Virus record (IMG/VR): IMGVR_UViG_3300040801_004034
Coordinates: 62,001 to 126,000 of that record
Reading direction: 5' to 3' (one strand)
Length of the DNA: 64,000 nucleotides
Within the stretch, counting starts at the first letter, position 1. Every line of letters starts with the position of its first letter. A model generated the notes under the pieces. The model did no database searches. It was given only the letters and a program-made list of their open reading frames with translations, and was not told the origin of the DNA. The position numbers and the translations under genes are program-made. Of the stretch, positions 1-64,000 are shown piece by piece.

Positions 1-7
1 TATTGTT

Positions 8-823
8 ATGTTTATCGGATTCATTTATATAGTATATTATATAGGTAATAATAGTATAATCAAGGACCACAGTTATATAGGTTCAAGATTATACAACAAA
101 GGTTGGGAGACGTACATGGGATCATCTGTATCAAATAACGAGAAGTGTGTTATTTGGCGAAATGAACTTAAAACCAATCCAGAGAATTTTAAACGTGTGA
201 TTTTAAAAAATGTGACTGATAGTGAGAACATTTACACCGAAGAACATTTAATGATGGAAAAATTTGGTGTTGATTTAAAATCCAATAGTAAGTGGATTAA
301 TAGATCTTTCCCGATATTAAATGGATTATCCGACAATTTCTTAGATGATGATCAGTTACAAGCTATAAAAGAAAAACGTAAACAAACATGCATACAAAAA
401 TATGGTGTTGATCACCCTTCTAAAACAATCATAAATAGAAAAAAATGTAAAGCGCGTTTCAACACTGATGATGTCCGTAAAAGACGAGGTAAAAGTATTT
501 CGAAAGCGTGGAAAAACAAAACAAAAATTGAACTAGAACAAATTACACAAAAACGTACAAAAAAATTACAGAAATATCTCAGTAACCAAAAAAATTATTC
601 AAAACACTGTGAAATGAGAAAACGTACAGCATTAAAATGGTGGGTCACAGTTGAATGTATTGAAACTAATAAAACATTTTCATTTTTTAAAAACGATAGT
701 TTATATCATATACAAGTAGGTCCTGGACAAATAATGAAACGTATAAGGAAAGTCACAATGTCACCTTTTAAAAGTAAAGATGGTATGACATACAGGTTGA
801 TATCATGTATTAAAAAACACTAA
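8..823 (+). CDS. Free-standing GIY-YIG (Seg-like) homing endonuclease
   Basis: N-terminal GFIYIV...YIGS...YMGSS motif; basic C-terminal region with a KRKQTCIQKYGV repeat typical of phage endonuclease DNA-binding tails. Confidence 0.7.
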   Translation: MFIGFIYIVYYIGNNSIIKDHSYIGSRLYNKGWETYMGSSVSNNEKCVIWRNELKTNPENFKRVILKNVTDSENIYTEEHLMMEKFGVDLKSNSKWINRSFPILNGLSDNFLDDDQLQAIKEKRKQTCIQKYGVDHPSKTIINRKKCKARFNTDDVRKRRGKSISKAWKNKTKIELEQITQKRTKKLQKYLSNQKNYSKHCEMRKRTALKWWVTVECIETNKTFSFFKNDSLYHIQVGPGQIMKRIRKVTMSPFKSKDGMTYRLISCIKKH

Positions 824-836
824 ACCAAATCCCATT

Positions 837-1322
837 TTACCAATTATTGATTCTACGTTCTATTTCATATTTCCATGTTTCTTTATCTGTAAAAACAGGA
901 ATATTATATCGTTGACATACGATATCTACGTTGCCTTTACGATAGAAATCATCACAATAAACAACTACCTTATCGTCTTTTGCATGGAGACCAAGCTCTA
1001 ACAAAGATATAGGTGATTGACTTCCGTTTGCAAAATACAGTGCAATAATATCACACTGTTCTAAATGATCTAGCTCCCACTGAACTTGTTCATAAAATTG
1101 TTTTTCGTTCAGACCTTGTTTCCACGATGAATCCCAATCGGATCGACGAGGGTTAAACCACACGCATTTTTTCGATTTAAATTCGTTTGCAAGTTCATCC
1201 TGCCAATCTTCAGCTGCGCCCATATCAATCGACCCTGCTAAAAAAATCCAAGGTCGACTTCGATCATAATGTTTACCCGGGTATATCTCAGGTGGTTTTA
1301 CTATTGTATGCTCTTCACCCAT
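837..1322 (-). CDS. Nucleoside 2-deoxyribosyltransferase-like protein
   Basis: IFLAGSIDMG..DWQ, FNPRR.DW, QVQWEL, SPISLLELGL motifs. Confidence 0.8.
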   Translation of the reverse strand: MGEEHTIVKPPEIYPGKHYDRSRPWIFLAGSIDMGAAEDWQDELANEFKSKKCVWFNPRRSDWDSSWKQGLNEKQFYEQVQWELDHLEQCDIIALYFANGSQSPISLLELGLHAKDDKVVVYCDDFYRKGNVDIVCQRYNIPVFTDKETWKYEIERRINNW

Positions 1323-1323
1323 A

Positions 1324-1845
1324 TTATTTTAATAGTTTGACCGAATCTACTCGGAATTCGATATCTGTCGAACCAAATTCGTTATCTACTTTTGTGCTAT
1401 TAATTTGACCTAACCAGTTAGCAAAAAACGCACAACCATCGCTATTGATATCACTGTTTACAAAGTATGTATTACAATGTTTTTCATGATTATGATCAAA
1501 GTACATATTAAGTAGTACTGCTTGTTTGATGAGTTTTTTAGCATATCCGAACCCTCTGTGGTTCTTACTTGTAGCAATATAATATGTTTTCAATACACCT
1601 AATCCTTTTGTATGTGTTGTAAATGCATGTACTGCTACAATATCTCGTTTTGCTCCTGTCACAGGATTAGGTGTATCATATTCATCATACATAATATGAA
1701 TAGGAAATTCTTCCCACCAGTTACGTGATTCCCATAACCACATGAATGTGTTCATAATGAACCCATCTGTATTATTATACAACCACTCACCTATTTGCAG
1801 TTTTTCTTCATTTGTCGGGCTTAATAGTGCATTTGTTTTTATCAT
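1324..1845 (-). CDS. GNAT-family acetyltransferase
   Basis: Acetyl-CoA binding motif A, YIATSKNHRGFGYAKKLI. Confidence 0.65.
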   Translation of the reverse strand: MIKTNALLSPTNEEKLQIGEWLYNNTDGFIMNTFMWLWESRNWWEEFPIHIMYDEYDTPNPVTGAKRDIVAVHAFTTHTKGLGVLKTYYIATSKNHRGFGYAKKLIKQAVLLNMYFDHNHEKHCNTYFVNSDINSDGCAFFANWLGQINSTKVDNEFGSTDIEFRVDSVKLLK

Positions 1846-1863
1846 AAAAATTTGTTATTGTGT

Positions 1864-2129
1864 TTATTTTTTGTCTGCCCAACGAAAAAACGCTGGTTCC
1901 TGTTCGAGTTCTGATCTCAATTTCTGTTCTTCGTCGCCTTCCAAAGTAGCCCATTTTTCTACTTGAAGTTCTAGTTGACCATCTCTCAACTTATTACGTT
2001 CATTTTCTGCATCAACACGACGTTTAAATTCTTCATAAGTGGCTATTTTTTCGTAGGTTCATAGTCAGAAAGTTTATGATACCACTCTATTGAATTATTT
2101 GATTCTCTATAATGATATGTTCTTTTCAT
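1864..2129 (-). pseudogene. Small gene (~88 aa) broken by a 1-nt frameshift in an A6 run
   Basis: ATG at 2129 reads MKRTYHY...YEPTKK* ; the -1 frame continues IATYEEFKRRVD...FRWADKK* to 1864; one extra A at 2046-2051 would join them. Confidence 0.5.
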
Positions 2130-2155
2130 TATAGGAAATATTAATTTAGGTATGC

Positions 2156-2824
2156 TCATATATTTAAAAATGGTGATCTGTTTTTGAAATTAGCAACTGG
2201 TATAACACCTTCTTTTGTGAATTGATAGATTTTCCCATCTTCAGCTGATATCATATCGTTTTGTTGAATGCTACTAAAGCTATCTTCATCATAGAATAAT
2301 GTACTACCTTGTCTTGCAAGATAAACATTCATTGTTCGTGTATTCACAAGCCATAATGCAAATGTACCGTTTAGTAAACTGATAACGTTCCTGAGAATTT
2401 CATGTTCATTGTTTTCATCATCAATTACACCAAATGTTGCAAGTAAAGCTGGAATTATACTTGTATCGACTTTATTTTCATGTTTCGGTAAATATTCTTT
2501 AACAAGTTTGTTGAAGTTAGTTAAAACACCGTTGTGTGCTACAAACCAATCACCGGATCTGAATGGATGTGTTGTATCATATGACCAATCCCTTTCATTA
2601 CTTGTTGGAGCCTGGTTATGACCGAGATAAAACAGTTCGTTTGAGTCATCCTCTTGTAACCTAACCTTATCCCAAACAAATACACCTTCAGCTTTATGTA
2701 CATTATATGTCCCAGATATACCATTATATCTAAACACACCGCAACTGAAATTACCTCTTTCAGCGTTAATCAAGCCAAGGTCTATAAATTTTTTCTTTGA
2801 AAACGAACCGTACACACCACACAT
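2156..2824 (-). CDS. Class II (Ntn) glutamine amidotransferase
   Basis: N-terminal M-C-G nucleophile, ERG, GHNQAPT, THPF, AHNG and VDT motifs. Confidence 0.85.
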   Translation of the reverse strand: MCGVYGSFSKKKFIDLGLINAERGNFSCGVFRYNGISGTYNVHKAEGVFVWDKVRLQEDDSNELFYLGHNQAPTSNERDWSYDTTHPFRSGDWFVAHNGVLTNFNKLVKEYLPKHENKVDTSIIPALLATFGVIDDENNEHEILRNVISLLNGTFALWLVNTRTMNVYLARQGSTLFYDEDSFSSIQQNDMISAEDGKIYQFTKEGVIPVANFKNRSPFLNI

Positions 2825-2881
2825 TTTAATCTTTCTACTTCAATTATAGTATATAGAATAAAGAAAACAATAAATAATTGT

Positions 2882-4123
2882 ATGAACATTGGTTGGAACA
2901 ACAGAGAAATTATTATTCCAAAGAAGCCTCAGCTTCTTGAAGAGAACACACTTATTGAAGAAAGTATTGCAAAGACACTTAAGCCTGTAATGACAAGACT
3001 TAAGAAAATGAACGTCGGTGTACCGTATCGTGATAGTAGATTGTTTTTCTTCCAATTTCTCAAAGACAAACACCCAGATCTTATTCCGCAAGATTGGCCA
3101 CAAACTCGTAAGCCAGCTGCTAAAGACGTTAATGCTATGGTTGGTCAGATTGCGATAGATAATCCTGATAAGTTAGACAAAATCAGCACTGAATTTGAAA
3201 AGTACGCAAAAGAAGATGTTCAAGGAACAGATGGAGATAGAGTTGCTCAATTCCTCAATACTGCAGCATCACTTAGACACGATAAAGGTGTTAGACCAAA
3301 AGCTGGTGAAGGTTTTGTTAAAAAGGATCTTAGCAAACTTAAAGCAAAAGATATTGCAGCAACAACATACGACGCACCTGTAAAACAGAAAAAAGAAACA
3401 GGTAAGGAAGATGATTACAAGGATATCAAAGATGAGAAGCTTATGCTTCGTGCAGCAATTGGTACAGTTCTTCAAAGAATCCGCGGTGATGGTGAAATCA
3501 ACCCAGAAGCAGTTACAAACGTTGAAGATGCAATTAAAAAGATCGACACAGTTGCAGAAATGGAGCGTTTTATTGCATATCTCAAACCAATGGAAGAGTA
3601 TTGGGAAATTGCAAATTATCTTGAAGATGCTCTTGACCCAATTGAAACAAATCTTGGAGATATGGGTACGGAAAATGAAGAAGGTACACCTGCTAACAAC
3701 TTAGCGGATGAAAGAATTGATCCAAGAGAAGGTCTAGATGAACCCGGTGCAGCTACTGATGAAATTCCAGCTCTTGAATACCTTTTAGATAGTCCAGACT
3801 TTCAACAAGTTAAAAACGGTAGAGATCTATTAGAATTTCCGGAATTGTTTGATGCATTGTTCAGTCACTTTCAACATGAAATGCCATATGGTGTTCAAAA
3901 AGCAAGAGATGGTGACCCTGATCAGTGGATTATGAACAAACTTGAAGAAATGGGTGAACTTAACCATAAACCAAGTGAACAAGAATGTGTTCGTCATAAT
4001 GAATCAGTTAAATTATCACCTCAAGCAGTAAATCAACAGCTTCAAGAAGGTTATCGTCAAAGAATGCAAAACAACCGTGTTGTTGACCAACGTTATGCTG
4101 GTACAGGACGTTACATGAGATAA
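2882..4123 (+). CDS. Hypothetical late protein (possible internal head protein)
   Basis: 413-aa ORF preceded by TAAATA-N5-ATG; acidic, with LxE motifs. Confidence 0.6.
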   Translation: MNIGWNNREIIIPKKPQLLEENTLIEESIAKTLKPVMTRLKKMNVGVPYRDSRLFFFQFLKDKHPDLIPQDWPQTRKPAAKDVNAMVGQIAIDNPDKLDKISTEFEKYAKEDVQGTDGDRVAQFLNTAASLRHDKGVRPKAGEGFVKKDLSKLKAKDIAATTYDAPVKQKKETGKEDDYKDIKDEKLMLRAAIGTVLQRIRGDGEINPEAVTNVEDAIKKIDTVAEMERFIAYLKPMEEYWEIANYLEDALDPIETNLGDMGTENEEGTPANNLADERIDPREGLDEPGAATDEIPALEYLLDSPDFQQVKNGRDLLEFPELFDALFSHFQHEMPYGVQKARDGDPDQWIMNKLEEMGELNHKPSEQECVRHNESVKLSPQAVNQQLQEGYRQRMQNNRVVDQRYAGTGRYMR

Positions 4124-4124
4124 T

Positions 4125-4448
4125 ATGATGTTTTCTAAACTTAGTGAGATGGTGGCAGCTGCTGATTTTGATCATTATAAAGATGTTGACGCAGTGGCTG
4201 AACCAGAGCAGGTCAATGACCAACATGAAGAAGACTTATACAAGTCAATTAAAGTTGATCCTGAAAAATTACTCACATACAATAAAACACAAATTGAACT
4301 ATTAAAAAATATTTTTAGTTCGAAAGGTCTCGCACCTCAGGATGTTGAGTTAGCAATGATGAAAGCACTTAGTAGTGCTATAACACAACGAAGAATACGT
4401 TTACATCTTGCTGCTAATAAGCCTGAGTTATTTGATTACGCTGTGTAA
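4125..4448 (+). CDS. Hypothetical protein
   Basis: 107-aa ORF directly downstream of the previous gene. Confidence 0.55.
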   Translation: MMFSKLSEMVAAADFDHYKDVDAVAEPEQVNDQHEEDLYKSIKVDPEKLLTYNKTQIELLKNIFSSKGLAPQDVELAMMKALSSAITQRRIRLHLAANKPELFDYAV

Positions 4449-5107
4449 TCTTGTTTAGATGTTGCTCTCCATATTAATTTCAACCCTTTATATGGATTAT
4501 TTTTCTTAACCCCACCTTTGAGTTTAATATAAGCCGCTGCGTTGCCGAACACTTTCATGCCATCCTCTGTTGTATCAAACCTATATTGTTTACCTTCATA
4601 TTCAAGTATAAATGGACGTAAACGACTTTTGCGTATTTTTAATTTAACATCATCACGCATGAAAGGATTATCTCTTTTCATCCTTTCAGAACGTGCTTTT
4701 GCAACATCTTTTCTATAATTAGGATTAATTGACTTATCTTTCATCCTTTCACTACATTTTTTCCTACGCTCTTCTGACCATATCTCTTCCTTTTGTTCAG
4801 AACTATATGAAAATTTTGCCCCTGTAGTGTCGAAGCCTTCAGTTGCATATGTAAGATTATAAAACATCGGATCTTCTTTAACACGATATTTCTTCTGCCA
4901 ATAGATTTCTTGTTGCTCAAGTTCCGCAGCAGTTTCACAATCTTGTAGTAATACCCGGGTAAAATTAGATGCACCCAATCTATCGATGTCATCCAATAAG
5001 GCCCATGATGATCCTAAATATGTTTCCCAATTTTTTGAATAAGTCTTACGGCCTATGTATTTTTTACCACTTATATTGTTTGTTGTCAAATAAATAAATC
5101 CTATCAT
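4436..5107 (-). CDS. Free-standing GIY-YIG (Seg-like) homing endonuclease
   Basis: GFIYLTTNNISGKKYIGRK...YLGS...FYNL; late promoter TAAATA at 5113-5118. Confidence 0.8.
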   Translation of the reverse strand: MIGFIYLTTNNISGKKYIGRKTYSKNWETYLGSSWALLDDIDRLGASNFTRVLLQDCETAAELEQQEIYWQKKYRVKEDPMFYNLTYATEGFDTTGAKFSYSSEQKEEIWSEERRKKCSERMKDKSINPNYRKDVAKARSERMKRDNPFMRDDVKLKIRKSRLRPFILEYEGKQYRFDTTEDGMKVFGNAAAYIKLKGGVKKNNPYKGLKLIWRATSKQDYTA

Positions 5108-5140
5108 ACAATTATTTATTGGGATAGGTCAGATGAATTT

Positions 5141-5908
5141 CTATTCTACATCAAATTTATAATCTATATATGGAATTTTTATACAACCGTTTTCTTTATA
5201 CATTTTGTTCAAAGCTTCTTGTTGTTTATATTCTATAGGATCAATATATTTTGCATCTATAAAACCTTTTAATCTTAACGAACTACTTGCTGTTTTAGCA
5301 TCACAAGGTGATGCACCACTATAACATGTAAATGTTTTATCAAATGGTACTTCAAGATTTACACCAAGTTCCATGATTTCTTTCTTCGATAAATCTAATA
5401 GCGGTGCTTCGATTGTAATGCGATGATGTCTATTAAGTTTTGTAATTTCATTTATTGTGTTGACAAAAGGGTAATCGGAATCCCAGTATCCTGCCAAGCT
5501 ATCCACCTGAGCTGCTCCATACCACACAACATCTGCACCGACCGATTCAGCATATGAACAACATACAGTAATAAACAATAGATTTCTAAACGGTACATAT
5601 GTCTTCGGTTGTGCTTCACCAATCACCGTGTCTGTTGTTGGTGTTTCAATATCATTATTGGTTAATGAACTTACATTTGCAAGTCTATTCAATAACATCA
5701 TGTCAATAATCTGATTTGTGATAGTAACATTTGGATATTTTCTACATGCATGTTGAATTAATTTAAGAGCACAACTTATTTCAGTATTATGTCTCTGGTT
5801 GTAATCAAACGTTATAGTATGTACTTCTGAATACTCTTCACAAGCTTTATGAAGTAGAACAGCACTATCTGCTCCACCTGATACTGTTAATACAATTTTT
5901 TTATTCAT
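5141..5908 (-). CDS. queC: 7-cyano-7-deazaguanine synthase QueC
   Basis: SGGADS PP-loop, TITFDYNQRH, YVPFRN, GYWD, APLLDLSKKEI, TFTCY; likely start Met at 5908. Confidence 0.9.
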   Translation of the reverse strand: MNKKIVLTVSGGADSAVLLHKACEEYSEVHTITFDYNQRHNTEISCALKLIQHACRKYPNVTITNQIIDMMLLNRLANVSSLTNNDIETPTTDTVIGEAQPKTYVPFRNLLFITVCCSYAESVGADVVWYGAAQVDSLAGYWDSDYPFVNTINEITKLNRHHRITIEAPLLDLSKKEIMELGVNLEVPFDKTFTCYSGASPCDAKTASSSLRLKGFIDAKYIDPIEYKQQEALNKMYKENGCIKIPYIDYKFDVE

Positions 5909-6155
5909 TTTCATTGTTTTTGATTTGTTCATCAATTGATGCTAAAACTGATTTTAATGTTTCATTATCGTGTGGTAATTGATCAAATACAAATTCAGGT
6001 GTTAATCGAACCTCTTTATTATCATCATTTGTATAAACCAGTTTCGGATGAAGATTTTCATCTATGATTCTTTCTAAAAACGTATACCCTCTTTCACTAA
6101 GATAATATGCTATACACTTTTCATTAATTTTATAATCATCAATCTTCTTGTTCAT
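5901..6155 (-). CDS. Hypothetical protein
   Basis: Short ORF overlapping uvsX and queC in the same operon. Confidence 0.5.
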   Translation of the reverse strand: MNKKIDDYKINEKCIAYYLSERGYTFLERIIDENLHPKLVYTNDDNKEVRLTPEFVFDQLPHDNETLKSVLASIDEQIKNNENE

Positions 6156-7230
6156 CTTCGTCTGGTGTTTCATTATGTTCTTTGCTACCGTATTTCCACT
6201 CTACAGCAATACGTTCTTCAATACGTGGTACAATTCGTTCATCCCACAACTTAGTGTTGTTTTTCCAGGTTCCAAAATATCCTAATTTCTCACCATCAAT
6301 TGTATATGTAGCTCCAGATTGTTCAACTACACCTAATCCTTTTGCTAGTGCAAGAAGACCATAATATTTGTCTAAACCACTAGCAAATGACAGATACATT
6401 TCACCTTCAAGATACTGTTGCACAAAACGATTTTTAACAGTAAGTGCTCGTAAGATAACACCCGGGAAGTTCTTTTGACCTGTTGTAAGTTTACCATCTG
6501 TATTATCTTTACCTTCTTTAATCGGTTTACGAGCTAACTGAACTGTAACCGATGGAAGATATACAACTGCTTTACCACCCGGCATCAATTTCTCAAGTGA
6601 TGGAAACATTGCTGATGGGTCTTCATAAACATGGTTTGTTGCAAGAATGGTTGTCTGTGTAAGACCACTCAACTGCACACATGTTCGTAGAAGCGTCTTC
6701 ATTGCTCTAGCACGGCTACCCATATCTGTACTCGTATTGTCTTTCTCCATACGGTTGATCTGGATTTCACTTTCCATATTACCGAGAGAATCAATTGCAA
6801 TAATGAACTTATCAGTCAAACCTTTTTCTTTGGCCACTGTTAAGAACTTATAAATCGCATTTCGACATTCCTCAATCGAAAAGACCGGTACATACTTGAC
6901 TTTTGAAACATCTAAACCAAGAGCTTCAGCACCTTTTCTATCAATTGCATTTTCACTATCAAAAATAACAACTGTATAACCTTCTTTTTGTGCATTAGCA
7001 AGAATACGTTGAACAATGTATGATTTACCAGCCATTGAAGGACCAGCAAATAGTGTCATACGATTTTTGGGTACACCACCAAAAAGAGAACCGGAAATGA
7101 TGCCGTTAAGCACCATTGATCCGGTATCAAACCACCCACCTGTACTACTCAACGTTTCTTCGTCAAGAAACGAAGAGTAGGGGTTAAGTTTGTCTATCTC
7201 ACCTAAAACAGAAGTTATATCTTTATCCAT
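6139..7230 (-). CDS. uvsX: RecA-like recombinase UvsX
   Basis: DTGSMVLNGIISG, Walker A GPSMAGKS, FDSENA, IDSLG, TNHVY, GG and KNRF motifs. Confidence 0.92.
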   Translation of the reverse strand: MDKDITSVLGEIDKLNPYSSFLDEETLSSTGGWFDTGSMVLNGIISGSLFGGVPKNRMTLFAGPSMAGKSYIVQRILANAQKEGYTVVIFDSENAIDRKGAEALGLDVSKVKYVPVFSIEECRNAIYKFLTVAKEKGLTDKFIIAIDSLGNMESEIQINRMEKDNTSTDMGSRARAMKTLLRTCVQLSGLTQTTILATNHVYEDPSAMFPSLEKLMPGGKAVVYLPSVTVQLARKPIKEGKDNTDGKLTTGQKNFPGVILRALTVKNRFVQQYLEGEMYLSFASGLDKYYGLLALAKGLGVVEQSGATYTIDGEKLGYFGTWKNNTKLWDERIVPRIEERIAVEWKYGSKEHNETPDEDEQED

Positions 7231-7237
7231 GTATTAA

Positions 7238-7585
7238 TTATAACACATGATCGGTATCTTTCAATACCTCTACAATCTTTTTAGAAAGATAATTGTTCTT
7301 ATCTTTGTTCTCATCCAAGAACTCACGCCATGTTTGAATAACACTGCGGATCTTTTGGAGCTCTGGATTTGCAACAGGTCCGAGACCTTTATCAGCTCCA
7401 GCAATTGCGTTTTTCAATACATTGATAGCACCTTCAACACCTGCTGCTTGACCACGAGCAAAGGCCGGGTGCTGTCTTGGCGTATCGTCTGTTTCAGGGT
7501 TGTCTAGATATGATCCATGTTTAATATTTGAAAACTTATAGTCATCATTCGGATCAACTTTTGCTTCTTGATATAATTTACTCAT
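7238..7585 (-). CDS. Hypothetical protein
   Basis: 115-aa ORF in the replication operon. Confidence 0.55.
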   Translation of the reverse strand: MSKLYQEAKVDPNDDYKFSNIKHGSYLDNPETDDTPRQHPAFARGQAAGVEGAINVLKNAIAGADKGLGPVANPELQKIRSVIQTWREFLDENKDKNNYLSKKIVEVLKDTDHVL

Positions 7586-7946
7586 CGAACAAATTGATTA
7601 CCTTGTCATCACCTTGTGCGGGTACATTTTCAACAAGCTTGGGACGAACGATACGTTGATATTGCTCACCGATGCGAGCATCGATGTCAAAGCCTTTACT
7701 CATTGTGATTTGATCATTCTTATAAACGAATGTTACATCACGGTTACCATCTGCATCCGGCTCAACAAACTCACCGAAAAATAAAGGAAATAGCTGAACA
7801 GCCATTTGACCTTGTTGCTGCTGTTGAACGTTAATCATAACCGGATTGGTTACAGCTAGCTCACCAGACTGTTGTTCATCCGCCTTTTCGGCGAAAATTG
7901 TGCGACCTGTTTGGTCAAGGAACATTACGTATTTATTTTCTTCCAT
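7578..7946 (-). CDS. Hypothetical protein
   Basis: 122-aa ORF with TTGACT-N16-TAAAAT upstream. Confidence 0.6.
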   Translation of the reverse strand: MEENKYVMFLDQTGRTIFAEKADEQQSGELAVTNPVMINVQQQQQGQMAVQLFPLFFGEFVEPDADGNRDVTFVYKNDQITMSKGFDIDARIGEQYQRIVRPKLVENVPAQGDDKVINLFDE

Positions 7947-7975
7947 ATCTTATTTTATAAACATTAAACTCGAAG

Positions 7976-10570
7976 TCAACCTAGCAACTCAAGTAATGAT
8001 GTTTTAGTTTGGTTATCTGGTTTCTGAATAGGCCAATGAACTGTTTCATAAAAACGTCGTATACACTGAAACAGAACCTTTTCAAACATTATATTATAAT
8101 CGATTTCAATATTATCTTTAAACTCTTTCGGGTAGTCATATTTGAACCCTAAACAATCAATATTGTACCTATTTGGTTTTTGAACATAGAATGTTCTAAC
8201 TTTATCACCTGATTGAATTTTTTCATAATTAGATGCGATATCAAACCTATCAAGTAACAAGTTATGATAGTATGCAGCTTTTGCATGCATCGGCATACCT
8301 TTACATGTCTTAAACCCATCACACTGTTCGATATATTTTTCAAATTGATGAATACCTGAAATCGAAGCAATATCTTTCACATCCATTGCAATCACATCAT
8401 CATATGCTTTCGATAGAACACGATTAGTCTGCTGTATGCTTTGCGTTCTAAGCATTGTTTCAATGATATCCTTTGCATATGGTTTGATTTTAACTGGCAT
8501 TGTTGATCTTACAACTTCAACACCTTTGTATTTGAATTTATCACATGCAATACCTTCATCATCAAGAATACGGAGTACATAACGTTTCTTACCTGTAAAT
8601 ACACCAACACTTGCAATAACTTCACGCTTAAACACAAATGAGCAATTCTTAGAGTTTAGAGCTTTTGCTCCCCATTTTTTAATACCTACATTCAAGTAAT
8701 CTTCAACCTTTTGAATAGCGTCATAACCATCTTGCGTCACATACTGCTTGTTATCTTTTTCATCAATAACTTTAATACCTTGATGGTCAGTTAAAGCTTT
8801 AATCGATGCATATGTACTGTCTGTATCATTATATATTACAGATTTTTCAAGTGCTAATTCATCTACATCAGGTACTTGTTCTTTGATGTAATCTTTTATT
8901 AATTGATTAGCTTGTTTGATAACACCTTGACCTGTTAATGTAATCGACATACCAATATCTCTATCTCCCATTGGTGCATAACTATTTGCAAAGTATCCAT
9001 AGATTGAGTTAATGAAAATCTTAATACACAACTGTTTTGCATCTAGTTGTTCAATTTTATGTTTTACTTTACGTATTTCATCTTTATCAGCACCGGACTT
9101 TTCCATTTCGGCTTTTTTAACACGAAGTTTTTGCATCTCTTTCTTTACAACAACCCGTTTATCGTAATTGTACTGCAAAATCTTTGGCATAAGACCGAGA
9201 TTCTTTTGTGAAAACATAATATTCGCTTTACTGATTCCGACTTCATGTTTTTTAACAAATTTAACGAAATTCTCCGGCGTAAGTTCATGAACTGTCCCGT
9301 TTATGAGTTGTATTTTGATACATTCATCAGTTTTGCTCAATATCTTACCTAGTTTTGTTTCTGGAGACATATTAAGTGAAATCATCACGTTCGGATACAA
9401 ACTATTCGCATCAAAACTGATTACATTTTCATGAAAACCATCTTGAGGTTCACCTACATATGCTCCTGGAATTCTACCTTGTTCATTTCGTTTGAATGTT
9501 GGTATAATTTGACCTTGACGTCTAGCTTGAATTGCAGCACTACCATTAATAACGGAAATTGCACCAAGAGATTGTTCAAATGTGGTTAACCCAGTGTATG
9601 CTAACATTCGAGCCAATCCGAAATAGTTTAATTTCTCTTCTAGGTTGACAAGAAGTCTAACGTCCTGAATGTTGTATTCAACGAACTTTTGCCAGTTAGT
9701 ACGAGCTAACTCACCAATTGAAATATCACCATAATCGATTTTCTTCTGACCTAACTCGAGTTCGCCGATCGTATCAAGTTTGTAGTTTTCTTTTTCTCCA
9801 GGACTGAACTGTTTATAGACTTCAAGGTAGTCAAGTACCGATACACCTCGAATAGTCCATTTTTTAATAGCCATACCCGCATCGGTAATAATATCCCTGC
9901 ATGATATGTCTCTTGATGGAGATAAACGTTCCATCCATTTACGACCTACTATCTTATCCCCTCTAGCAATAAGGTATGGTAAGTCGAAACCATGTAAATT
10001 CCATGCACTTATGATATCAGGGTAGTCCTTCTCAAAATATAATATAAATCGTTGAAATAACTGTTCTTCATTATCACACTGAACATATTTTACATCAGGG
10101 TCGTTATTTTTATATGGTCCAATACCGAATACAGTATGAATGTTTGTAAGTGAATCATGTAGTGTAACAACATTAACAACTTGTTGCGGATCATGTATAT
10201 TTGGGAAACCTGTATCATCTACCTGTGTTTCAATATCGAGAAAAACACATTTGATAGGATGAATTGAGAAATCTTCATCTTCATTATGTTTCCAATATTC
10301 ATCTACTAAAAACTGCTGTACTGGTGGTAAATTCTCAAAGAACCGATTCGTTGATACATCATTTGTATATTTGTACCGTTCATAAGCAGTTCCAAAAGAT
10401 TTTTTGCGTAGTCCAGTTTTAAAAATAGATTGACCTTCACCATCACTATGCTCGATATAAAGATATGGTGAGTAGTGGTGTCTTACAACTGTTCTCTCAC
10501 CATTTTCATCCCATGTATGTACATATACACTTCTTCCTTTGGGATCATAATAAGCATTTCTATAACTCAT
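7976..10570 (-). CDS. gp43: Family B DNA polymerase (gp43-like)
   Basis: ExoI DIET, ExoII WNLHGFDLPY, YNIQD; Pol motifs FDANSLYP, KIFINSIYG, YNDTDS, KKRY. Confidence 0.97.
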   Translation of the reverse strand: MSYRNAYYDPKGRSVYVHTWDENGERTVVRHHYSPYLYIEHSDGEGQSIFKTGLRKKSFGTAYERYKYTNDVSTNRFFENLPPVQQFLVDEYWKHNEDEDFSIHPIKCVFLDIETQVDDTGFPNIHDPQQVVNVVTLHDSLTNIHTVFGIGPYKNNDPDVKYVQCDNEEQLFQRFILYFEKDYPDIISAWNLHGFDLPYLIARGDKIVGRKWMERLSPSRDISCRDIITDAGMAIKKWTIRGVSVLDYLEVYKQFSPGEKENYKLDTIGELELGQKKIDYGDISIGELARTNWQKFVEYNIQDVRLLVNLEEKLNYFGLARMLAYTGLTTFEQSLGAISVINGSAAIQARRQGQIIPTFKRNEQGRIPGAYVGEPQDGFHENVISFDANSLYPNVMISLNMSPETKLGKILSKTDECIKIQLINGTVHELTPENFVKFVKKHEVGISKANIMFSQKNLGLMPKILQYNYDKRVVVKKEMQKLRVKKAEMEKSGADKDEIRKVKHKIEQLDAKQLCIKIFINSIYGYFANSYAPMGDRDIGMSITLTGQGVIKQANQLIKDYIKEQVPDVDELALEKSVIYNDTDSTYASIKALTDHQGIKVIDEKDNKQYVTQDGYDAIQKVEDYLNVGIKKWGAKALNSKNCSFVFKREVIASVGVFTGKKRYVLRILDDEGIACDKFKYKGVEVVRSTMPVKIKPYAKDIIETMLRTQSIQQTNRVLSKAYDDVIAMDVKDIASISGIHQFEKYIEQCDGFKTCKGMPMHAKAAYYHNLLLDRFDIASNYEKIQSGDKVRTFYVQKPNRYNIDCLGFKYDYPKEFKDNIEIDYNIMFEKVLFQCIRRFYETVHWPIQKPDNQTKTSLLELLG

Positions 10571-10600
10571 AGGCTTATTATATATGACAAATACTGTTTA

Positions 10601-11655
10601 TCAATTATACCTAGAAAGATTTTTGCGTAAGTCGCTACCATACCCATATTTGTACATCTCTAAATAACAATCGATATTTCGATCTGTTTCTAACCAACGT
10701 GTTTCAGCATATTGCCGAGCTTTCTTGCTCTGTGATTTATACTGTTTTGTGTTTGATAGCGTTTTTTGTATTTGATCAATCATCTCATCACCGGTCGAAA
10801 ATTTTATAGGTGCATTCTGATATGTACAAAGATCTTGACATGCAATAGGTAAACCAAATGCACTCGATTCAATATATTTCAGATCAGATTTTGATTTGTT
10901 AAATGTGTTATCCATTAATGGTGCAATCATCATATTACAATTCAGATCTTGTATAGTTTGCCCATAATCATAAAACTGAGCCCAAGGGTGAAATTCAATT
11001 TTACCACTTCGAACAAGATCACCTAAAGGTAAAGGATATGCTCCCATAAACACCCACTGATATTTGTCTACTGTCTTACGGATGACATCATTTACATGAT
11101 AAAAATCATCCTTATGCTTTACTCTACTATCAACATCAAAGTGCGCACCACTGCCTGTATATAATATACGAGGTTTTCTTTTGTATTTTTCTAAATTCTG
11201 CATGATCTTACTCTGATCATAGAAATGACCTAACCAGAATTTCGGCATAAAGTTTGGTAGCACTGTGATATTTTTATTACCTGTTTTTTCACTATAATAA
11301 TCTCTCATGAAATCATTTGTTACAGTAATTTCATCACACAGTGCCATAATCTGTTGAGTGGATTCTCTGATCTTCGGATCTGCAAATGCTTCTCTGTATT
11401 TGTTATAACCAGGAATGTCTTCATAGAAACAGATATCATCAATTTCATAAACAATTCTAAAACCGTCTTTATCAGCAACTTGTCTTAAGAACTTAACAAA
11501 TTCAAGCTGTTGCGGTGTTGCTTGTCGTTGTATCCTAACACATTTTGTACTTACATAATAACGCGGGTCAAGATTCATTACAGTGGTAGATTGTACAACA
11601 GCTTTTCTATGACCGTTCATTACCTGCTCTGGCCAAATCATACGCCAGTGACCGC
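10601..11655 (-). CDS. GT-B glycosyltransferase, exon 2
   Basis: After splicing reads ...ADYSG-C-GHWRMIWPE; YEIDD, DEITVT and APL..N.FNKSKSDLKYIE motifs of phage GT4-like enzymes. Confidence 0.85.
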
Positions 11656-11900
11656 CAATATCTTCAATACAGATCGTTACTCTGTACCCGTTTTAAACTG
11701 CTTTACGTTTCCGTAAAGATGAGACTATATCATCACCCTATTTTTGGGTGTTCTGCGCTTCCACTCACTTGAGTGTACTCCTTACGGATAGTCGTTGAAC
11801 CTTCTTCTTTCGAAGCTTGGCTGCTGATTGCCATTTTACAGGTTTCCAGCAATTCACAGAATTTTTCAATATATGTTACCATATAAAGGGTCACTAATTT
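11656..11900 (-). ncRNA. Group I self-splicing intron (ORF-less, IA-like, 245 nt)
   Basis: 5' exon ends in U pairing with G of the guide (GGUU/GACC); terminal omega-G; P/Q/R/S cores AAUUGCUGGAAA, AAUCAGCAG, GUUCAACGACUAU, GAUAUAGUC; P3 UUCUGUG/CGCAGAA; P7.1, P7.2, P8 and P9 hairpins; removal restores the frame. Confidence 0.92.
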
Positions 11901-12051
11901 AACCAGAGTAGTCAGCGAGGTAATTCAAACACCTAGGTAAGTCCATTTCTGGGAGTACAGGTGGTTTATGTTGCTTTGGTGCAGCTTGTTGTGTTGACGA
12001 GATACCTGCTTGCATCGGTATTCTCTGACTGAACTGTTGATTCATTATCAT
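11901..12051 (-). CDS. GT-B glycosyltransferase, exon 1
   Basis: MIMNQQF...PRCLNYLADYSG+T; joined to exon 2 gives a 401-aa protein. Confidence 0.8.
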
Positions 12052-12055
12052 AATA

Positions 12056-12928
12056 TTAAGATTTAATACCAAATATAATAAAATCAATATCGTAACCTTG
12101 TTCAATACAAGCATCGTGTTTACAAATATTTTGTTCAAGATGTTTATTCATTGTGTACGTAGATTTAACTTCAATTATCAAATTATCTTTTGGTATAAAA
12201 ATATCAGGAAAGTACTTTTTGTTTTTCGTTTTAAATGTATAATCTATAACAGGTATCAAATTATTATCTGTAACGATGTCATCAACTGTGTATCCGCATT
12301 CAAGAAGAAGTTTTATAGCTTTATCTTCATATCCTTGATATGCAAATGTCTTTCCGTTTATACTGAGTTGTTTTGTTTTAAACGCTGATTTTTGTTGTTT
12401 TGATAAAACTTGAGGTATATGCATCACATTACACACCCCGTATTTTTTCATAACAGCATCCTGATGTTTTTGTTGTATTATAGACCATCCACCATTTTTA
12501 ATAATTGTCTGTCTAGTCAATTCAACAGTTTTTTGTTTAAATAGTTGCTGCTCTTCCCAATTTCTTATATGATTACCATTCTCTGTTAGTACTCTTTGTA
12601 TAACACAAGGGTCGACACTATGCTGATTAGCTATGTAATTTATACCATACCCTTCTGAATATTGTTTAGTCATTCGACCTATTTCATTTTCTGTGAATGA
12701 TTTTTGAATAGTTTCATTACGCTTTTTGTTATACCTACTAAGATTTCTTGATTCAGCAGGAGATCTCAAGCATAGATCATTTTTCAAAATTATATTCTTT
12801 ATAACACTGACATTTACATTGTATTCTCTCGCCAGTTCTGTAACCGAGTACTCATCACAATATTTTACGATAATTTCCGCACTCTTACCGATCAATTTTT
12901 TACTTTCTCATACATTTTCCACGACCAT
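12056..12928 (-). CDS. Free-standing PD-(D/E)xK homing-type endonuclease (start uncertain, possibly disrupted)
   Basis: N-terminal HTH-like repeats, KKYGV repeat, C-terminal YFPDIFIP...IIEVKS; the promoter-linked ATG at 12928 is followed by an in-frame TGA at codon 7, alternative TTG start at 12895. Confidence 0.7.
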
Positions 12929-12954
12929 AATAATATTTATGGGTATAGACAATG

Positions 12955-14760
12955 TTACTCAGTAAAATCTATACGCTTTGTTATACCGTTAGATTTTTCT
13001 AAGTACACAATTTCACCTGTCGCTTGTTTGATACTTTCTTTACGGTGACTAATAACAAAAACGCACTCGTTATATTTTTCAACACGTTCATTCAATATAT
13101 CCAATACAAGACCAACACCTTTTTCGTCAAGACTACTATCAAACAATTCATCGTAAAAATTCACGTTGTAATATACATCACCTTGTGCTTTACGCATATC
13201 AATAAACGAGAACAAGCATCCAATATCAATAGCTTTACGCTCAGCACCGCTAAAGTTATCATACATACACTGCTTACCTCGTTCGGAAACAATTTCTTCT
13301 TCAAAATACTCATTGAATCTACACACACAATTACTATCTAATTTTTTCAAGTAATAAGCAAGCTTGCTGTTAAAGTGTTGTAGTATTTTTCTTACAATAT
13401 AGCTTTTAACACCCTCTTCACTCACAACGAATTTAACAACATCGAGCATATTGATAGTCATCTTGATATTATCAAGTTCGGTTTTGATATCATCAATTTC
13501 ATTTTGTATTGTCGAAATTGTATCCCCAAATGATTCCTTTTCTTTTTGAATTTTTTGTATATCACCTTTTAGTGTTTTATTATACTCTTCAAGTTCAGTT
13601 ATGCGTTCAGCAATATGAGGTAATGATGTCAGCTGAGCTTGTATATCTTGTACCTTGGTTTCAACTGTCTTAATTGCATTGTTCACCATTTGACGTTCTT
13701 TAACGAGTTGATCATGCTCGTTCTGCTTGGTATCACAATCTTGTTTATGTTGTTTGATTTGTAATCTTATTTCATCTTTACTCTGATCAATGTGTTGTTT
13801 ATCATGATCAGAAATTGAACGTAAACACATCTCACAAACATCATCTTCAGTACCAATCTTTTTATATTTTTCACTAAGACTTTGTAATGCATGTTTGTGT
13901 TCAGCAATTACAGTTTTTATTTCATCAATGCTGCTATTATGTTTTTCTACCAATACATTGAGTTGTTCAGCTTTATCTTTAAACGGTTTAACGTCTTTAT
14001 CTTTTAACTCATCATACTCCTGTTTTTTACTCAGTATTTGCCTGTCATTAGACTCGATTTTTTCCTTAATTGTTTTGATACGCTTATTTTTACGTTCATC
14101 GAAGTCTTTTTGTTGTTCTGTTTGTGAGTTAAGAAACTTATTTTTTTCTTCAAGTCGTGTTATTTCAATTTCAAACGACTGTTTTATTTCACTGTAGTTT
14201 TGACGCAATTCCTGCATCATCTTAGAAAACATTTCAAGATTAAAAATCTGCTCAACGAACTTACGTTTATCACTTTTCTTTTTGCTCATGAACGGTACAT
14301 GATTATTAAGTGTCATAATAACACAATTTTGAAATATTTCAGGTGTTGATGATAATAATGTATGAATATATTCATTAGTATTCGCAATACTATCTCTCGT
14401 TTTATCAACATTATTTTTATATATTCTACACGCTGATGGGTTGAGTGTTCTTTCAATTAAGAACTCATTTTGGCCATGTTTCGGATCATCAACAGTAAAT
14501 GTTAATGTTACTCTACATACACCATTTGTTGTGTAGTTAGGTATGTATTTCTTTGATAAATTACGAAGAGTGTTACCGAATATAGCAAAATAAAATGCAT
14601 CAACGATTGTGCTCTTTCCAATACCGTTTCTACGATCTTCTTTATCTTTGTTGATACCAGTAATGATGTGGAGACCTTTTTTGAAGTCTACAACTACTGG
14701 TTCTTCACCCACTGAAAGAAAATTTTCAATAGACAGCTGTTTAAAGTATACTTTTTTCAT
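12955..14760 (-). CDS. gp46: Recombination endonuclease subunit gp46 (Rad50/SbcC-like)
   Basis: NFLSVG, Walker A NGIGKST, coiled coil with CEMC hook, FSGAE signature, DELFDSSLD, VISH. Confidence 0.95.
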   Translation of the reverse strand: MKKVYFKQLSIENFLSVGEEPVVVDFKKGLHIITGINKDKEDRRNGIGKSTIVDAFYFAIFGNTLRNLSKKYIPNYTTNGVCRVTLTFTVDDPKHGQNEFLIERTLNPSACRIYKNNVDKTRDSIANTNEYIHTLLSSTPEIFQNCVIMTLNNHVPFMSKKKSDKRKFVEQIFNLEMFSKMMQELRQNYSEIKQSFEIEITRLEEKNKFLNSQTEQQKDFDERKNKRIKTIKEKIESNDRQILSKKQEYDELKDKDVKPFKDKAEQLNVLVEKHNSSIDEIKTVIAEHKHALQSLSEKYKKIGTEDDVCEMCLRSISDHDKQHIDQSKDEIRLQIKQHKQDCDTKQNEHDQLVKERQMVNNAIKTVETKVQDIQAQLTSLPHIAERITELEEYNKTLKGDIQKIQKEKESFGDTISTIQNEIDDIKTELDNIKMTINMLDVVKFVVSEEGVKSYIVRKILQHFNSKLAYYLKKLDSNCVCRFNEYFEEEIVSERGKQCMYDNFSGAERKAIDIGCLFSFIDMRKAQGDVYYNVNFYDELFDSSLDEKGVGLVLDILNERVEKYNECVFVISHRKESIKQATGEIVYLEKSNGITKRIDFTE

Positions 14761-15794
14761 TTTACAGATTCATATAATGAGCATGAATATTCAATAACAT
14801 CCTTTTTGTTATTGATGTCAAGCATATTCACAAAATCATTAATAGCTTGTTTAATATCGATACCTGAAAGATCAAAATCATCATCTTGTTCAACACTTAG
14901 TGTATTATAATTAACATCATAATCAACCCGTAGCTCTGATGGCTTGTAACTTAGTATGACTGTTGAAAGATGGTCCAAATGTTCAACAGATATATTTTTA
15001 TCAATTATAAGTTTAATGATATTACCAGGTACAACTTTTTTGAAATATGTTTTAGGAGCGGTGACATTTATCAGTTTTGAAAGAACAACTTTAATATGTT
15101 TAGGTGTTACATCATTCTGTTTAAACTCATATTCAAGTGTATCTAAATCAAGAATATAATATCCTTTCTCTTGTTCGGTATCACTGAAATCCATTTGAAA
15201 CGGGTTACCAACATACAGGATTTTTGAACCGTTAATGATTTTCTCATCCCTCATATGGAAATGACCTGTAATTATTAATTTAGCTTTCTTCGCAACAACT
15301 TCAGGATCATCTCCATGATCACAAATCTTGAATGTGTTCATCTTGAAATTTTCTAGCTCAAAGTGTCCGAAAATGACATCACTAGGTTTAAGATCCACTA
15401 TTTTAGTACCCCAAGGACAAAATGTAAGTGTCTTATCACCAACATCTACAGATGTAACCGATTCATATACAGTAACATTCGTTCTACCTGAAAAAATAGA
15501 TACACTATTGATTTCACTTGTATCTTTATACCAAGCATCATGGTTACCAGGAATCATGTACAACTTAAACTCTGATAGTTGGTCTAATAATCTATTTGCA
15601 AAACTAAGAGTTTTGACACTGACTTCAGCGCGGTAATGAAAAAAATCTCCGCAAAACGCAATATCTGTTATACCTTGTTTTCTTAAGTCTTTAACAAACC
15701 ACTTTACCCAATCATCAGCAATTCTTAACCAAAAATCACTGTTCTGATGAACACCCAAATGAATATCCGAAAATATTGCTATTCTTCTATTCAT
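14757..15794 (-). CDS. gp47: Recombination endonuclease subunit gp47 (Mre11/SbcD-like)
   Basis: SDIHLG, GDFF, GNHD, GHFE and TGHFH phosphoesterase motifs. Confidence 0.95.
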   Translation of the reverse strand: MNRRIAIFSDIHLGVHQNSDFWLRIADDWVKWFVKDLRKQGITDIAFCGDFFHYRAEVSVKTLSFANRLLDQLSEFKLYMIPGNHDAWYKDTSEINSVSIFSGRTNVTVYESVTSVDVGDKTLTFCPWGTKIVDLKPSDVIFGHFELENFKMNTFKICDHGDDPEVVAKKAKLIITGHFHMRDEKIINGSKILYVGNPFQMDFSDTEQEKGYYILDLDTLEYEFKQNDVTPKHIKVVLSKLINVTAPKTYFKKVVPGNIIKLIIDKNISVEHLDHLSTVILSYKPSELRVDYDVNYNTLSVEQDDDFDLSGIDIKQAINDFVNMLDINNKKDVIEYSCSLYESVK

Positions 15795-16275
15795 AATCAT
15801 GCTCATCGGAGTTTGGTTTTATATAAACCATACCATCTGATGACTCAATCATTTGCTGTTCGTATACTCTTTCTTTATATTCATTTAATGTATCGTGATA
15901 TTTTTTCTCTTTCTTGATTCTATTGATAAATGCATGAAATGCAATTGTAGTGAAATATGAAAACGGGTTGAAATCTGAGTCTAAATTAAATTTTTTATTC
16001 TTGACTGCCATGAACATTTTAACCCTGGCATCACCAACCATCTCTTGTTTATACGAGTAGTTAATAAAATTGCTCTTAAAACTCAAGCCTGTGGCAATCT
16101 TATCGATCATCGTAGCAAGCTCTTTCGTAAAATCTTCTGTTTCATAGTATTTGCGAAGTTCTTCCCTAAATTCCACGGAACCGACATAGTACTCTTCCGA
16201 TTTTGGTTTAGGTCCTCGTCTTTTACCTGTTGCTTTTTTAGATACTACCTTTTTCGTTGACTTCTTCACTGCCAT
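15787..16275 (-). CDS. gp55: Late-transcription sigma factor gp55
   Basis: IATGLSFKSNFINYSYKQEMVGDA, NPFSYFTTIAFHAFINRIKKEKK. Confidence 0.9.
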   Translation of the reverse strand: MAVKKSTKKVVSKKATGKRRGPKPKSEEYYVGSVEFREELRKYYETEDFTKELATMIDKIATGLSFKSNFINYSYKQEMVGDARVKMFMAVKNKKFNLDSDFNPFSYFTTIAFHAFINRIKKEKKYHDTLNEYKERVYEQQMIESSDGMVYIKPNSDEHDYE

Positions 16276-16309
16276 ACATAATTATAGACACACGGATACG
16301 TTAATCAAC

Positions 16310-17725
16310 CTATTCATTGATTTTTGTTATACTATAATCTATCTGTTCCTTTTTATATGTAGCACGTCTTTTCATTCCATGTGCAGAACCATATTTGATA
16401 TTATCAACGATATCAATGATGTTGAGTTTATCTTTTAGTTCATGTAATCTCAAACCACGACCAACAGACTGCACGATTCTTATAAAACTTTTACCACCAG
16501 AAGCAAAAATGATGTTATGTAAATTTTTAACATTAACACCTGTTGAAAAAATTGAACTCATCGCTATACATATAATATCATTGTTTGTTTCCATCTCTGC
16601 TCTAATTCGTTCACGTTCATCAACCGGCATTTCACCACTAATAAAATATACACGTTTATCTGAAAGCTGTGAAATCAGTTCTAAAAGAGTTTCACCATGT
16701 CGTAAATGATTAACAAGTACAAGAGTATTATTCTTACATCCATTACATGTTGATTTTATGACATTGTTACGGAAAACATTATCATATATGAAATCGAGTT
16801 CGTTATAGTAGTTGTTTTGACCTTTAACAATTTTCGGTGGATTTTGATATGATATTTCAACTTGAAACACATTAACTGGTGTAAGGTATTTTTCTTTACG
16901 AAGTTCAAAGCTGTCTTTATCAAATAACACCGGACCTATTTTACCTAACACGCTCCATTCATCTATTTTATTTTCCGGTAACGTACCAGTGCAACCGAAT
17001 TTTATATTGGTATTTATTTTACCTACAATTTTACTGATAGAATTATTTTTCTTAATACCATGACATTCATCAATGACTGCCATATCAACAAAATTGATCC
17101 AATGTGAGTCATCATAATTTGTTTGTATAATATTTCTGTTTGCTATAATTACATTCGCATCTAGATCAGGTTCTGCATTACCATGCCACATTGTATATGA
17201 AAATGGTACATTATACTCCTGAAAATCTTTATAGGTCTGCGAAACAAGACTCAATGTTGGTACGATAATTATCACTTTCCATGATTTATCAACCATGTAG
17301 TATGATGATATAAGAGATGCAAGTGTAAGTGTTTTACCACCACCAGTACCTATCTTAAGAATGCCTCGACCTTTTTTAAGAGCTTTCTCATTTGCTGTTA
17401 ATTGATAGTCTCTAAGCGGCAACATTAATCTATCAAACACCTCTGTACCTTCTACTTTTGGATTGATTATCTCATAAACATCTGGGTCAATGACTACTTG
17501 TTCATCCGGATACTGCTCCTTTATAAGTTTCAAGATAGTAAATAACATACCTGGTTCGAATAACCCTGTTGGTGTTATACAGTAAAGTCTATCAGGTACT
17601 CTATAGTTTACTTTCTTTTTGATCATGTGCGCATTTTCATTAGGTATCGATAGATACTCCCTAATATAATCAATGTGCTCCGTATTCATACGGATCATAT
17701 TATGGCTGTGAGAAAACCGGATCAT
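16310..17725 (-). CDS. uvsW: UvsW SF2 helicase
   Basis: LRDYQ, TGGGKT, DECH, TGT, STGVN and QSVGRGLR motifs. Confidence 0.93.
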   Translation of the reverse strand: MIRFSHSHNMIRMNTEHIDYIREYLSIPNENAHMIKKKVNYRVPDRLYCITPTGLFEPGMLFTILKLIKEQYPDEQVVIDPDVYEIINPKVEGTEVFDRLMLPLRDYQLTANEKALKKGRGILKIGTGGGKTLTLASLISSYYMVDKSWKVIIIVPTLSLVSQTYKDFQEYNVPFSYTMWHGNAEPDLDANVIIANRNIIQTNYDDSHWINFVDMAVIDECHGIKKNNSISKIVGKINTNIKFGCTGTLPENKIDEWSVLGKIGPVLFDKDSFELRKEKYLTPVNVFQVEISYQNPPKIVKGQNNYYNELDFIYDNVFRNNVIKSTCNGCKNNTLVLVNHLRHGETLLELISQLSDKRVYFISGEMPVDERERIRAEMETNNDIICIAMSSIFSTGVNVKNLHNIIFASGGKSFIRIVQSVGRGLRLHELKDKLNIIDIVDNIKYGSAHGMKRRATYKKEQIDYSITKINE

Positions 17726-17771
17726 TTTGTTATTTTGTGTTCCATCTGTAATGTTTTTACTAAATATTGTT

Positions 17772-18680
17772 ATGGATTCTTCATTTTACGTATACGCATA
17801 CAAAAAACCTGACAATACAATTATATATGTCGGGAAAGGTAAGTCAATGAGATATAAAGATCATTTACTTGGTAGATCGTCAAACAATATTCTTAAAGGT
17901 AAAATCGAAAAAGGTGAAAAATATGAAGTAGTTTTTCTTGAAGAAAACCTTTCAGAAGAAAGAGCATTTGAATTAGAGAAATATTATATTAAAAAATATG
18001 GTAGACTAGATAAAGGTGAGGGTCTCCTTTATAACTTGACAGATGGTGGAGAAGGTGTGTCTGGTTTTATATATACAGATGCAGAAATATTACGACGGTA
18101 TGATAATTTGAGAACTGTAAGGGTACAGAATATTATAACAGGTGAGATAAAGGAATGGATTAGTTTAGGTGCAGCAGCTAGAGAAACAGGTATCTGTGTA
18201 GGTGGTTGGTGGTCATTACTTGAAGGTAAAACTCAAACATTATATAAAACGTGGTCATTACCTGGATACAAAAACACAAAATATGATGATAGAAGAAAAG
18301 AGGTAGTTATTTATGATAATTTATCCGAAAATTATTTAAAATATAAAAGTCGTGTTGAATGCAGTAAACAACTAGGTATTAATTTAATTCAAGTTTCTGG
18401 ATTAATGACAGGTAAATATACTCATCTAAAACGTAGATATACAATAGAACCCGAACCATATAGTGTGTTACAATCTTTACCAGTCGGTAATCAACACAAA
18501 ACAAGAAAATATTTTAACAAACCTATAAGTTTGATAGATAATCAAAACGGTGAAATTTTACATTTTGAATCAAGAAAAGAGGCTGCTGAACAACTAGATG
18601 TGTATCAAGGTGATCTATCTGGTCTTGTTCGTGGGAGAATCAAAAGTATAAAAAAAGGTCGTTTTACAGTTGCTCCATAG
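17772..18680 (+). CDS. GIY-YIG homing endonuclease with NUMOD1-like repeats
   Basis: FYVYAY...IYVGKG..R, E..AFELE, NLTDGGEG; three repeats of the F.S..EAA..L type; inserted antisense between uvsY and uvsW. Confidence 0.85.
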   Translation: MDSSFYVYAYKKPDNTIIYVGKGKSMRYKDHLLGRSSNNILKGKIEKGEKYEVVFLEENLSEERAFELEKYYIKKYGRLDKGEGLLYNLTDGGEGVSGFIYTDAEILRRYDNLRTVRVQNIITGEIKEWISLGAAARETGICVGGWWSLLEGKTQTLYKTWSLPGYKNTKYDDRRKEVVIYDNLSENYLKYKSRVECSKQLGINLIQVSGLMTGKYTHLKRRYTIEPEPYSVLQSLPVGNQHKTRKYFNKPISLIDNQNGEILHFESRKEAAEQLDVYQGDLSGLVRGRIKSIKKGRFTVAP

Positions 18681-19059
18681 CTATTATCTTGATGATATTG
18701 GTCACGTCGAATCCAAGCTGACTGAAAACCCTCTCAACCTTTTCAAGGTATTCAATAACAATTTTTTCATCATCGATATCTTGCCGTAATTTTTTAACTT
18801 CATCGTGTTTTTCAGATGCTTGTAATGCTGTAGCATATGAAACTGCGACTTGACCATCGGCTTTGATTTGATTTGCAATTTTTTGCTTTTTTACATCAAT
18901 CCCTTTCTCAAGTGCTTTGAGATGTCTTTTATGATCAATCAATCTCGCAACCCAAAAGTGTTTCTTTGACGGTACCTGAAGTGCTGCTTCTTTAAGGTTA
19001 AATTGGTTAATTTCGAGATCAGCTTTTATCATATCTCTGTATTTATCTAGGGTCTCCAC
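18664..19059 (-). CDS. uvsY: Recombination mediator UvsY-like
   Basis: DLEINQFNL..AALQVP..H.W, helical protein ending GFDVTNII; position next to uvsW. Confidence 0.75.
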   Translation of the reverse strand: METLDKYRDMIKADLEINQFNLKEAALQVPSKKHFWVARLIDHKRHLKALEKGIDVKKQKIANQIKADGQVAVSYATALQASEKHDEVKKLRQDIDDEKIVIEYLEKVERVFSQLGFDVTNIIKIIAMEQL

Positions 19060-19080
19060 AATATAATTGTAAATACTTAC

Positions 19081-19491
19081 ATGGGTAAGTCAATAACACT
19101 ATTTGAAAAAGCTTTTATAGGTGAATTAACACCTGTCGATCCTGATGTTGAGAAGAATGTAGATAAAAAAGAACTGCAGATAGGTATTGAGGTTGAGATG
19201 GAGCATACGAAAGATAGGAAAGTAGCAAAACTTATTGCATTACAACATCTTGATGAAGATCCTAGATATTATACTAAGCTTAAGACAATTCATACTGATG
19301 AAGAAGATGAAAACACAGTAGGTGATGGTGTTCTCGGACCAAATTCATTTGCTAAGTCAAGTAGCCTTACAAGTACCGATAGTTATGCAGTAGGAGATGC
19401 AAGGGTACCAAAAAGTTTATTTAGTGGTGTTGTTAAACGTAACGGCTTAAGTAACTCAAAGCGCAAGAAGAAGAAAAAGAAAAAAACATAA
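19081..19491 (+). CDS. DUF5661-like late protein
   Basis: ELQIGIEVEMEHT....AKLIALQHLDEDPRYYTKL; TAAATA promoter. Confidence 0.75.
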   Translation: MGKSITLFEKAFIGELTPVDPDVEKNVDKKELQIGIEVEMEHTKDRKVAKLIALQHLDEDPRYYTKLKTIHTDEEDENTVGDGVLGPNSFAKSSSLTSTDSYAVGDARVPKSLFSGVVKRNGLSNSKRKKKKKKKT

Positions 19492-20219
19492 TGAAAAATT
19501 TTTATTACACAATACCGCAATCAAAATATACATTATTGTGTGATTTCTATGCTTTAGAATTGATTAACCACTATCGTGTTTAACACGATTGTGTATTTCC
19601 AACTAAATTATCGTTCTCTATCGATTGTGCAAGAGATACGATTTGTAATTATCTCATTCCATATCTATGTGATCAAATGTTTGTTGGTATTATCGCTGAA
19701 TTCTGTTTTGAAGGTCTTGACGAAGCTAATATTGTTGAGCAAAGCAAATTTAATTATCTCACACAGTTTTTTGATACGATCAATGAAATGAAGCACTTGC
19801 CTGATTTAGTTATGTTACACAGGATTAACGTTATTTCTAACGATATTAAATTACAAATAGCCTGTCACAATCACACACGTATTGATTTTGTTCGGTTCTT
19901 TAAGTCTTTATTAGATCATGACGATTTTTGGGTAAATATCGCTGATACATACATAGAGTTACACAGTTGTAATGATATAGACAAAAAAATATTATACATA
20001 GATCAATGCATACATATTCAACATTATTCTGGTTCAGTGCTTGATAAATCATTAGATCTACTACCTATTATTGATATGTTTTTACGTATGAAACGAAAAA
20101 TAACCTGTCTTTCTGATTATATCAATATTGGTGTGTCAGTGACTATGCACAAAATACTATTAAATACTATACAGATAGTTACAAGATATGATAAAAGATT
20201 TAGGACACTGGGAATATAA
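19491..20219 (+). pseudogene. Hypothetical gene (242 codons) with an internal TAA at 19581-19583
   Basis: ATG 19491 overlaps the previous stop and is in frame with ORF 19677..20219; only one stop lies between them. Confidence 0.55.
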
Positions 20220-20592
20220 TGGTGAAATACCAGATGATTGTTTTGGTTTCATTTATGAAATCACAAACAACAAAACTAACCGTAAATACATAGGCAAAAA
20301 GCAAATGCAGAAGCGTATTAAACGCAAACCACTTAAAGGTAAGAAGCGAAACCGTATTTGCTGGTTAGAAAGCGACTGGAAAACATATACTGGTAGCTGC
20401 AGGGAACTTAATGAGGAAATAGAACAGTATGGTAAGGAACACTTTACGTTTGAAATACTAAAACTATGTTGTTCTAAATCAGATCTTGCATATAATGAAA
20501 TTAAGTTACAACTAGAAAAAGATGTGTTGTTAAGAGAAGAATATTTCAATGGCATTATCAACTGCCGTCTTGGGAAAGTTAAGCTATCTTGA
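20188..20592 (+). CDS. Short GIY-YIG nuclease conserved in T4-like phages
   Basis: FGFIYEITN....KYIGKK...ESDWKTYTGS; catalytic domain only. Confidence 0.8.
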   Translation: MIKDLGHWEYNGEIPDDCFGFIYEITNNKTNRKYIGKKQMQKRIKRKPLKGKKRNRICWLESDWKTYTGSCRELNEEIEQYGKEHFTFEILKLCCSKSDLAYNEIKLQLEKDVLLREEYFNGIINCRLGKVKLS

Positions 20593-20625
20593 TTTTAACT
20601 TGTTCATAAGCTATAATGCTGTTAT

Positions 20626-21174
20626 ATGGTAGTAGAGCCACATAACTTTGAAATCGTTGATTTTAATAAACTTCTAAAAAGTAGTATTCAGATTAATATC
20701 GTTGATAATCTGTTTGATCTTAGCCTGGATGAAAATAAAAAACTTGGTAATGATATAAGAAATATAATGTTTCACCATATCATACATGGGTTATGTGAGC
20801 ATATTCTCAAAAAACAGAGTAAAGTGGTTGTGATATGTTGTGAAACAGAGTTTGAGTGTAGTGATCTTTACACGTTATATAGTAAAGAATCAGTTGATAA
20901 AGCTATTGTTAGTGCAATACGTAAGATTTCATCTTCATTACCAATATGCGTTTATAGAACACAACGAAATTTCAACACGATCGTTAAAATACTTGAGTCT
21001 AATGATGGTATGAGCGGAACACTTATAAATTCATTCAAATGTGCTATTGAAAAGAAGAATATTTCATCATATAACTTCAGCAAAATTAAAAAGATAGCTC
21101 AAACATACAATTTAACATTTTTAAACAAAGAATATTTTAACAACCTATCAACAAAGTTACTTCTAGTAAGGTAA
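20626..21174 (+). CDS. Hypothetical protein
   Basis: 182-aa ORF with TTGATT/TATAAT promoter. Confidence 0.55.
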   Translation: MVVEPHNFEIVDFNKLLKSSIQINIVDNLFDLSLDENKKLGNDIRNIMFHHIIHGLCEHILKKQSKVVVICCETEFECSDLYTLYSKESVDKAIVSAIRKISSSLPICVYRTQRNFNTIVKILESNDGMSGTLINSFKCAIEKKNISSYNFSKIKKIAQTYNLTFLNKEYFNNLSTKLLLVR

Positions 21175-21220
21175 ATCAAAAACTACTTAGAGTCATAGTT
21201 CGATATACATAAATAATGAT

Positions 21221-21847
21221 ATGGATAAGTTTACACGATTAGCAGAATCAGTTTGTCATACAATTAACGAGAATGCAGAAACACAGCAAGCACAGAGTGC
21301 TGCTATTGCGTTCAGGGATGAATTTTACGAACTGTATAAAAAATACTCAATAGATGATATCAGTCTTCAAGAATACAATGACAAGTATGATATGATCAAA
21401 ACCAAAGCTAAAGCAACACTTGATGCAAAAGCTCCTATCTGGGCGATTGATCCTGAAAAAGCTGGTGAATTCTCTGATGACTATAAGTCTGAAAATGGTG
21501 TTAGACCAAATCTCGATCAATGGGATGAACAAGAAGTGGATGATTGGACTGAAAGAAACAGATCGAGCAGCGAAGATGGTGAATCGCTTGCTTCAACTGT
21601 TCGTCCATTAGATGGTTTCTTTACAGGTGCTGATCAACCTTATATTAGTGATGAAGAAAGTACTGAAGAAGGGTTTCTAACACCAGACCAAACAACAGCA
21701 TTGAATACAGCTAAATCTCTTGCAACAAAACCAAAAGGTGGTATAAATCCATTCAACAAGCCACAGAAACAGATTGATAAAGCTCTTGGTGATATGTATA
21801 GTAAAGTAGCTAATAAAGTAACAAAAGTTTCAAGCCAAATCAAATAA
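21221..21847 (+). CDS. Hypothetical late protein (possible internal head protein)
   Basis: TAAATA-N5-ATG; N-terminus MDKFTRLAES..TINE. Confidence 0.6.
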   Translation: MDKFTRLAESVCHTINENAETQQAQSAAIAFRDEFYELYKKYSIDDISLQEYNDKYDMIKTKAKATLDAKAPIWAIDPEKAGEFSDDYKSENGVRPNLDQWDEQEVDDWTERNRSSSEDGESLASTVRPLDGFFTGADQPYISDEESTEEGFLTPDQTTALNTAKSLATKPKGGINPFNKPQKQIDKALGDMYSKVANKVTKVSSQIK

Positions 21848-21848
21848 T

Positions 21849-22166
21849 ATGAGTAAATTTCTAGAATCATTAAACCGTTATTATGAAAACACAGGTCTTG
21901 ATCAACCAGTTGAAGACCCGAATGCAGAAATGCCTATGCCTGAACCAGAAGGTGAGCCAGAAGCAGCTCCTGAACCGGAAGTTGATCCATTAACATCTGA
22001 AGGTGAAGTTCATTTAACAAGATTACTTCGTAAAGCTCTTCTAATGAATGTTGAAGAAGGTGATGTGGATGACATCGCACTTGAAGATGATATCAACGAA
22101 ACAAATAGTCGCCAGATGGTAGATAAAATCATCGGTGTTATGCGGAAGTATACAGACGATATTTAA
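21849..22166 (+). CDS. Hypothetical acidic protein
   Basis: Pro/Glu-rich 105-aa ORF; N-terminus MSKFLESLNRYYE. Confidence 0.6.
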   Translation: MSKFLESLNRYYENTGLDQPVEDPNAEMPMPEPEGEPEAAPEPEVDPLTSEGEVHLTRLLRKALLMNVEEGDVDDIALEDDINETNSRQMVDKIIGVMRKYTDDI

Positions 22167-22169
22167 TTT

Positions 22170-23150
22170 ATGGTAATACCAGATAATAACGTCCGTATAT
22201 TTGCGAAGATAAACGGACGCGAGATGCTTCATATCGGTGATGTTGTAACAAACTATTATCATGATGTATTGGTTAAACATGTTGAATTAGGTTCTATTGA
22301 AAAGGTCCGAATACGTAAACTCATCAAAGAACGACTTGATAGTTGTGGTGGTAATATCAATCAAAATGTCGATATCTGGCAAGATTATATAAATGAGGGT
22401 AATTTTGACCTCGTTGATGAAAAGTTTTTACGTTGTGAAAACATGTTACTCGATAAAATTCAGAATCATGATGTTTTCAGTCTTAATGAACTCATTTCAG
22501 CTGGTTGGAATGAAGCAAACATTAACAATCAATATTTTGACCAGGCATTTGAAACCGTACCAGAAGCGCCATTGTTTGGTAGACCAGGAGCTAGTGAGTT
22601 ATATTTAGCTTTCTTCTGTAATGGTGAAAAACCGAAAAAAGGTGATTTGAATGTCGGTGGGGTTGATATTGAACTTAAAGGCCCGGGCGGTAGATTATAT
22701 AAGACACCAAAACTTGTTACTGATTTTTCAGTACTCGATCAACAACTCGAAACAACCAGTGAAATTTTAAATGCTGTTGCGGATTTTATCAGTGGTTATG
22801 CTGGTACATTACATTTGAGATCACAAATTGGTGATATGGTTAATTTATTCGCAGCTGAATGTGAAAGGGAATACTTATACTATAAAGACAGAAACAAATT
22901 AAGACCAAAGAACATTCTTGTATATATAGGTGGGTTATCTCAATTATTTTCATATCAGAGTGCACAGGGGTTTGATGTTTTTACATCCTTTTCAAAATCA
23001 GATGATAATATCCAATTTAAAACTATCGACTTCAGACAAATATCCAATTTATTAGAGTTACACGCTGCTATTAAAAAAAATACATGGTTGAAATTTTCAA
23101 GAAATATTGATGGTAACGGTTGGTGCTTAGATAGAACACAAATAAAATAA
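22170..23150 (+). CDS. PD-(D/E)xK restriction-endonuclease-like protein
   Basis: GASELYLAF...KGDLNVGGVDIELKG motif. Confidence 0.55.
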   Translation: MVIPDNNVRIFAKINGREMLHIGDVVTNYYHDVLVKHVELGSIEKVRIRKLIKERLDSCGGNINQNVDIWQDYINEGNFDLVDEKFLRCENMLLDKIQNHDVFSLNELISAGWNEANINNQYFDQAFETVPEAPLFGRPGASELYLAFFCNGEKPKKGDLNVGGVDIELKGPGGRLYKTPKLVTDFSVLDQQLETTSEILNAVADFISGYAGTLHLRSQIGDMVNLFAAECEREYLYYKDRNKLRPKNILVYIGGLSQLFSYQSAQGFDVFTSFSKSDDNIQFKTIDFRQISNLLELHAAIKKNTWLKFSRNIDGNGWCLDRTQIK

Positions 23151-23154
23151 AATT

Positions 23155-23916
23155 ATGGGCGGAAATGCTGTAACAAATGTAGGACCAATTCATATTGACG
23201 AAATTGGTCCCACAATAGAAGCTCTCGAACAGGCACTCGGTATAAAATTGAGAGATAATACTCTTGGTTCAGTTGGTAAAAAAGACATATCAGGTGACAT
23301 CGATATAGCTATTGATATAAAAGTTGAAGACAGGCTTGATTTTATTGAACATCTTAAAACTTGTTGGATTGTACATGAAGTATCATTATCCTCTGTTGCA
23401 AGTACAAAAGTTGAGATAGTTAATTATAATCCAGATGTTAAAGCTGATAATCGAACAGGTTATGTACAGGTTGATTTTATGTTTGGTGATCCTGAATGGC
23501 TCAAACTTTTTTACCATTCACCATCTCAAAGTGAATCTAAATGGAAAGGCGCACATCGAAATGCTATGATATGTGCAATAACACAAGTTCATAAGTATAC
23601 AACTAGAGAAGGTATTACCTGGAGATATTCATGGTCACCGAAACGAGGTTTAATATATGTTAGGCGAGAACCAAAAATAGGTAAAAATGGTCGATTACTT
23701 AAAGCAACTATTGAAACACCAATTCATGGACCATATAGAACCGCTAGCGGAATAATTGATAATCTAGGTTTAAATTTTGTAAATGATTTAACCTCATATG
23801 AATCTCTTAGAGATGCTGTTAAGCTTAATTACTCACCTGTAAAAGCTGCATTAGTTATGGAGAAATTTAGAGAAAGTAGTCACTTAGAAAAAATGGGTGG
23901 AATCCCGCAAGATTAA
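23155..23916 (+). CDS. Pol-beta superfamily nucleotidyltransferase
   Basis: LGSVGKK..SGDIDIAID (GS...DxD) plus a third Asp in VQVDFM. Confidence 0.8.
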   Translation: MGGNAVTNVGPIHIDEIGPTIEALEQALGIKLRDNTLGSVGKKDISGDIDIAIDIKVEDRLDFIEHLKTCWIVHEVSLSSVASTKVEIVNYNPDVKADNRTGYVQVDFMFGDPEWLKLFYHSPSQSESKWKGAHRNAMICAITQVHKYTTREGITWRYSWSPKRGLIYVRREPKIGKNGRLLKATIETPIHGPYRTASGIIDNLGLNFVNDLTSYESLRDAVKLNYSPVKAALVMEKFRESSHLEKMGGIPQD

Positions 23917-23917
23917 C

Positions 23918-24802
23918 ATGAGTTCACGCAAAAGTATACAACATCTTTACTCATTAAATAAGCCTGATGTTTACTCAATGGATTTCTTTACTCTCAAAGA
24001 GTTCGCTGAAGAATTATCTAAGATAAATGGAATCATCGAACCTGGTAATACAACAGTATCTGAAAAAGTGGATGGTTCGGCTATATTCTTCGGTAAAGAA
24101 GACGGTAAGTTTTATATGGAAAGTAGCCATTCAGGTAAGGTATTCAAAGCAGAAGATTTTGAAGATGGTTCTCATGTACGATACCCTCAACACCCTTTAG
24201 CTCGAAAAGCATTTAGGGATAATTTTGATTCAATATTTGCTTTGGTAGGTCATACAATTAGTGATTATAACAACGTTCGAATTCAAGCTGAATGGTTTTA
24301 TACACCAATGGCTAAAAGATGTGTTAATCGTCATGGTTACGTGTTATTCATCGAGACTGATTACATTAAAGCTAAGCTTGGAAGATTGAGTACGTTTGTT
24401 GTGATTGATGCACCGAAAGAAGTTCAAAACAGATTGCTTGCTATTAATACTGTTGATGTCAAATTCTTATCACCTAAAATATCATCATTTCTTATTGTTG
24501 ATCTTAGTAAAGAACTGCAACAGCTCCAAGAAGCATTAAATATAGTTGAAGAGGAAACTGATATAGAAGCATTAAACCAACCAGCACGAAAGAAAGAAGA
24601 TAGACAAAGAAGAAACACAGTATTGGAATCAATTGAAAGACACTTATTACCACTTCAGGAATCTATTTATCATAAAATATATAATAAACTAACTAATGGT
24701 ACTGGTATACTTGGTGATATTGAAGGTTTTGTAGTAACATTAGGTCATATAACATTTAAAGTAAACAATCCACAATTCATGAAACGTAAATTCAACTTAT
24801 GA
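23918..24802 (+). CDS. ATP-dependent ligase-like covalent nucleotidyltransferase (RNA-ligase-like)
   Basis: Motif I EKVDG, motif III QAE, motif IV EGFVV, motif V FKV. Confidence 0.7.
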   Translation: MSSRKSIQHLYSLNKPDVYSMDFFTLKEFAEELSKINGIIEPGNTTVSEKVDGSAIFFGKEDGKFYMESSHSGKVFKAEDFEDGSHVRYPQHPLARKAFRDNFDSIFALVGHTISDYNNVRIQAEWFYTPMAKRCVNRHGYVLFIETDYIKAKLGRLSTFVVIDAPKEVQNRLLAINTVDVKFLSPKISSFLIVDLSKELQQLQEALNIVEEETDIEALNQPARKKEDRQRRNTVLESIERHLLPLQESIYHKIYNKLTNGTGILGDIEGFVVTLGHITFKVNNPQFMKRKFNL

Positions 24803-25500
24803 AACGAAAATTTAAAATACCGACACCAAAAACAAAAACCATTAACTTTGAATCAGCATACGATAAATTCAGTGATATTTCATCGCTACTGAATGAGTTT
24901 GATGAACAGAAGCATAAAAACGTGTTCGTTTTTTATCCTGGTAGGTTTCATCCATTCCATACCGGTCATACATCTATTTATCATGCATTGCAACAGCAAT
25001 TCCCTGACAGTCATGTTATTATAACAACATCTGATAAAGTTGATCCGCCAAATTCTCCATTCACGTTTGATGAAAAATACAAAATGATGGTTGTAGCTGG
25101 TGTTGATCCAGATTCAATTGCTGAAACACAATCACCATACCGAGCTACTGAAGTAGTGGAAGTACTTCCTGAAAATGCAATTACCATTTTTGCAATATCA
25201 GAAAAAGATATGAAAGGATCCAAAGCTAGAATCAACTTCAATCCTAAGAAAGATGGTTCACCAAGCTATCTTCAACCATTTGAATCAATTGAGGAATGTA
25301 AAGGTAGAATGGAGCACGGTTATGTAACAACATTACCTACATTGGATTTTGATTTAATGGGTAGCAATATCAATTCTGCAAGTGAATTAAGAAAAATATA
25401 TGCAGATGCAGATGAAATTAAGCGCCAGCAAATTATACAATATTTGTATGGTCGATTAGATGAAGAAATCTATAAGATCTTCAACCTTAAGATCGATTAA
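24799..25500 (+). CDS. HxGH (cytidylyltransferase/NMNAT-like) nucleotidyltransferase
   Basis: YPGRFHPFHTGH, PFTFDEK and SASELR motifs. Confidence 0.85.
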   Translation: MKRKFKIPTPKTKTINFESAYDKFSDISSLLNEFDEQKHKNVFVFYPGRFHPFHTGHTSIYHALQQQFPDSHVIITTSDKVDPPNSPFTFDEKYKMMVVAGVDPDSIAETQSPYRATEVVEVLPENAITIFAISEKDMKGSKARINFNPKKDGSPSYLQPFESIEECKGRMEHGYVTTLPTLDFDLMGSNINSASELRKIYADADEIKRQQIIQYLYGRLDEEIYKIFNLKID

Positions 25501-25880
25501 GATAACTCATTCATCGCTTTTATAATAAGCGCTTTAGCTAATTTCGGTGATTGGTTTATTTCATTTTCGATTTCACCTAAAAGTCTTACCACATCTTCAA
25601 CGAAAACGAGATCTCCATCAGCTTTCGGTTTGGTTATTGATTCTGAATCTTCAAAATCCCACCCTCCTGAATAATTATAACTTATACCATCATAACGTTG
25701 TATAAAACTACTCGTCTCTTCATCAGATGGAAATTCGATAGAAGTCTTTCCATCTAAAGGTACTGCATTTCCGAGATCTGTTACTCGTCTTGGTGCATTA
25801 GCTGGGTTACCACCAGCATTTGGTCCTAAACCAACATTTTCGGTGTATATTTCATATATAAGATTAAGTTCATGCTCCAT
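25497..25880 (-). CDS. Hypothetical late protein
   Basis: TAAATA-N5-ATG; N-terminus MEHELNLIYEIYTE. Confidence 0.6.
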   Translation of the reverse strand: MEHELNLIYEIYTENVGLGPNAGGNPANAPRRVTDLGNAVPLDGKTSIEFPSDEETSSFIQRYDGISYNYSGGWDFEDSESITKPKADGDLVFVEDVVRLLGEIENEINQSPKLAKALIIKAMNELS

Positions 25881-25884
25881 GTAA

Positions 25885-26787
25885 TTATTTAAGCTTATGC
25901 ATAATAGCTAAACCTTCATCTAATTTGATAGATGGCACCCACCCTATATGTTCCCGTATCTTCGAGCAATCGACTCTACAACCATTGTAATCATTTGCTC
26001 TTGCTGGCTTGTTAACAACTCTTGAAATACTATCTGTTAGATTGATAATCTTTTCAGCAAGTTCCTTCATAGTAACTATTTCATCACCATCAATATTGTA
26101 TGTCTGGTTTGCGCATATCGGGTTTAATACTGCTACATTAGCACTAGCATGGTCATTAACATTAAGAAATGAACGTGTTGGTCCATTATCATCACCTTGT
26201 ACAACAATATTCCAATGTTTGTTAGCACTTTCAAAAAATCTCATAACAACACTGCTCGGATGACCATTAGGACCATATGCTGTACCATATCTCAAAATTG
26301 TATAATCAATACCATATACTGCACTATACATCTTCACGATTTGTTCACCAATGAGTTTACTTTGTGAGTATATATTACGTTGTGTTTCATCAGGTAAACG
26401 AGTTGTTTCATTCGCTGAATCTAATCCTGAATATACATGCACACTACTAGGAAAAATAAACCGTTTTATGTTATGCTTTCTGCATAATTCAAGTGCGTTG
26501 GTCAGTCCTTTAATATTAAGTTCGTTACCCTTCTCAGGATTTTGTTTATATTCATTTACAATTGTAACAGCTGGAAAGAAAAACATGCAATCAAATTCCT
26601 TGTTATCTAACAATTTATCAACCGTATCCAGGTAACATATGTTACCGTATGTTTCATAGAATGATTCAGTAAACCGATTATGTGTATGTGAAATATCAAT
26701 ACTAACAACTTCATGATTATCATCAAGTAATTTTTGACATGTTTTTTGGCCTATAAATCCTGATCCACCTAATACTACAATTTTCAT
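25885..26787 (-). CDS. NAD-dependent nucleotide-sugar epimerase/dehydratase
   Basis: GGSGFIG, SS..VY, YSQSK and LRYGTAYGP motifs. Confidence 0.9.
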   Translation of the reverse strand: MKIVVLGGSGFIGQKTCQKLLDDNHEVVSIDISHTHNRFTESFYETYGNICYLDTVDKLLDNKEFDCMFFFPAVTIVNEYKQNPEKGNELNIKGLTNALELCRKHNIKRFIFPSSVHVYSGLDSANETTRLPDETQRNIYSQSKLIGEQIVKMYSAVYGIDYTILRYGTAYGPNGHPSSVVMRFFESANKHWNIVVQGDDNGPTRSFLNVNDHASANVAVLNPICANQTYNIDGDEIVTMKELAEKIINLTDSISRVVNKPARANDYNGCRVDCSKIREHIGWVPSIKLDEGLAIMHKLK

Positions 26788-26845
26788 ATGATATTATTAT
26801 ACATTGTCATTCTTTGATGTCAATCATATCTGCATAAATAATATT

Positions 26846-27604
26846 ATGTCAACAATTTCAAATACGGGTCCGATTAGTGCAAGTCAAATCGAGAACGTGA
26901 GTTTCAATTCTATCGCAAGTAATTCACTCGATAGAGATGCTATCAGTGTTAACCAACACTTTACTTTCCTTCAGACAAATGGTGCTACCCCTAGTAAAGA
27001 TGGGGACCCGGATAAGAAATTCAGCGATTTTAGAAATAGTTCTATACCAACAATTTTAATTGAAATTACTGGTGAAACAGCTACACGATATCAAAATGTG
27101 AATGATGGATTACTAGATATTTATATTGATACAAACACATTCGTGAGAGATAGTAGTGGTACAATTTCCGTTTTTTATTCATTGAATAAAATTCAACCAG
27201 CAACTAGATACGTCGCTGAAAGTGAAGTGGGGGTTGTTCCATGGACTGAATTTACCACATCATCTACAGACGAAAGTCTTGTAATTGATAATGGTGATGG
27301 TACTATAAACAATTTAGATGCAGGTACACAATATATTTTATATGTATATGATGGTAATTCTAATGATATAGCAGTAGATTTAACACTATTAAAAAAATTC
27401 ATTACTGTAGGTTACAGTACAACAACATCTGATGTTATAGGTGTACCAGATGTATCATTATGGACAAAACGAGATCGATTAATAAGATCTGGAAATAATA
27501 CAATATATAATAATGGTACATATTGGAATGAAACAACCGAATACATTAACGCAGTTAATACAGCTAGAGTAGCGGAGATACAAAAACACAACGACGATTT
27601 ATAA
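26846..27604 (+). CDS. Hypothetical Ser/Thr-rich protein, possibly virion-associated
   Basis: Late promoter at 26835-26840; TGPISASQI N-terminus resembling fibre-like proteins. Confidence 0.5.
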   Translation: MSTISNTGPISASQIENVSFNSIASNSLDRDAISVNQHFTFLQTNGATPSKDGDPDKKFSDFRNSSIPTILIEITGETATRYQNVNDGLLDIYIDTNTFVRDSSGTISVFYSLNKIQPATRYVAESEVGVVPWTEFTTSSTDESLVIDNGDGTINNLDAGTQYILYVYDGNSNDIAVDLTLLKKFITVGYSTTTSDVIGVPDVSLWTKRDRLIRSGNNTIYNNGTYWNETTEYINAVNTARVAEIQKHNDDL

Positions 27605-27605
27605 T

Positions 27606-28409
27606 ATGACAATAAAAGAAAGACGATTAGATTTACTTAAGAAATACATCATAAAAATAGAGGGTGAATTTTTTACACTATGCAATGATTTTTTTGCACC
27701 GTTTGAAGGAGCTGGTCAGTTTATTGATGATCATACATTGAAAGTTTTTAATATCACAACAAACCAGCCTTGTACAATCGATATTAGAAGTAGTTTCGTA
27801 TTTACCTTTTCTGACCCTGCAAATGAGCACCCAAGCTTATTATTATTAAAGACTGAAGATGAACAATTTGAATATAATATGTTTGTTATATCAAATTTTG
27901 TTGAACGCGCTAAACTATTTGAATTAATCGTAAACCGTGCATCTTTATTCAATAAAAAAATATATAAAACAGTAAAGGAATCATGTGAAAAATTATTTAC
28001 AACACATAAAATCGATGATCATTCTACAATGTTTTGTCTAATGTTTAATATTAACCCTATAACCGGTAGCGTTAGATTACCACAGTTTAGAAAAACATGG
28101 AAAATGGTAGTTGCGGTGTATAGTGAGAAGGCAAAAACGAAACTACGTTCTGAGATTGAAAAGAATGCAGAAAATGCGGATGATCTTGAAACTCTTATTG
28201 ATGTAGTCGACCAGTCTGTGTCACACTGTTATGATGAAATAGATGAAATTACTGATATTGAAGATGCAATGTTAACATGGCCGAGAGTTTTGTTACCCGC
28301 ACCGGAGTTTATTGTAAATAGTAACACCGGTCGGTTTATTTACATGGATTTACCGAGTTCAGTGAGTAAAATAAAGGATGACGACTCAGACGAAAACGAA
28401 GCCGGTTAG
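27606..28409 (+). CDS. Hypothetical protein
   Basis: 267-aa ORF; C-terminal helical region ending TWP..LLPAP. Confidence 0.5.
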   Translation: MTIKERRLDLLKKYIIKIEGEFFTLCNDFFAPFEGAGQFIDDHTLKVFNITTNQPCTIDIRSSFVFTFSDPANEHPSLLLLKTEDEQFEYNMFVISNFVERAKLFELIVNRASLFNKKIYKTVKESCEKLFTTHKIDDHSTMFCLMFNINPITGSVRLPQFRKTWKMVVAVYSEKAKTKLRSEIEKNAENADDLETLIDVVDQSVSHCYDEIDEITDIEDAMLTWPRVLLPAPEFIVNSNTGRFIYMDLPSSVSKIKDDDSDENEAG

Positions 28410-29031
28410 AAACGTACTCGTAATAGCTCCACACGCTGACGACGAAATATTAGGTTGTGGCGGTACACTTTTGAAGCTTGTTGAACAAGGGTACACAACA
28501 TATTGCGTTATCTGCTGTAAGCGAAAAGATGAGAAACAGATACAAGCAGTAAGAGGCAATAAAAAGATACATACAAAAAACCTCTTTTTTTTAAATTACC
28601 CGGATGAGCGTCTTTATACCAAGAAAGATGAATGTCTTAAGAAAATAGAAGCTGTATATAACAGTCTACAACCTGAAATAGTATTCATCCCATCATATAA
28701 TGACATCAATTTAGATCATAAAGTGGTAAACGAGTTAAGTTTGATTGTTTGTCGACGTTTTCAGGAACATACACCTTCAGTTGTGTATGAATATGAAGTA
28801 CCATCAACATCTACCCAGTCTCCTGGAACATTTCAACCTAATGTTTATTTTACTCTTACTACTGATCATGTCGATACGAAAGTTCTAGCATTTTATCATT
28901 ATATTGATGAAATAAGAGAGTTTCCTAACCCACGATCTATTATAGGTTTACAAACATACTGTAAGTTTAGAGGTATGGAATGTAATAGTGAATATGCTGA
29001 AGGTTTTAAGGTTGTTTTTCAGAAATTATAA
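28378..29031 (+). CDS. PIG-L/LmbE family N-acetyl-sugar deacetylase
   Basis: VIAPHADDEILGCGG, D.N.DH, YEYE and AEGF motifs. Confidence 0.9.
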   Translation: MTTQTKTKPVRNVLVIAPHADDEILGCGGTLLKLVEQGYTTYCVICCKRKDEKQIQAVRGNKKIHTKNLFFLNYPDERLYTKKDECLKKIEAVYNSLQPEIVFIPSYNDINLDHKVVNELSLIVCRRFQEHTPSVVYEYEVPSTSTQSPGTFQPNVYFTLTTDHVDTKVLAFYHYIDEIREFPNPRSIIGLQTYCKFRGMECNSEYAEGFKVVFQKL

Positions 29032-29045
29032 GATATAATTGATGA

Positions 29046-29687
29046 ATGAAAACAACATGGGAAAATGTAGAACTGTTTGAAGAGCTTGTAGCATGTTTTG
29101 CAGGAGCAACATATGGTGTAGCTGTTGATAGTTGTACTAATGCAATATTTCTCTCATTGAAATATTATCATGATATGATTGCTAATGATGTTCTTGATAA
29201 TACACTTGTTGTCCCGTCAAGAACATATATTTCTGTTCCTATGCAGTGTAAACATGCTGGATTTGATGTTGTGTTTGAAGATATCAAATGGGAAGGTTCC
29301 TATAACTTCAGAGGACTACCAGTTATTGATAGTGCACAACGTTTTGAAAGGAACATGCACATACCAGGTAGTGTTAGATGCTTATCATTCAACTTCAAAA
29401 AGATTTTAAGCTGTGGTAAAGGCGGTATGATATTGACTGATAGTCAGATAATGAGGGATTGGCTTGTTCGTATGAGATATGATGGACGTTCGACAGAGAA
29501 ATATGGTGATATTAACAACGTGACCGTTCCAGAAATAGGTTATCATATGTATATGACACCAGAAACAGCAGTAAGAGGTATTGAAGCTTTTTATAGGCTC
29601 CTTGAACATGAAAATAAGATGTGTGGTGTAAGTGGTAGAAGTTCAGACTACGGTATCGATCTTTCAACTTTAGATTGTTTTAAATGA
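29046..29687 (+). CDS. DegT/DnrJ/EryC1/StrS PLP aminotransferase (C-terminally short)
   Basis: AVDSCTNAIFLSL, IDSAQ, CLSFNFKKIL..GKGGMILTD, GYHMYM. Confidence 0.9.
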   Translation: MKTTWENVELFEELVACFAGATYGVAVDSCTNAIFLSLKYYHDMIANDVLDNTLVVPSRTYISVPMQCKHAGFDVVFEDIKWEGSYNFRGLPVIDSAQRFERNMHIPGSVRCLSFNFKKILSCGKGGMILTDSQIMRDWLVRMRYDGRSTEKYGDINNVTVPEIGYHMYMTPETAVRGIEAFYRLLEHENKMCGVSGRSSDYGIDLSTLDCFK

Positions 29688-30517
29688 AAAAAATTATTAT
29701 TGTTGGAAGTAACGGTATGCTTGGTCGATATATGACAACATACCTCAAACAGTATTATACTGTTGTTGGTTTAACAAGATATGATTACGATATTGCAGCT
29801 CAAACCAATAAGAGTGTTAAATTTTTCACTGATACAACATCACCAGGTGATGTTGTCATTAACTGTGCTGGTATATTGAAACCGTATTATAAAACACTCA
29901 GTTTTGATGAAACATATCTGGTAAATGCATTTTTTCCGTCATCGCTGAGTCATGAATGTATTGTAAATAACCGACACTTCATTCATTTTAGTTCAGATTG
30001 CGTATTTGGTGATAAAGGTGATTACGTTGAAACAGACGAAAAGGATGGGTATGGTGAATATGCAAGACAAAAAGGTAAAGAGCCGTTATTTGGTGTGACT
30101 TTTAGAACATCATTCATAGGTGAACAACCAAATCATACCGATCCTAGTACTGCAGGTCTTTTACAGTGGTTGAGACTGAATAATAACACTCAACTCAATG
30201 GATATACTAACTGTTTATGGAATGGTCTTACTTGCTACCAAGTCTGTAAGATTGTAAAAGATACAATTGATGAGCGCTATTTTGGTAACAGAACCCAACA
30301 CCTTTTTACTCCAGAGAAGATATCTAAACATGATTTATGTAAATTGATAATCGATGAATATGATCTAAATATTGATCTAGTACCAACTGAAGCTGGAAGT
30401 ATTATGGGTACACCTATTCATGGTGTTTTAGATAGAACACTTTCAACAATTCATGAACCTATAAAAGTACCTGATATAAAAACACAAATCAATGAACAAC
30501 ATAGTTTCAAGTTATAA
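29684..30517 (+). CDS. RmlD-like sugar-nucleotide reductase
   Basis: GSNGMLG, INCAG, HFSSDCVF, YARQK and RTSFIG motifs. Confidence 0.88.
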   Translation: MKKIIIVGSNGMLGRYMTTYLKQYYTVVGLTRYDYDIAAQTNKSVKFFTDTTSPGDVVINCAGILKPYYKTLSFDETYLVNAFFPSSLSHECIVNNRHFIHFSSDCVFGDKGDYVETDEKDGYGEYARQKGKEPLFGVTFRTSFIGEQPNHTDPSTAGLLQWLRLNNNTQLNGYTNCLWNGLTCYQVCKIVKDTIDERYFGNRTQHLFTPEKISKHDLCKLIIDEYDLNIDLVPTEAGSIMGTPIHGVLDRTLSTIHEPIKVPDIKTQINEQHSFKL

Positions 30518-31589
30518 TGAGTGGGACCCACTCGAAGAGGTCATAGTAGGAGCAGGTTTACCTGATACAATACCTGGTATCGATATTTCGTTTAGGTTAT
30601 TCTTTTATGAAAACATCGGAAATGCTCAATTTGATGTATATGATTACATTACAAAACAGCATATCGAAGAACATGGTGAAGACCTTGATAAATTCGCTGA
30701 TTTACTCAAATCCTTAGGTGTAGTTGTAAGGAGACCTGTTGTACCACCTAAGATTAATAAGGTTCAAACACCATGGTGGGAATCAGGTTTACACCCTGCT
30801 CTTAATGTTAGAGATCAGTGTATGGTCGTTGGTGATACCATTATAGAATCGCCGCCAACACTTAGATATAGATATTTTGAAAATGATTTGTTAAAGCCTT
30901 TGTTTCTTGAATATTTCAAACAAGGGTGTGGATGGATTCAAGCTCCCAAATCGACGATGGTTGATAATAGTTTCGATAAATCATGGGTAAATGATGATGG
31001 TATTTTGTTAAAGGATCAATGTGATATATTTTCATCAAAGGAAACATATATTGACCATGGATTAGAAATGATGTTTGATTGTGCTAACTGTATGAGACTC
31101 GGAAAGCATATATTGATGAATGTGAGTAATAAGAACCAAGCTCTTGGTTTACAATGGTTACGTAAAGTTCTTCCGGATTATACAATTTGGGATTGTCCTG
31201 TTGCTGATTCACATATAGATTCATCATTCTTACCACTTAAACCTGGTTTAGCTATTATTACGAAACCTGAAATTGTTTCAAAATTACCCGAACCATTACA
31301 AAATTGGGATCTAATTCATATACCAATGATACAACGCACATCTGATGAATATTCACATCAAAACATCAAGCTTGCATCACCGAGAATTGAACTTAATGTA
31401 TTTTCAGTATCACCCGAATTAATTATTTGTCATCCCCAGTATGAGAAAGAGCTTAATAAAGTTCTCAAGCCATATAAAATAGAAGCAATTGGATCACCAT
31501 TCAGACATTGTGAAATATTTTCTGGAGCTCATCACTGTACAACATTAGATATAAGAAGAAATGGAAAATTACAAAATTACTTTGAGTAG
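30492..31589 (+). CDS. Amidinotransferase (glycine / inosamine-phosphate amidinotransferase family)
   Basis: VSSYNEWDPLEEVIVG, RD, HID and GAHHCTTLD catalytic motifs. Confidence 0.92.
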   Translation: MNNIVSSYNEWDPLEEVIVGAGLPDTIPGIDISFRLFFYENIGNAQFDVYDYITKQHIEEHGEDLDKFADLLKSLGVVVRRPVVPPKINKVQTPWWESGLHPALNVRDQCMVVGDTIIESPPTLRYRYFENDLLKPLFLEYFKQGCGWIQAPKSTMVDNSFDKSWVNDDGILLKDQCDIFSSKETYIDHGLEMMFDCANCMRLGKHILMNVSNKNQALGLQWLRKVLPDYTIWDCPVADSHIDSSFLPLKPGLAIITKPEIVSKLPEPLQNWDLIHIPMIQRTSDEYSHQNIKLASPRIELNVFSVSPELIICHPQYEKELNKVLKPYKIEAIGSPFRHCEIFSGAHHCTTLDIRRNGKLQNYFE

Positions 31590-32358
31590 TGTAAGCGTAC
31601 CTAGAAAGTACACTAATGCTATTTGTTTTAACAGCGACTTTAAGTATTTAAAGTTTGCAGTGCCGTTATACAATTCACTTGTTGCTAATAATATCAAAGC
31701 GGATCTCGTTTGTAGATGTATAGATTTTACAGATGACGAAAAACAACAAGTACGCCAAATGTTACCTGGTTGTAATCTGATTTTTGATAACCCAAACATT
31801 TCACCAGCTAAAAATATGCTTAAAGAAACAGGGTTGAATTTTCACCAGGTTTTTAAATCATCACCATACACAACCGATGGTATTCAGAATATGATAGCTG
31901 GTGGTTTATATAGTAAACGAGCTGCTTATTCATGCCATGTAAGGTTCAACACTATTCTTGATCTACTTAACTCGGATTATGAAAAAGTATTATGTCTTGA
32001 TTGTGATACTATTTGTATACGAGATTTCAGTCATATATTCGAATTAGAACATGGTGATATTTTTACTGTTTTCGATAACGGTGAGTATTTTATGAATGAG
32101 GGTTTGTTGATGTTTTCAAATAATGAACTGACATATCAATTTGTTCAAAATGTAAGGGATCAAATATTCACTGATGATAATTGGTTACGATGGGATGCAG
32201 ATTCTGAAGCACTTGTTGATAACTTCATAGATGATCTCAAAATCATTGATTTAGGGTATGAATATAAAGATAGATCACATAGTGATGATGCATTTATGTG
32301 GTCTGGGGATGCTCTTAGTAAATTCAAACAAAAATTTAAAACAAAACTTGGTGAATAA
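31561..32358 (+). CDS. GT-A glycosyltransferase (GT8-like)
   Basis: RF...LL....VLCLDCD DxD motif, NEG, W..D. Confidence 0.7.
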   Translation: MENYKITLSSVSVPRKYTNAICFNSDFKYLKFAVPLYNSLVANNIKADLVCRCIDFTDDEKQQVRQMLPGCNLIFDNPNISPAKNMLKETGLNFHQVFKSSPYTTDGIQNMIAGGLYSKRAAYSCHVRFNTILDLLNSDYEKVLCLDCDTICIRDFSHIFELEHGDIFTVFDNGEYFMNEGLLMFSNNELTYQFVQNVRDQIFTDDNWLRWDADSEALVDNFIDDLKIIDLGYEYKDRSHSDDAFMWSGDALSKFKQKFKTKLGE

Positions 32359-32983
32359 AGTAGTACATATTTTATGGTGGGACATTACTGAAAAACCAGA
32401 CTTCTTCGATGAAAATATCAGTTCATGGACTGAACATAACCCTGAATGGACTGTTAAAGTATGGGGTAGACAGGAATGCTATTCATTGTTAAAAGTATTC
32501 TACCCTAGATACTTCTGTATGTTCGAAGAATATGAACATGATATTCAAAGAATTGATGCAATAAGATATTTTATACTTCATTTAGATGGTGGGTTATATG
32601 CTGATATCGATATCAAGTGTAATAAATGTATTGATAATATTATCGATAATGAGGATGTTTTATTTAAAGAAGGAAAGAATCAAACAAAGTTATTCCCGAA
32701 TCTTACAAACATTACAAATAGTATAATGTATAGTACAGGTAAGAGTGTTTTTTTCAATTACATAATTAAAATGCTGTTTTTAACTAAACAGAAAGATGAA
32801 CAGAATGATGTGTTAAATGTATTATACTCAACTGGACCTGGTTTAGTAACTGCCGCTCATGATTTATTCAATACAAGACATGTTACAGTTCACCCAAGTA
32901 CATTTTTCGATGAACCACCTTGTATATATGGACAGCATTTGTATATGAATTCATGGTTTAATAAAGAGAATGTTATTATATGA
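32351..32983 (+). CDS. GT32 (OCH1-like) glycosyltransferase
   Basis: SW...NPEW, QRIDAIRYFILHLDGGLYADIDI, TGPG, H....SW; GTG start at 32351. Confidence 0.88.
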   Translation: MNKVVHILWWDITEKPDFFDENISSWTEHNPEWTVKVWGRQECYSLLKVFYPRYFCMFEEYEHDIQRIDAIRYFILHLDGGLYADIDIKCNKCIDNIIDNEDVLFKEGKNQTKLFPNLTNITNSIMYSTGKSVFFNYIIKMLFLTKQKDEQNDVLNVLYSTGPGLVTAAHDLFNTRHVTVHPSTFFDEPPCIYGQHLYMNSWFNKENVII

Positions 32984-33972
32984 TTTTAACTAAAAGACAA
33001 ATAGATGCAATGGTAAATACTATACCAAATACATTTGATAATATTCTTCATGAATCTAGTATACTGGTCGATAAGAGTAAGTTTGATATCAGCACTATTG
33101 ATGATCATGGTGATATAATAACTATTGATACGATCAGTAAATGTAACTTACACTGTTCATTTTGTAGAGGTAGTATATCTAATATAGGTGAACTTTCAAA
33201 ATTACAAACAATGACTCAAACTGCATTTGAAATATTTGTAAAAAGAGCAACTGATTATGGTATTAAGCATATTGAAATGACACCTGCTATAGGAGAGCCG
33301 TTTATTGATAAGGGTATTATCGATAAGCTTAAACATCTTGAAGAGAATGATAAAATAGAGAGTTACATCATAACAACAAACCTCACTATGTGGAAGGATG
33401 TACATTTTGAATTCATAAAAACATGTAACAAGATTGTATTTAATATTTCACTTTATGGATATGATGAAGAATCATACAGCAAATCAACAAACCGTAAAAA
33501 CAAGTTTCAAACGTTCTATGCAAATTTTACACGTTTAGCAGATATCGTTCATGAGTATGACAATGTATATATGATTATTTTCATGAGATGCGGATTACCA
33601 TTTAATCACAGGTTTCCGAGAACTCCTATTTTTTACGATGTATTCAATTTAGCAAACCTTAAAAACTGTTGGTTAAATAACGGTGATATTGAAAATATCA
33701 ATCGTGCTGCAAATCTTGAAGGGTTTGAAAAGAAGTCACGTCAACGTTCTGGTATATGTCCGAATGGCCCTGGAATCGGCGGTGGTGTAATAGCGAATGG
33801 TGATTTTCTCTTCTGTCCATTCAATGATATCAACAGAGTTGGTGTTGTCGGTAATTTATATACCCAGTCGTTAGAAGAAATATACAGTGGTGATAAATGG
33901 CAAGAAATTTTAAATAATCATATGAATAATACATATATCGGTATTTGTAAAAACTGTGATGAGACGTGGTAG
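32980..33972 (+). CDS. Radical SAM / SPASM-twitch protein
   Basis: CNLHCSFC, GEP, TTN; C-terminal C..NGDFLFC..VGNL..C..C. Confidence 0.9.
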   Translation: MILTKRQIDAMVNTIPNTFDNILHESSILVDKSKFDISTIDDHGDIITIDTISKCNLHCSFCRGSISNIGELSKLQTMTQTAFEIFVKRATDYGIKHIEMTPAIGEPFIDKGIIDKLKHLEENDKIESYIITTNLTMWKDVHFEFIKTCNKIVFNISLYGYDEESYSKSTNRKNKFQTFYANFTRLADIVHEYDNVYMIIFMRCGLPFNHRFPRTPIFYDVFNLANLKNCWLNNGDIENINRAANLEGFEKKSRQRSGICPNGPGIGGGVIANGDFLFCPFNDINRVGVVGNLYTQSLEEIYSGDKWQEILNNHMNNTYIGICKNCDETW

Positions 33973-33987
33973 AGCATAAATAAATGT

Positions 33988-34281
33988 ATGATGTTTGATT
34001 TTGCAACTTTTTTTGAAGCTTCACAATGTGATAAGGATGATCTTGATAAGATGATCAACAACCCTGACCCTAAACGTATTAAAGAATATGGTGATGATAA
34101 ATATATCAAAATGCTGAAAAAGAAGAGAGCAGATCTCGATTCTGAAGACCAAGAAGATGCAATGACAGCAAATGATATCAAACATTACAAGAAGGTTAGA
34201 AAACCTACTATACCAACGAAAAAAATTCTTTCTAAAAAGGAAAAACTTCGTAATAAGCGTAATAAAAAGGTTGAATATTAA
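33988..34281 (+). CDS. Hypothetical late protein
   Basis: TAAATA-N5-ATG; N-terminus MMFDFATFFEA; basic tail. Confidence 0.55.
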   Translation: MMFDFATFFEASQCDKDDLDKMINNPDPKRIKEYGDDKYIKMLKKKRADLDSEDQEDAMTANDIKHYKKVRKPTIPTKKILSKKEKLRNKRNKKVEY

Positions 34282-34304
34282 GTTGTAGCTCAATAAGTTA
34301 TTGT

Positions 34305-34487
34305 ATGGAAAATGATAACATATCAACACTAAACGAACAAGTATCAAACTTCAGCGATGATATCGCAAAGTTTAAAGAAAATGGTAATAATGCTGCTGGT
34401 ACTAGAGCACGTAAAGCTCTTCTTGAAATCTCAAAACTCTGTAAAGAGATTCGTAAAGAGATTCAAGAAGCAAAGAATGCTAAGTAA
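34305..34487 (+). CDS. Histone H1-like Hc1-family DNA-binding protein
   Basis: KF..NGNNAAGTRARKALLEI.K..KEIRKEI. Confidence 0.75.
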   Translation: MENDNISTLNEQVSNFSDDIAKFKENGNNAAGTRARKALLEISKLCKEIRKEIQEAKNAK

Positions 34488-34518
34488 CATATAGTAATGG
34501 TAGATATTAAATAATAGT

Positions 34519-34932
34519 ATGCTATCATTTAAAATGTTCTGGGAGGCTAAAGCACTTGGTCTCATTGAAAACCTCACAATCGACGGAATCGGTACTATAC
34601 CATCTAAGATTGATTCAGGTAATGGTGCATATAACGTCCTACATGGGGTGGATATCAACATAAGCGGAGATACTGTTCAATTTACATCTGTTGATAACCA
34701 CCCTATTGAGGCACAAATGGTAGACACAATCGAAATTAATATCGGAAGTGGTGTTATCGAAAAACGACCTGTTATACATCTCAATGTCACAATAGGTGAT
34801 CATAAATTTGAGAATGTAAGATTTTCTATCGGTGATAGAACAGAAAATGAGTATAAGATCCTTGTCGGGAAGGATTTCATAGAAGAACTCGGAGGGCTTA
34901 TTGACGTCACCACCGAGTTCAATTATAAGTAG
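34519..34932 (+). CDS. Retropepsin-like (RimK-associated type) aspartic protease
   Basis: KIDSGN, RPVI, FSIGDR and ILVGKDF motifs. Confidence 0.8.
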   Translation: MLSFKMFWEAKALGLIENLTIDGIGTIPSKIDSGNGAYNVLHGVDINISGDTVQFTSVDNHPIEAQMVDTIEINIGSGVIEKRPVIHLNVTIGDHKFENVRFSIGDRTENEYKILVGKDFIEELGGLIDVTTEFNYK

Positions 34933-34940
34933 TGTACAGC

Positions 34941-35969
34941 TTATTTAAGCATTGATTCGTATACCTCTTTTGGCACACCTGCTGTAAAGCCACCTGGTAC
35001 ATTCTTAACGATTACCGAGATAGCATCATGACTATGTAAACTCTCCCAATGTCCAGCAACAATCTTAAAGTCAAGAATCCGTTCATCATCATCAAGCTGT
35101 TCATACATTAATCTTACAGCATCTTCAACAAACTTAAGATTAGCACCGTTCAATTCTGCAAATGCTTGTTCATCTTCACGCTTAACGATAACTTGCGTTT
35201 CCGTCTGTAACGCTTCAAGTAACATTTCTTGGAGATCCTCAATCCATACATCTTCATCAAACACGATTGATACTCTCGCTGTAGAACGTTGTGAATGCGG
35301 TACTGTTGCTCTGTTTCTATATTTTTCAGCATGTTCTGCTAGCTCAAAACTACATGGGCATGCTGATGAGTATACAAAGTCAAAGTGTATAAGTTTTTTC
35401 ACACTTCCGTCTTTAGCAATATCACATTCAAAACACACATCATAATATTGATAACCCTCATTATCTGATCTTAGACTCTTTTGTAAGATAGGGTATGAAA
35501 ACTTAAGCATGATTCTTGCATCGAACACTTCAAGATTTTTCTTATAATCATTCAATATATTCACAATATTTTCGAAATCAAACACTTTATCTTTATGAGC
35601 ATAGAACGATCTCATAATACGTGACATGTTGATTCCCTTTTTATGTGCTTCAAGCGAGACAGAACCAGTAATTGATGTTTCTAACGTAATTGTTGAACCA
35701 TCTCTTTTAAGAACTTTAAGTGGTAACCTAAAATTATGAATACCTACTTGCTGAATTGCAACAGGGGCTCCTTGAATCAAACTTGATGGACCATTTTGTA
35801 AATCAGGTAAAGATTTAATGTATTTTTTATTAGCTACGACAGTATCATCGTATTCCCTAATAGGCGGTTTATATGATGATGCATATTCATCACCCATAAT
35901 ATCATGAGCAATTTTATCTTTATCGCCACTCATCTCGTCATCACCTAACCAAATATATTTCTTATTCAT
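34941..35969 (-). CDS. folE2: GTP cyclohydrolase IB FolE2
   Basis: LPDLQN, IQQVGI, KGINMSRI, YSSACPCS, HSQRS, KREDEQAF, FVEDAVR, ESLHSHDA. Confidence 0.95.
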   Translation of the reverse strand: MNKKYIWLGDDEMSGDKDKIAHDIMGDEYASSYKPPIREYDDTVVANKKYIKSLPDLQNGPSSLIQGAPVAIQQVGIHNFRLPLKVLKRDGSTITLETSITGSVSLEAHKKGINMSRIMRSFYAHKDKVFDFENIVNILNDYKKNLEVFDARIMLKFSYPILQKSLRSDNEGYQYYDVCFECDIAKDGSVKKLIHFDFVYSSACPCSFELAEHAEKYRNRATVPHSQRSTARVSIVFDEDVWIEDLQEMLLEALQTETQVIVKREDEQAFAELNGANLKFVEDAVRLMYEQLDDDERILDFKIVAGHWESLHSHDAISVIVKNVPGGFTAGVPKEVYESMLK

Positions 35970-36023
35970 ATGTCTATTATATAATGCTGCAATCTGTAAT
36001 CAACTGATATATTAAATAATAAT

Positions 36024-36551
36024 ATGAATAAACTTAATCTCAATAAAGAAATTTTGAAGGAAAAATTTGATGAAACAAAATTCAATCAATATAGTAATAG
36101 TATATTAAATGAAATTGCAACACCTAATGATAGTGGTTCATTAGCAAGTAAAACAGCGTCAGCAGTTTCAAGCTTCATCCCAGGTTCAATAGCTAATCTA
36201 CAAAAACGCGTACAAAAAAAGAGATTAAATGATGAGCTTAGTGGAAAAACAGATAAATTTAATCGACGTATCGATCAAACTAAACCTACGCAACAACCAC
36301 AAAAAACAGGTAAATCAAAATTTTATGCTTGCTTAAATCAATTCCTTGTTAAAAATAAACTAAATGCACAACAGTTAAATATTAATGTTGTATATAATTT
36401 CGTTAAATCACTCGGTGTGAAAGATGTAAAAAGAACATTGAAGAGCGCAGGAATGAATTTTGATACATATCATGAAAAACGTATAATTAACAACAATGAA
36501 TTATCATCATTAAAAGCGTTACTACAAAAACGTGGTTTTGTTTCTGAATAA
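36024..36551 (+). CDS. Hypothetical late protein
   Basis: TAAATA-N5-ATG; KFNQYSNSILNE motif. Confidence 0.55.
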   Translation: MNKLNLNKEILKEKFDETKFNQYSNSILNEIATPNDSGSLASKTASAVSSFIPGSIANLQKRVQKKRLNDELSGKTDKFNRRIDQTKPTQQPQKTGKSKFYACLNQFLVKNKLNAQQLNINVVYNFVKSLGVKDVKRTLKSAGMNFDTYHEKRIINNNELSSLKALLQKRGFVSE

Positions 36552-36619
36552 AATAATAAAATACTGGTTGATTACTGGATTTCGGCCGGTATAATTGATG
36601 TAGAGAAGAAGAGAAAACA

Positions 36620-36877
36620 ATGAACTTACAAATAACACGTCAACAATTAAATACCCTAAAAGTTAATCTTACTGAAATACATGAAATCATATCTAGTTTA
36701 ACACCAGTACCTGAACAATCAATACAATCAGAAGAATCACCTAAACAAATAGATAAACCAGTGAAGAAGTCAGAACCAGCTAAACAAGGTCCAAACGGTG
36801 TACCAAGAACAAAAGTTACATCAGGTTTTGGTGACCCATTTGCAGGTACTAGTTGGGGAAATTCAAAAATAAAATAA
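36620..36877 (+). CDS. Hypothetical protein
   Basis: 85-aa ORF with TTGATT-N16-TATAAT upstream. Confidence 0.5.
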   Translation: MNLQITRQQLNTLKVNLTEIHEIISSLTPVPEQSIQSEESPKQIDKPVKKSEPAKQGPNGVPRTKVTSGFGDPFAGTSWGNSKIK

Positions 36878-36878
36878 T

Positions 36879-37154
36879 ATGAATCTAGGAGATATTTATT
36901 CACAACAAGTTAATGGTAGAAGAGTACCACAACAAACGATTACGTCAGGTAATTTTGAAGGTATTCAAAGAAGATCAGATGGTAAGATTGAAAAATTAGA
37001 AGCTGATACACTTTCAAAACTTAGCCAAGCTCAACAACAGTTATCACCGACACCCAAGATTGATGATCAAAAAAGAGTTACACCGCAAGATAGTTTACAA
37101 CCTGTATCTCTAGAAGATGCAATGAAAGAGTTACTTGAACTTGAAAATTCTTAA
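36879..37154 (+). CDS. Hypothetical protein
   Basis: 91-aa ORF coupled to the previous gene. Confidence 0.5.
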   Translation: MNLGDIYSQQVNGRRVPQQTITSGNFEGIQRRSDGKIEKLEADTLSKLSQAQQQLSPTPKIDDQKRVTPQDSLQPVSLEDAMKELLELENS

Positions 37155-37326
37155 ACAATTTTTCTGTAGACATCATTGGAAGAGAATTGAACGTCAATTC
37201 CTAAGACCAGGTATAGAAAGGTCTGGACCGTTTATTGATAAAATATACTATTTTGAAATTACTGATGAATGTACATTATGTAAAAAAATCAGAAAACAAG
37301 AAAAATATACATATGTTAATTTTTAA
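37135..37326 (+). CDS. Small putative zinc-ribbon protein
   Basis: C.H.W ... CxxC pattern. Confidence 0.45.
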   Translation: MNLKILKQFFCRHHWKRIERQFLRPGIERSGPFIDKIYYFEITDECTLCKKIRKQEKYTYVNF

Positions 37327-38099
37327 TCATTGTTTATAGATTCAAGACGTTCAACAATAAATCTCAATATTTCACTTCTTACGATATCATCACCATTGAA
37401 CTTGAAAGTATCAATACCTTCATCAGAACAACTAGGGTGATCGAATGCTTTAAAGATGTCTTTAAATCCTGTTTTGGATCCAATATCAGCTTGATATGTA
37501 TCACCAACAACAAGATATTTACTATCAACACCAAATCTTGTTAAAATAGTGATAAGCTCGGATCTAGTCATATTTTGTGCTTCGTCAATTATTACACAAC
37601 TATTTTTAAATGTTAAACCTCTTGTAAAATTAACTGGTATACATTTTATATAATTTTTTGACATCAAATTTTTACTTACATTACCATCCAAAATCTCATC
37701 AAGCTTATCAATCAACGGCATAGACCAAGGAGCAAACTTCTCTTCTAATTCCCCAGGGAGAGCACCCATACTACGGGATGCACTTTCTACGATTGATCTG
37801 ATATAAATGATGTTGTCTATTCGATGTTCATTTAAAAGTTTAAGAGCTGCTAGAACGGCAATATATGTTTTAGCTGTTCCAGCCGGGCCATCAACAATAC
37901 ACATATGATTTGATGGATTAATTGCTGATGAAAGAAAAACTTTTTGTCGTTCAGTTAGTTCATAATCTTGGTTGATTTTGAAATCTAAATCCCATGTTTC
38001 ATCTTGTGCTGGTATGACAAGTTCAATTTCAGTGCGAGGAGCTGTTACTTTTTTTCGAACAACTTTTTTACTCTTACGAGTAGACTTTTTTGTTGGCAT
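37323..38099 (-). CDS. phoH: PhoH-family ATPase
   Basis: GPAGTAKT, MGALPG..EEK, RGLTF, IIDEAQN, TRFG and GD..Q motifs. Confidence 0.95.
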   Translation of the reverse strand: MPTKKSTRKSKKVVRKKVTAPRTEIELVIPAQDETWDLDFKINQDYELTERQKVFLSSAINPSNHMCIVDGPAGTAKTYIAVLAALKLLNEHRIDNIIYIRSIVESASRSMGALPGELEEKFAPWSMPLIDKLDEILDGNVSKNLMSKNYIKCIPVNFTRGLTFKNSCVIIDEAQNMTRSELITILTRFGVDSKYLVVGDTYQADIGSKTGFKDIFKAFDHPSCSDEGIDTFKFNGDDIVRSEILRFIVERLESINND

Positions 38100-38188
38100 A
38101 TACTTGTATTTATTGATTTTTAACATATCAAAACAATGGTCTCCAAATCAGTTGTTTTTCATAAATAATATACTACAATGTAGACAAT

Positions 38189-38947
38189 ATGATCGATACA
38201 GCTAAAGAAACATTGTTTATGAGTGATGACAAGGTATTTTACACTTGTGAAGGGGAAGGTGAATATGTCGGTAAGCCATCAGTATTCTTTAGAGTATCGA
38301 TGTGTAATTTAACTTGCAAAAATTTCGCATCAGAAGATTCACCACATGGGTGTGATTCATACATTTCATGGAGTGTTAAAAATAAAATGACATTTGATGA
38401 AATCTTTGAATATATGGAAGAAAGACGCTATATTGAATTTCTTAGAAACGGAGCATTACTTAAATTAACAGGCGGTGAGCCATTAGTAAGTCAAAAGAAA
38501 TTACTCAAGTTCATCGAAGCATTTATAGAGAGATATGAGTTTTATCCTAGAATCGATTTTGAAACGAATGCTACCATTATGCCAGACAAAAGATGGGTAG
38601 AAGAATTTGGTGCAACATTTACAACATCACCTAAGCTTTCTACGAATGGTGATCCGGAGAGTAAAACATACAAACCTGATGTGCTTAAATGGCACGTTGA
38701 AAATAATAGTGGTTTCAAATTCGTTATTACTTGTTCAGAAGATATTGAAGAAATTTGGAGAAAGTATGTCGATGAGCGTAATGATATTAATGTTCCGCTA
38801 GATCGTGTATGGTTCATGCCTTGTTGTGGTTCACGCAGTGAGCATATAGAGAACGCACCTGCTGTAGCAGAATATGCTAAAGCGTGTGGTGTTAATTTCA
38901 GTCCTAGAATGCATTTATTAATCTGGGACTTAGCTTTACGAGTTTAA
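38189..38947 (+). CDS. queE: 7-carboxy-7-deazaguanine synthase QueE
   Basis: FYT.EGEG...G.PSVF.R..CNL.C...CDS, TGGEP, ETN, SPK, SPR.H. Confidence 0.92.
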   Translation: MIDTAKETLFMSDDKVFYTCEGEGEYVGKPSVFFRVSMCNLTCKNFASEDSPHGCDSYISWSVKNKMTFDEIFEYMEERRYIEFLRNGALLKLTGGEPLVSQKKLLKFIEAFIERYEFYPRIDFETNATIMPDKRWVEEFGATFTTSPKLSTNGDPESKTYKPDVLKWHVENNSGFKFVITCSEDIEEIWRKYVDERNDINVPLDRVWFMPCCGSRSEHIENAPAVAEYAKACGVNFSPRMHLLIWDLALRV

Positions 38948-38970
38948 GGAACAAATATAACATTCATGCT

Positions 38971-39366
38971 ATGATAAAATACGAAACAAAAAGAATTATT
39001 AGCGTACAAGATTGGGACGAACTTGTATCTGAAACATATGGTAAACCATATTCATTACAACAACAAGATGGTTGTAAAGAACGACAAGTTGAGAATATTA
39101 CCGTACCAGACTTAGAAGCCTGGGATTTTGAGAATGATACTATTCCGGAAGAAGTTAATGGAGATGAAATGGGGGTAAGCTTTAAATCATGGCTTGCAAG
39201 AGATCCAAAACAACCACTTAATACAGGTGATGACTGGGATAGAAAGCATGGGGTACGATTATTCTGGGAACGTAATTTTTATCCTGCTCTAGGTATAATT
39301 ATTAACGACTTACATAAAAAGGGTTTAATTGAAGCTGGTGAATACGGCATTGATATAGACTGGTAA
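38971..39366 (+). CDS. Hypothetical protein
   Basis: 131-aa ORF with its own GGAAC-type promoter. Confidence 0.6.
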   Translation: MIKYETKRIISVQDWDELVSETYGKPYSLQQQDGCKERQVENITVPDLEAWDFENDTIPEEVNGDEMGVSFKSWLARDPKQPLNTGDDWDRKHGVRLFWERNFYPALGIIINDLHKKGLIEAGEYGIDIDW

Positions 39367-39407
39367 AAAAAATTTAAGCAGAAATCAATTACAGGTGCTT
39401 AACGAAC

Positions 39408-39444
39408 AAAAAAAGAGCAGCTTCATTTACGAGGCTGCTCTTTT
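39408..39444. terminator. Bidirectional intrinsic terminator
   Basis: AAAAGAGCAGCTTC-loop-GAGGCTGCTCTTTT between convergent genes, with A/T tracts on both sides. Confidence 0.85.
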
Positions 39445-39462
39445 AATGTTAAATGTTAATGC

Positions 39463-39834
39463 TTAAACGTAACCGAGATGATGAAGTCTTGCTAAGTTAG
39501 CTGAAACTGAATCATAACCAGGTCCTGCTGATACTGTTTGTAGTGTTGTACCAGATGCAACTGTAAACTGTGTTGAAAGACGACCGCTATCAATAATAGC
39601 AATTGTTGAACTATCATAACCAGCATACATTAAGAATACAAACTCATCACCATTATGTATGGTGCTTAAAGTAACAACTGTCGTGTCGGTTCCTTTATCA
39701 GCTGCATTATAAAGTAGCTTTGCTGTACTATCTGCACTCAATGACTGTGCTGTTACATCGTTAAGTGCTGAAACACCATCTGTTACACTTCCTGTGCCGA
39801 AAATTAGTTCATCTGTAAATTGAATATTGCTCAT
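39463..39834 (-). CDS. Late Ser/Thr-rich protein, probably virion structural
   Basis: Full TATAAATA promoter at 39840-39847; amino-acid composition. Confidence 0.55.
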   Translation of the reverse strand: MSNIQFTDELIFGTGSVTDGVSALNDVTAQSLSADSTAKLLYNAADKGTDTTVVTLSTIHNGDEFVFLMYAGYDSSTIAIIDSGRLSTQFTVASGTTLQTVSAGPGYDSVSANLARLHHLGYV

Positions 39835-39876
39835 ATTATTATTTATAGGTTATCATAACCGGATTACAAAAATATC

Positions 39877-40362
39877 TTATTTTAATCTCCCACCTGGGGT
39901 AAAGTAGAAACCTATTACAGCTGCTAATGTTATAATCGAAACAAGTGTTATATGACCAGTTGTAATTACAACAGTAGAATCAAGATTAAGTGGTATAGTA
40001 ATCATACCCCAGAGAAAATCTAAACTCTCTTTGTTAACTGGTGGAAAAAACGTTATCAATTCCACGCTTGGGAATAATGTACATAATACTGAAATAACAA
40101 AAAAGTTTATCATACCTATTACAGCAAGAATACGTCTTGTTTGTCTTGCAAACATCGATGTTTCTGGTGATGAGTCACCAAACACCATTTTCTGAACTTC
40201 AACATCAAGTTTTGATCGTTCTAGATCACGGATCATTTCACGTTTTTCATGAGCTTCTTTAGCTCCGGCAATTCTATCAATAATGCCAGCACCTACTTTA
40301 AGTAAAGACCCCATTCCGGTAGCCCCTAAAGTAGAGAAAATCATTGTAAGTAACCCGATCAT
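39877..40362 (-). CDS. Membrane protein (holin-like candidate)
   Basis: N-terminal amphipathic helix plus two hydrophobic segments, ending IGFYF. Confidence 0.5.
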   Translation of the reverse strand: MIGLLTMIFSTLGATGMGSLLKVGAGIIDRIAGAKEAHEKREMIRDLERSKLDVEVQKMVFGDSSPETSMFARQTRRILAVIGMINFFVISVLCTLFPSVELITFFPPVNKESLDFLWGMITIPLNLDSTVVITTGHITLVSIITLAAVIGFYFTPGGRLK

Positions 40363-40366
40363 AACA

Positions 40367-40477
40367 CTATGCGTTTGACTTACCTGGTTTTACACCGAAT
40401 GTAAGTACTGGTTCTGTCTTAGCTTTAGCATTAGTTGTTTTAGCTTTTGGTTGTTTTGTTTCTTTTTTCTTAAACAT
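40367..40477 (-). CDS. Small basic late peptide
   Basis: TAAATA-N5-ATG at 40477; MFKKKETKQPK. Confidence 0.45.
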   Translation of the reverse strand: MFKKKETKQPKAKTTNAKAKTEPVLTFGVKPGKSNA

Positions 40478-40493
40478 ATAATTATTTATTAAA

Positions 40494-40697
40494 TTACCAG
40501 CTCTGCCATAAAGGTGGTGATTTATAAATAGTTGTTCTAGGTTGTTGCTCTTGTCGCTCACCTTGTTGTTCTATAAAGGGTCTTGTATTTAATTCACGTA
40601 CTGGTTGAGGTCGATATTCTGGTAAACTACTGGGTGATTTACAACCGATAAAAAAACCTGAAACAATGATACAACTAACTAAAACAAACATCTTCAT
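40494..40697 (-). CDS. Small lipoprotein
   Basis: Signal peptide with lipobox-like FIG-C; TAAGTA-N5-ATG. Confidence 0.55.
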   Translation of the reverse strand: MKMFVLVSCIIVSGFFIGCKSPSSLPEYRPQPVRELNTRPFIEQQGERQEQQPRTTIYKSPPLWQSW

Positions 40698-40705
40698 AAC
40701 AATAC

Positions 40706-41407
40706 TTATTTAAGAATATCATATTTTTGTGAATTCATATGTACTGCTAATAATGTCCGTATCTCAGTTTTCATGTAATTGAGATTGATATATTTCCACT
40801 GACCATCTACAAGATAATATATAACAAGATGCTTACATTTTTTACCTGTCATTTCTTCATATAAATGAGCATACATAGAAAGCTGTAAACAGTAACTATT
40901 GAATTCACAAACAGAAAGATGCTGCAGCGGGTATTTATGGTAGTCATTATATGTACTAAAAAATCTAAATCGTCTATTTGTTTTAAAATCCCCTATAAAG
41001 AAACTATCCCCGTCTACAAATATTAAGTCAGCTAAGCCTGCAATGTTATATTCTGTATTATAAACCAAGAACTCACTTTCAATGTTTTTAAACTTCGGGA
41101 TATGAGGCTTACTTTCTTCAAATGTACTATACAACTGTGCAAACTGAGGTTCTTGTTTATTATCAACAATATAGTCTTCCATAACTTTGTGAATCTTAGT
41201 ACCTTTTTCGCATGCAACATCGCATTTATTTTGCCACTGATCTAAAACCATCTGCTTTGGTACACCTTCACGTTTTGCAACTCGTGCAGCATGAAGATGT
41301 TTATCGAATTTAGGTTTATATTGACCAAGCAGTGTTGTCACCGATGTCATTTTTTTACCATTTTCGGTATTTGTATATGTATGTGTTGGCTCGTCGAATA
41401 CAATCAT
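40706..41407 (-). CDS. PD-(D/E)xK (Cas4-like) exonuclease
   Basis: FDEPTHTY, SVTTLL, GT.IH, E, AGLAD, DFKT and Y.LQLS.Y motifs. Confidence 0.85.
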   Translation of the reverse strand: MIVFDEPTHTYTNTENGKKMTSVTTLLGQYKPKFDKHLHAARVAKREGVPKQMVLDQWQNKCDVACEKGTKIHKVMEDYIVDNKQEPQFAQLYSTFEESKPHIPKFKNIESEFLVYNTEYNIAGLADLIFVDGDSFFIGDFKTNRRFRFFSTYNDYHKYPLQHLSVCEFNSYCLQLSMYAHLYEEMTGKKCKHLVIYYLVDGQWKYINLNYMKTEIRTLLAVHMNSQKYDILK

Positions 41408-41465
41408 TTGAATTTATTATAACATAAATGTTTGAAAAACCAAATCCGGTTGTTATAATAAGAAT

Positions 41466-42284
41466 ATGAGATTAAGTATCAGCGGAACAGCAAGCATCGG
41501 AAAGTCAACATTAATAGGTGATATGCTTGCTACATGGCCAGCATTCGAACACACAAAAGTGTCATATAGAGATATTCTTACGAATCAAAATTTACCACAT
41601 AGTAAAGAGTCAACAAAAGAGACACAATGGGCTATTTTGAATCATATGGTTGATCAGATGCAAGGGTACACACCACAAGATAAAGTAATCTTTGATAGAT
41701 GCCCTCTTGATAATTTAGTTTATAGCATGTGGTTATTTGATAAAGGTCTTGGTGGTGTCGACGAGAAGTTTATTGATAAGTGTCTTCCTATTGTATCTGA
41801 AAGTATGAAATCACTTGATATCATATTTTTCATTCCTATGACAAAATTCAATAAAATGAATATTGTAGATAACGGTACAAGAGAAACAGATCCGGTTTAC
41901 ATTTCTGAAATTGATCAAATATTCAAAGGTCTCCAAGCTCAGTACCAACAGCACCCGCAAGAAAATCCTTTCTTTCCGCGAGATGATTCACCAGCTCTTA
42001 TAGAGATTTTCGGATCAAGAAAAGAACGTATTCAAATGATAAAACTTTATCTTGATGATGATGGTGATGTTATTGGTGGGGAAAATGGAGCTAATGAAGT
42101 TTTCTCTCCGGAAAATATCAGTTTAGTTGAAGATCTTTTAAAGGAGCAACAAAAACTAAATGATAGTGAAAAAGCTTATACCGCTGAAATGGACAAAATT
42201 AAGGACTTTGTTAGACATAACAAAGGTGTAGATGTCGGTGTTGATATCAGAAAGCTTTCAAAAGATAAATATGATCTTTATTAA
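41466..42284 (+). CDS. P-loop nucleotide/nucleoside kinase-like protein
   Basis: ISGTASIGKST and IFDRCPLDNLVY motifs. Confidence 0.75.
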   Translation: MRLSISGTASIGKSTLIGDMLATWPAFEHTKVSYRDILTNQNLPHSKESTKETQWAILNHMVDQMQGYTPQDKVIFDRCPLDNLVYSMWLFDKGLGGVDEKFIDKCLPIVSESMKSLDIIFFIPMTKFNKMNIVDNGTRETDPVYISEIDQIFKGLQAQYQQHPQENPFFPRDDSPALIEIFGSRKERIQMIKLYLDDDGDVIGGENGANEVFSPENISLVEDLLKEQQKLNDSEKAYTAEMDKIKDFVRHNKGVDVGVDIRKLSKDKYDLY

Positions 42285-42592
42285 GCGTTTGCTATGGTGG
42301 TTACAGTACCACTTGAACCTTTATATTTAAAAGCACCGTTCTGTACATAAAATGTACCACCATTTACTGGTGTATCAGGTTCGGATGTATTTTTAACTGT
42401 AATAGCAGTATCAAATGTACCAGAACCTATATCAGCTATAGCTGATCCAAAAGTGGTGTTATCCAAATCAATGACAAAATTACTGAATGGTATTTTAAAT
42501 GTACCGCCTTGTGTTTCTACAATCAGATAATCACTAGGATTTATTTCGGATGCTTCTGGTAATGTTTTAATTGATTTTGAATTGCCTGCCAT
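42281..42592 (-). CDS. Late protein, possibly virion structural
   Basis: TAAATA-N5-ATG; IKTLPEA...DYLIVET and fibre-like C-terminus GAFKYKGSSGTVTTIA. Confidence 0.55.
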   Translation of the reverse strand: MAGNSKSIKTLPEASEINPSDYLIVETQGGTFKIPFSNFVIDLDNTTFGSAIADIGSGTFDTAITVKNTSEPDTPVNGGTFYVQNGAFKYKGSSGTVTTIANA

Positions 42593-42638
42593 ACAATTAT
42601 TTATTGGATTCTCAGAATTAACAACATATAATCATGTT

Positions 42639-43238
42639 ATGTGGAAAATAGCTAAACAATTCGATTTCTGTTACGGTCATCGCGTATGGAATCAAACTCT
42701 CAATACTGACTTTTCGATTGACGGTCGTTGTGTATGTCGTCACCTTCATGGTCACCAAGGAACAGTTAAAGTGTTTCTTGAAGGTGATGAATTAACAGCT
42801 GGTATGGTAACAGATTTTAAGCACCTTAACTGGTTAAAGAAATTTCTTGATGATGTTTTAGATCATAAGTTCATTATTGATAAGAATGATCCGATGATTG
42901 ATGCTATTATACCATTCAATTGTATTGATGGTGTTGAAAAACGAGAGAACGGTTGGGTATTTGATGGACAACTTAATATAACTACATTATGTTTTACAAA
43001 ACATTTTATACACAACACAGGTTATTCGACGATTAATACAAATCTAATTGCAAAACAAACACCTGATATGCAAGATATTCTTGAAGGGTTCGTTATCGTG
43101 GATTTTATACCAACATCAGAAAATCTCTCTAAATGGATTTGTGATATTGCTAATGCAAAGATGAATAAGATTGGTGTGAAAGTAAGTAGGGTTCAATTCT
43201 TTGAAACTCCTAAATCACAAGCAAACTATTATGTGTAA
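42639..43238 (+). CDS. queD: 6-carboxytetrahydropterin synthase QueD
   Basis: F.FCYGHR, C.HLHGH, GMVTDF, LDHKF, PTSEN and ETP motifs. Confidence 0.92.
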   Translation: MWKIAKQFDFCYGHRVWNQTLNTDFSIDGRCVCRHLHGHQGTVKVFLEGDELTAGMVTDFKHLNWLKKFLDDVLDHKFIIDKNDPMIDAIIPFNCIDGVEKRENGWVFDGQLNITTLCFTKHFIHNTGYSTINTNLIAKQTPDMQDILEGFVIVDFIPTSENLSKWICDIANAKMNKIGVKVSRVQFFETPKSQANYYV

Positions 43239-43536
43239 TAAATTAGGAGCTAAAAAACGACGAGAAATATGTCATCAGCGTTTAACAAGTGATGCAAATG
43301 ATTCTTGGGCAAGAGTTGAACTTTATAGATGGCAACATGGTCATTTACCATCAGGTGATGAACAAAAACCGTTAGATATTTCAGAAGGGTTGATGAAAAT
43401 GTCGGAAGCTCTTATAGCAGGAAACAGTAATGCTGAAATACCTACACCATTTAATGTTTCATCTGTCTTAGCATATATTTCTAAAGAAATAAATAACCTT
43501 AAGGTCTCTCAAGAAACACCTCAAAATGGTCTTTAG
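43231..43536 (+). CDS. Hypothetical protein
   Basis: ORF coupled to queD. Confidence 0.5.
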   Translation: MCNKLGAKKRREICHQRLTSDANDSWARVELYRWQHGHLPSGDEQKPLDISEGLMKMSEALIAGNSNAEIPTPFNVSSVLAYISKEINNLKVSQETPQNGL

Positions 43537-44023
43537 ATGTATTCCAGCCAGTGTTGTGTTTGAATGATTTTGTTTTATGTATCTCCTTTTCAAGAGCTTG
43601 AACGTATGAACCGAAATCGGAAAGAAACCAATCACCTTTAGATTTTTTGATACTTCTACATTCTAAATGATGCCAAACATCTCCTCGATAATTAAATTTT
43701 TTAGGTCTTAATGCTTTTCGCTTTTTTATATAGGTTTTACCGTTTTGTTCGTGCTCATAGTTGTAATCCGACTGTTTTAGCATTTTCTCAAATACATCAG
43801 GATTATCTTCTTTTGTTATCGGTCGTCCTTTTGAGTCTTTTAACTTAAAATCTGTTTTTGACGTAGTGCATTCTGCACCAAGAAGGAATGGTTCAATATG
43901 TGGCCAAGGAAACGCGTAAATACCTTTTCTAGCAGGTGGTGTATGGTAACCAATATCACCTTGCTTGTGTAATTTAAACCCTCTTTGTCTAACTGGTGCA
44001 AGACCGCCCCATCTAATGAACAT
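43499..44023 (-). CDS. Hypothetical protein
   Basis: FIRWGGL..HTPPARKGIYAFPWP...EVFLE. Confidence 0.6.
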   Translation of the reverse strand: MFIRWGGLAPVRQRGFKLHKQGDIGYHTPPARKGIYAFPWPHIEPFLLGAECTTSKTDFKLKDSKGRPITKEDNPDVFEKMLKQSDYNYEHEQNGKTYIKKRKALRPKKFNYRGDVWHHLECRSIKKSKGDWFLSDFGSYVQALEKEIHKTKSFKHNTGWNTSKDHFEVFLERP

Positions 44024-44108
44024 GAGTTTATTATTTATGATTCTAATTGTGTTTCTACCTACAAACATTGTATCTTGATTATAATGTTACTTATGCTATA
44101 ATCAACAT

Positions 44109-44948
44109 ATGGGTAAAATAGGAATTGCAATAATAACTTGTGATCGACCAAAATTTCTTGAAAAATGTTTGGAATCGATACCGTTTAATTATAATAGATC
44201 ACCAAAAGTTGTAGTTAATGATGGTAATCACAAATACAATCTTGAACAGATTGAAAACATGTATAGTAAGAAACTTGTATCTACCGACATGAAACTCATC
44301 CAGGAACACGGCAAGGAATACCAGGGTGTTTGTAAGTCAAAGAATAAAGCTTTCAAATACCTTCTCGAACAAGATTGTGATTACATTTTTATCATAGAAG
44401 ATGACATGGTCTTTACAGGTGATGTATTCGAGGAATATATCAGAGCTTATAAATCAACAGGTATTCATCACTTCAGCTTTGCTTACCATGGTCCTGCTAA
44501 TAGAGGTAATGTATCCCATGGTACACCACAGCCACGTAAGGTGGTTAACTATGGTGATGTACAAATTTCTCTAAATGCTAACTGTGTCGGGGCTGTATGC
44601 TTTTACACACGTCAATGTCTTGAAGATGTAGGTTTGTTTGATGAAAACTTTGATAAAAATAACTTTGAACATGTTGATCATACATATAGATTAGCTAAAG
44701 CAGGTTATACCACACCTTATTGGTGGTTTGCTGATATTGCAAACAGCTATGATTATATAGATGAACAAGCATGTAGTGAAGAAAATTCGTCTATCCGTAG
44801 AGGTGATAATTGGCAACAAAAAATATGGGAAAGTGCTCAGTTGTTTAAAGATAAACACGGATATATGCCAGCATGGCAAGGGTGTGTACCAGATACACCA
44901 CTTGATAGTGTTTTAATCAATCTCAAAAAGCTCTGTATAACAAGATGA
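44109..44948 (+). CDS. GT2-family glycosyltransferase
   Basis: IITCDRP, VVVNDG, IEDD, VGLFDENF and EH.D motifs. Confidence 0.9.
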   Translation: MGKIGIAIITCDRPKFLEKCLESIPFNYNRSPKVVVNDGNHKYNLEQIENMYSKKLVSTDMKLIQEHGKEYQGVCKSKNKAFKYLLEQDCDYIFIIEDDMVFTGDVFEEYIRAYKSTGIHHFSFAYHGPANRGNVSHGTPQPRKVVNYGDVQISLNANCVGAVCFYTRQCLEDVGLFDENFDKNNFEHVDHTYRLAKAGYTTPYWWFADIANSYDYIDEQACSEENSSIRRGDNWQQKIWESAQLFKDKHGYMPAWQGCVPDTPLDSVLINLKKLCITR

Positions 44949-46537
44949 ACAATCCAATATCATTGATTGTTGCATACAAGCCTGATACTATAGAACGTAT
45001 CAAAAACCTTGTTCATTTCAAACTGTACTACTCTAATCTATTACCATTTGGCGAGATTATCGTCGTAGAAAGTGAAAACGATGTGTTTGAAAAATGTAAA
45101 TTGTATAACGAAGGTTTTTCACGTGCAAAATATGATACAGTATGCTTTATCGATAGTGATATATTTGTTTCCGAATCAGCATTACAGACAGCATATGATT
45201 ATGCTCAGAATCCAGATAACGTTGTATTAGGATATAGTGGTAATGCTATATACATGACATACAAGTTCAAAAATGAGTTAAAAACAGCATTTACATATGA
45301 TGATCTTATCAAACCTATCAGACCATATGATCAATTAGTATTAAATGAAAAAACAGATGATTATCTTGTCGGTAATCTTAATGCAGTAGGTGGTTGCCTT
45401 ATGATGCATAGAAAAGCTTTTGAAGATATCAATGGTTTCAATCCTAACTTTAAAAACTGGGGGTATGAAGATGATGAAATTGTTAAACGTGCTCATATTC
45501 TTAAGAAAAATGTTATTAAGCTGAAAAGATCGCAGCAAAACATGCTGATTCATCTTCCGCATCTAATAGCTAACCCAGATCGTTCAAAACATGAATTTTA
45601 TGAACATAATCACAAGGTAGCAAGTGCACTCGGTAGAATGAACTTCGAACAAGCATCAGAATACATTAAAACATGGGAAATTGATGCTCCTCGAAAGGAG
45701 TTAATCGATGTTGATATAGATGATACTAATTTTGTTGGTTATGATCCGAGCTGCTGTAGGTTTCAACGACCAACTCATTTTAATTGGGATGGATCACGCA
45801 ACTCTAACAGTAAAAGCTTGTTCTTTACAGATAACACACTTAGAAACGCTAAAATACAGACAGAACAATTAAAAGTAGCATGGATACTTGAACCGAGAGC
45901 TGTTGCACCGCATGTTTATAGTTATATTGAACAGAATTACAAGGATTTCAACTATGTATTGACTTATGACAAGCAGCTCCTTAGTTTAGACAAGAGATTC
46001 TTGATATATCCATATGGTACCAGTTGGGTACATAACTTCACTGATGAAAAACAGTTAACTAAGGAGAAACATATCTCAATCATTGCATCTACTAAGAATA
46101 CAACAGTTGGGCATAGGTTAAGACATGAAGTAATACAAAAATTTGATATGCTTAACCATCCTTATATTGATGTATTCGGATCTGGTTATAATAAGATCGT
46201 TAATAAGAAGGATGCATTGGAAAAATATGAATTTTCAATTGTTATTGAGAACTCTATACAAGATACATACTTTACTGAAAAGCTCATTGATTGTTTTGCA
46301 ACTAAAACAGTGCCAATTTACTATGGTACTCCAGATGTTAACCATTACTTTAACAAAAACGGTATTTTGTTTTTTAGCACAGTAGATGAGCTTGAAACCA
46401 TACTTCAAACACTTACAAATCATAGTTATGATGGAATGAAATACGCAATTGAAGATAATTACAAGAGATACCAGGATTTTATAATTCCTGAAGATTATAT
46501 CTACGAAAACTACAAATTTTTATTTGATGATGAATAA
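44945..46537 (+). CDS. Fused glycosyltransferase (GT2/GT7-like N-terminus, GT10-like C-terminus)
   Basis: FIDSD, GG, NGFNPNFKNWGYEDDE; C-terminal YEFSIVIENS..YFTEKLIDCF..TVPIYYG. Confidence 0.85.
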   Translation: MNNPISLIVAYKPDTIERIKNLVHFKLYYSNLLPFGEIIVVESENDVFEKCKLYNEGFSRAKYDTVCFIDSDIFVSESALQTAYDYAQNPDNVVLGYSGNAIYMTYKFKNELKTAFTYDDLIKPIRPYDQLVLNEKTDDYLVGNLNAVGGCLMMHRKAFEDINGFNPNFKNWGYEDDEIVKRAHILKKNVIKLKRSQQNMLIHLPHLIANPDRSKHEFYEHNHKVASALGRMNFEQASEYIKTWEIDAPRKELIDVDIDDTNFVGYDPSCCRFQRPTHFNWDGSRNSNSKSLFFTDNTLRNAKIQTEQLKVAWILEPRAVAPHVYSYIEQNYKDFNYVLTYDKQLLSLDKRFLIYPYGTSWVHNFTDEKQLTKEKHISIIASTKNTTVGHRLRHEVIQKFDMLNHPYIDVFGSGYNKIVNKKDALEKYEFSIVIENSIQDTYFTEKLIDCFATKTVPIYYGTPDVNHYFNKNGILFFSTVDELETILQTLTNHSYDGMKYAIEDNYKRYQDFIIPEDYIYENYKFLFDDE

Positions 46538-47291
46538 ACTATACTGGAGCGGAGGAGCTAACTTCGGAGATGCATTATCTCCGGTTTTATACAAGTTAAT
46601 AACTGGTTTTGAACCTATTAGTGTTAACGAGCACCAATCACCCAAGCATGTAGCAATAGGATCTATATTAAACCATGCAAAACCAGGGGATACAGTGTGG
46701 GGATCCGGGTTGGCATGGCGATATGATAAGGTTTCACAGGGTATTAACATAAAAGCAGTAAGAGGACCGTTATCCCGTGATATTTGCTTAAGAAATGGTG
46801 TTGATTGTCCTGAAATCTACGGTGACCCAGCTATGTTACTACCTCGTTTCTTTGAAAAATCGGAAACACAGTATAAACTAGGTATAATACCACATATTGT
46901 TGATTTTAAGCTTGTAAACATACCAGCTCAGTATAAAAATGATGTTTTGAAGATAGATTTAACACAATCGATTGATGAATGTATCAAAAACATAACAAGC
47001 TGTGATAAAATAGTGTCAAGTTCATTACATGGACTCATTGCAGCTGATGCATATAACATACCTAACACATGGTGTCGGTTTAGTAATGGTGTTTTAGGTG
47101 ATGGTACGAAATTTGCTGATCATTTCCTTGCTATAGGTAAACGAGATATGAAATGTATTGATTTATCACGGAACAACACAAAGAAATACTCATTTGATGA
47201 TATTATTAACCATATAAACGATTGTGATGTGTCTAAATATACAGATATACAGGGAGATGAATTGCTCAATGCATGTCCATTTGAATATTAA
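46524..47291 (+). CDS. Polysaccharide pyruvyl transferase family protein
   Basis: NFGDAL, IGSIL, WGSG, AVRGPLS, GDPA, SSSLHGLIAADAY. Confidence 0.88.
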   Translation: MMMNKLYWSGGANFGDALSPVLYKLITGFEPISVNEHQSPKHVAIGSILNHAKPGDTVWGSGLAWRYDKVSQGINIKAVRGPLSRDICLRNGVDCPEIYGDPAMLLPRFFEKSETQYKLGIIPHIVDFKLVNIPAQYKNDVLKIDLTQSIDECIKNITSCDKIVSSSLHGLIAADAYNIPNTWCRFSNGVLGDGTKFADHFLAIGKRDMKCIDLSRNNTKKYSFDDIINHINDCDVSKYTDIQGDELLNACPFEY

Positions 47292-47314
47292 CAATACCAC
47301 ACTTAAATACTACT

Positions 47315-47833
47315 ATGCCTTGTAACTTCAATCCTAAAGATCTTTGTGATCATAATATTTTCATTGAAACCGGTACGTATACAGGTGTAACAGTTGATAA
47401 ATTTAAACATTTATACAAAACATACCATACAATTGAAATAGTTGAACGGTTCTATAATGAAACTAAACATAGATTTGATAGCAATCCTGATATAGGTCAT
47501 AATATCCAATTCCATCTTGGTCATTCACCTGTAATGATACAAAAAATACTAGATGAAATAGACGAACCGGTTACTTTTTGGCTTGATGCACACTATCAAG
47601 GTGGTCAACAGCCGGGTGATACAAGAGCTCCTATTAAAGATGAACTCAAAATTATCAAAAACCATCATATTAAGACACATATGATTATGATTGATGATGT
47701 GAGATTGTTTCAATCTTATGGTACATCAGTAAATGAAGTGACAAAGCTCATGCTTGATATAAATCCTGATTATACCATAGAACGAAAACTAGGGATTAAA
47801 GAAGGTGATGTAATTGTTGCATATATTAAGTAA
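47315..47833 (+). CDS. Class I SAM methyltransferase-like protein
   Basis: FIETGTY.G, TIE, G.S, FWLDAH and IDD motifs. Confidence 0.75.
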   Translation: MPCNFNPKDLCDHNIFIETGTYTGVTVDKFKHLYKTYHTIEIVERFYNETKHRFDSNPDIGHNIQFHLGHSPVMIQKILDEIDEPVTFWLDAHYQGGQQPGDTRAPIKDELKIIKNHHIKTHMIMIDDVRLFQSYGTSVNEVTKLMLDINPDYTIERKLGIKEGDVIVAYIK

Positions 47834-47872
47834 TAAGGTTGAAAACTACTATCTATACAGTATAATTGTTAT

Positions 47873-48463
47873 ATGATTATAAAAAATATTGCTTGTTATG
47901 ATGGTGAATTAATTCATGGACGGTTTGCTTACGATTTCTTTCGTAAAAAGACACTACCTATCGGTAATATTGTTGCATTCCGTGCTCCTATGAACGTAGA
48001 AACGTCAGGAATGATTGACAAAGAGGATCTGATTTCTTCCGATTTCATTTACAGTGATGATGCATTGAGTTTCTGTTGGGAAATTCCCAATTTGTGCCCG
48101 ACTGGTGCAGTAGCATTTCAAAGATTGTTTAATACTTTGATGGCAAACATTCTCAGTAGTAAATACCTCCAAAAACCTATTGAAGTTGATGGGGATGACC
48201 TTTTAGTTCATGATGAATTCGAAGGTAGTGATGGATCACTTCAAAAGGTTGGTAAATGTTCGGTGAGTATTACATATTCGAAGAATAATGTTGCAATTGG
48301 TCATACTGGTATCAATGTTAATGCTGGTTCTAAAGCTCCTAACTTTGCATACGGTACAAAAATGACAGATGAACAGTGTAATCAGTTTATGCAAGATGTG
48401 ATCGATATGTTTTACAATCTAGCTGATGATTTGTTTTTATCTTCAACCAAGATAACACTATAA
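47873..48463 (+). CDS. DUF366-like protein (BPL/LplA fold)
   Basis: YDG..I, M.D.ED..DFIYSD, AFQRL, GDDL, GK.SVSI and H.GIN motifs. Confidence 0.7.
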   Translation: MIIKNIACYDGELIHGRFAYDFFRKKTLPIGNIVAFRAPMNVETSGMIDKEDLISSDFIYSDDALSFCWEIPNLCPTGAVAFQRLFNTLMANILSSKYLQKPIEVDGDDLLVHDEFEGSDGSLQKVGKCSVSITYSKNNVAIGHTGINVNAGSKAPNFAYGTKMTDEQCNQFMQDVIDMFYNLADDLFLSSTKITL

Positions 48464-48465
48464 TC

Positions 48466-48747
48466 ATGAAAGAATCAAAAATATTCATATTTCAGCACGG
48501 TGAATCTGTTGATGATAGTCTTAGAAATATAGGATTGGAAGAATTGAGCCATTTACCATTTAAAACGCAAGTTGCGGACAATAAATGGCATGATATAGGT
48601 TCAGGTAAGTTAACAATGATTTTTTACTGCATTAAAACACCAGCAGAAACTGTCGAACATGATGAATTTACACTTGTAAATATTTCAATTGAAGCAGCAT
48701 ATGTAGTTGTCCGGTACCCGAAAAAAGAAAATGAATCAGAAAACTGA
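48466..48747 (+). CDS. Hypothetical protein
   Basis: 93-aa ORF in operon. Confidence 0.45.
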   Translation: MKESKIFIFQHGESVDDSLRNIGLEELSHLPFKTQVADNKWHDIGSGKLTMIFYCIKTPAETVEHDEFTLVNISIEAAYVVVRYPKKENESEN

Positions 48748-48898
48748 ACATGAACTTGATATTGCTATCACCACTGCTGAAAATCAGTGGAAAAAATATA
48801 GAAGAGAATCGCAAGATGCAAATCTCAAAGCTGGAATGGCTGAACAATTCTATTTTGAGTTGAAAAATCTCAAAGATAAATTAGAATCGACTATATGA
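48731..48898 (+). CDS. Hypothetical coiled-coil protein
   Basis: Short ORF with overlapping start/stop. Confidence 0.45.
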   Translation: MNQKTEHELDIAITTAENQWKKYRRESQDANLKAGMAEQFYFELKNLKDKLESTI

Positions 48899-49260
48899 CA
48901 ATATTTTCATACTTAAATTCACTACTTTATTCGAAGAAACGTATTGATATGAACTGCGAAGACGAATCGCAGTTCAATCTTTATATGATTAACAGGTGGA
49001 CAAGTATGTATTCACCAGAATTGGCAAATTATGTCAATAACACTACAAATTACTACTGGAGTTTATTTGATGATAAGCGTAGTCAGTATGACTACTGTTA
49101 TAATGTGCTTCCGAAGATTAGATTCAAGAGAATGCAGTACATTAAAAAGAATAAAGGCGAGAAAAAGGTAAAATCAGATGAACAACCAAGAATACCTGAT
49201 TTTACCAGTCAAAGAGAGTATAAAAACAATGTTGAACTACTTGAGCAGTTATGTAAATAA
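48895..49260 (+). CDS. Clamp loader small subunit (gp62-like)
   Basis: F.YLNS....K, F..YMINRW.SM, QYDY, LPK..F. Confidence 0.65.
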   Translation: MTIFSYLNSLLYSKKRIDMNCEDESQFNLYMINRWTSMYSPELANYVNNTTNYYWSLFDDKRSQYDYCYNVLPKIRFKRMQYIKKNKGEKKVKSDEQPRIPDFTSQREYKNNVELLEQLCK

Positions 49261-49266
49261 CTGTAT

Positions 49267-49722
49267 ATGGCACAAGCAAGTATCGATTCCCTCGCTCCGA
49301 AAAGAAGTTTAATCAATCTAGATGATGAACGGTTAGATGATTTCGGAAATATAGTAACAGATGATTATATTCTGTCATTCATCTTTGATGATATCCTTCT
49401 CGTTAAATTCACTGATGAAGGTGATGATGAAGGTCAAGGAGATGTTGTTGAAAGAGGTGGTATTTTTATACCTGTTAACGCAATGCAACGTGCATGGCGG
49501 AAAGGTGTGGTATTAATGGCTGGACCTGAAGTGAAATACGTTAAAACAGGTCAGATTGTTATTTTTCCAAGCAACTATGGTGTTGGGCTTGGTAATGTCG
49601 AGATTAAAGACTATGGATTCCTTAAGAAAGGTATTTTCTTGAACGAAAGCCGTATATTTGGTATCTGTGATAAGAAGAATGAAGGTAAATCTACAAAGTC
49701 TAAGACAAAAGCTGCAAAATAA
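49267..49722 (+). CDS. GroES-like co-chaperonin (gp31-like)
   Basis: D.LLV, GGIFIP, G.V...GP.V..VK.G..V, LNE..IFG. Confidence 0.8.
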   Translation: MAQASIDSLAPKRSLINLDDERLDDFGNIVTDDYILSFIFDDILLVKFTDEGDDEGQGDVVERGGIFIPVNAMQRAWRKGVVLMAGPEVKYVKTGQIVIFPSNYGVGLGNVEIKDYGFLKKGIFLNESRIFGICDKKNEGKSTKSKTKAAK

Positions 49723-50050
49723 CGTTTGTGAAATTCATTTTCTTCGTCGTCGACCTATAAAAGGTCATAGTCCTATAAGAAGAATGATATGTACACTCGA
49801 TATGGGTTTGTTGACCAGTAATGATGGTAAGATATCCCTTAATTTTAAGGCCGGATCTGGTCCATTACCGTATAATTCGATGGCGAAAAACTTACTTTGT
49901 GTGTGGGATATCTTTATGCAAGACTGGAGAATGATCAATATGGATGATTGTTATATTGATAATGAAATTCCTAACACACAATTTTGGGATTACTTTAATG
50001 AGAAGCTTCGACCAATGTCAGCTGATGAAAAAGCACAATATATGAAATAA
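49679..50050 (+). CDS. SH3/WYL-like beta-barrel protein
   Basis: V.EI.F.R....R.M.CTL...VWD....WR. Confidence 0.6.
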   Translation: MKVNLQSLRQKLQNNVCEIHFLRRRPIKGHSPIRRMICTLDMGLLTSNDGKISLNFKAGSGPLPYNSMAKNLLCVWDIFMQDWRMINMDDCYIDNEIPNTQFWDYFNEKLRPMSADEKAQYMK

Positions 50051-50052
50051 TT

Positions 50053-50391
50053 ATGATGAGTGAAAAGACAGTCGACATGCTCACAAAGTTTTTACTTAGA
50101 GATATTGTCATATTTAACGAAAAAAAGCAATTTAAACAAGGTAAACTGAAATTGTTTCATACTAAAGAGTTTTATTACATTTTAACTCTAGAAATGCCTG
50201 ATGGGGGTATGAAAGATTATGAAATTCCATACCCATTTGATATTGTTGATTATGGGGATCATTTAAAATTAGACTACACACTTGAACAATTTGCTCAGGA
50301 AAAAGATGACGTGTTTTTCAAATCGAAAATCATAAACACGAAGCGTAGAAGCAAGCTTTTCAACACAGTTGTTGTTTTATCAGCATACTAG
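50053..50391 (+). CDS. Hypothetical protein
   Basis: 112-aa ORF. Confidence 0.55.
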   Translation: MMSEKTVDMLTKFLLRDIVIFNEKKQFKQGKLKLFHTKEFYYILTLEMPDGGMKDYEIPYPFDIVDYGDHLKLDYTLEQFAQEKDDVFFKSKIINTKRRSKLFNTVVVLSAY

Positions 50392-50406
50392 ATTATAATC
50401 TAGTCA

Positions 50407-52038
50407 ATGATAAACAAATTACTTAGCTCCTTCCCTGAAGGTTACGAGCCGAACACAGCTCAAACACAGATATTAACACAAATGCATAAAGCATTTGAGG
50501 ATGGTTATAAGTTTGTTATTGTTTCTGCTCCAACTGGCTCAGGAAAAAGCTTCATATCAAAGACATTAGCAAATGCTAGCGATCGCTGCACTGACACATG
50601 GGACAAATTGATTACCAGCTATGATGCTTTCCAGGTTAACCAAATGGGGGAATATACGAACGAAGAAGCCTGCTTAGATGAGCCGCCGCATGGTGCTTTT
50701 GCTTTAACAATTACAAAATCACTTCAGGAGCAATACAAACAACTGTTCGATAGTGCTACATTACTTAAAGGTAAGAGTAATTACCCGTGCGAATTGGATA
50801 ATGAGTTCGATGTAGAAACAGCACCATGTGTTTTTACTACAGGTCTTAAACAAACATGCTGGATGCAGAACAAATGTCTATATTACAATGCAAGAAACAC
50901 TGCTTTAAAAAGTGATTTCACTGCTTTGAACTATAAAATGTTTCTAAGCACACCAAACCATGTTAAACACAGAAATTATATTGTATGTGATGAAGCATCT
51001 GAACTAGAAGGTGAACTTGTAAGCCAATTTTCATGTAATATAACAAGAAGTAAATGGAAAAAAGCTGGGATCAACATACCAAAACTGCTTAGTAAGAAGC
51101 CATCTCAGATCAGACAATGGGTTATGGATATTATCGATGATGTTGAAACAGAACTGAGGAAATTGAAAGATAAGCTTGCGAAAAATCCAAAGCTTATGAC
51201 GCAATCTGAAAAATACAAGTTTCTTGCATTGAGAACATTCAATATGAAGTTGTCGTTAATATACAAAACATGGCCAGACTGTGAATATGTAGCTCAAAAT
51301 GATGATGATGAAATCAAATTAATGCCGCTTAAGATTGATACACTTACAGATACAATTTTTAAGTATGGTGATAAGATTGTTTTAATGTCTGCTACCATTA
51401 TTGATCATAAAAACTTTGCTAAAACACTGGGTATAGACAAATACAAGTATATCGAAGTAGGTAGTGCATTTGATCCTGAAAAATCACCTATTCATATCAA
51501 TACAAAGATAAGGCTCAACTACAAAAACATGCAAACAAGTTTACCTACTGTGATTAAGCAAGTAAAACAACTCTGTGATCATCATAAAGGTGTAAAGGGC
51601 ATCATTCATACACATACATCCTATATTGCTAACCAGATACAACGAGCTGTCGGTAATGACCCGAGGTTTTTGTTTAGAAATGATGAACAAAACAATGAAC
51701 ATATTCTTGAAATGCATGAAAATAGTAGTGAGCCTACTATACTCGTATCACCAAGCTTAGGATATGGTGTTGATCTCAAAGATGATCTTGCAAGATTTCA
51801 AATTATTGTAAAAGCTCCGTATTTACCATTAGGTGATGAACGAATCAAAAAGCTCTTTGAACTAGATAAAAACTGGTACTCAAATGCAATGTTGTGTAAT
51901 GTAGTTCAGCAATGCGGACGAGGAGTTCGTAATAAAAACGATTTCTGTGATACATATATCATGGACGGGTGCATTTATGACGCGATTGTCCGTAATAAAG
52001 ACAAGCTTCCAAAGCATTTTATTGATAGATTTGTTTAA
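50407..52038 (+). CDS. DinG/Rad3-like SF2 helicase
   Basis: APTGSGKS, four Cys (Fe-S), DEAS, MSAT, GVD and QQCGRGVR motifs. Confidence 0.9.
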   Translation: MINKLLSSFPEGYEPNTAQTQILTQMHKAFEDGYKFVIVSAPTGSGKSFISKTLANASDRCTDTWDKLITSYDAFQVNQMGEYTNEEACLDEPPHGAFALTITKSLQEQYKQLFDSATLLKGKSNYPCELDNEFDVETAPCVFTTGLKQTCWMQNKCLYYNARNTALKSDFTALNYKMFLSTPNHVKHRNYIVCDEASELEGELVSQFSCNITRSKWKKAGINIPKLLSKKPSQIRQWVMDIIDDVETELRKLKDKLAKNPKLMTQSEKYKFLALRTFNMKLSLIYKTWPDCEYVAQNDDDEIKLMPLKIDTLTDTIFKYGDKIVLMSATIIDHKNFAKTLGIDKYKYIEVGSAFDPEKSPIHINTKIRLNYKNMQTSLPTVIKQVKQLCDHHKGVKGIIHTHTSYIANQIQRAVGNDPRFLFRNDEQNNEHILEMHENSSEPTILVSPSLGYGVDLKDDLARFQIIVKAPYLPLGDERIKKLFELDKNWYSNAMLCNVVQQCGRGVRNKNDFCDTYIMDGCIYDAIVRNKDKLPKHFIDRFV

Positions 52039-52046
52039 ATATTTAA

Positions 52047-52544
52047 ATGTCACTCTTCAACGAGCAATATAATCAAATAATATCAGAAATTTTTGGTCCA
52101 AATGAAGCATTCCCACTAAATTGGACTGAAAAATCTGATGACTTTTGGGAATGTAATTTTGAAACAAAAAAATCAGGACGATTTGAAGTAACTATTATCA
52201 TGGAACTTCCCGGTAAATGGGAAATTATATTTGCTGCGATGAAATTTCATGGTGAAAATGAATATGGTGAAAATGAATATATACCACAGCTTGATCCAAC
52301 TAATGCAAAGACCGGTGAAGAATTATTGATTTATGGTTCTGTTATAAATGCAGCTAGAGAGTTCATGACACAAATGCAACCACCAATGATATTTTTTACC
52401 AATGATAAAACTACATCACCTAAAAGAACAAAACTCTATCATGCACTTGCAAAAAAAATATCGACAGAATTCCCTAATTATAAACAGCAAGCTACGGGTC
52501 TTAGAAATGGTAAAGATGTGATTGCATTTGTGAAGGTTAATTAA
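52047..52544 (+). CDS. Hypothetical late protein
   Basis: TAAATA-N5-ATG; N-terminus MSLFNEQYNQIISE. Confidence 0.6.
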   Translation: MSLFNEQYNQIISEIFGPNEAFPLNWTEKSDDFWECNFETKKSGRFEVTIIMELPGKWEIIFAAMKFHGENEYGENEYIPQLDPTNAKTGEELLIYGSVINAAREFMTQMQPPMIFFTNDKTTSPKRTKLYHALAKKISTEFPNYKQQATGLRNGKDVIAFVKVN

Positions 52545-52554
52545 GTATTAACAA

Positions 52555-53130
52555 ATGAATTTCGAAAGTTACCACTACATCGACGAAGGTATTAAGGATC
52601 AACTTAAATCCGGTGCTATAACTCTTGCTACAGCTACTGCATTAAATGCAGCTAACTTAGACCCTATTGAATTGTATAATCAGATCGCTGATCATGAAGG
52701 TGTTGTACAACAAGCTTACGTTGATTCAACAGGTCATAAAACGATTGGTATAGGGTTTAACTTGGATGATGCTTCAAATATTAAAAAGCTTGAAAAAATC
52801 GGAGTTTCAGTTGAGGATTTACTTTCTGGTAAACAATTATCTGATAGCGAAATAAAAACATTGTATAATATTTCAATATCTCAAGCATACCGAGATGCAA
52901 AAACATTTTTACCGGATTTAGAGTCTCATCCTTCAGATGTTCAGAAAGCTGTCGTAGATATGTCGTTCAATCTAGGGTTGACTCGATTATTGAAGTTCAA
53001 ACAAGTAAGACAAGCACTTTTTCAACGCAACTATCGTAAAGCTGCAGATGAAATGTTAAATTCATTGTGGGCAAAGCAAACAGGCCGAAGAGCACAAAAG
53101 CTAGCTAATATGGTACGTAATGCTACTTAA
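52555..53130 (+). CDS. T4-type lysozyme (GH24)
   Basis: HEG....YVDSTGHKTIGIG catalytic E-D-T; DMSFNLG, AADEM..S.WA.Q..RA. Confidence 0.92.
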   Translation: MNFESYHYIDEGIKDQLKSGAITLATATALNAANLDPIELYNQIADHEGVVQQAYVDSTGHKTIGIGFNLDDASNIKKLEKIGVSVEDLLSGKQLSDSEIKTLYNISISQAYRDAKTFLPDLESHPSDVQKAVVDMSFNLGLTRLLKFKQVRQALFQRNYRKAADEMLNSLWAKQTGRRAQKLANMVRNAT

Positions 53131-53489
53131 GTAGCTTGATAAAAGGAATGTATATCTTTATCTTCATCGTATAGAACAAAGATATCGTGGTATTTGAAGT
53201 TGTCACCATTCATTTCTACCTGTCTACCAAACTCTGACATACTTCCGAAGATGGTATTAACAAGGTCCTCATCAATGCAGGTACCTATTAGCTCCATTTC
53301 TTCATCACTCGGCAACATAAAATGAGCTGCTTTTGGGTTAGGTGTAAGATTACCAAAGCTTCCTGCTCGTGCAGGTGTTTTAATCATCGTATTGTTTGGT
53401 GAATCATCTTTTGCATTTACTCTACGCTGGATAGCAATAGGTGCATTAAAATCCTCAAGTAGGTCTGTTACTAAAGAGTTGAATTTCAT
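53127..53489 (-). CDS. Hypothetical late protein
   Basis: TAAGTA-N5-ATG; N-terminus MKFNSLVTDLLE. Confidence 0.55.
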   Translation of the reverse strand: MKFNSLVTDLLEDFNAPIAIQRRVNAKDDSPNNTMIKTPARAGSFGNLTPNPKAAHFMLPSDEEMELIGTCIDEDLVNTIFGSMSEFGRQVEMNGDNFKYHDIFVLYDEDKDIHSFYQAT

Positions 53490-53507
53490 ATAAATACTTA
53501 TACAATT

Positions 53508-53870
53508 ATGTTAATGAAAAAAACTCAAAAGCTTCAATGTGTTGTAACAGGTAAAGATAGTATATTCTCAGGAGACTACTTACTTAAAAAAATAAAAGAA
53601 CACGGGAGCTTAGAAAAACTTGAAAAAAATTATATTTGTAAAGATGTAAAATCGTTAATCAAACGAGGCTACAACATTGAACAAATAAGAAACGCTCTTA
53701 ATGTATCTGAAAATGTCGATTACCCTTCTGATGATGTGATCAAAACGATAGAAGAAATGCATAAAACAAATTCGTTTAAGCTCCCTACAATTAACAATAA
53801 TTTGACAGGATTTACACATAATAAATCAGACCCTGAGGTTGATTCTTTCATGAGTTTACTATATAATTAA
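53508..53870 (+). CDS. Hypothetical protein
   Basis: C..TG...YICK pattern. Confidence 0.6.
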   Translation: MLMKKTQKLQCVVTGKDSIFSGDYLLKKIKEHGSLEKLEKNYICKDVKSLIKRGYNIEQIRNALNVSENVDYPSDDVIKTIEEMHKTNSFKLPTINNNLTGFTHNKSDPEVDSFMSLLYN

Positions 53871-53873
53871 AAC

Positions 53874-54104
53874 ATGAACGGACAAATATTAGTACCAAGA
53901 ATAGTAGGTGATAAACTTAACTTTTATAACGCAACAGCTGGTGGCATGGTAAGATCAGTTAGCTTACCAGCTGGAGGTACATATGATGGACCTATTGTTT
54001 CAGGAGATGTAGTTGCAGTTACGGTTACAAGACCATCAACACGTCCTACAATTTATACATACAAGCTATCAACTGGTACATTAATCGGAGCTAACTCTAT
54101 CTAA
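53874..54104 (+). CDS. Hypothetical protein
   Basis: 76-aa beta-rich ORF. Confidence 0.5.
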   Translation: MNGQILVPRIVGDKLNFYNATAGGMVRSVSLPAGGTYDGPIVSGDVVAVTVTRPSTRPTIYTYKLSTGTLIGANSI

Positions 54105-54619
54105 TGATTGATATCGGACTAGTAGATGAGCAGGTAAATTTAAACGATTTCCTTGATAAAGATGAACTAAATTATAACGTACCATGTATATTTTTCGGGT
54201 TTGTAATTAAGAATGAATATGATAACAAACGGTTATGCATACAGCCAAAATACGCACCGAAAAAAATCATCCATAAGTATAAAGATGCGGATGGTGTAGT
54301 GCACATGTTACCACTTTATGGTTGTATATTGCCTGTATCGGGTCAGTACAAACAACTGAGTACAATACTAATACAACAACAAGCTGATATTACAATTTCA
54401 ACCTACAAAAATATACTTGAACAATTTGATTTATCGTGTGATGATTGTTATTTACACTATGCTGTTGGGACATATCCAGTAGACCTTGCTCATTTTAAAC
54501 GGTTGACTAACAATGAAATATCAAAGGATAAGAAGATATTTCAGCACATTCTTGGCATGGAGGATGATGAATTTGACTTCCAAAAAATGGGGTCTCTCGA
54601 GTTGTTCATACTTACGTAA
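54104..54619 (+). CDS. Hypothetical protein
   Basis: 171-aa ORF. Confidence 0.55.
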   Translation: MIDIGLVDEQVNLNDFLDKDELNYNVPCIFFGFVIKNEYDNKRLCIQPKYAPKKIIHKYKDADGVVHMLPLYGCILPVSGQYKQLSTILIQQQADITISTYKNILEQFDLSCDDCYLHYAVGTYPVDLAHFKRLTNNEISKDKKIFQHILGMEDDEFDFQKMGSLELFILT

Positions 54620-54693
54620 ACTGTTAACTCTTAATAGTTTATAAAAAGTTTACGCAAAAACGTAGGAAATAAAAATCCAACTTAAATAATATT

Positions 54694-57600
54694 ATGTCAA
54701 TTAAAGCCTTATCAGATTATACAGTATACGCGAAGTATGCAAAATATATTCCAGAACAAAAACGCCGTGAAACATGGAAAGAGCAAGTCGACCGTGTTTT
54801 TGAAATGCATGAGCATAAATACCAGCTACAGTTAGCATCAAATTCAGAGTTCAAAGAGTTATTTTATCAAGCAAAACAAGCTGTGATGAAAAAACAGGTG
54901 CTCGGATCTCAACGAGCATTGCAATTTGGTGGACCGAGTATTGAACGCCATAATGACAAGATGTACAACTGTTTTTCAGGAGATACTAAACTGATAACAT
55001 CAACAGGAGTAATGCAATTTGATGATTACACCCCTGGTGATCAAATTTCAGTTCTAACACATAATGGTCGATGGAAATCAGCTGTTGTAAATCAATATGG
55101 TAAACAGCAACTTTATAAATTAACCTTTAAAAACGGTCAAAATATACATACAGTCAAATGTACACGTGATCATAAATGGATTTTAAAAAATGGTAATGAA
55201 ACTACGAATATCAATATAGGTGATAAAATATTAACATCTAAGACGACATTTACGTTCGATTACGATAATGCAACACCGATTGAAAGGTTATACTGGTGTT
55301 ATGGTTATGTGTTTGGTGATGGAACAACTGTTAAAACAGATAGCGGAACATATTCATCTGCAAGATTATGCGGCGATGATGCAAAATATGAATATAGATT
55401 TACAGAACAAGGATTTAAATCATCATCTTCAGCGTCATTAAATGGTGATGTAATAGTATATACAGGTAAATATGATAAGACAGCACCAGATCCGAAAAGA
55501 GATTCTATCGAATTAATACAAGCATTTACAAGAGGTTATCTTGACGCTGATGGATCAAAAAGTAGTAACGTTAGGAAGGGGGATATGACAAAACCTAACC
55601 CGTTTAATATGATTTCTGCTGAAGATTTCGAACATCAACAGTTTATCGAAACATGTTTTCCTATTGCTGGTGTGTTTATCAAAAAAGTATATGATAAAAC
55701 AGGTACAAAAACAAACTTAGGTACTATCAAAAACGGTAAAACATATTCTATACAAACAACTTTTGACAGAGAAAACAAACATGCAAAGTCATTTAAATTG
55801 ATTGATATAGAAAAATTACACATTGATAATGTGTGGTGTGTAAGTGTTGAAGATGATAAATCATTTACTATGCCAAATGGTATGGTTACCGGTAATTGCG
55901 CAACAACATACATCGATAGACATACCGTCTTCGGTGAGATTATGTATATGTTACTATGCGGTTGTGGTGTCGGGTTCAGTGTTCAGTATAAGCATATTAA
56001 CCAACTACCTAAGATACAAAAACGTAATGGTAATACCGAAAAATTTATTATTGATGACTCAATTGAAGGTTGGGCTGATAGTATCAGTGCATTAGTGAAC
56101 TCATATTTTGTATCAAAAGGTAAATTTAGTGCGTTCAATGGTAAGAAAATCGAATTTGATTACTCGCTTATCAGACCAGAAGGTGCGTTTATATCTGGCG
56201 GCTTTAAAGCACCTGGACCAAACGGTCTTAGAAAAGCTCATGAAAAGATTGCTGCTATTATTGAAAAAAGACTTTCAGAAAACAGTAATAAACTCAAACC
56301 AATTAATGCTTATGATATAATCATGCATACTGCAGATGCTGTCCTTAGTGGTGGTGTTAGAAGAAGTGCAACAGCTTGTGTATTTTCTTATGATGATAAA
56401 GAAATGATCACAGCTAAGACAGGTAATTGGTTCTACGATAACCCTCAACGTGGCCGTAGTAACAACAGTGCTCTTCTCATAAGAAATAAGACAACGTTTG
56501 AACAATTCCAAGAAATAATGATCTCTGTTAAGGAATGTGGTGAGCCAGGCTTTGTTTTTGCTGATAATGAAGATATTGTTTTTAATCCATGCTTTGAAAT
56601 CGGTATGAGACCAAAACTTAACGACGGCAGAAGTGGGGTACAGTACTGTAATCTTACAGAAACAAACGGAAAGAAATGTACTACTAAGGAAGAGTTCTTT
56701 CATGCATCAGAAATGGCAGCTATCCTTGGTACCTTACAAGCAGGCTATACAGATTTCAAGTATCTCGGTGAAGTTACTGAAAAAATTGTAAGACATGAAG
56801 CATTACTCGGTTGTTCTATCACAGGCATGATGGATAACCCTGATATATTGTTCAGTCCTGCAAACCAACGTAAAGCTGCTGAAATTATCAAGGATACTAA
56901 CAGAAAAGTTGCAAAAATGATTGGTATCAACCCTGCAGCAAGAACAACATGCTGTAAACCAGCTGGTACTACGAGTTGTGTACTTGGGACAGCTAGTGGT
57001 ATTCACCCTCACCATGCAAAACGTTATATCCGTCGTGTTCAAGCCAATCGCCTTGAATTTCCACTGAGAAAATTCACAGAAGTTAATCCACTAGCAGTAA
57101 ATGAGTCTGTTTGGAGCGAAAACAAGACAGATATGGTAATTAGCTTCCTTTGCGAGGTGCCAGCCGGTGCTGTAACAAAGAATATGATGTCTGCTTTGGA
57201 TCTTCTTGATAAAGTTAAGACAACACAGCAAAATTGGGTAGAATATGGTACAAATAAAGAGTTATGCATTGATAATACACTAAGGCACAATGTATCAAAC
57301 ACAATAACCGTACAACCAGATGAATGGGACCAAGTAACAAAGTATATTTACAGAAATCGCCAGTGGTTTGCAGCTATTTCATTGCTTCCAGCTAGTGGGG
57401 ATAAAGATTATCCACAAGCACCGTTCACAACAGTGCACACACCTATTGAAATGGCAAAAGAATATGGTGATGCATCTGTTCTTGCATCAGGTGTAATTGT
57501 AGATGGGCTAAAGGCGTTCGATGACTTATGGCCGGCATGTGATGCAGCACTTGGAAAAGGAGCACCACTACCAGAATTGCCAAAAGAGCCGAAATATCCA

Positions 57601-57900
57601 ACAAAACGCGATAATAAAGACCTTGCTCAGTATTTCAATGATAAGGAAGCATATGAAACTATTCTTCTCAAGCATGATTGGGTACGTAGAGCAAGACAAT
57701 TTGCTGATCGATACCTTGATGGCGATGTTCAGAAGATGACTTACTGTTTGAAGGATGTTAATAACTGGAAGACATGGTGTGATCTACGTAGAGAATATAA
57801 GGAAGTTGATTGGTCAACAGTTGTTGAAGATGAACCGTTCTACATTGATATCAATACCACTGCTGCGCAAGCTTGTCAGGGTGGTAAATGTGAATTATAA
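54694..57900 (+). CDS. nrdJ: Class II (AdoCbl-dependent, monomeric RTPR-type) ribonucleotide reductase with intein
   Basis: RRETW, GCGVGF, SGGVRRSA, GEPG, NPCFE thiyl Cys, CNLTE, KPAGT and C-terminal CQGGKC. Confidence 0.93.
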   Translation: MSIKALSDYTVYAKYAKYIPEQKRRETWKEQVDRVFEMHEHKYQLQLASNSEFKELFYQAKQAVMKKQVLGSQRALQFGGPSIERHNDKMYNCFSGDTKLITSTGVMQFDDYTPGDQISVLTHNGRWKSAVVNQYGKQQLYKLTFKNGQNIHTVKCTRDHKWILKNGNETTNINIGDKILTSKTTFTFDYDNATPIERLYWCYGYVFGDGTTVKTDSGTYSSARLCGDDAKYEYRFTEQGFKSSSSASLNGDVIVYTGKYDKTAPDPKRDSIELIQAFTRGYLDADGSKSSNVRKGDMTKPNPFNMISAEDFEHQQFIETCFPIAGVFIKKVYDKTGTKTNLGTIKNGKTYSIQTTFDRENKHAKSFKLIDIEKLHIDNVWCVSVEDDKSFTMPNGMVTGNCATTYIDRHTVFGEIMYMLLCGCGVGFSVQYKHINQLPKIQKRNGNTEKFIIDDSIEGWADSISALVNSYFVSKGKFSAFNGKKIEFDYSLIRPEGAFISGGFKAPGPNGLRKAHEKIAAIIEKRLSENSNKLKPINAYDIIMHTADAVLSGGVRRSATACVFSYDDKEMITAKTGNWFYDNPQRGRSNNSALLIRNKTTFEQFQEIMISVKECGEPGFVFADNEDIVFNPCFEIGMRPKLNDGRSGVQYCNLTETNGKKCTTKEEFFHASEMAAILGTLQAGYTDFKYLGEVTEKIVRHEALLGCSITGMMDNPDILFSPANQRKAAEIIKDTNRKVAKMIGINPAARTTCCKPAGTTSCVLGTASGIHPHHAKRYIRRVQANRLEFPLRKFTEVNPLAVNESVWSENKTDMVISFLCEVPAGAVTKNMMSALDLLDKVKTTQQNWVEYGTNKELCIDNTLRHNVSNTITVQPDEWDQVTKYIYRNRQWFAAISLLPASGDKDYPQAPFTTVHTPIEMAKEYGDASVLASGVIVDGLKAFDDLWPACDAALGKGAPLPELPKEPKYPTKRDNKDLAQYFNDKEAYETILLKHDWVRRARQFADRYLDGDVQKMTYCLKDVNNWKTWCDLRREYKEVDWSTVVEDEPFYIDINTTAAQACQGGKCEL
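54970..55896 (+). mobile_element. Intein with LAGLIDADG endonuclease (309 aa)
   Basis: YN|CFSGDT start, T.DHKW block B, GYVFGDG and RGYLDADG motifs, ends VTGN|C. Confidence 0.93.
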
Positions 57901-57923
57901 ACGGAACATCTATAATATTCAGT

Positions 57924-58484
57924 ATGAAATATGCTAATTTATACACCGCTAAAGGTGATACTGGTATGACCGACCTTTGGTCTGGTGGAAGAGTATTGAA
58001 AAATCATTTCCGTATTAAAGCGGTTGGTAAAATTGATACATTCCATGCAACTCTTGGTCTTTGTCATCAATATGAGCCTTCTTCGGATCATTATACAATA
58101 CTCAAAGAGTTTTTACATAAAGTACAGACAGATCTTACCAAAATTATGGGTGTAATTGCTAGTGAAACTATCAAAGATGGTTTTGTTGTTGAGTTTGATG
58201 TGATGAATCAGTTTTTATATAAACACATTGTTAAATATGCTGAATGGCTTGATGATCAATCAATAAAACAACAGGGTTGGAAGATGTATGGTGAAGGAGG
58301 AGCAGCCGCTGCTCAGTATGATTACACAACCACTATTTGCCGTGAAGTTGAGATCATGATTTATGATCTGGAAAATGTTTACGGAATGACTATCAGTGAT
58401 GGAATGAAACAGTATTTCAATATGTTGAGTAAAGTCCTATATCTCATTGCACGCATATATGAACATCAGGATGATATTAAATAA
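57924..58484 (+). CDS. pduO: PduO-type cob(I)alamin adenosyltransferase
   Basis: YTAKGDTGMT.L..G.RV.K...RI.A.G.ID; CREVE; YFN.LS..LY..AR. Confidence 0.88.
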   Translation: MKYANLYTAKGDTGMTDLWSGGRVLKNHFRIKAVGKIDTFHATLGLCHQYEPSSDHYTILKEFLHKVQTDLTKIMGVIASETIKDGFVVEFDVMNQFLYKHIVKYAEWLDDQSIKQQGWKMYGEGGAAAAQYDYTTTICREVEIMIYDLENVYGMTISDGMKQYFNMLSKVLYLIARIYEHQDDIK

Positions 58485-58488
58485 TATT

Positions 58489-58758
58489 ATGGGTAATGAT
58501 GATTGTTTAATTTTTGAAGCGTATAAAGGTTCTGATTTGATTACAGAGCAGTATAATGAATGGTGGGATGCAAAGATGCAAATTGATGAACTCAAACCCG
58601 GGTATTATATTGGGTATCAATCAGGTAGTGTTATCAAAATAAATGAAAAAGAATATAAAGCAGGTGATACCGTCCGTGGAATGAATTTTCCATTCGTTTT
58701 GAGAGTTCAACGAAATGGAAAAGTATTTAAGCATTATATCCCGAATGAACGTGGTTGA
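58489..58758 (+). CDS. Hypothetical late protein
   Basis: TAAATA-N5-ATG; N-terminus MGNDDCLIFEAY. Confidence 0.5.
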   Translation: MGNDDCLIFEAYKGSDLITEQYNEWWDAKMQIDELKPGYYIGYQSGSVIKINEKEYKAGDTVRGMNFPFVLRVQRNGKVFKHYIPNERG

Positions 58759-58788
58759 ATTATTATTTTCGTATGATATAATCATCGA

Positions 58789-59337
58789 ATGATCAAATAT
58801 AAAAGTGATATTTTCGGTGCAACGGTTTATCCAGATGAAAAAATAATTGCGTTTTGGGGAGGAATCTTAAGTCAATGGGCACCATGTATGTTTACATGTG
58901 AAAAATATCTGCCTGGTATTGAATTAAATTCTGCTGAACAAGGTATGATGCTTTTAAAAGCAAAAGAGTTCAATGACACTGAAATATTTGATGCAATATT
59001 GAAATCGAACGATCCAAGAGAACAAAAAGCTCTTGGTCGTAAAGTATCTGGGTTTGTACCAGAACAGTGGGATAAGGTTTGTGTAGATTATGTAACAGCT
59101 ATTAACATTGATAAGTTTGAACAAAACTATGCATGGAAAGAAGCTTTGAAACTTGTGCCAGATTTTACATTCGTTGAAGCATCGCCTTATGATCGCGTTT
59201 GGGGCGTTGGTTTAGGTGAAGATAATCCCGATGTAGTTGATCCATCTAAATGGGATGGTAAAAATTATCTTGGTATTGCTATCATGAGAGCTCGTGATGC
59301 TATCATTGAAAGATCTGCAATTAATAATCATGAATAG
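58789..59337 (+). CDS. NADAR (YbiA-like) family protein
   Basis: LSQW, SAEQ.MM.KA..F.D, KALGRKV, VEASPYDRVWGVG, G.N.LG. Confidence 0.92.
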   Translation: MIKYKSDIFGATVYPDEKIIAFWGGILSQWAPCMFTCEKYLPGIELNSAEQGMMLLKAKEFNDTEIFDAILKSNDPREQKALGRKVSGFVPEQWDKVCVDYVTAINIDKFEQNYAWKEALKLVPDFTFVEASPYDRVWGVGLGEDNPDVVDPSKWDGKNYLGIAIMRARDAIIERSAINNHE

Positions 59338-59530
59338 ACGCACATTTTTCAAAAATCTGATTGTCAGTTCTATAGCAGTTGCAGCAGCTCCAGCAATTGT
59401 TGCTAAAACACTAACACCTGTATATGAACCGTATAATGTTGAACAGAGATTAGCAGATATACTATCAAAAGAAATCCAAGATGAAATAGATAAAGAAATG
59501 ATTAATCGTATGGCTGGGTTGATAAATTAA
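59330..59530 (+). CDS. Small protein with twin-arginine signal and a gp23-like helix
   Basis: MNRRTFFK plus hydrophobic stretch; C-terminus VEQRLADILSKEIQDEIDKEMI. Confidence 0.55.
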   Translation: MNRRTFFKNLIVSSIAVAAAPAIVAKTLTPVYEPYNVEQRLADILSKEIQDEIDKEMINRMAGLIN

Positions 59531-59595
59531 GTTCATTGTATAAATATTTTTAGAAATCGCCAGTAGTGGCGCTCGTCCGAAAGGAAGTAAATAAT

Positions 59596-60411
59596 ATGAA
59601 TAAACAAAAATACGCTGTTACCGTCCAAGTTAACGGCAAAAAAGTGAAGGAATACACGAAAGACGGTCGTGTATATATCGAAGGAAGAGATGGTACACCT
59701 TACACAATTAAGGTTGGTAACAGTTCTGGTAAACGGGTCAAAGCAGTTATAACTGTAGATGGTTTCTCTATCATAAATGACGATAAAAAAGATTATCACA
59801 CTGGTTATATCATAAATCCATATAGTAGCATCACCGTTAATGGTTTCAGAACCAGTAATGAGACAGAAGCACAATTTGTGTTCTCGACAAAAGGTGATAG
59901 CCGTGCTCAAAAAGTACAAGGCTATGCAAAGGATTGTGGTGTCATAGGTGTTCGTATTTATCCTGAGAAGGTTAAACCAGAACAGTATATTAGGGAGTTT
60001 CTCGAATCAGCACCTAGAAAATCATTCCCAGGTCCTCTATACAGCAAATCAATCGATTACGAAAATACAAGCTGGAGCAATCCAAATGATTCATTCCCTG
60101 TAACAATGGATTTCATGGAAAATGAAACATTAAATAGCTTACCCTCACCAGGTGTTAGTATTAAGGAAACCGATTATTCATTGTACTCAGCAAGTGTTGC
60201 TGCACCATCGTTTGATCTTGGTAGTGAAATGGGTAAAGATGTTCAATCACCAGTTAAAATTGTTGAATTTGAATCTGATACGCTCGATACACAAATTGAT
60301 ATCTATTATGCATCACGCAACTCGCTTAAAACAGCAGGTATTGATTTTAAGCCAGCGAAACAGTTGCATATCCCGCAATCATTCGGAGGTTATTGTAAGA
60401 GACCGAAATAG
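59596..60411 (+). CDS. Hypothetical protein
   Basis: YIEG..G..Y.I...N....VDG...GVIGV; preceded by TATAAATA, a GC hairpin and AAGGAAG. Confidence 0.65.
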   Translation: MNKQKYAVTVQVNGKKVKEYTKDGRVYIEGRDGTPYTIKVGNSSGKRVKAVITVDGFSIINDDKKDYHTGYIINPYSSITVNGFRTSNETEAQFVFSTKGDSRAQKVQGYAKDCGVIGVRIYPEKVKPEQYIREFLESAPRKSFPGPLYSKSIDYENTSWSNPNDSFPVTMDFMENETLNSLPSPGVSIKETDYSLYSASVAAPSFDLGSEMGKDVQSPVKIVEFESDTLDTQIDIYYASRNSLKTAGIDFKPAKQLHIPQSFGGYCKRPK

Positions 60412-60435
60412 GAACAAATAGAAAATAAACATTTC

Positions 60436-60469
60436 AAATACCTATTCGTAATTGGATAGGTATTTTTTT
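60436..60469 (+). terminator. Intrinsic terminator
   Basis: AAATACCTATTC-loop-GGATAGGTATTTTTTT. Confidence 0.8.
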
Positions 60470-60502
60470 GGAGACGGAACAACACTATACTAGACATACA
60501 TT

Positions 60503-61108
60503 ATGAAAAAGACACGATACTACTGCAAGCCAAGCGATGACGTTTGCTTGTTACTTACTCAAGCATGGACACCACTTGGCGTGACATCTGCTAGAGAAGC
60601 GTTTCATAAATTGATCAGACAAGCACATAAAGCTAACCCATCTGTTAAAGCAATTGATGCAAATGGTAACATGCTAATGTATGATGAATGGATCAAACAA
60701 GGAGAATACTTTGATAATCATCCATTCATGCGTGGTGTCAACCAAGATTACCCAGTTCCAACAGTTCTTGTAACATCCGATTCGTTTTTCTATCGCACAA
60801 GTAATCCAAAGGTTACTCTTCGTATGCTTTACAAGCACTACAATGGTAAGTGCCGTATTTGTGGTAAGAAGAAGCCAATGAGTGAAATGAGTAAAGAACA
60901 CATCAAACCAAGAAGTAAAGGTGGTGGTAACGGTCCTGATAATTTAACACTAACATGTCGTGATTGTAACTCTAAGAAAGGTGATTTATTTCCATATCTT
61001 GTAGATGGCAAGCCATTGGAGCCAGTTGCTGTAGTTCAGGAAAAGATTCGTATGCGTCGTCCAGAATGGCGCGATATTGTCAAGAAAGAACAACAATCTG
61101 AAGATTAA
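60503..61108 (+). CDS. HNH endonuclease
   Basis: CRICG...EHIKPRSKGG....NLTLTCRDCNSKKG. Confidence 0.9.
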   Translation: MKKTRYYCKPSDDVCLLLTQAWTPLGVTSAREAFHKLIRQAHKANPSVKAIDANGNMLMYDEWIKQGEYFDNHPFMRGVNQDYPVPTVLVTSDSFFYRTSNPKVTLRMLYKHYNGKCRICGKKKPMSEMSKEHIKPRSKGGGNGPDNLTLTCRDCNSKKGDLFPYLVDGKPLEPVAVVQEKIRMRRPEWRDIVKKEQQSED

Positions 61109-61127
61109 TAGATATTGGTCAACAGAT

Positions 61128-61386
61128 ATGTTTTTCAAAGCCTGCTCCTCTTGAAAAGGACTCAAGAGGAGCAGTTATTGCTATCGGTAAAAACGTCGCA
61201 TACAACTATCAAGGTAGTGTAACGGTCGGAACGATCAAAGAAATCAAACGTAATAAGTGGAAAAAATGTAGACCTGGTTTCGAAGGACAACATTGGTATC
61301 AATTAAAATTTGTGATGACAGTTGATCATGAATCAGGTGAATTCACATCAACAATTAAAAATCCGAATAGTTTCATTATCATTTGA
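61128..61386 (+). pseudogene. Probable small gene with a 1-nt frameshift in the T5 run right after its ATG
   Basis: 85-codon open frame 61129-61386 without an upstream ATG; deleting one T at 61131-61135 gives MFSKPAPLEKDSRG...NPNSFIII. Confidence 0.45.
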
Positions 61387-61403
61387 TAACTAATTTAAAT
61401 TTT

Positions 61404-61637
61404 ATGCAAGAATTAAAACAATTTGTAGAAGAAGGTGGTAATGTTGTAGAGTGTGAGCCTAGAACATATTATTATGATACTGGTTATTCATACTCATTTT
61501 CAAAACCTGGTGATGATGGGTGTATCGTAATGGTTAACTCTATAGGCGACGCTATTAAAAAATACAATTTAAAATACATTAAGTCATATACAATTAAACA
61601 GCCTCAACCTAGTGATGGTGAATTAACGGAACAATGA
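61404..61637 (+). CDS. Hypothetical protein
   Basis: 77-aa ORF. Confidence 0.45.
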   Translation: MQELKQFVEEGGNVVECEPRTYYYDTGYSYSFSKPGDDGCIVMVNSIGDAIKKYNLKYIKSYTIKQPQPSDGELTEQ

Positions 61638-61649
61638 TATCATATTAGT

Positions 61650-62162
61650 ATGAAAAAGGTTATTTATTACCAAGGTATTCGAAGAGAAGGTGCATGGGAC
61701 AGCACTGAGCACTTTAACTCTAAAGTTGACGGGCTTGAAAAGGCCGGTTATGTTGTAGAGCGTGTACCATCTTGCAGAGATTATGATCTATCTCTTAGAA
61801 AGTTTCTAGACATTACACCAACTACAGATGTCGAAATGATTGTTGGTTGTTCTCTTGGTGGTTTTTGGGCAAATAAACTTGCATGCAAATATAACATTCC
61901 TGTTTTGCTGATTAACCCGCAATTGCTACCGCTTTATTATACCATGGATGAGCGCGCAATTGATACAAAACAAATCGAACGTACATTCTTTCTTGCAAAA
62001 GATGATGATATTCTAGATTATAGACTCACACAACATTTTATTGAAACCAACAGTATCAATGGTGATGTGCGTGTTTTTGATTATGGTCAACACCATTTTG
62101 GTTCTGAGAAATGTGTTAATGAAATTGTTGAGTACATAAATAACTATGTACCATGCGATTAA
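61650..62162 (+). CDS. YqiA/YcfP-like alpha/beta hydrolase
   Basis: GCSLGGFWA nucleophile elbow, LINP, DD.LD, HHF. Confidence 0.85.
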   Translation: MKKVIYYQGIRREGAWDSTEHFNSKVDGLEKAGYVVERVPSCRDYDLSLRKFLDITPTTDVEMIVGCSLGGFWANKLACKYNIPVLLINPQLLPLYYTMDERAIDTKQIERTFFLAKDDDILDYRLTQHFIETNSINGDVRVFDYGQHHFGSEKCVNEIVEYINNYVPCD

Positions 62163-62752
62163 ATTTTCAAGAGTTCTTTTGTGAATCATTTTCAAACCTT
62201 TTCATTAACAAAGATGATGAAAAGCGTAGACAGTTAGCAGATCAAATCCATAGTATGGTGGGTGCATCATATCAGAAAGCTACTGGTCAGCAAAACTTAG
62301 CTTTTGGTATGCAGTCTCCAGAAGCTATGCTTGAAACCATACCATTTTGGAAAATCGCAAAACGTGATGGACGTATAAGAGCAGTCATTCTTTATAAAGA
62401 TAAGAATGGAAGAAAATCGATGGCAATTGCAACCGATAGTACTAAAGAAGGAAAAAATCTTCTCAAACAAATGCTGCATGATGACATGATACGAAATCGA
62501 GCATACAGTGAAATTTCCGATCCATCACTTTCATTCAGAAAGAAAATTCTCCCAGCAAATTTATCAATTCAAGACATAGCTATACCATTTGAAGAAGTTC
62601 AGAAGATGATGCCTAATATAACTAGACCACCACAAGATGATCCGCATGTTATAAAACATCCTGAACTTGAGCCATATTTCTATCAGAGAGAGTTCGGTGG
62701 AGATCTAAAGACAAAAATAATGGTCGGTCAAATTGGTAATGAAATATCATAA
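62153..62752 (+). CDS. Hypothetical protein (possible internal head protein)
   Basis: N-terminus MRLNFQEFFCES; FWK...LYK.K.GRK, YSE.S, Y.R..GG....K.M.G. Confidence 0.6.
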   Translation: MRLNFQEFFCESFSNLFINKDDEKRRQLADQIHSMVGASYQKATGQQNLAFGMQSPEAMLETIPFWKIAKRDGRIRAVILYKDKNGRKSMAIATDSTKEGKNLLKQMLHDDMIRNRAYSEISDPSLSFRKKILPANLSIQDIAIPFEEVQKMMPNITRPPQDDPHVIKHPELEPYFYQREFGGDLKTKIMVGQIGNEIS

Positions 62753-62876
62753 AGGGAACTATCATATAATAGAGACAGAAATACGTTCTTTATCAGAAAA
62801 ATCAAAAATAGTTCAAAAAAAAATAGTTTAAAAAGAAGGAACTATGATATACTTGGCATAAGTAATAACAACGACA

Positions 62877-62978
62877 ATGAATTTACATACACAATATAGC
62901 TTTAACAAATGTGAGTCTGATATTAGACAATCACGCCCGATAGCGAATGTGCTGAATACAGGAGGTAGCGGGGATTGA
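62877..62978 (+). other. Candidate leader peptide (33 aa) upstream of a terminator
   Basis: MNLHTQYSFNKCESDIRQSRPIANVLNTGGSGD* downstream of the 62838 promoter. Confidence 0.35.
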
Positions 62979-63023
62979 CCACGAGATAATTTTAAGTTCT
63001 GAAAAAGAACAATAATAGAATTG

Positions 63024-63056
63024 AACTCGGGTCAGAAAAAGGACACCGGGTTTTTT
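63024..63056 (+). terminator. Intrinsic terminator / attenuator hairpin
   Basis: AACTCGG-GTC...GAC-A-CCGGGTT followed by a T tract. Confidence 0.6.
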
Positions 63057-63231
63057 AATGATTTTAAAGATAGACAAAAATAGGAACACAGATATAATTT
63101 AAACATAATTTAGTAAATGGCGCCTTGAGCCAAATAAAGAATCAAGGTTAGTACGTCCACTGTAAAAGCATCATGGGCACCTAAACCAATTATATAATTG
63201 AGAGAGGTGAAAGTAAGATTTATAAAATGGT

Positions 63232-63275
63232 GGCTGCACCAGTGAAGTTGAGATTTTTCTCCTTCTGGTGCAGCC
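63232..63275 (+). ncRNA. GC-rich hairpin element in the RNA array
   Basis: GGCTGCACCAG...CTGGTGCAGCC perfect 11-bp stem. Confidence 0.5.
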
Positions 63276-63380
63276 TTAACTTTCAGGAATATGGCAGCTG
63301 TTCGATTCAGTAACTCTTCGGAGATGTGGTGTTGTCAGATACGTTCAAAGTTAGACTCCTTGTATTCCTCAATTTTCAAA

Positions 63381-63451
63381 TCCTAGTCGTCTAGAAGCAG
63401 AGGACACCAGCCAGTTCGTGCTGGAAACGATAAGTTGCGATTATCCTAGGA
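63381..63451 (+). tRNA. Degenerate tRNA-like element (Glu-like)
   Basis: TCCTAG/CTAGGA acceptor, GTCTAG..AGGAC D-arm, CCAGC/GCTGG stem with 8-nt loop containing TTC, aberrant T-loop, no CCA. Confidence 0.45.
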
Positions 63452-63549
63452 CGTTTTAATCCATATAATCTAGGCAAGAGCTTGCAGGCTTATCATTTAG
63501 GTTATATGGCGCCAGATATATAGTAACTGCAATTACAAATATACCTGCG

Positions 63550-63617
63550 TTGTATCGGTCGGCTGGCGGAGACGCCCTCGTGAAGAGGGAGGTGATTGGT
63601 TCGATTCCAATATACAA
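63550..63617 (+). tRNA. Degenerate tRNA-like element (identity unclear)
   Basis: Canonical T-arm ATTGG-TTCGATT-CCAAT, CCCTC/GAGGG stem with GTGAA loop, short TTGTAT/ATACAA acceptor. Confidence 0.45.
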
Positions 63618-63710
63618 ATTCGATATTTATACCTATGCAAGTCATGTGTGAGTCATGGGGACGAAACATATAATAAACCACATGTCATGTATATGTTTCA
63701 AATTTTATAA

Positions 63711-63797
63711 GCCTAGGTGGCTCAGTTGGTCGACAGCGCCTGCTTTGTAAGCAGGATCCTACAGGACTCGTGGGTTCGAATCCCACCCTAGGCTCCA
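63711..63797 (+). tRNA. trnT: tRNA-Thr(UGU) with extended variable arm
   Basis: GCCTAGG/CCTAGGC acceptor, CCTGC-TTTGTAA-GCAGG anticodon arm, GTGGG-TTCGAAT-CCCAC T-arm, encoded CCA. Confidence 0.9.
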
Positions 63798-63839
63798 TTT
63801 TGATTGTAGTTTTCGAGTTACGTTTGATTAAGTATTTAT

Positions 63840-64000
63840 ATGATAACATGTATGCAATGCAATAAATTGATTCCTAATCAGGAATCGATAGCTCATAAAT
63901 ATCAAAAACGTTTTTGTGATAGTTCTTGTAGTGCAAAATACAATAACACAAAACGTAAATATAAAAAACAACCAAAAAGCAAGTGTTTGAATTGCGATAA
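63840..64000 (+). CDS. Partial ORF: zinc-ribbon N-terminus of a probable homing endonuclease
   Basis: MITCMQC...FCDSSCSAKYNN...CLNC; TAAGTA-N5-ATG; runs off the window. Confidence 0.6.
   Translation, partial: MITCMQCNKLIPNQESIAHKYQKRFCDSSCSAKYNNTKRKYKKQPKSKCLNCD

What the first reader, a model, noticed from the sequence alone, without database searches (positions are those of the whole stretch)
19081..62752. Family of proteins with capsid-targeting-like N-termini: predicted packaged and injected enzymes
Many mostly late-promoter ORFs start with a short F/Y...E peptide resembling the T4 internal-protein capsid-targeting sequence (MKTYQEFIAE) that prohead protease removes. Examples: MLSFKMFWE (protease 34519), MNFESYHYIDE (lysozyme 52555), MRLNFQEFFCE (62153), MMFDFATFFE (33988), MSLFNEQYNQIISE (52047), MKFNSLVTDLLE (53489), MEHELNLIYEIYTE (25880), MSKFLESLNRYYE (21849), MDKFTRLAES..INE (21221), MGNDDCLIFE (58489). 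Inference: a cargo set, including a lysozyme and an aspartic protease, is packaged and delivered with the DNA.
Basis: inference. Interest (0 to 1): 0.6.

Follow-up and report, generated by a model that had tools for sequence, protein, structure and literature searches.

The report
Capsid-targeting-like tags on late phage proteins
A deeply divergent, uncultured T4-like jumbo phage puts two short, position-locked N-terminal peptides (one almost identical to T4's experimentally defined capsid-targeting sequence) on dozens of unrelated late proteins, including a retropepsin-like protease and a GNAT-fold enzyme, which most likely marks them for packaging into the head and trimming by the head protease, although no virion data exist.

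Summary
The window lies in a complete 221-kb T4-superfamily phage from a microbial-mat metagenome. It has a gp21-type prohead protease and a gp23-type capsid protein.

All quoted N-termini are real. Inside it are real signals:
- T4's protease motif [LI]-x-E at residues 8-14 marks 30% of late gene families against 8% of early ones (p=1e-5).
- Class A tag, M(N/K)(K/T)D(S/T)(K/H)-LIFE|AY: always N-terminal, on at least 25 unrelated protein families; reversed-codon control 0 hits against at least 118.
- Class B tag, M-x-(T/S)-F-K-x-F-(F/Y)-E: near-identical to T4 IPI/IPIII, on at least 22 families; control 5 against 79.

The syntenic scaffold protein has the genome's highest [LI]-x-E density, as in T4 gp22. 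Tail, neck and terminase homologs lack the motif.

Of the ten examples, five are solid: 25880, 33988, 34519 (retropepsin-like protease), 58489 and 62153 (GNAT fold). Family 21849 is conserved. 21221, 52047 and 53489 are untestable. The lysozyme has a strong rival reading as an exported or SAR-type endolysin.

Packaging, cleavage and injection are inferred. Verdict: partly supported; a new variant of a known kind.

The parts
34519..34932 (+). Class B-tagged retropepsin-like aspartic peptidase, 137 aa. Tag MLSFKMFWE at 34519-34545. D-S-G active-site motif at residue 32-34.
   Evidence: Pfam PF05618, E=1.9e-7. AF2 model pLDDT 82.7, with residues 4-12 forming a helix before the beta-barrel. Foldseek top hits are Lpg0085/DUF785, RloA/RloA2 aspartic peptidases and HIV-1 protease. 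110 of 120 homologs start M-I-(T/S/N)-F-K-x-F-(F/Y)-E, and F4, K5, F7 and E9 are near-invariant. The G002 and G003 orthologs start MRS(Y/F)KEFFYE. Late motif TAAATAATAGT lies before the ATG.
62153..62752 (+). Class B-tagged GNAT-fold protein, 199 aa. Tag MRLNFQEFFCE at 62153-62185.
   Evidence: AF2 model pLDDT 80.9; residues 1-11 are all below 50 and the fold starts at residue 13. All top Foldseek and VIA hits are GNAT acyltransferases, Z 9-10, rmsd about 3.6 A over about 140 residues. E11 is invariant in the 10-sequence family alignment; the peptide before it varies in length and the conserved body starts right after it.
33988..34281 (+). Class B-tagged small protein, 97 aa. Tag MMFDFATFFE at 33988-34017.
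   Evidence: Matches the class B regex at its N-terminus. Its only divergent homolog (L167) starts MKTFKQFFEE. Late motif ATAAATAAATGT. No Pfam or PHROG family and no further relatives.
58489..58758 (+). Class A-tagged small protein, 89 aa. Tag MGNDDCLIFE|AY at 58489-58518.
   Evidence: Class A motif six residues after the Met, behind ATTAAATAATATT. Body unrelated to other tagged proteins.
25497..25880 (-). Class A-tagged small acidic protein, 127 aa. Tag MEHELNLIYE|IY at 25851-25880.
   Evidence: Class A variant LIYEIY six residues after the Met, behind TTAAATAATTAC. No family.
19081..19491 (+). DUF5661 protein, 136 aa, with a degenerate class A-like N-terminus MGKSITLFE at 19081-19107.
   Evidence: PF18905, E=3e-12. 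DUF5661 homologs in relatives carry canonical class A tags: MDRESKLIFEAY in G001 and MQKESRLIWEAY in L168. Late motif TGTAAATACTTAC.
21849..22166 (+). Small acidic Pro/Glu/Ala-rich protein, 105 aa. N-terminal amphipathic peptide MSKFLESLNRYYE at 21849-21887. Candidate prohead-core or internal protein.
   Evidence: All six homologs found end their N-terminal peptide in [LI]-x-E just before the P/E/A-rich region; G000's own copy has Y-Y-E. No promoter of its own; it abuts 21221.
21221..21847 (+). Late protein, 208 aa, with MDKFTRLAE at 21221-21247 (L-A-E at residue 9; F4 and L7 in T4-like spacing).
   Evidence: Sequence and late motif ATAAATAATGAT. Homologs align only C-terminally, so conservation of the N-terminus could not be tested.
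52555..53130 (+). GH24 (T4-type) lysozyme, 191 aa, with a ~37-aa N-terminal extension: MNFESYHYIDE at 52555-52587, then GIKDQLK, then an Ala/Thr-rich weakly hydrophobic stretch.
   Evidence: PF00959, E=4e-10. Catalytic E48/D57/T63 by alignment to T4 e. The closest homologs share an aromatic peptide ending in Glu, then G(F/I)KxK, then a ~18-aa hydrophobic segment; more distant homologs lack the whole module. Ambiguous between capsid cargo and exported or SAR-type endolysin.
52047..52544 (+). Orphan late protein, 165 aa, with MSLFNEQYNQIISE at 52047-52088 (I-S-E at residue 14).
   Evidence: Late motif TTTAAATATTTAA. Only weak PHROG hits of unknown function. The only relative is an identical contig, so the motif cannot be told from chance.
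53127..53489 (-). Orphan protein, 120 aa, with MKFNSLVTDLLE at 53454-53489 (L-L-E at residue 12).
   Evidence: TAAGTA variant motif upstream. The only relative is an identical contig. Untestable.
36024..36551 (+). Additional late ORF, 175 aa, with a generic motif (..EILKE at residue 13).
   Evidence: Late-anchored list. No Pfam family.
42281..42592 (-). Additional late ORF, 103 aa, with ..KTLPE|AS at residue 13.
   Evidence: Late-anchored list.
18664..19032 (-). Additional late ORF, 122 aa, with ..FNLKE|AA at residue 15.
   Evidence: Late-anchored list.

Best explanation
The class A and class B N-terminal peptides, and probably some of the looser Phi-x-E N-termini, are capsid-targeting propeptides of the T4 kind.

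Proposed mechanism:
1. The genes are transcribed late from TAAATA-type promoters.
2. The short N-terminal peptide binds the scaffolding core as the prohead assembles, so the attached protein is enclosed.
3. The gp21-type prohead protease cuts after the Glu that ends the tag (I-F-E|A in class A). In class B it cuts at F-x-E or at a nearby L-x-E.
4. The mature protein stays in the DNA-filled head and can leave with the DNA at infection.

In this window the predicted cargo is a retropepsin-like aspartic peptidase (34519), a GNAT-fold protein (62153), a DUF5661 protein (19081) and small orphan proteins (25880, 33988, 58489, and probably 21849).

Shown: the tags exist, are N-terminus-locked, late-associated, modular and under protein-level constraint. 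The phage has gp21, and its scaffold carries the [LI]-x-E signature.

Inferred: binding to the core, cleavage, presence in virions and injection.
For: 1. The phage is T4-type. Peptidase_S77/gp21 scores E=1.9e-30 and gp23 scores E=2.6e-92. No HK97-type S78 protease is present.
2. The protease specificity appears conserved. The syntenic scaffold has 18 [LI]-x-E sites in 296 aa (z=6.1), the highest density in the genome, like T4 gp22 (16 in 269 aa, z=5.1). Its orthologs rank 2nd and 1st in the relatives. gp21 N-termini keep L-(I/L)-V-E at residue 8. gp23 keeps C-(I/L)-x-E|(A/G) near residue 60.
3. [LI]-x-E at residues 8-14 is found in 39/132 late families against 10/125 early families, p=1.2e-5, with early genes at the compositional expectation. 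It is absent from 9 of 9 tail, neck, portal and terminase homologs.
4. Class A occurs 16 times at N-termini against 0.05 expected. The Met is at -6 in 59/73 unique N-termini and position -3 is acidic in 73/73, neither imposed by the search pattern. It sits on at least 25 BLAST-unrelated families. Codons vary synonymously. At least 118 IMG/VR stretches carry it, against 0 for the reversed-codon control.
5. Class B is about 7-fold enriched at N-termini. It gives 79 IMG/VR stretches against 5 for the control, on 22 unrelated families. Relatives have MKTFKEFYLE and MRSYKEFFYE, against T4 IPI MKTFKEF.. and IPIII MKTYQEFIAE read from the T4 record.
6. The tag lies outside the fold. In the GNAT-fold model residues 1-11 have pLDDT below 50 and E11 is invariant at the boundary. 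In the protease model the tag is a separate helix before the barrel.
7. Literature: gp21 cuts after L/I-X-E, the 10-residue IPIII CTS suffices for packaging, residues 4 and 7 target while 8 and 10 govern processing, and T-even internal proteins share only the CTS (PMC9026906, PMC3012670).
Against: - There is no virion proteome, N-terminal sequencing or cultured relative. The closest isolates have only 32-34% identical capsid proteins.
- Most class B tags have Phe, not Leu or Ile, two residues before the Glu, which departs from the T4 processing rule.
- Class A lacks the aromatic residues at T4 positions 4 and 7 that matter for targeting in T4.
- The near-invariant N-terminus of the protease family could serve the enzyme itself, for example in dimerisation or regulation.
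- The AF2 protease model gives the helix a moderate pLDDT of about 75, so it may pack on the domain.
- The gp21-plus-tagged-protein complex prediction gave no verdict.
- The enrichment implies that only about a fifth of late families carry a real signal, so any single generic Phi-x-E example may be chance.
Confidence: 0.62

Rival explanations
1. The tags are real N-terminal signals but serve another purpose. Possibilities are targeting to a different virion compartment or assembly intermediate, recognition by another protease or chaperone (for example timed degradation), or export or membrane association.
For: Class A differs from the T4 CTS at the positions that direct targeting in T4. The lysozyme family combines a class B-like peptide with a hydrophobic segment that looks like a signal-anchor. 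No direct link to the head exists beyond analogy and the shared Glu motif.
Against: Class B matches the experimentally defined T4 CTS almost residue for residue. The tags end in the motif that is over-represented in the scaffold and present at the protease's own N-terminus. Tail, neck and terminase proteins lack it. Most tagged proteins have no hydrophobic segment after the tag.
Confidence: 0.22
2. For the lysozyme (52555) specifically: it is the phage's endolysin, exported or membrane-tethered by its N-terminal module (SAR-type or signal-anchor), and not capsid cargo.
For: The closest homologs carry a Gly/Ala/Ser/Leu-rich hydrophobic segment of about 18 residues, preceded by Lys residues, between the N-terminal peptide and the GH24 domain. 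More distant homologs lack the whole module. It is the only T4 e/gp5-lysozyme homolog in the genome, so it is the obvious candidate for lysis.
Against: In the window's copy the segment is only weakly hydrophobic (mean Kyte-Doolittle about 0.96 over 17 residues). An aromatic peptide of 10-14 residues ending in Glu precedes it in most homologs, which is unusual for a signal n-region and resembles class B. The hub-like protein was not hit by T4 gp5 (only the window lysozyme matched its lysozyme domain), so a lysozyme supplied separately to the virion is conceivable.
Confidence: 0.5
3. The shared N-termini are by-products of a mobile late-promoter-plus-5'-end cassette that spreads by recombination and gives different genes the same start, without a targeting role.
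For: The tags always come with the TAAATAAT motif at a fixed distance. Three G000 copies share 14 identical nucleotides across the LIFEA codons.
Against: Across genomes the same residues are encoded by different codons: four to five Leu codons, three Ile codons and four Ala codons. Unconstrained flanking positions (Met at -6, acidic at -3) are conserved at the protein level in 73 unique N-termini. In the protease and GNAT families the tag is conserved or replaced by a functionally similar peptide over long divergence.
Confidence: 0.06
4. Nothing is there. F/Y...E N-termini are a compositional accident of an AT-rich genome.
For: The orphan examples 52047 and 53489 cannot be told from chance.
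Against: The late-versus-early contrast, N-terminal exclusivity, the reversed-codon controls and the scaffold enrichment.
Confidence: 0.05

Closest known systems
Bacteriophage T4 capsid targeting sequence (CTS) of internal proteins IPI, IPII, IPIII and Alt
   Same: A short N-terminal peptide of about 10 residues, with hydrophobic or aromatic residues three apart, ending in Glu. It is carried by late-expressed, otherwise unrelated, often small proteins whose genes are scattered outside the head cluster. The phage encodes gp21, and its scaffold is rich in [LI]-x-E. Class B is nearly the same sequence (MKTFKEF.. / M.(T/S)FK.F(F/Y)E against T4 MKTFKEF.. / MKTYQEFIAE).
   Different: - The capsid protein is only about 28% identical to T4's, and the lineage is uncultured.
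- A second, distinct tag (class A, ..D(S/T)(K/H)LIFE|AY) has no counterpart that I know of in T4.
- The repertoire is far larger: at least 25 plus at least 22 unrelated families across the lineage, and about 10 genes per genome.
- Class B usually has Phe rather than Ile or Leu two residues before the Glu.
- Packaging and cleavage are not demonstrated.
Propeptide-bearing head and ejection proteins of phiKZ-like and SPN3US-like giant phages
   Same: Many head-internal proteins are processed after Glu by a T4-gp21-related prohead protease, including enzymes that are ejected into the host (PMC9026906).
   Different: Those phages cut at S/A-X-E and their propeptides are long and diverse, with no short shared N-terminal tag. 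Here the motif is hydrophobic-x-E and the tag is short and stereotyped.
SAR (signal-anchor-release) endolysins of the GH24 family
   Same: The lysozyme at 52555 and its homologs have an N-terminal, weakly hydrophobic Gly/Ala/Ser-rich segment in front of a T4-type lysozyme domain.
   Different: An extra aromatic peptide ending in Glu, resembling class B, precedes the segment. The window's copy is less hydrophobic than its homologs. This applies to one protein only.
RimB/RloA-type retropepsin-like aspartic peptidases (PF05618, DUF785)
   Same: ORF 34519 shares the fold and the D-(S/T)-G motif.
   Different: Here it is a standalone phage late protein with a CTS-like N-terminal helix. In Pelagibacter phage Mosig the domain is fused to an ATP-grasp enzyme in the replication region and carries no tag.

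Membership tests
T4-type CTS-bearing internal (packaged) proteins | The phage encodes a gp21-type (Peptidase S77) prohead protease and a T4-type head core | tested here: met
   PF03420 E=1.9e-30 and PF07068 E=2.6e-92. Syntenic order: gp4-like, gp21, small ORF, scaffold, gp23.
T4-type CTS-bearing internal (packaged) proteins | N-terminal peptide of about 10 residues ending in the gp21 site L/I-X-E | tested here: inconclusive
   Class A meets it (I-F-E|A in 70/73 unique N-termini). Class B mostly has F-x-E, although the protease family has an invariant G-L-(I/V)-E at residue 17. The GNAT family mostly has [LI]-x-E, but the window's own copy has F-C-E.
T4-type CTS-bearing internal (packaged) proteins | Targeting determinants: aromatic or hydrophobic residues at CTS positions 4 and 7 | tested here: inconclusive
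   Class B meets it (F/Y at position 4, F at position 7). Class A has Asp/Ser/Lys there and hydrophobic residues only at positions -3 to -1 relative to the Glu.
T4-type CTS-bearing internal (packaged) proteins | The tag is the only feature shared by otherwise unrelated proteins | tested here: met
   25 class A clusters and 22 class B clusters with no BLAST similarity between bodies.
T4-type CTS-bearing internal (packaged) proteins | Late expression together with head genes | tested here: inconclusive
   TAAATA(A/T) motif 5 nt before the ATG, the same motif as before the gp18, gp19, gp20, gp21 and gp25 homologs. No RNA data are available.
T4-type CTS-bearing internal (packaged) proteins | Protein present in the mature head with the tag removed | not testable with these tools
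   Needs virion proteomics or N-terminal sequencing. There is no cultured relative.
T4-type CTS-bearing internal (packaged) proteins | Protein ejected into the host with the DNA | not testable with these tools
   Needs infection experiments.
Retropepsin-like aspartic peptidase (PF05618 / DUF785 / RloA-like), for ORF 34519 | Retropepsin-like beta-barrel fold with a D-(S/T)-G active-site motif | tested here: met
   Pfam E=1.9e-7. D32 and G34 are invariant and S33 is near-invariant. Foldseek E=2.5e-8 to 2pma and E=2.4e-7 to 9g58. Activity was not tested.
GNAT acyltransferase superfamily, for ORF 62153 | GNAT fold | tested here: met
   VIA Z 8.5-10 over about 140 residues, with all 50 top entries being GNAT. 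There is no sequence-family hit. Cofactor binding and activity were not tested.
SAR/signal-anchor endolysin, for ORF 52555 | N-terminal weakly hydrophobic transmembrane-like segment before the muralytic domain | tested here: inconclusive
   Clear in the homologs. Weak in the window's copy (mean hydropathy about 0.96). No holin or pinholin context was examined.

The most novel reading that the evidence does not exclude
This widespread uncultured T4-like lineage runs a two-tag capsid-loading system. One tag is the ancestral T4-type CTS. The other is a new tag (..DSK-LIFE|AY). Any late protein can acquire either tag. The lineage uses them to pack and inject a large, fast-turning-over arsenal of effectors, including enzymes such as a retropepsin-like protease and a GNAT-fold transferase. 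If so, the tags are a sequence-only handle for finding injected anti-host or anti-defence proteins in metagenomic phages.
Probability: 0.35. Interest if true: 0.75.

Novelty: new variant of a known kind. Interest (0 to 1): 0.6.

Why it matters
T4's CTS is the textbook case of a phage loading arbitrary proteins into its head. To my knowledge, and in the papers I could search, it has been described only for T-even phages.

If the tags work here as proposed:
- The targeting peptide has survived roughly as long as the T4 head core itself (capsid proteins about 28% identical).
- A second tag has arisen.
- The cargo includes enzymes not previously known as phage-injected proteins.

In practice the tags would let injected effectors be predicted from sequence alone in thousands of uncultured phage genomes. 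They would also offer new short peptides for loading proteins into T4-type capsids. If the tags prove to have another role, they are still a sharply defined, unexplained N-terminal signal on more than 45 protein families.

Tried and rejected
tested against internal windows and two kinds of shuffle. No enrichment.
- **DNA-level searches of the cultured-phage collection:** no match. The protein-level search shows only distant T4-like relatives.
- **Pfam and PHROGs on the ten proteins:** eight have no significant family; ORF 52047 has only weak PHROG hits of unknown function. PHROGs on head-module and conserved tagged proteins added only gp4-like, neck and unknown-function families.
- **ORFs 52047, 53489 and 33988:** no informative relatives.
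- **ESM Atlas look-up of ORF 62153:** nothing usable.
- **Complex prediction of the gp21 homolog with the class A protein 58489:** no verdict, so it counts neither for nor against.
- **Sequencing runs:** only DNA runs from one microbial-mat sample, the probable source, hold the phage. Transcript starts and expression could not be examined, and read laying was not used.
- **Literature:** the searches found no description of CTS-like tags outside T-even phages; the papers checked were not relevant to this lineage.
- **Tag as the N-terminal dimer strand of the retropepsin fold:** considered and rejected, because the model puts a helix there and the barrel starts at residue 16.
- **'IDE' at residue 11 of the lysozyme as its catalytic Glu (as in T4 lysozyme):** considered and rejected, because the catalytic Glu aligns at residue 48.

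Full report
**What the window is.** The 64-kb window is positions 62001-126000 of a complete 221,292-bp virus record of about 35% GC. The genome encodes a gp21-type prohead protease (Peptidase_S77, E=1.9e-30, genome 152529-153197, minus strand). It also encodes a gp23-type major capsid protein (E=2.6e-92), and it has no HK97-type S78 protease. The head module lies outside the window, in T4-like order: portal, neck, gp4-like, gp21, a 49-aa ORF, a 296-aa scaffold-like protein, then gp23. No cultured phage is close. The best capsid matches are cyanophages at 32-34% identity, and T4's gp23 is about 28% identical. The lineage is abundant in metagenomes: more than 600 IMG/VR contigs have capsid proteins 70-82% identical. 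I pulled two complete relatives, G001 (217 kb) and G002 (230 kb), for comparison. Only DNA runs from one microbial-mat metagenome hold the phage.

**Checking the observation.** The motif as defined, an F or Y followed by an E within about 14 residues, is not enriched. It occurs in 69 of 322 proteins, against 68-74 for internal windows and 72-74 for shuffles. The observation as stated is therefore chance-level. A motif defined in advance from T4 is not. The T4 record and reviews (PMC9026906, PMC3012670) establish the following:
- gp21 cuts after L/I-X-E.
- IPII/IPIII (MKTYQEFIAE|A), Alt, gp22, gp21, gp24 and gp68 all begin with a peptide ending in that motif at residue 9-13.
- The 10-residue IPIII peptide suffices to load foreign proteins into heads.

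In this genome [LI]-x-E ending at residue 8-14 occurs in 42 proteins, against about 23 expected.

**Promoter classes as an internal control.** Two upstream motifs sit at fixed distances from start codons. TAAATA ends 5 nt before the ATG in 34 of 66 cases. TATAAT ends 6 nt before it in 38 of 57 cases, often as GGAAC-N5-TATAAT, and the relatives show the same spacing. The TAAATA class precedes the sheath, tube, portal, baseplate and protease homologs. It resembles T4's late promoter TATAAATA (my own knowledge), so I treat it as late. I anchored starts on these motifs alone and collapsed orthologs across the three genomes. On that basis [LI]-x-E at 8-14 marks 39 of 132 late families (30%) against 10 of 125 early families (8%), Fisher p=1.2e-5. 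Early genes sit at the 7% compositional expectation. Nine homologs of T4 neck, tail, baseplate, portal and terminase proteins have none. The signal is therefore not a general property of late or virion proteins.

**Two sharp tags.** Listing the late N-termini exposed two stereotyped classes.

*Class A* is M-x(1-4)-(N/D)(D/E)(S/T)(K/H/R)-L-I-(F/Y)-E|(A/S)(Y/F).
- In six-frame translation of this genome the core hexapeptide occurs five times, each 6-9 residues after a start Met.
- In the three proteomes a slightly relaxed form of the motif occurs 16 times at N-termini against one 'internal' case, which is the mis-called start of ORF 58489. Only 0.05 are expected.
- Codons differ synonymously between copies, and the protein bodies are unrelated.
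The same pattern with the codons in reverse order found none.
- Among 86 tagged proteins there are 25 BLAST-unrelated clusters. Positions my pattern did not constrain are also conserved: the Met lies exactly six residues upstream in 59 of 73 unique N-termini, and position -3 is acidic in 73 of 73.

*Class B* is (F/Y)-x-x-F-(F/W/Y/I)-x?-E starting at residue 3-5.
- It occurs 11 times at N-termini against 1.55 expected from the internal rate.
- Members in the relatives read MKTFKEFYLE, MKKFKEFFTE, MKSFKEFILE and MRSYKEFFYE. That is almost T4's own CTS, and the first seven residues of one equal T4 IPI.
- The promoter-anchored scan found 79 stretches against 5 for the reversed control, with 68 complete ORFs in 22 unrelated clusters.

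**Independent support for a conserved protease specificity.** In T4 the scaffold gp22 is cut into multiple fragments by gp21 (PMC9026906), and it has 16 [LI]-x-E sites in 269 aa (z=5.1). The syntenic scaffold here has 18 in 296 aa (z=6.1). That is the highest density among the 238 proteins of at least 100 aa, where the median is about 1 per 100 aa. Its orthologs rank 2nd and 1st in G001 and G002. The gp21 homologs all begin M-x-x-x-L-(I/L)-V-E, compared with T4's ..LLIE. The capsid proteins keep C-(I/L)-x-E|(A/G) near residue 60, close to where T4 gp23 is cut.

| ORF | Assessment | Key evidence |
|---|---|---|
| 34519 | Solid, class B; retropepsin-like aspartic peptidase | Pfam PF05618; invariant D32 and G34; Foldseek to Lpg0085/DUF785, RloA/RloA2 and HIV-1 protease. 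About 110 of the 120 best homologs begin M-I-(T/S/N)-F-K-x-F-(F/Y)-E. In the AF2 model (pLDDT 82.7) residues 4-12 form a helix ahead of the barrel, so the tag is not the retropepsin N-terminal strand. |
| 62153 | Solid, class B; GNAT fold | VIA Z 9-10 with all top entries GNAT. Residues 1-11 all have pLDDT below 50 and the fold starts at residue 13. E11 is invariant across homologs from several phage lineages; the peptide before it varies and usually ends [LI]-x-E. |
| 33988 | Solid, class B | Its one divergent homolog starts MKTFKQFFEE. |
| 58489, 25880 | Solid, class A |. |
| 21849 | Conserved family | All six homologs found keep an N-terminal amphipathic stretch ending [LI]-x-E just before a Pro/Glu/Ala-rich region; G000's own copy has Y-Y-E there. 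|
| 19081 (the range start) | Likely; DUF5661 protein | Homologs carry canonical class A tags. |
| 21221 | Fits the generic motif | No informative homolog N-termini. |
| 52047, 53489 | Untestable | Orphans. |
| 52555 (lysozyme) | Special case | See below. |

**The lysozyme.** Its catalytic residues align at E48, D57 and T63, so the first 37 or so residues are an extension. Its closest homologs share a module with three parts: an aromatic peptide ending in Glu, then G(F/I)KxK, then a hydrophobic segment of about 18 residues. More distant homologs lack the whole module. That looks like a signal-anchor or SAR-type endolysin at least as much as capsid cargo. It is also the only T4 e/gp5-lysozyme homolog in the genome.

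**Mechanism.** The best-supported reading is that classes A and B are capsid-targeting propeptides. Late expression places the proteins in the cell while proheads assemble. The tag docks on the scaffolding core. gp21 then removes the tag at the terminal Glu, and the mature protein remains in the head and can be ejected. The genes sit singly among metabolic and auxiliary genes (radical-SAM/SPASM, FolE2, helicase, intein-containing ribonucleotide reductase, cobalamin adenosyltransferase, glycosyltransferases). Each has its own late motif, much as T4's ip and alt genes lie outside the head cluster and ipII/ipIII lie beside lysozyme gene e. What is shown is the sequence signal, its position lock, its modularity, its late association and the conserved protease context. 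Core binding, cleavage, virion residence and injection are inferred.

**Rivals.** These are another role for a real signal, an exported endolysin for ORF 52555, hitch-hiking on a mobile promoter cassette, and chance. Each is weighed in the fields above.

**Novelty.** CTS-directed packaging is known for T4 and its close relatives, and the reviews note that the CTS may be a general way for T4-like phages to load proteins. I found no description of it in distant T4-like lineages, nor of the class A tag. Filing: it works like the T4 CTS. Membership is met for protease context and modularity, inconclusive for the exact processing and targeting residues and for late expression, and untestable for virion presence. 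I rate it a new variant of a known kind, of moderate-to-good interest.

Noticed in passing
whole window and genome; e.g. window 34505-34521, 25881-25895, 36010-36026: Genes appear to be largely leaderless. The late motif TAAATA ends exactly 5 nt before the ATG in 34/66 genes. TATAAT ends exactly 6 nt before it in 38/57. GGAAC-N5-TATAAT-N6-ATG occurs 36 times. Shine-Dalgarno-like words are essentially absent upstream of promoter-adjacent genes (1/63 late, 1/46 early, against 5% background). The spacing is conserved in both complete relatives. Genome-wide leaderless expression would be unusual for a T4-like phage.
   Followed up: partly
window 54694-57900 and 57924-58484: The 1068-aa ribonucleotide reductase-like ORF has an intein-splicing-domain hit (residues about 132-400). 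It is followed directly by a cobalamin adenosyltransferase, which suggests a B12-dependent RNR with its cofactor-activating enzyme.
   Followed up: no
window about 22170-33972 and 34941-35969: An island of about 12 kb holds sugar-nucleotide, glycosyltransferase, epimerase-like, radical-SAM/SPASM and FolE2 genes. It separates late genes (21221/21849 and 33988/34519) whose homologs lie within about 2 kb of each other in relative G001. It could be a DNA or surface-glycan modification module.
   Followed up: no
window 52555-53130; genome 144486-146726: The GH24 lysozyme is the only homolog of T4 e or of the gp5 lysozyme domain in the genome. The 746-aa hub-like protein was not hit by T4 gp5 in BLAST.
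   Followed up: partly
window 19081-19491; L100:16850-17398; protein P0031: DUF5661 recurs on tagged proteins. In one metagenomic protein it is fused, after an N-terminal ..ILTE peptide, to the same hydrophobic segment plus GH24 lysozyme. This links DUF5661, the tags and the lysozyme module.
   Followed up: partly
L094:18487-19374 (G001) and about 35 IMG/VR homologs: The largest class A family (280-330 aa, absent from this genome) has a second conserved (L/V)-x-E|AP site about 10 residues after the LIFE|AY tag. This is reminiscent of T4 IPI's longer 19-residue propeptide. There may be two cuts, or targeting and cleavage may be separated.
   Followed up: no
L337:2011-3396 (Pelagibacter phage Mosig): The only cultured-phage homolog of the retropepsin-like domain is the C-terminal part of a 461-aa ATP-grasp 'glutathione synthetase' (RimK-like) protein in the replication region, and it is untagged. 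This hints at an ancestral RimK/RimB-type pairing.
   Followed up: no
genome 153704-154441 (outside the window; L118:7704-8441): A 245-aa class B-tagged protein (MQSFSKFYE..; phrog_36119, unknown function) sits inside the head module between the gp4-like and neck genes. It has no ortholog in the two relatives.
   Followed up: partly

What the first reader, a model, noticed from the sequence alone, without database searches (positions are those of the whole stretch)
22170..25500. Operon of three unrelated nucleotidyltransferase folds plus a restriction-like nuclease
Tightly coupled genes encode a PD-(D/E)xK protein, a Pol-beta NTase, a KxDG ligase-like adenylyltransferase and an HxGH (NMNAT/cytidylyltransferase-like) enzyme, downstream of a late promoter (21210) and two acidic putative head proteins. 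Three nucleotide-transfer chemistries in one unit suggest a single pathway. Options are RNA/tRNA end repair against anticodon nucleases, NAD or signal-nucleotide synthesis, or protein/DNA nucleotidylation. The HxGH protein has an LLNE leader consistent with packaging. I know of no functional characterisation of this module.
Basis: partly seen in the sequence, partly recalled or inferred. Interest (0 to 1): 0.68.

Follow-up and report, generated by a model that had tools for sequence, protein, structure and literature searches.

The report
Capsid-targeted ligase, polymerase-beta and HIGH nucleotidyltransferase module
A T4-like phage carries a late-expressed operon whose three different nucleotide-transferring enzymes (an RNA-ligase-like enzyme, a polymerase-beta-type enzyme and an NMNAT-like enzyme) occur as one fused protein in related phages and bear T4-style capsid-targeting leaders, so they probably form one uncharacterised nucleic-acid end-repair kit that is injected with the DNA.

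Summary
Four tightly coupled ORFs lie at 22170-25500 behind two acidic proteins and a late-promoter-like CATAAATA.

- P3 is a ligase-fold enzyme. Its model matches Naegleria RNA ligase at Z 10 and T4 Rnl2 at about Z 8, and its KxDG, EGxV and FK motifs are invariant.
- P4 is a HIGH nucleotidyltransferase (Pfam PF01467 above cut-off), nearest to NMNAT but not an equivalog.
- P2 carries the polymerase-beta GS...DxD...D signature.
- P1 has an invariant E..D..ExK motif, but only weak fold support.

P2, P3 and P4 are one 789-aa protein in a syntenic relative. P2-type enzymes sit beside or fused to a ligase-like protein in 77 of 79 loci. Ligase-HIGH fusions number about 100 clusters. P1 is linked only within the window's own lineage.

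New here: relatives' module proteins start with T4 CTS-like leaders ending in (L/I)xE. The same motif marks the domain junctions in two of the three fusion proteins examined. The genome encodes a gp21-type prohead protease, and a PA5oct homologue of P2 is a virion protein.

The genome has canonical DNA ligase, Rnl2 and CCA enzyme elsewhere, so this is an extra system. The best reading is a packaged, injected RNA-end repair module. The substrate is unproven.

The parts
21208..21215 (+). Late-promoter-like CATAAATA, 6 nt before the start codon of the first gene of the unit
   Evidence: Sequence read. ATAAATA-N6-start recurs at 17 ORFs of the genome, including the tail sheath and homing endonucleases. 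There is no exact TATAAATA here.
21221..21847 (+). Acidic 208-aa protein (pI 4.6) with the T4 CTS-like N-terminus MDKFTRLAE; candidate capsid internal protein
   Evidence: Homologues stand in the same position in L082, L084 and L105 with leaders of the same pattern, two of which (L084, L105) end in L-x-E.
21849..22166 (+). Acidic 105-aa protein (pI 4.1), proline- and glutamate-rich; candidate capsid internal protein
   Evidence: Proteins of 94 and 103 aa stand in the same position, between the acid1 homologue and the P1 homologue, in L082 and L084, with the leaders MKFIKTINKILE and MKKFLKTFNTILE.
22170..23150 (+). P1: phage-specific 326-aa protein with an invariant E143...D159...E168-x-K170 motif; probable PD-(D/E)xK nuclease fold
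   Evidence: 14 homologues and their invariant residues. AF2 model at pLDDT 79. Only weak fold matches: HinP1I, MspI, NaeI and HhaI at Z about 3. The nearest named Atlas clusters are SmaI, HinP1I and Eco47II restriction enzymes at 0.80-0.82. No Pfam or PHROG hit.
23155..23916 (+). P2: 253-aa polymerase-beta-superfamily nucleotidyltransferase of an unnamed phage family; starts MGGN, exactly where relatives' leaders end
   Evidence: LGSxGKxxxSGDIDxA plus VQVDFMF are invariant. The Atlas model resembles an NTP_transf_2 cluster at TM 0.79. 34% identical to PA5oct gp231, annotated as a structural protein by ESI-MS/MS. No hit to Pfam RlaP or NTP_transf_2.
23897..24802 (+). P3: 301-aa (294 aa from the ATG at 23918) ligase-type covalent nucleotidyltransferase domain with a helical insert and no OB domain
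   Evidence: AF2 model at pLDDT 77.6. Matches Naegleria RNA ligase at Z 10.0, rmsd 3.4 over 178 residues; T4 Rnl2 at Z about 8; DNA ligases at about 7. Foldseek's top hit is T4 Rnl2 at E 6e-4. Motifs are invariant. Pfam RNA-ligase hits fall below cut-off.
24799..25500 (+). P4: 233-aa HIGH-superfamily nucleotidyltransferase, nearest to NMNAT, with a 33-residue N-terminal leader or linker ending in LLNE
   Evidence: PF01467 at 30 bits against a cut-off of 21; phrog_395 at 1.9e-11. NMNAT families are the best NCBIfam and PDB hits but lie far below their cut-offs. The H54-T-G-H57 and S-A-S-E-L-R198 motifs are present.

Best explanation
The unit from 21208 to 25500 is a late operon. It encodes two acidic internal-protein-like products, a probable PD-(D/E)xK nuclease (P1) and a three-enzyme core that works as one machine: a Pol-beta-type nucleotidyltransferase (P2), a ligase-fold enzyme closest to nick-sealing RNA ligases (P3) and an NMNAT-like HIGH nucleotidyltransferase (P4).

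Proposed mechanism:
1. The proteins are made late and targeted into the prohead by T4 CTS-like N-terminal leaders.
2. The gp21-type prohead protease trims them after (L/I)xE. In relatives that encode fusion proteins, the same cut separates the domains.
3. They are injected with the DNA.
4. In the newly infected cell they mend broken nucleic-acid ends, most likely RNA such as tRNA. P2 adds back missing 3' nucleotides. P3 adenylylates and seals. P4 supplies or recycles the adenylyl donor (NAD+/ATP) or adenylylates 5'-phosphate ends directly. P1, where present, trims ends.

Shown here: gene linkage and fusion, fold and motif assignments, the leader motifs, the presence of the protease gene, and the separate existence of canonical DNA ligase, Rnl2 and CCA enzyme in the same genome.

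Inferred: packaging and injection, RNA as the substrate, the order of the steps, and the role of P4.
For: Linkage:
- P2 homologues were found in 74 IMG/VR loci.
- Across the 79 loci with a P2-family match (84 loci scanned, excluding the window's own copy), 77 have a ligase-like gene adjacent or fused: DUF6267 in 73 and the P3 family in 4.
- Fusions occur in several orders: HIGH-P2-DUF6267 (815 aa), DUF6267-P2 (632 aa) and P2-DUF6267-HIGH (about 900 aa).
- Among 150 P3-family representatives there are P2-P3 x6, P3-P2 x3, P3-HIGH x5 and P2-P3-HIGH x2.
- L105 has the window's gene order, but with P2-P3-P4 as one 789-aa ORF that is 43%, 48% and 24% identical to the three window proteins.
- A third ligase-like family carries a HIGH domain in 99 of its 120 top clusters.

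Folds.

The RNA lean:
- The best structural matches of P3 are RNA ligases.
- In P0194 the Pol-beta partner is replaced by a canonical CCA/poly(A)-type head domain, in a T4-like contig beside PARG, a tRNA-ligase-CPD-like gene and a DHH gene.
- The genome carries 39 tRNAs and has its own replicative DNA ligase elsewhere.
- The RlaP precedent exists (PMC7824862; bioRxiv 10.64898/2025.12.29.696909).

Packaging:
- (L/I/V/M/F)xE lies directly before GG in 46 of 54 distinct P2 sequences. The other 8 start at or within a few residues of that point.
- It also lies there in about 105 of 110 Lig' sequences, both N-terminal and internal.
- Leaders such as MRTFKQHYNILNE, MISFKKYYGHVIKE, MKTFKQHFRLINE and MRFSDFKIVE resemble what PMC9026906 describes for T4 internal proteins: a 10-residue N-terminal CTS with processing determinants at residues 8 and 10 and cleavage after Glu (paper read).
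- The leader motif is found in 59-93% of proteins in the conserved block, against 11-16% in the background.
- A gp21-type protease gene is present.
- PA5oct gp231 is annotated as a virion protein by MS.
- The neighbouring gene belongs to phrog_11854, 'virion structural protein'.
- A late-promoter-like motif precedes the unit.
Against: - There is no biochemical evidence for any activity or substrate.
- The module has no end-healing kinase or phosphatase, which classical tRNA repair after anticodon nucleases needs.
- The genome already has a canonical Rnl2-type ligase and a CCA enzyme, so an RNA-repair role would be partly redundant.
- In this window P1, P2 and P3 themselves lack leaders. Only the first acidic protein has one, and P4 has an internal LLNE.
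- The LxE-GG motif could be a structural feature of the domains rather than a cleavage site.
- The only direct virion evidence is a GenBank annotation for a 34%-identical homologue in a distant jumbo phage.
- P3 is not detectably a member of DUF6267 (hhalign E 1e-3 at 20% probability). The three ligase-like families are united by motifs and context, and only P3 was folded.
- The role of a HIGH enzyme in repair has no precedent that I could find.
- Co-folding of P2 with P3 gave no verdict.
Confidence: 0.4

Rival explanations
1. DNA-end repair of the injected genome. P2 acts as a minimal Pol X-like gap-filling or terminal transferase, P3 as a DNA nick or end ligase and P1 as an end-processing nuclease. 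Together they would form a packaged NHEJ/BER-like kit that reseals restriction, CRISPR or nicking damage as the DNA enters.
For: - The P2 motif GSxGKxxxxGDxD plus a third Asp resembles Pol X palm motifs (recalled knowledge).
- One homologue has a weak DNA_pol_B_thumb hit at E 0.018, and an Atlas lead points to 'DNA polymerase beta palm' at 0.84.
- P3 also matches DNA ligases at Z about 7.
- A restriction-enzyme-like P1 would naturally act on DNA.
- Delivery with the DNA fits protection of that DNA.
Against: - P3 lacks the OB domain of DNA ligases, and its best matches are RNA ligases.
- One relative substitutes a CCA/poly(A)-type RNA enzyme for P2.
- The genome has a canonical DNA ligase.
- The Pol X leads are all below significance.
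Confidence: 0.2
2. Nucleotide-cofactor or signal metabolism. P4 is an NMN adenylyltransferase that rebuilds NAD+ against NAD-depleting defences. The ligase-like and Pol-beta enzymes would make or consume NAD-derived or other signalling nucleotides rather than joining nucleic acids.
For: - The nearest curated families to P4 are NMNATs.
- PRPP-synthetase-like genes lie near the P2-DUF6267 pair in 14 loci.
- PARG lies beside the HIGH-ligase-CCA fusion.
- Phage NAD+ salvage by HIGH enzymes is established (PMC9503650).
Against: - P4 scores far below the NMNAT cut-offs (31 bits against 127), and the match covers only the first 60 or so residues.
- No nicotinamide phosphoribosyltransferase stands in the unit.
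- This reading does not explain the invariant ligase motifs or the near-obligate pairing with a Pol-beta enzyme.
- No hit to defence or counter-defence models.
Confidence: 0.13
3. Offensive modification of host macromolecules by injected enzymes. The module would tail, cap (for example an NAD-type cap made by the HIGH enzyme on 5'-triphosphate RNA) or nucleotidylate host RNAs or proteins to take over the cell, in the manner of T4 Alt.
For: - The capsid-targeting evidence places the enzymes in the cell at time zero, as for T4 Alt (PMC9026906).
- Very large multidomain relatives, one with a ParB_N domain, resemble polyvalent injected effectors (PMC5512222).
- P1 has weak resemblance to the DXO/Rai1/eIF3d cap-binding fold at Foldseek E 0.5-2.
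Against: - All the cap-related structural hits are insignificant.
- The ligase fold and the Pol-beta pairing have a direct, characterised repair precedent in RlaP.
- No target-recognition domain is evident.
Confidence: 0.12
4. The four genes are merely adjacent, without a common function.
For: P1 is absent from most loci that carry the other three genes, and the P4-type domain is absent from 66 of the P2-DUF6267 loci.
Against: Repeated independent fusions occur in several domain orders, and adjacency is near-obligate.
Confidence: 0.03

Closest known systems
[quoted passage not shown]
   Same: A Pol-beta-superfamily nucleotidyltransferase is genomically coupled to an ATP-grasp-type RNA ligase. 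RlaP adds one or two nucleotides to damaged RNA 3' ends before ligation. Such pairs are common in large phages with many tRNAs.
   Different: - P2 gives no match to PF10127.
- P3 falls below the Pfam RNA-ligase cut-offs.
- A HIGH nucleotidyltransferase is a third, often fused, partner.
- The proteins carry capsid-targeting-like leaders.
- No kinase, phosphatase or Hen1 accompanies them.
Naegleria gruberi RNA ligase (Rnl5 type) and T4 RNA ligase 2
   Same: The nucleotidyltransferase domain fold matches (Z 10.0 and about 8). Motif I KxDG, motif IV EGxV and the motif V lysine are present.
   Different: Identity is about 13%. P3 lacks the N-terminal OB-like domain of NgrRnl and the C-terminal domain of Rnl2, and has a helical insert of about 60 residues between motifs IIIa and IV. 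Its activity is untested.
Pfam DUF6267 (PF19782), e.g. Syn9 gp183; hypothetical proteins of T4-like cyanophages
   Same: It holds the same genomic position (directly after or fused to P2-type enzymes), has the same KxDG...GGEGYV...K motif pattern, and also fuses with HIGH domains.
   Different: P3 does not match the DUF6267 model. The profile-profile match is weak (E 1e-3). DUF6267 itself has no assigned function, and its fold was not modelled here.
T4 capsid internal proteins and Alt (CTS leaders, gp21 processing; PMC9026906)
   Same: Both are late-expressed. Both have short N-terminal leaders with I/L two residues before a Glu. A gp21-type protease is encoded in the genome. Acidic or basic small proteins are encoded alongside an enzyme destined for injection.
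   Different: The cargo here would be nucleic-acid enzymes, sometimes as a multi-domain precursor with the motif at domain junctions. Packaging is inferred, not shown. In this window P1, P2 and P3 lack leaders.
Phage NAD+ salvage enzymes NadM/NadR (HIGH NMN adenylyltransferases; PMC9503650, PMC7824862)
   Same: P4 is a HIGH-superfamily enzyme whose nearest curated relatives are NMNATs.
   Different: Scores lie far below the equivalog cut-offs. There is no Nudix or kinase fusion and no NadV partner in the unit. P4 is fused instead to ligase-like domains.

Membership tests
Covalent nucleotidyltransferase (ATP-dependent ligase / capping enzyme) superfamily - P3 | Motif I KxDG with the catalytic lysine | tested here: met
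   S55-E-K57-V-D59-G60 is invariant in 11 sequences.
Covalent nucleotidyltransferase (ATP-dependent ligase / capping enzyme) superfamily - P3 | Motifs III, IV and V (acidic residue, EGxV, lysine) | tested here: met
   E132, E276-G277-x-V279 and F287-K288 are invariant. Assigning them to the numbered motifs is my inference from their order and spacing.
Covalent nucleotidyltransferase (ATP-dependent ligase / capping enzyme) superfamily - P3 | Nucleotidyltransferase domain fold | tested here: met
   The model (pLDDT 77.6) matches NgrRnl at Z 10.0, rmsd 3.4 over 178 residues. All top hits are ligases.
Covalent nucleotidyltransferase (ATP-dependent ligase / capping enzyme) superfamily - P3 | Sequence-model membership (Pfam RNA_ligase / RNA_lig_T4_1 gathering score) | tested here: not met
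   18.2 bits against 27, and 19.3 bits against 28.3.
Covalent nucleotidyltransferase (ATP-dependent ligase / capping enzyme) superfamily - P3 | Formation of enzyme-AMP and strand joining | not testable with these tools
   Needs biochemistry.
Pfam DUF6267 (PF19782) - P3 | Match to the family model | tested here: not met
   No match in the genome at E up to 10. My own DUF6267 HMM, run with filters off, did not hit P3. hhalign gave E 1e-3 at 20% probability.
Polymerase-beta nucleotidyltransferase superfamily - P2 | hG[GS]x9-13Dh[DE]h signature plus a third downstream carboxylate | tested here: met
   L37-G38-S-x-G41...S46-G47-D48-I-D50 and V104-Q-x-D107-F-M are invariant in 18 sequences. The signature itself is recalled from the Aravind and Koonin 1999 classification.
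Polymerase-beta nucleotidyltransferase superfamily - P2 | Fold | tested here: inconclusive
   The Atlas's own model resembles a cluster carrying PF01909 at TM 0.79 over 240 residues. There are no Pfam or PDB sequence hits.
RlaP (PF10127) - P2 | Match to the family model | tested here: not met
   No match at E up to 10 in the genome.
RlaP (PF10127) - P2 | Genomic association with an RNA-ligase-type enzyme | tested here: met
   77 of 79 loci with a P2-family match have a ligase-like neighbour or fusion.
HIGH (cytidylyltransferase-like) nucleotidyltransferase superfamily - P4 | Pfam PF01467 above the gathering score | tested here: met
   30.0 bits against 21; 30.7 bits in the genome search.
HIGH (cytidylyltransferase-like) nucleotidyltransferase superfamily - P4 | (H/T)xGH motif and C-terminal ISxxxxR-type motif | tested here: met
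   H54-T-G-H57 and S193-A-S-E-L-R198 are present. H57 and R198 are conserved in at least 90% of 97 sequences.
NMN adenylyltransferase (NadM / archaeal NMNAT equivalogs) - P4 | Equivalog model score | tested here: not met
   31.3 bits against 127, and 27.4 bits against 181. The matches cover only about 60 residues.
PD-(D/E)xK nuclease superfamily - P1 | Catalytic E...D...(D/E)xK on an alpha-beta-beta-beta core | tested here: met
   E143 lies in helix 141-149, D159 just before strand 160-162, and E168-L-K170 in strand 165-170. All are invariant.
PD-(D/E)xK nuclease superfamily - P1 | Fold match to a known member | tested here: inconclusive
   The best matches to members are HinP1I, MspI, NaeI and HhaI at Z 3.0-3.1. 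Foldseek E values are above 0.5. Atlas feature scores are 0.80-0.82 to the SmaI, HinP1I and Eco47II clusters. All are below the tools' stated reliability marks.
T4-type capsid internal proteins (CTS-targeted, gp21-processed) | N-terminal leader of about 7-20 residues ending in (L/I)xE | tested here: met
   In the window the first acidic protein begins MDKFTRLAE. In relatives nearly every module protein has such a leader. Enrichment is 59-93% against 11-16% in the background. The window's P1, P2 and P3 lack it.
T4-type capsid internal proteins (CTS-targeted, gp21-processed) | gp21-family prohead protease in the same genome | tested here: met
   PF03420 at 102.8 bits, at G000 152664-153137.
T4-type capsid internal proteins (CTS-targeted, gp21-processed) | Presence in purified virions and cleavage at the motif | not testable with these tools
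   The only evidence is an annotation for PA5oct gp231 ('structural protein, ESI-MS/MS'), which is 34% identical to P2.

The most novel reading that the evidence does not exclude
T4-like and other large marine phages package a ready-made RNA-repair machine in the capsid. It comprises a ligase, a 3'-end nucleotidyltransferase and an NMNAT-like cofactor enzyme. In many lineages it is made as one precursor that the prohead protease cuts into separate enzymes, and it is injected with the DNA. Host tRNA- or RNA-cleaving defences would then be neutralised before any phage gene is expressed. This would be the first case of nucleic-acid repair enzymes as capsid internal proteins. It would also assign a function to DUF6267, a conserved 'hypothetical cyanophage protein' found in 306 phage records, 294 of them cyanophages.
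Probability: 0.3. Interest if true: 0.85.

Novelty: new variant of a known kind. Interest (0 to 1): 0.7.

Why it matters
If correct, this assigns a function to several large families of hypothetical phage proteins:
- DUF6267, found in 306 isolate genomes, mostly T4-like cyanophages.
- The P3 family, with 371 clusters at 50% identity.
- A third ligase-like family, with at least 1878 proteins.

It would extend the RlaP-ligase repair paradigm to a three-enzyme machine that includes a HIGH nucleotidyltransferase, a partner with no described role in nucleic-acid repair.

It would also show that T4-type capsid targeting is used to deliver repair enzymes, not only the ADP-ribosyltransferase Alt and anti-restriction proteins. 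That opens a testable question about what damage a phage must mend in the first seconds of infection.

The fusion-and-cleavage pattern offers a natural polyprotein strategy in a tailed phage. The enzymes may also be useful as new ligase or tailing reagents.

Tried and rejected
- Sequence searches of all four proteins against PDB chains gave nothing for P1, P2 and P3, and only weak NMNAT/PPAT hits for P4. Profile searches with the P2 and DUF6267 alignments gave only chance hits.
- blastn of the region and tblastn of P3 against isolate phages gave no match.
- The back-translated pattern search for P3 in IMG/VR gave nothing.
- P1 was compared with the proteins just upstream of the P2 homologues in Phosso and PA5oct, and P3 with the protein just downstream in Phosso. 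No similarity was found. The Phosso protein upstream of P2 later proved to be a P3-family member.
- Linking the three ligase-like families by profile-profile comparison gave insignificant results: E 1e-3, 0.03 and 0.1.
- The fold of P1 was searched in five libraries. No significant match to a solved structure emerged. The DXO/eIF3d hits were rejected as evidence because their E values are above 0.5.
- Co-folding of P2 with P3 returned no verdict (score 0.30 against a mark of 0.32), which counts neither for nor against binding.
- KptA/Tpt1, which would tie an NAD+ supply to repair, is absent from the genome.
- Defence-system models (PADLOC) gave no meaningful hit.
- The idea that the P2/P3/P4 split is an assembly frameshift of a fused gene was rejected. 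Contigs from four runs agree, and the junctions are TAAcATG and ATGA coupling sites.
- The idea that P3 is the phage's replicative DNA ligase was rejected, because a canonical PF01068 ligase lies elsewhere.
- One paper id for Burroughs and Aravind 2016 was not held. That work is cited only through PMC7824862.

Full report
**Setting**

- The window is bases 62001-126000 of a 221-kb, 33% G+C virus record that CheckV rates complete.
- Synteny in close relatives shows gp46/47-like nuclease genes, a UvsW-like helicase and a SegE-type homing endonuclease. The genome also has a gp21-type prohead protease and a tail sheath. Together these mark it as a T4-like myovirus.
- The only public runs that hold the region come from one microbial-mat metagenome.
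- The genome carries 39 tRNA genes and a tmRNA.

**The observation**

- Four ORFs fill 22170-25500 on the + strand with almost no spacing. I call them P1 (326 aa), P2 (253 aa), P3 (301 aa) and P4 (233 aa).
- The P2 stop is followed after one base by an ATG (TAAcATG). That ATG is a better P3 start than the GTG at 23897.
- P3 and P4 overlap in ATGA.
- Two acidic proteins (pI 4.6 and 4.1) precede them without gaps.
- The first acidic gene is preceded at six bases by CATAAATA. This is not the exact T4 late consensus, which is absent there. However, ATAAATA at that spacing precedes 17 ORFs of this genome, including the tail sheath and several homing endonucleases, so a late-promoter reading is reasonable.
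- The unit ends against convergent minus-strand genes.
- Contigs from four runs are identical across both gene junctions, so the three-gene arrangement is not an assembly artefact.

**What the proteins are**

*P3*
- It scores just below Pfam's RNA-ligase cut-offs.
- An AlphaFold model built on ten homologues (pLDDT 77.6) matches only ligases:
  - Naegleria gruberi RNA ligase, Z 10.0, rmsd 3.4 A over 178 residues;
  - T4 RNA ligase 2, Z about 8;
  - the trypanosome editing ligase, Z 7.7;
  - DNA ligases, Z about 7.
- K57 in KVDG, E132, EG-V at 276-279 and FK at 287-288 are invariant.
- It has a helical insert and no OB domain.

*P4*
- It passes Pfam's cytidylyltransferase-like model and has HTGH and SASELR motifs.
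- Its nearest curated families are NMN adenylyltransferases. The scores are a quarter of the cut-offs and cover only the first 60 or so residues. It is therefore a HIGH-superfamily enzyme of unknown substrate.

*P2*
- It has no hit in Pfam, PHROG or PDB.
- It carries an invariant LGSxGK...SGDIDxA plus VQVDFMF pattern, which is the polymerase-beta signature.
- The ESM Atlas model of this very sequence resembles a cluster carrying NTP_transf_2 at TM 0.79.

*P1*
- It belongs to a phage-only family.
- It has invariant E143, D159 and E168-x-K170 on a helix-strand-strand arrangement in the model.
- Fold searches gave only restriction enzymes at Z about 3, and language-model leads to the SmaI, HinP1I and Eco47II clusters at about 0.8.
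- I regard the PD-(D/E)xK assignment as likely but not demonstrated.

**Linkage**

- P2 homologues were found in 74 IMG/VR loci.
79 of them have a P2-family match, and 77 of those have a ligase-like gene adjacent or fused:

| Ligase-like partner of P2 | Loci |
|---|---|
| Pfam DUF6267 | 73 |
| P3 family | 4 |
| None | 2 |

- DUF6267 has KWDG, GGEGYV and a downstream lysine. It is a conserved hypothetical protein of T4-like cyanophages, pelagiphages and others, with 306 isolate records including Syn9 gp183.
- Fusions occur in several domain orders: HIGH-P2-DUF6267 (815 aa), DUF6267-P2 (632 aa) and P2-DUF6267-HIGH (about 900 aa).
- An exhaustive profile search with the P3 family found 371 representative clusters. 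The best 150 include P2-P3 (6), P3-P2 (3), P3-HIGH (5) and P2-P3-HIGH (2).
- One of the P2-P3-HIGH proteins lies on a contig (L105) with the window's gene order: the homologue of the gene at 20626, the acidic protein, a P1-family protein, then a single 789-aa ORF. That ORF is 43%, 48% and 24% identical to P2, P3 and P4.
- The closest relatives of P1 (50% identity) have P1 followed by a 598-aa protein. This is a third ligase-like domain (KIDG, HEGIVI, VKITG) fused to a P4 homologue.
- That third domain has at least 1878 relatives, and 99 of the top 120 clusters carry a HIGH domain at either end.
- In the cultured Sinorhizobium phage Phosso, gp446 is a P3-family protein and gp447 a P2-family protein.
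- P2, P3 and P4 are therefore a functional unit beyond reasonable doubt.
- P1 is linked only in the window's own lineage: six loci with a full-length neighbour, plus a short P1-like segment inside a 524-aa protein in L081.

**Not the housekeeping enzymes**

The same genome has a canonical ATP-dependent DNA ligase, a PolyA_pol/CCA-type enzyme and an Rnl2-type RNA ligase between 169 and 178 kb. The module is an additional system.

**Capsid targeting**

- In the P2 family, 46 of 54 distinct sequences have (L/I/V/M/F)-x-E immediately before a conserved GG. The other eight begin at or within a few residues of that point, six of them with M-(G/S)-(G/Q)-N in place of E-G-G-N.
- In two of the fusion architectures (L049, L052) the same motif sits at the junction before the P2 domain.
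- The third ligase-like family has it before GG(A/S)(A/G)GH in about 105 of 110 sequences, 41 of them internal.
- Relatives' module proteins begin with leaders such as MRTFKQHYNILNE, MISFKKYYGHVIKE, MKTFKQHFRLINE, MDKFTKLANSILKE and, for DUF6267, MRFSDFKIVE.
- In one tri-domain fusion (P0147) all three junctions read LSE, LSE and LNE. In L105's 789-aa protein the leader (INE) and the P2-P3 junction (IPE) conform, but the P3-HIGH junction has no clean L/I-x-E.
- A review of T4 head assembly (PMC9026906, read) states four relevant points:
  - internal proteins are targeted by a 10-residue N-terminal capsid targeting sequence;
  - processing depends on residues 8 and 10;
  - gp21 cuts after Glu;
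  - T4-like phages may use such leaders to load varied proteins.
- In the loci of the other clade, the block from an 87-aa protein (phrog_11854, 'virion structural protein') through P2, DUF6267 and the next genes shows the motif at residues 7-13 in 59-93% of proteins. The background is 11-16%, and the metabolic genes upstream show 0-9%.
- PA5oct gp231, 34% identical to P2, is annotated as a structural protein found by ESI-MS/MS.
- I conclude that packaging and protease processing are likely. No direct evidence exists for this phage.
- In this window only the first acidic protein (MDKFTRLAE) has a terminal leader. P4 has the motif at residue 33, which corresponds to the interdomain linker of the fusion.

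**Function**

The closest described system is the RlaP-RNA ligase pairing. It was predicted from gene neighbourhoods (PMC7824862). A 2025 preprint reports that RlaP adds one or two nucleotides to damaged RNA 3' ends and is required to restore function to heavily damaged, repaired tRNAs (10.64898/2025.12.29.696909). P2 is not an RlaP by sequence but occupies the same logical place.

Evidence that favours RNA:
- The structural neighbours of P3 are RNA ligases.
- In a 1324-aa relative, HIGH and P3 domains are followed by a canonical CCA/poly(A)-type enzyme in place of P2. It sits in a T4-like contig next to PARG, a tRNA-ligase-CPD-like gene and a DHH gene.
- The phage carries a large tRNA set.

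Evidence against a simple tRNA-repair reading:
- The module has no kinase or phosphatase.
- Canonical Rnl2 and CCA enzymes are already present elsewhere in the genome.
- The HIGH enzyme has no known role in repair.

P4 might supply or recycle the adenylyl donor or adenylylate 5' ends, but this is conjecture. KptA, which would consume NAD+ in repair, is absent.

Three rival readings remain open: DNA-end repair of the entering genome, NAD or signal-nucleotide metabolism, and offensive modification of host molecules.

**Novelty**

- I found no paper that mentions DUF6267, and none of the Aravind-group surveys I read describes this trio.
- The ligase plus Pol-beta logic is known.
- The families, the HIGH partner, the fusion-and-cleavage pattern and the capsid targeting are not.
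- I therefore rate it a new variant of a known kind.

Noticed in passing
window 21208-21215, and 16 other ORF starts across G000 (e.g. window 2876, 39840, 42598 regions): ATAAATA lies exactly 6 nt before the start codon of 17 ORFs, including the tail sheath and several homing endonucleases. This would give almost leaderless late transcripts. The exact T4 TATAAATA is not enriched in the window (7 found against 11 expected).
   Followed up: partly
window 63549-64000 and onward (G000 125549-143167): An array of 39 tRNA genes plus a tmRNA. It includes a tRNA with a CUA anticodon (a possible amber suppressor) at G000 138150-138226, outside the window.
   Followed up: no
G000 169379-169933, 172398-172787, 177216-177674 (outside the window): A canonical ATP-dependent DNA ligase, a PolyA_pol/CCA-type nucleotidyltransferase and an Rnl2-type RNA ligase lie within 9 kb of each other. 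This is a second, conventional nucleic-acid joining set in the same genome.
   Followed up: partly
window 25885-26787 (-), 28378-29031 (+): An NAD-dependent sugar-nucleotide epimerase/dehydratase and an LmbE/PIG-L-like deacetylase (motif HADDEILG) lie just downstream. Relatives have radical SAM/SPASM and glycosyltransferase genes there (L082). This could be a sugar-modification pathway unrelated to the module.
   Followed up: no
window 20188-20592: A GIY-YIG (SegE-type) homing endonuclease stands two genes upstream of the unit and is conserved in that position in relatives L082-L086.
   Followed up: no
protein P0085 (885 aa): The conserved GGSAGH motif of the third ligase-like domain occurs twice, flanking an insert of about 290 residues. 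This suggests an intein or an endonuclease-like insertion into the motif.
   Followed up: no
L104:2714-7957: In a T4-like contig, a DHH phosphoesterase, a tRNA-ligase-CPD-like protein and a bacterial-type PARG lie within about 5 kb upstream of the HIGH-ligase-CCA fusion protein, the PARG immediately before it, with two unannotated genes and a glycosyl hydrolase among them. Such a neighbourhood would fit RNA repair tied to ADP-ribose chemistry.
   Followed up: partly
L007:2863-5646 and the equivalent places in many of L005-L048: A PRPP-synthetase-like gene, a UDP-glucose dehydrogenase-like gene and a class 3 lipase recur just upstream of the P2-DUF6267 pair. They lack the (L/I)xE leader.
   Followed up: partly
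window 22170 versus 22224: The public gene call for P1 (P0011, 308 aa) starts at Met19. Homologues instead extend about 24 residues further upstream, with an MSWKSLDQVYLQE leader that the window's protein lacks.
   Followed up: no

Follow-up and report, generated by a model that had tools for sequence, protein, structure and literature searches.

The window, the 64-kb stretch of DNA analyzed here, comes from a large uncultured T4-like phage and carries at 25885-33972 a divergent SDR epimerase gene and a nine-gene operon, which probably encodes a coherent sugar pathway with an amidinotransferase taking part. The balance is slightly in favor of a product that carries a guanidino sugar. A virion protein is a tentative assignment for the acceptor; the reading as a whole, in which a cytoplasmic pathway would attach a short guanidino-sugar oligosaccharide to a surface protein of the virion, probably the long tail fibre, falls somewhat short of an even chance. 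Guanidino-sugar tailoring of glycans is a chemistry undescribed for any virus. Directly observed were the genes present, the integrity of their catalytic motifs, the recurrence of the set across rearranged loci and its linkage to the tail-fibre gene; the chemistry and the acceptor are what we infer.

Operon layout, promoters and gene products

The operon lies on the plus strand in the order ORFan, conserved non-enzymatic protein, PIG-L, DegT, RmlD-like SDR, amidinotransferase, two GT-A glycosyltransferases and radical SAM enzyme. Most junctions overlap (32, 4, 26, 29, 8 and 4 nt from the called starts); the remaining two consist of a single base from stop to start and a 14-nt gap. All ORFs of the initial annotation were present where it placed them and matched its families in profile searches, and its enzyme families were borne out by Pfam and PDB matches. 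The operon is surrounded by replication and auxiliary genes, with a SegE homing endonuclease adjoining and no tail-fibre gene adjacent. A complete 7-deazaguanine route is encoded by the same phage. Eleven phage loci were examined in all; related loci are labelled L004, L007, L020, L021, L022, L103, L104 and L105. Genes for a cyclitol synthase, lipid carrier, flippase, Wzx/Wzy, lipid-carrier transferase or exporter were absent from every locus examined, in agreement with the earlier statement that no cyclitol synthase was seen, and transmembrane segments were not predicted in any cluster protein.

The epimerase gene is preceded by a sigma-70-type promoter on the minus strand (26796..26823; TTGACA and TATAAT separated by 16 nt, 12/12 consensus matches) which ends 8 nt before its ATG; this perfect promoter sequence suggests early expression. 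On the plus strand the motif CATAAATAAT (26833..26842), without a -35 box, ends 3 nt before the ATG at 26846 and is, by its sequence, a candidate T4-late-type promoter with a leaderless transcript. Of the 36 TAAATAA sites in the window, 15 fall 3-10 nt ahead of an ORF start, and this recurrence of TAAATAA(T), with no -35 box, marks it as a real signal. The motif TAAATAAT, which opens the operon without a -35 box, is found ahead of the ribonucleotide reductase gene as well, so that its late timing is unproven. The promoter annotated as late at 26835 is thus a genuine motif, but the label 'late' is unproven, as is the label 'virion' for the first two genes.

The first operon gene (26846..27604) encodes an acidic ORFan of 252 aa (pI 4.4; Ser+Thr 21%, Asn 10%) with no match in Pfam, NCBIfam or PHROG and no homologue among 5.8 billion proteins; the atlas gave only weak leads to phage fn3/Ig-like proteins. 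By composition the product may be a structural protein or an acceptor. The second gene (27606..28409) encodes a conserved non-enzymatic protein of 267 aa with an N-terminal SH3-like beta-barrel, a long helical bundle and an invariant C-terminal WPxxLLPxP. Its family occurs in 8/9 clusters (the window, L004, L007, L020, L022, L103, L104 and L105) and has 168 representatives in a library of 1.8 billion proteins. The AF2 model (pLDDT 84) matched no fold in the PDB or BFVD, and no Pfam match was found. Of the two genes annotated as hypothetical and possibly virion, the first has no homologue and the second encodes a conserved protein not recognizable as a virion component.

The amidinotransferase (30492..31589, 365 aa) is a pentein-superfamily L-arginine amidinotransferase by PDB and PHROG (phrog_25854, 1e-40) matches and by its tree, with no Pfam match. 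Cys349, His241 and Asp196 of the catalytic site are retained together with Asp108 and Asp243, and the catalytic residues are invariant. Against PDB chains phmmer gave StrB1 (1e-47), SxtG (2e-44), HsvA (4e-43) and AGAT (6e-42), nearly equally distant at 147-167 bits. Homologues with E<=1e-10 number 1,545 and, where named, are called 'glycine amidinotransferase'. The phylogeny proposed earlier, StrB versus AGAT, favored neither: the enzyme belongs to an all-viral clade outside both, though StrB1 is its best solved relative. Bacterial homologues are at most 36% identical. The nearest comes from a glycoside cluster of natural-product type in Nocardia, which also contains two PIG-L genes together with genes for an SDR, a UDP-sugar dehydrogenase and a GT1.

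The epimerase (25885..26787, minus strand, 300 aa; PF01370, 8e-42) is an extended SDR of the NDP-sugar epimerase type with the motifs GGSGFIG and YSQSK, and its best PDB relative is the UDP-glucose 4-epimerase 4zrm (7e-24). It has SSVHVY at the site of TDE in 4,6-dehydratases and lacks the dehydratase signature; orthologues occur in the clusters of L004, L020, L021, L022, L103 and L104. The PIG-L/LmbE-family de-N-acetylase (28378..29031, 217 aa; PF02585, 1e-19) retains the metal-binding motif (HADDE, DH) and is related in the PDB to diacetylchitobiose deacetylase (1e-9), an LmbE-related protein and BshB. The DegT-family PLP aminotransferase (29046..29687, 213 aa; PF01041, 6e-17 in two pieces) has retained both the PLP lysine (SFNFKK) and the Asp (VIDSAQ). 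PDB alignments show that one beta-alpha unit and the entire C-terminal domain are missing from it. Its orthologues are 204-213 aa long and 39-61% identical to it, with both residues invariant, so at the sequence level it is a conserved truncated form, which may have lost its activity or serve some other function. The RmlD-like SDR (29684..30517, 277 aa; PF04321, 1e-15; PDB 1vl0, 1.5e-6) has GSNGMLG and YxxxK motifs, is matched by known profiles in its N-terminal half only and is 36-42% identical to orthologues in L004, L020, L021 and L022.

The two glycosyltransferases are GT8-like (31561..32358, 265 aa; PF01501, 1e-7; PF03407, 2e-4; DxD = DCD) and GT32-like, or Gly_transf_sug (32351..32983, 210 aa from the called start; PF04488, 5e-14; DxD = DID). 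They are GT-A enzymes of glycoconjugate types and not natural-product GT-B enzymes; one to five GT8-like paralogues are present in each related cluster. The radical SAM enzyme (32980..33972, 330 aa; PF04055, 6e-13; PF13186, 2e-8) has the CX3CX2C motif at C55/C59/C62 and a BtrN-like, SPASM-type 'twitch' auxiliary-cluster domain with C259, C278, C322 and C325. Its best PDB match is BtrN (4m7t, 8.7e-5), in which all four auxiliary-cluster cysteines are aligned; orthologues were found in L004, L020, L021, L104, L105 and as gp087 of CP220. Catalytic motifs are intact in the amidinotransferase, the DegT protein, PIG-L, the glycosyltransferases (DxD) and the radical SAM enzyme (Cys). The aminoglycoside-like logic of the initial annotation is upheld insofar as BtrN and StrB1 are the nearest solved structures of the radical SAM enzyme and the amidinotransferase.

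Conservation and closest known systems

Eight related phage contigs combine amidinotransferase, PIG-L, radical SAM and GT-A genes. All core genes (amidinotransferase, truncated DegT, RmlD-like SDR, epimerase SDR, PIG-L, twitch/SPASM radical SAM and GT8-like glycosyltransferase) are present, in shuffled order, in six of the eight by one count and in seven phages by another; the amidinotransferases of the seven are 50-63% identical to that of the window. PIG-L lies beside the amidinotransferase in 9/9 clade members examined. Because the set is conserved across rearranged loci, the enzymes are taken to work together. An amidinotransferase unlinked to the sugar genes in relatives would have spoken against the initial annotation; instead it stayed with them in all eight contigs despite rearrangement.

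The cluster directly follows a long tail-fibre gene, on the same strand and almost without a gap, in 6/8 relatives (L004, L020, L022, L103, L104 and L105). The fibre genes carry Mtd_N/Peptidase_S74 domains (S74 chaperone). This synteny favors a virion protein among the four targets left open earlier (virion proteins, DNA, host surface or a small-molecule effector) and narrows the choice toward it, but product and acceptor are still inferred. The fibre need not itself be the substrate, since host-interaction cargo is also kept near tail-fibre genes. L022 carries additional KdsA/KdsB and L021 an additional GT9 heptosyltransferase-type domain, functions typical of LPS inner-core synthesis.

Four enzyme families are shared with the aminocyclitol pathways of streptomycin (StrB1/StsC) and butirosin (BtrN/BtrS/BtrD/BtrM). 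The chemical logic is probably shared as well: alcohol to ketone by radical SAM, ketone to amine by DegT, GlcNAc-glycoside to GlcN-glycoside by PIG-L and amine to guanidine by the amidinotransferase. In contrast to these pathways, the phage operon has no cyclitol synthase, kinase, GT-B, exporter or resistance gene, its amidinotransferase is of a non-StrB clade, its DegT is cut to 213 aa, its GT-A genes are multicopy, and the cluster belongs to a virulent phage and is tail-fibre-adjacent in relatives.

Among phages, CP220/CPt10 (Firehammervirus, Campylobacter) encode an amidinotransferase (gp086, 33% identity) of the same clade, followed by gp087, a radical SAM enzyme of the same family as 32980-33972, and then two GT-A genes. 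This reduced module lies about 2 kb downstream of the baseplate lysozyme and PAAR genes; PIG-L, truncated DegT and RmlD-like SDR were not detected in it, and CP220, unlike the window, encodes at least five radical SAM enzymes. Surface-glycan loci commonly vary most between close relatives, and CP220 and CPt10 likewise diverge most in exactly this module, which has been called interchangeable, with no function assigned to it (PMC2853527). Cyanophage S-SCSM2R combines in one block an AHBA_syn/DegT protein (195 aa, 39% identical to that of the window), radical SAM, amidinotransferase and glycosyltransferase genes, intermixed with 2OG-Fe(II) oxygenases and GT25 and without PIG-L. Its amidinotransferase represents a second viral lineage, nearer to the StrB-type superclade than that of the window.

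Virion glycosylation systems (mycobacteriophage capsid/tail-tube, chlorovirus, mimivirus) rely on soluble virus-encoded glycosyltransferases and sugar-tailoring enzymes that work in the cytoplasm and need no lipid carrier; the genes for them are linked to structural genes. Chlorovirus and mimivirus have glycan machineries of their own. We know of no virion-glycosylation system with an amidinotransferase, a radical SAM sugar oxidase or a PIG-L deacetylase, and a literature search found no report of tail-fibre glycosylation in T4-like phages. On virus-encoded glycosylation of virions see Freeman et al. 2023, cited in PMC12619734.

Proposed pathway and alternative functions

In the proposed pathway the GT8-like and GT32-like enzymes would assemble on the acceptor a glycan with a GlcNAc or GalNAc residue from host UDP-sugars, part of which the divergent SDR may 4-epimerize. 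PIG-L would strip the N-acetyl group from a residue already attached; to our knowledge, the substrates of all characterized members are GlcNAc glycosides. The amidino group of L-arginine would pass via Cys349 to the freed amine, which would release ornithine and yield a 2-guanidino sugar heavier than HexN by 42.02 Da. A second amine could arise by BtrN-like oxidation of a hydroxyl to a ketone by the twitch radical SAM enzyme and transamination by the truncated DegT, with the RmlD-like SDR setting the stereochemistry. The 27606-28409 protein, conserved and without an enzyme-like fold, is a possible adaptor, chaperone or acceptor.

The opening of the operon by TAAATAAT without a -35 box and by an acidic Ser/Thr/Asn-rich ORF speaks for a virion acceptor. 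So do the tail-fibre synteny, the place of the CP220 module near baseplate genes, the lack of transmembrane segments and of Wzx/Wzy, lipid-carrier transferase and exporter genes, and the divergence of CP220 and CPt10 in this module. Pointing the same way, purified S-SCSM2R virions contained a second amidinotransferase and a prolyl hydroxylase (PMC12801897). The position of the window operon away from a tail-fibre gene, KdsA/KdsB and GT9 in relatives, the sigma-70 promoter of the epimerase, the homologue-free first ORF and the truncated DegT speak against a virion glycan.

Remodelling of the host envelope is unlikely. A cationic sugar would be added at the cytoplasmic face to LPS/LOS core, a capsule precursor or a surface glycoprotein, blocking superinfection by other phages or keeping progeny off cell debris. 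GT8 includes LPS-core alpha-glycosyltransferases; LPS-core transferases are peripheral, and the lack of transmembrane segments is compatible with this. The additional KdsA, KdsB and GT9-type domain, the proximity to receptor-binding genes and the hypervariability of the module among close relatives (PMC2853527) also fit. However, a lipid carrier, flippase, ligase or other membrane-bound step was found in 0/11 phage loci, virulent T4-like phages have no lysogenic stage in which serotype conversion pays, and the tight run of cluster genes after the tail-fibre gene on the same strand points to late expression together with structural proteins. An acceptor common to hosts as unlike as Campylobacter, cyanobacteria and mat bacteria would moreover be required.

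A diffusible aminoglycoside-like molecule, a cationic pseudo-oligosaccharide directed against competitors, the host ribosome or rival phages, is rather improbable. The four hallmark families (StrB1-like amidinotransferase, BtrN-like radical SAM, BtrD-type PIG-L and DegT) and the Nocardia cluster point to it, and three S-SCSM2R genes were termed 'antibiotic synthesis genes' by their authors (PMC12801897). Against it, neither the window nor its relatives encode a 2-DOI synthase, inositol-phosphate synthase, kinase, exporter or self-resistance gene; the glycosyltransferases are GT-A enzymes of glycoconjugate type, in two to five or more copies, whereas aminoglycoside and macrolide pathways use GT-B; the amidinotransferase falls outside the StrB clade; and the tail-fibre synteny is left unexplained.

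Hypermodification of DNA, in which a sugar chain on a hydroxymethylated base would be made cationic to aid packaging and block restriction, is very improbable. T4-like phages often glycosylate their DNA, and cationic base modifications occur in phages. Pyle et al. 2024, as cited in PMC12619734, documented the hypermodification of DNA with diverse glycans by viral glycosyltransferases. A pyrimidine hydroxymethylase-type gene was, however, found neither among the Pfam-scanned window genes nor beside related clusters, the phage already encodes its 7-deazaguanine route, and placement behind tail-fibre genes implies expression too late for DNA modification. CP220 DNA is reported as fully dADG-substituted, in an account that mentions no sugar adduct (10.1101/2023.04.13.536721).

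An ordinary arginine:glycine-type amidinotransferase that forms a free guanidino compound (guanidinoacetate or an amidinated polyamine) in an accidental sugar-gene neighborhood would fit the near-equal distances to AGAT, SxtG, HsvA and StrB1 and the names of the homologues, but is highly improbable given the PIG-L linkage in all nine clade members, the whole sugar set in 7 despite shuffling, the overlap of the gene with both operon neighbors and the separate viral clade.

Cluster layout, promoters and encoded enzymes

The cluster, which encodes glycan synthesis of predicted new chemistry, consists of nine plus-strand genes (26846-33972(+)) and a divergent extended-SDR epimerase gene (25885-26787(-); PF01370, 8e-42). 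ORF coordinates were taken from an ORF search, and starts were refined by gene calls. The plus-strand genes encode, in order, an ORFan without family or homologue (26846-27604), a conserved protein without family assignment (27606-28409), a PIG-L deacetylase (28378-29031; 1e-19), a DegT aminotransferase of 213 aa (29046-29687; 6e-17), an RmlD-like SDR of 277 aa (29684-30517; 1e-15), an amidinotransferase (30492-31589; StrB1 in PDB, 1e-47), a GT8-like GT-A enzyme (31561-32358; 1e-7), a Gly_transf_sug GT-A enzyme (32351-32983; 5e-14) and a radical SAM protein with a SPASM-type domain (32980-33972; 6e-13 and 2e-8). The ORFs and enzyme families named in the initial annotation were thus recovered by ORF search, gene calls, and profile and PDB searches. 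Of the eight gene junctions, six are overlaps of 4-32 nt and the other two are a 1-nt spacing and a 14-nt gap; the genes are therefore regarded as an operon. No transmembrane segments were predicted in any cluster protein.

The epimerase gene is preceded by a perfect TTGACA-16-TATAAT promoter (26796-26823(-)) that ends 8 nt before the ATG, and the operon is opened by CATAAATAAT at 26833-26842(+), 3 nt before the ATG. Two promoter classes were distinguished, TTGACA-N16/17-TATAAT and the -35-less (A/T)TAAATAAT. Both end just 3-10 nt ahead of start codons, so that the mRNAs would mostly be leaderless. Of the 36 TAAATAA sites in the window, 15 stand 3-10 nt ahead of an ORF start without a -35 box; judged by this placement, TAAATAA-type sites are a real second promoter class, likened to the T4 late TATAAATA box. 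The motif proposed earlier as a late promoter thus holds as a promoter. It also precedes the ribonucleotide reductase gene, so that its "late" timing is plausible and unproven. Further promoter sites were listed at 2871, 21210, 34508, 36013, 54683(+) and 39845(-).

In the radical SAM enzyme C55, C59 and C62 form the CX3CX2C SAM-cluster motif. Among solved structures the closest in sequence is BtrN (8.7e-5, a weak match), the 2-deoxy-scyllo-inosamine dehydrogenase of butirosin synthesis, and C259, C278, C322 and C325 align with the four auxiliary-cluster cysteines of BtrN. Because only five C-terminal cysteines are present, the domain is of the twitch type and not the full seven-cysteine SPASM set. 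By this weak match the enzyme is a candidate sugar or cyclitol alcohol dehydrogenase of the BtrN type. Assignment as QueE was ruled out by the twitch domain and by a separate QueE-like gene at 38189-38947.

The DegT protein scores 62 bits against a curated cut-off of 19.8. Its 213 aa compare with ~360-400 aa for a complete two-domain fold-type-I enzyme; profile positions ~95-183 and 245-360 are absent, so that the protein lacks a single beta-alpha unit and all of the C-terminal domain. K119 (SFxxKK, the PLP lysine) and D95 (DSA, the pyridine-nitrogen-binding aspartate) are invariant in eight orthologues. Orthologues of this mini-DegT are all 195-213 aa long and 39-61% identical to the window protein; one row, from an annotated GenBank record, was left out of the alignment. 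They are encoded in eight phages, at 29046-29687 in the window and in the phage contigs L004:15101-15721, L020:15269-15883, L021:9378-10004, L022:3806-4432, L103:2455-3081, L104:16552-17181 and L002:6293-6880. Conservation of the short form in eight phages indicates that it is under selection. The AF2 model is of low confidence (pLDDT 42), and the protein is described as a putative transaminase that keeps the key PLP residues.

The epimerase has SSVHVY at the position of the 4,6-dehydratase TDE, and a 4,6-dehydratase was ruled out by the absence of that motif. The PIG-L protein (PF02585, 71.7 bits against a cut-off of 28.2) carries PHADDE and DH motifs; its metal-binding motifs and the DxD motifs of both glycosyltransferases are retained. 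PDB sequence searches with the two glycosyltransferases were uninformative.

Amidinotransferase phylogeny and conservation of the gene set

Residues 3-364 of the amidinotransferase align to StrB1 (1e-47), SxtG, HsvA and AGAT with similar scores (147-167 bits), and Pfam PF02274 gave no match to it. Across 10 viral homologues C349, H241, D243, D196 and R107-D108 do not vary, and they match StrB1 motifs in the alignment. The protein belongs to the pentein-superfamily amidinotransferases and keeps the catalytic Cys-His-Asp triad and the arginine-binding aspartates. A total of 1545 homologues were found at E<=1e-10. At least 120 sequence clusters, metagenomic and in some cases including Tara sequences, are 46-65% identical to the window protein, on contigs of up to 238 kb; the best bacterial relative among 185,579 species-representative genomes is only 36% identical.

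A tree of 123 rows was computed by a quick IQ-TREE search, with midpoint rooting only. It places the window protein in a clade of viral sequences alone (SH-aLRT 98); this clade is joined by the protein of Campylobacter phage CP220 at 95 and has a single Nocardia protein as sister at 99. A second viral lineage (cyanophage S-SCSM2R and contigs L009-L016) lies nearer an actinomycete superclade, and the clade with Streptomyces bikiniensis and a large cyanobacterial and proteobacterial clade lie elsewhere. The choice between StrB and AGAT posed by the initial annotation is therefore answered by neither: in this midpoint-rooted tree the enzyme has its own viral clade with a Nocardia sister. The locus of this nearest bacterial relative (Nocardia sp. 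NPDC052566, L023, 4304-19348) encodes an aromatic amino-acid lyase, a carbamoyltransferase, a YqcI/YcgG protein, two PIG-L proteins, an SDR, a UDP-sugar dehydrogenase, a GT1 and a GFO/IDH oxidoreductase, and is an uncharacterised natural-product-type glycoside biosynthetic cluster.

In eight related phage contigs the amidinotransferase is 63% (L022), 60% (L004), 58% (L020), 55% (L104), 52% (L103), 50% (L021), 49% (L105) and 45% (L007) identical to that of the window. The full set (amidinotransferase, mini-DegT, RmlD-like SDR, epimerase, PIG-L, twitch/SPASM radical SAM enzyme and GT8-like glycosyltransferases) was found in seven phages, the window, L004, L020, L021, L022, L103 and L104, in differing gene orders; the L104 mini-DegT was counted from gene calls. 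L105 and L007 retain the amidinotransferase, PIG-L, radical SAM and glycosyltransferase genes, and PIG-L accompanies the amidinotransferase in 9/9 clade members. Additional genes, which vary between the relatives, encode KdsA, KdsB and a class I/II aminotransferase (L022:4406-7629), a GT9, a GT31 and a methyltransferase (L021), a tryptophan halogenase and PhyH (L105:11134-13340), and an asparagine-synthase-type amidotransferase (L007:4412-5800), a kind of enzyme that makes acetamidino sugars. The amidinotransferase gene is duplicated in tandem in L004 (L004:8884-11110).

The mini-DegT, RmlD-like SDR and radical SAM enzyme occur in none of 80 bacterial amidinotransferase loci. An origin of the cluster as a copy of such a locus was considered and rejected: only one of the 80 (Nocardia) has a PIG-L homologue, and a few others have an epimerase homologue. 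Since the set is kept linked in shuffled orders and is absent from the bacterial loci, the amidinotransferase is functionally tied to the sugar genes. The gene set thus appears, from its distribution, to be a phage invention rather than a copied bacterial cluster. The link to the sugar genes, which the initial annotation had proposed to probe through relatives and a conservation search, holds in all eight related contigs. From this conserved and widespread set one would predict a guanidino sugar that is positively charged and chemically new.

In word-indexed homology searches the two hypothetical proteins (26846 and 27606) matched only themselves. Relatives of the 27606 protein (P0121-P0270) were recovered only by a four-sequence profile against a representative library; they have members in 8/9 clusters and 168 representatives in a library of 1.8 billion proteins, and nearly always lie inside or beside these phage glycan clusters. 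The gene stands one or two genes after a tail-fibre gene in L004, L020, L022, L104 and L105, and within the enzyme block in L007 and L103. The AF2 model (pLDDT 84) is an SH3-like barrel with a long helical bundle, a C-terminal WPxxLLPxP motif is invariant in the family, and no Pfam family and no fold match in PDB or BFVD was found. We infer an adaptor, chaperone or acceptor. A kinase-like assignment from an atlas lead was rejected, as the model shows no kinase fold and no PDB or BFVD match; a Pfam match to a tail assembly chaperone, in 1/50 family members, was too weak to use.

Acceptor and proposed pathway

In six of the eight relatives a gene for a long tail fibre (649-1620 aa in the complete copies) lies directly upstream of the cluster, co-directional and tightly packed. 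It encodes Mtd_N and Peptidase_S74 intramolecular-chaperone domains, and in L103 three bases separate its end from the first enzyme gene. In CP220 a reduced module (amidinotransferase, a radical SAM enzyme of the same family and two GT-A genes) lies ~2 kb after baseplate lysozyme and PAAR genes; this module is the largest difference between CP220 and Campylobacter phage CPt10 (PMC2853527). The module of S-SCSM2R combines an amidinotransferase and glycosyltransferases with a short DegT and a radical SAM enzyme. In purified virions of this phage a further amidinotransferase was detected along with a prolyl hydroxylase (PMC12801897). The loci examined are all free of genes for lipid-carrier transferases, flippases, polymerases, exporters, resistance, cyclitol synthases and pyrimidine hydroxymethylases. 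On the basis of the fibre synteny, the CP220 position, the absent lipid-carrier and export genes and the S-SCSM2R virion amidinotransferase, a virion protein is favoured as acceptor, most likely the tail fibre. For the linkage of glycosyltransferase and structural genes, a mark of phage virion-glycosylation systems, the picture is mixed: it is present in 6/8 relatives and absent from the window, L021 and L007. In the window no fibre gene adjoins the cluster, and a SegE endonuclease gene is found close by, so that the link to the fibre rests on the relatives.

The cluster may instead remodel the host LPS core, as suggested by Kdo and GT9 genes in some relatives; the absent lipid-carrier genes speak for the virion-protein acceptor. 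A diffusible product is less likely. Unlike aminocyclitol clusters, the phage set has no cyclitol synthase, GT-B transferase, exporter or self-resistance gene: among the Pfam results for the window and the eight related loci there was no cyclitol-forming enzyme (2-deoxy-scyllo-inosose synthase or myo-inositol-phosphate synthase), no GT-B pseudodisaccharide glycosyltransferase, no exporter or self-resistance gene and no transporter or phosphotransferase match, and only GT-A families (GT8, GT32-like, GT2, GT31) were met. The initial annotation had likewise seen no cyclitol synthase; its reading as an aminoglycoside-like phage operon making a guanidino sugar is partly supported and is here sharpened. 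DNA modification is also less likely: in contrast to phage DNA glycosyl-hypermodification systems, with a hydroxymethyl-pyrimidine synthase and an adjacent DNA glycosyltransferase, no hydroxymethyl-pyrimidine synthase gene turned up among the genes scanned with Pfam in the 64-kb window, nor next to the related clusters.

For a virion-protein acceptor, the GT-A enzymes would assemble a short glycan from host UDP-sugars, PIG-L would deacetylate an attached GlcNAc or GalNAc, and the amidinotransferase would transfer the amidino group of arginine to the freed amine. The twitch radical SAM enzyme and the mini-DegT could turn a hydroxyl into a second amine, and the SDRs would fix the stereochemistry. 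By our own calculation the residue mass would be 203.0906 Da, 0.011 Da above HexNAc. A broader reading, advanced tentatively and with a low probability, is that the guanidino sugar is carried by the tail fibre or another virion protein and tailored after attachment, as a new class of protein-linked glycan; that the small enzymes (213-aa DegT, 277-aa SDR) shed domains to reach a macromolecule-bound substrate; that the 27606-family adaptor joins enzymes and fibre; and that the cationic glycan tunes adsorption to anionic host surfaces and varies between strains like O-antigens.

Glycosylation of virions by phage-encoded enzymes is a young field, whose examples, with ordinary sugars, have so far come mostly from mycobacteriophages and giant viruses. 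With the gene set tied to the receptor-binding fibre in most relatives, the proposal, if true, would add a new sugar and a new use for amidinotransferases and twitch radical SAM enzymes, and would point to a so far hidden level at which T4-like phages determine their host range. In full-text literature searches such phage genes were mentioned only by Timms et al. (2010) for CP220/CPt10 and in the 2025 S-SCSM2R paper, which assigned no function and drew no tie to glycans or fibres. The proposal would account for both the unexplained Campylobacter phage radical SAM/amidinotransferase module and the cyanophage "antibiotic genes". Both CP220 and S-SCSM2R are culturable, and the prediction is therefore directly testable.

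Phage affiliation and further gene content

The window belongs to the 221-kb viral contig IMGVR_UViG_3300040801_004034 from a microbial-mat metagenome and has a GC content of ~33%. The family-B DNA polymerase is only ~29% identical to cyanophage and pelagiphage enzymes and known phages. SbcCD of the gp46/47 type, helicases, UvsX/RecA, SegE-type homing endonucleases and a ribonucleotide reductase are also encoded. The virus is distantly T4-like. A megablast search with the operon gave no nucleotide-level match among 50,697 phage records, and the phage, with its divergent polymerase, is regarded as new. Exact-protein look-ups of the DNA polymerase and the SbcC-like protein returned no record.

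Genes for a complete 7-deazaguanine precursor pathway (FolE2 GTP cyclohydrolase, QueE-like radical SAM enzyme, QueD and QueC) are dispersed at 837-1322(-), 2156-2824(-), 5141-5932(-), 34941-35969(-), 38189-38947(+) and 42639-43238(+). The pathway genes at these positions also include those for a nucleoside 2-deoxyribosyltransferase-like protein and for a class-II glutamine amidotransferase, which is encoded separately (compare Gat-QueC of phage 9g). QueD keeps the CxxxHGH motif and is therefore not DpdL, and no DpdA was recognised in the window. Modification of the phage DNA with dPreQ0, dG+ or a relative is probable.

A second glycan gene set (44109-47291(+)) encodes a GT2 of 279 aa, a 530-aa protein matching GT2, GT7C and GT10 families, and a polysaccharide pyruvyl transferase; a DUF366 protein is encoded at 47873-48463. 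Four homing-endonuclease-type genes, two SegE-like GIY-YIG, one GIY-YIG with NUMOD and one HNH, are located at 4436-5107(-), 17751-18680(+), 20188-20592(+) and 60503-61108(+). One of them, situated 6 kb upstream of the operon, may relate to the differing location of the cluster in this genome. A cytidylyltransferase-like protein (24799-25500(+)), encoded just upstream of the cluster, and an AAA_28 protein (41466-42284(+)) may serve unrelated NAD salvage. The region 54694-59337(+) encodes a ribonucleotide reductase of 1068 aa and, after it, a cobalamin adenosyltransferase and a NADAR-domain protein; this arrangement suggests a B12-dependent reductase with its own cofactor activation. Two tRNA genes, Phe-GAA and Thr-TGT, are present in the window (listed coordinate 63549-63797(+)).
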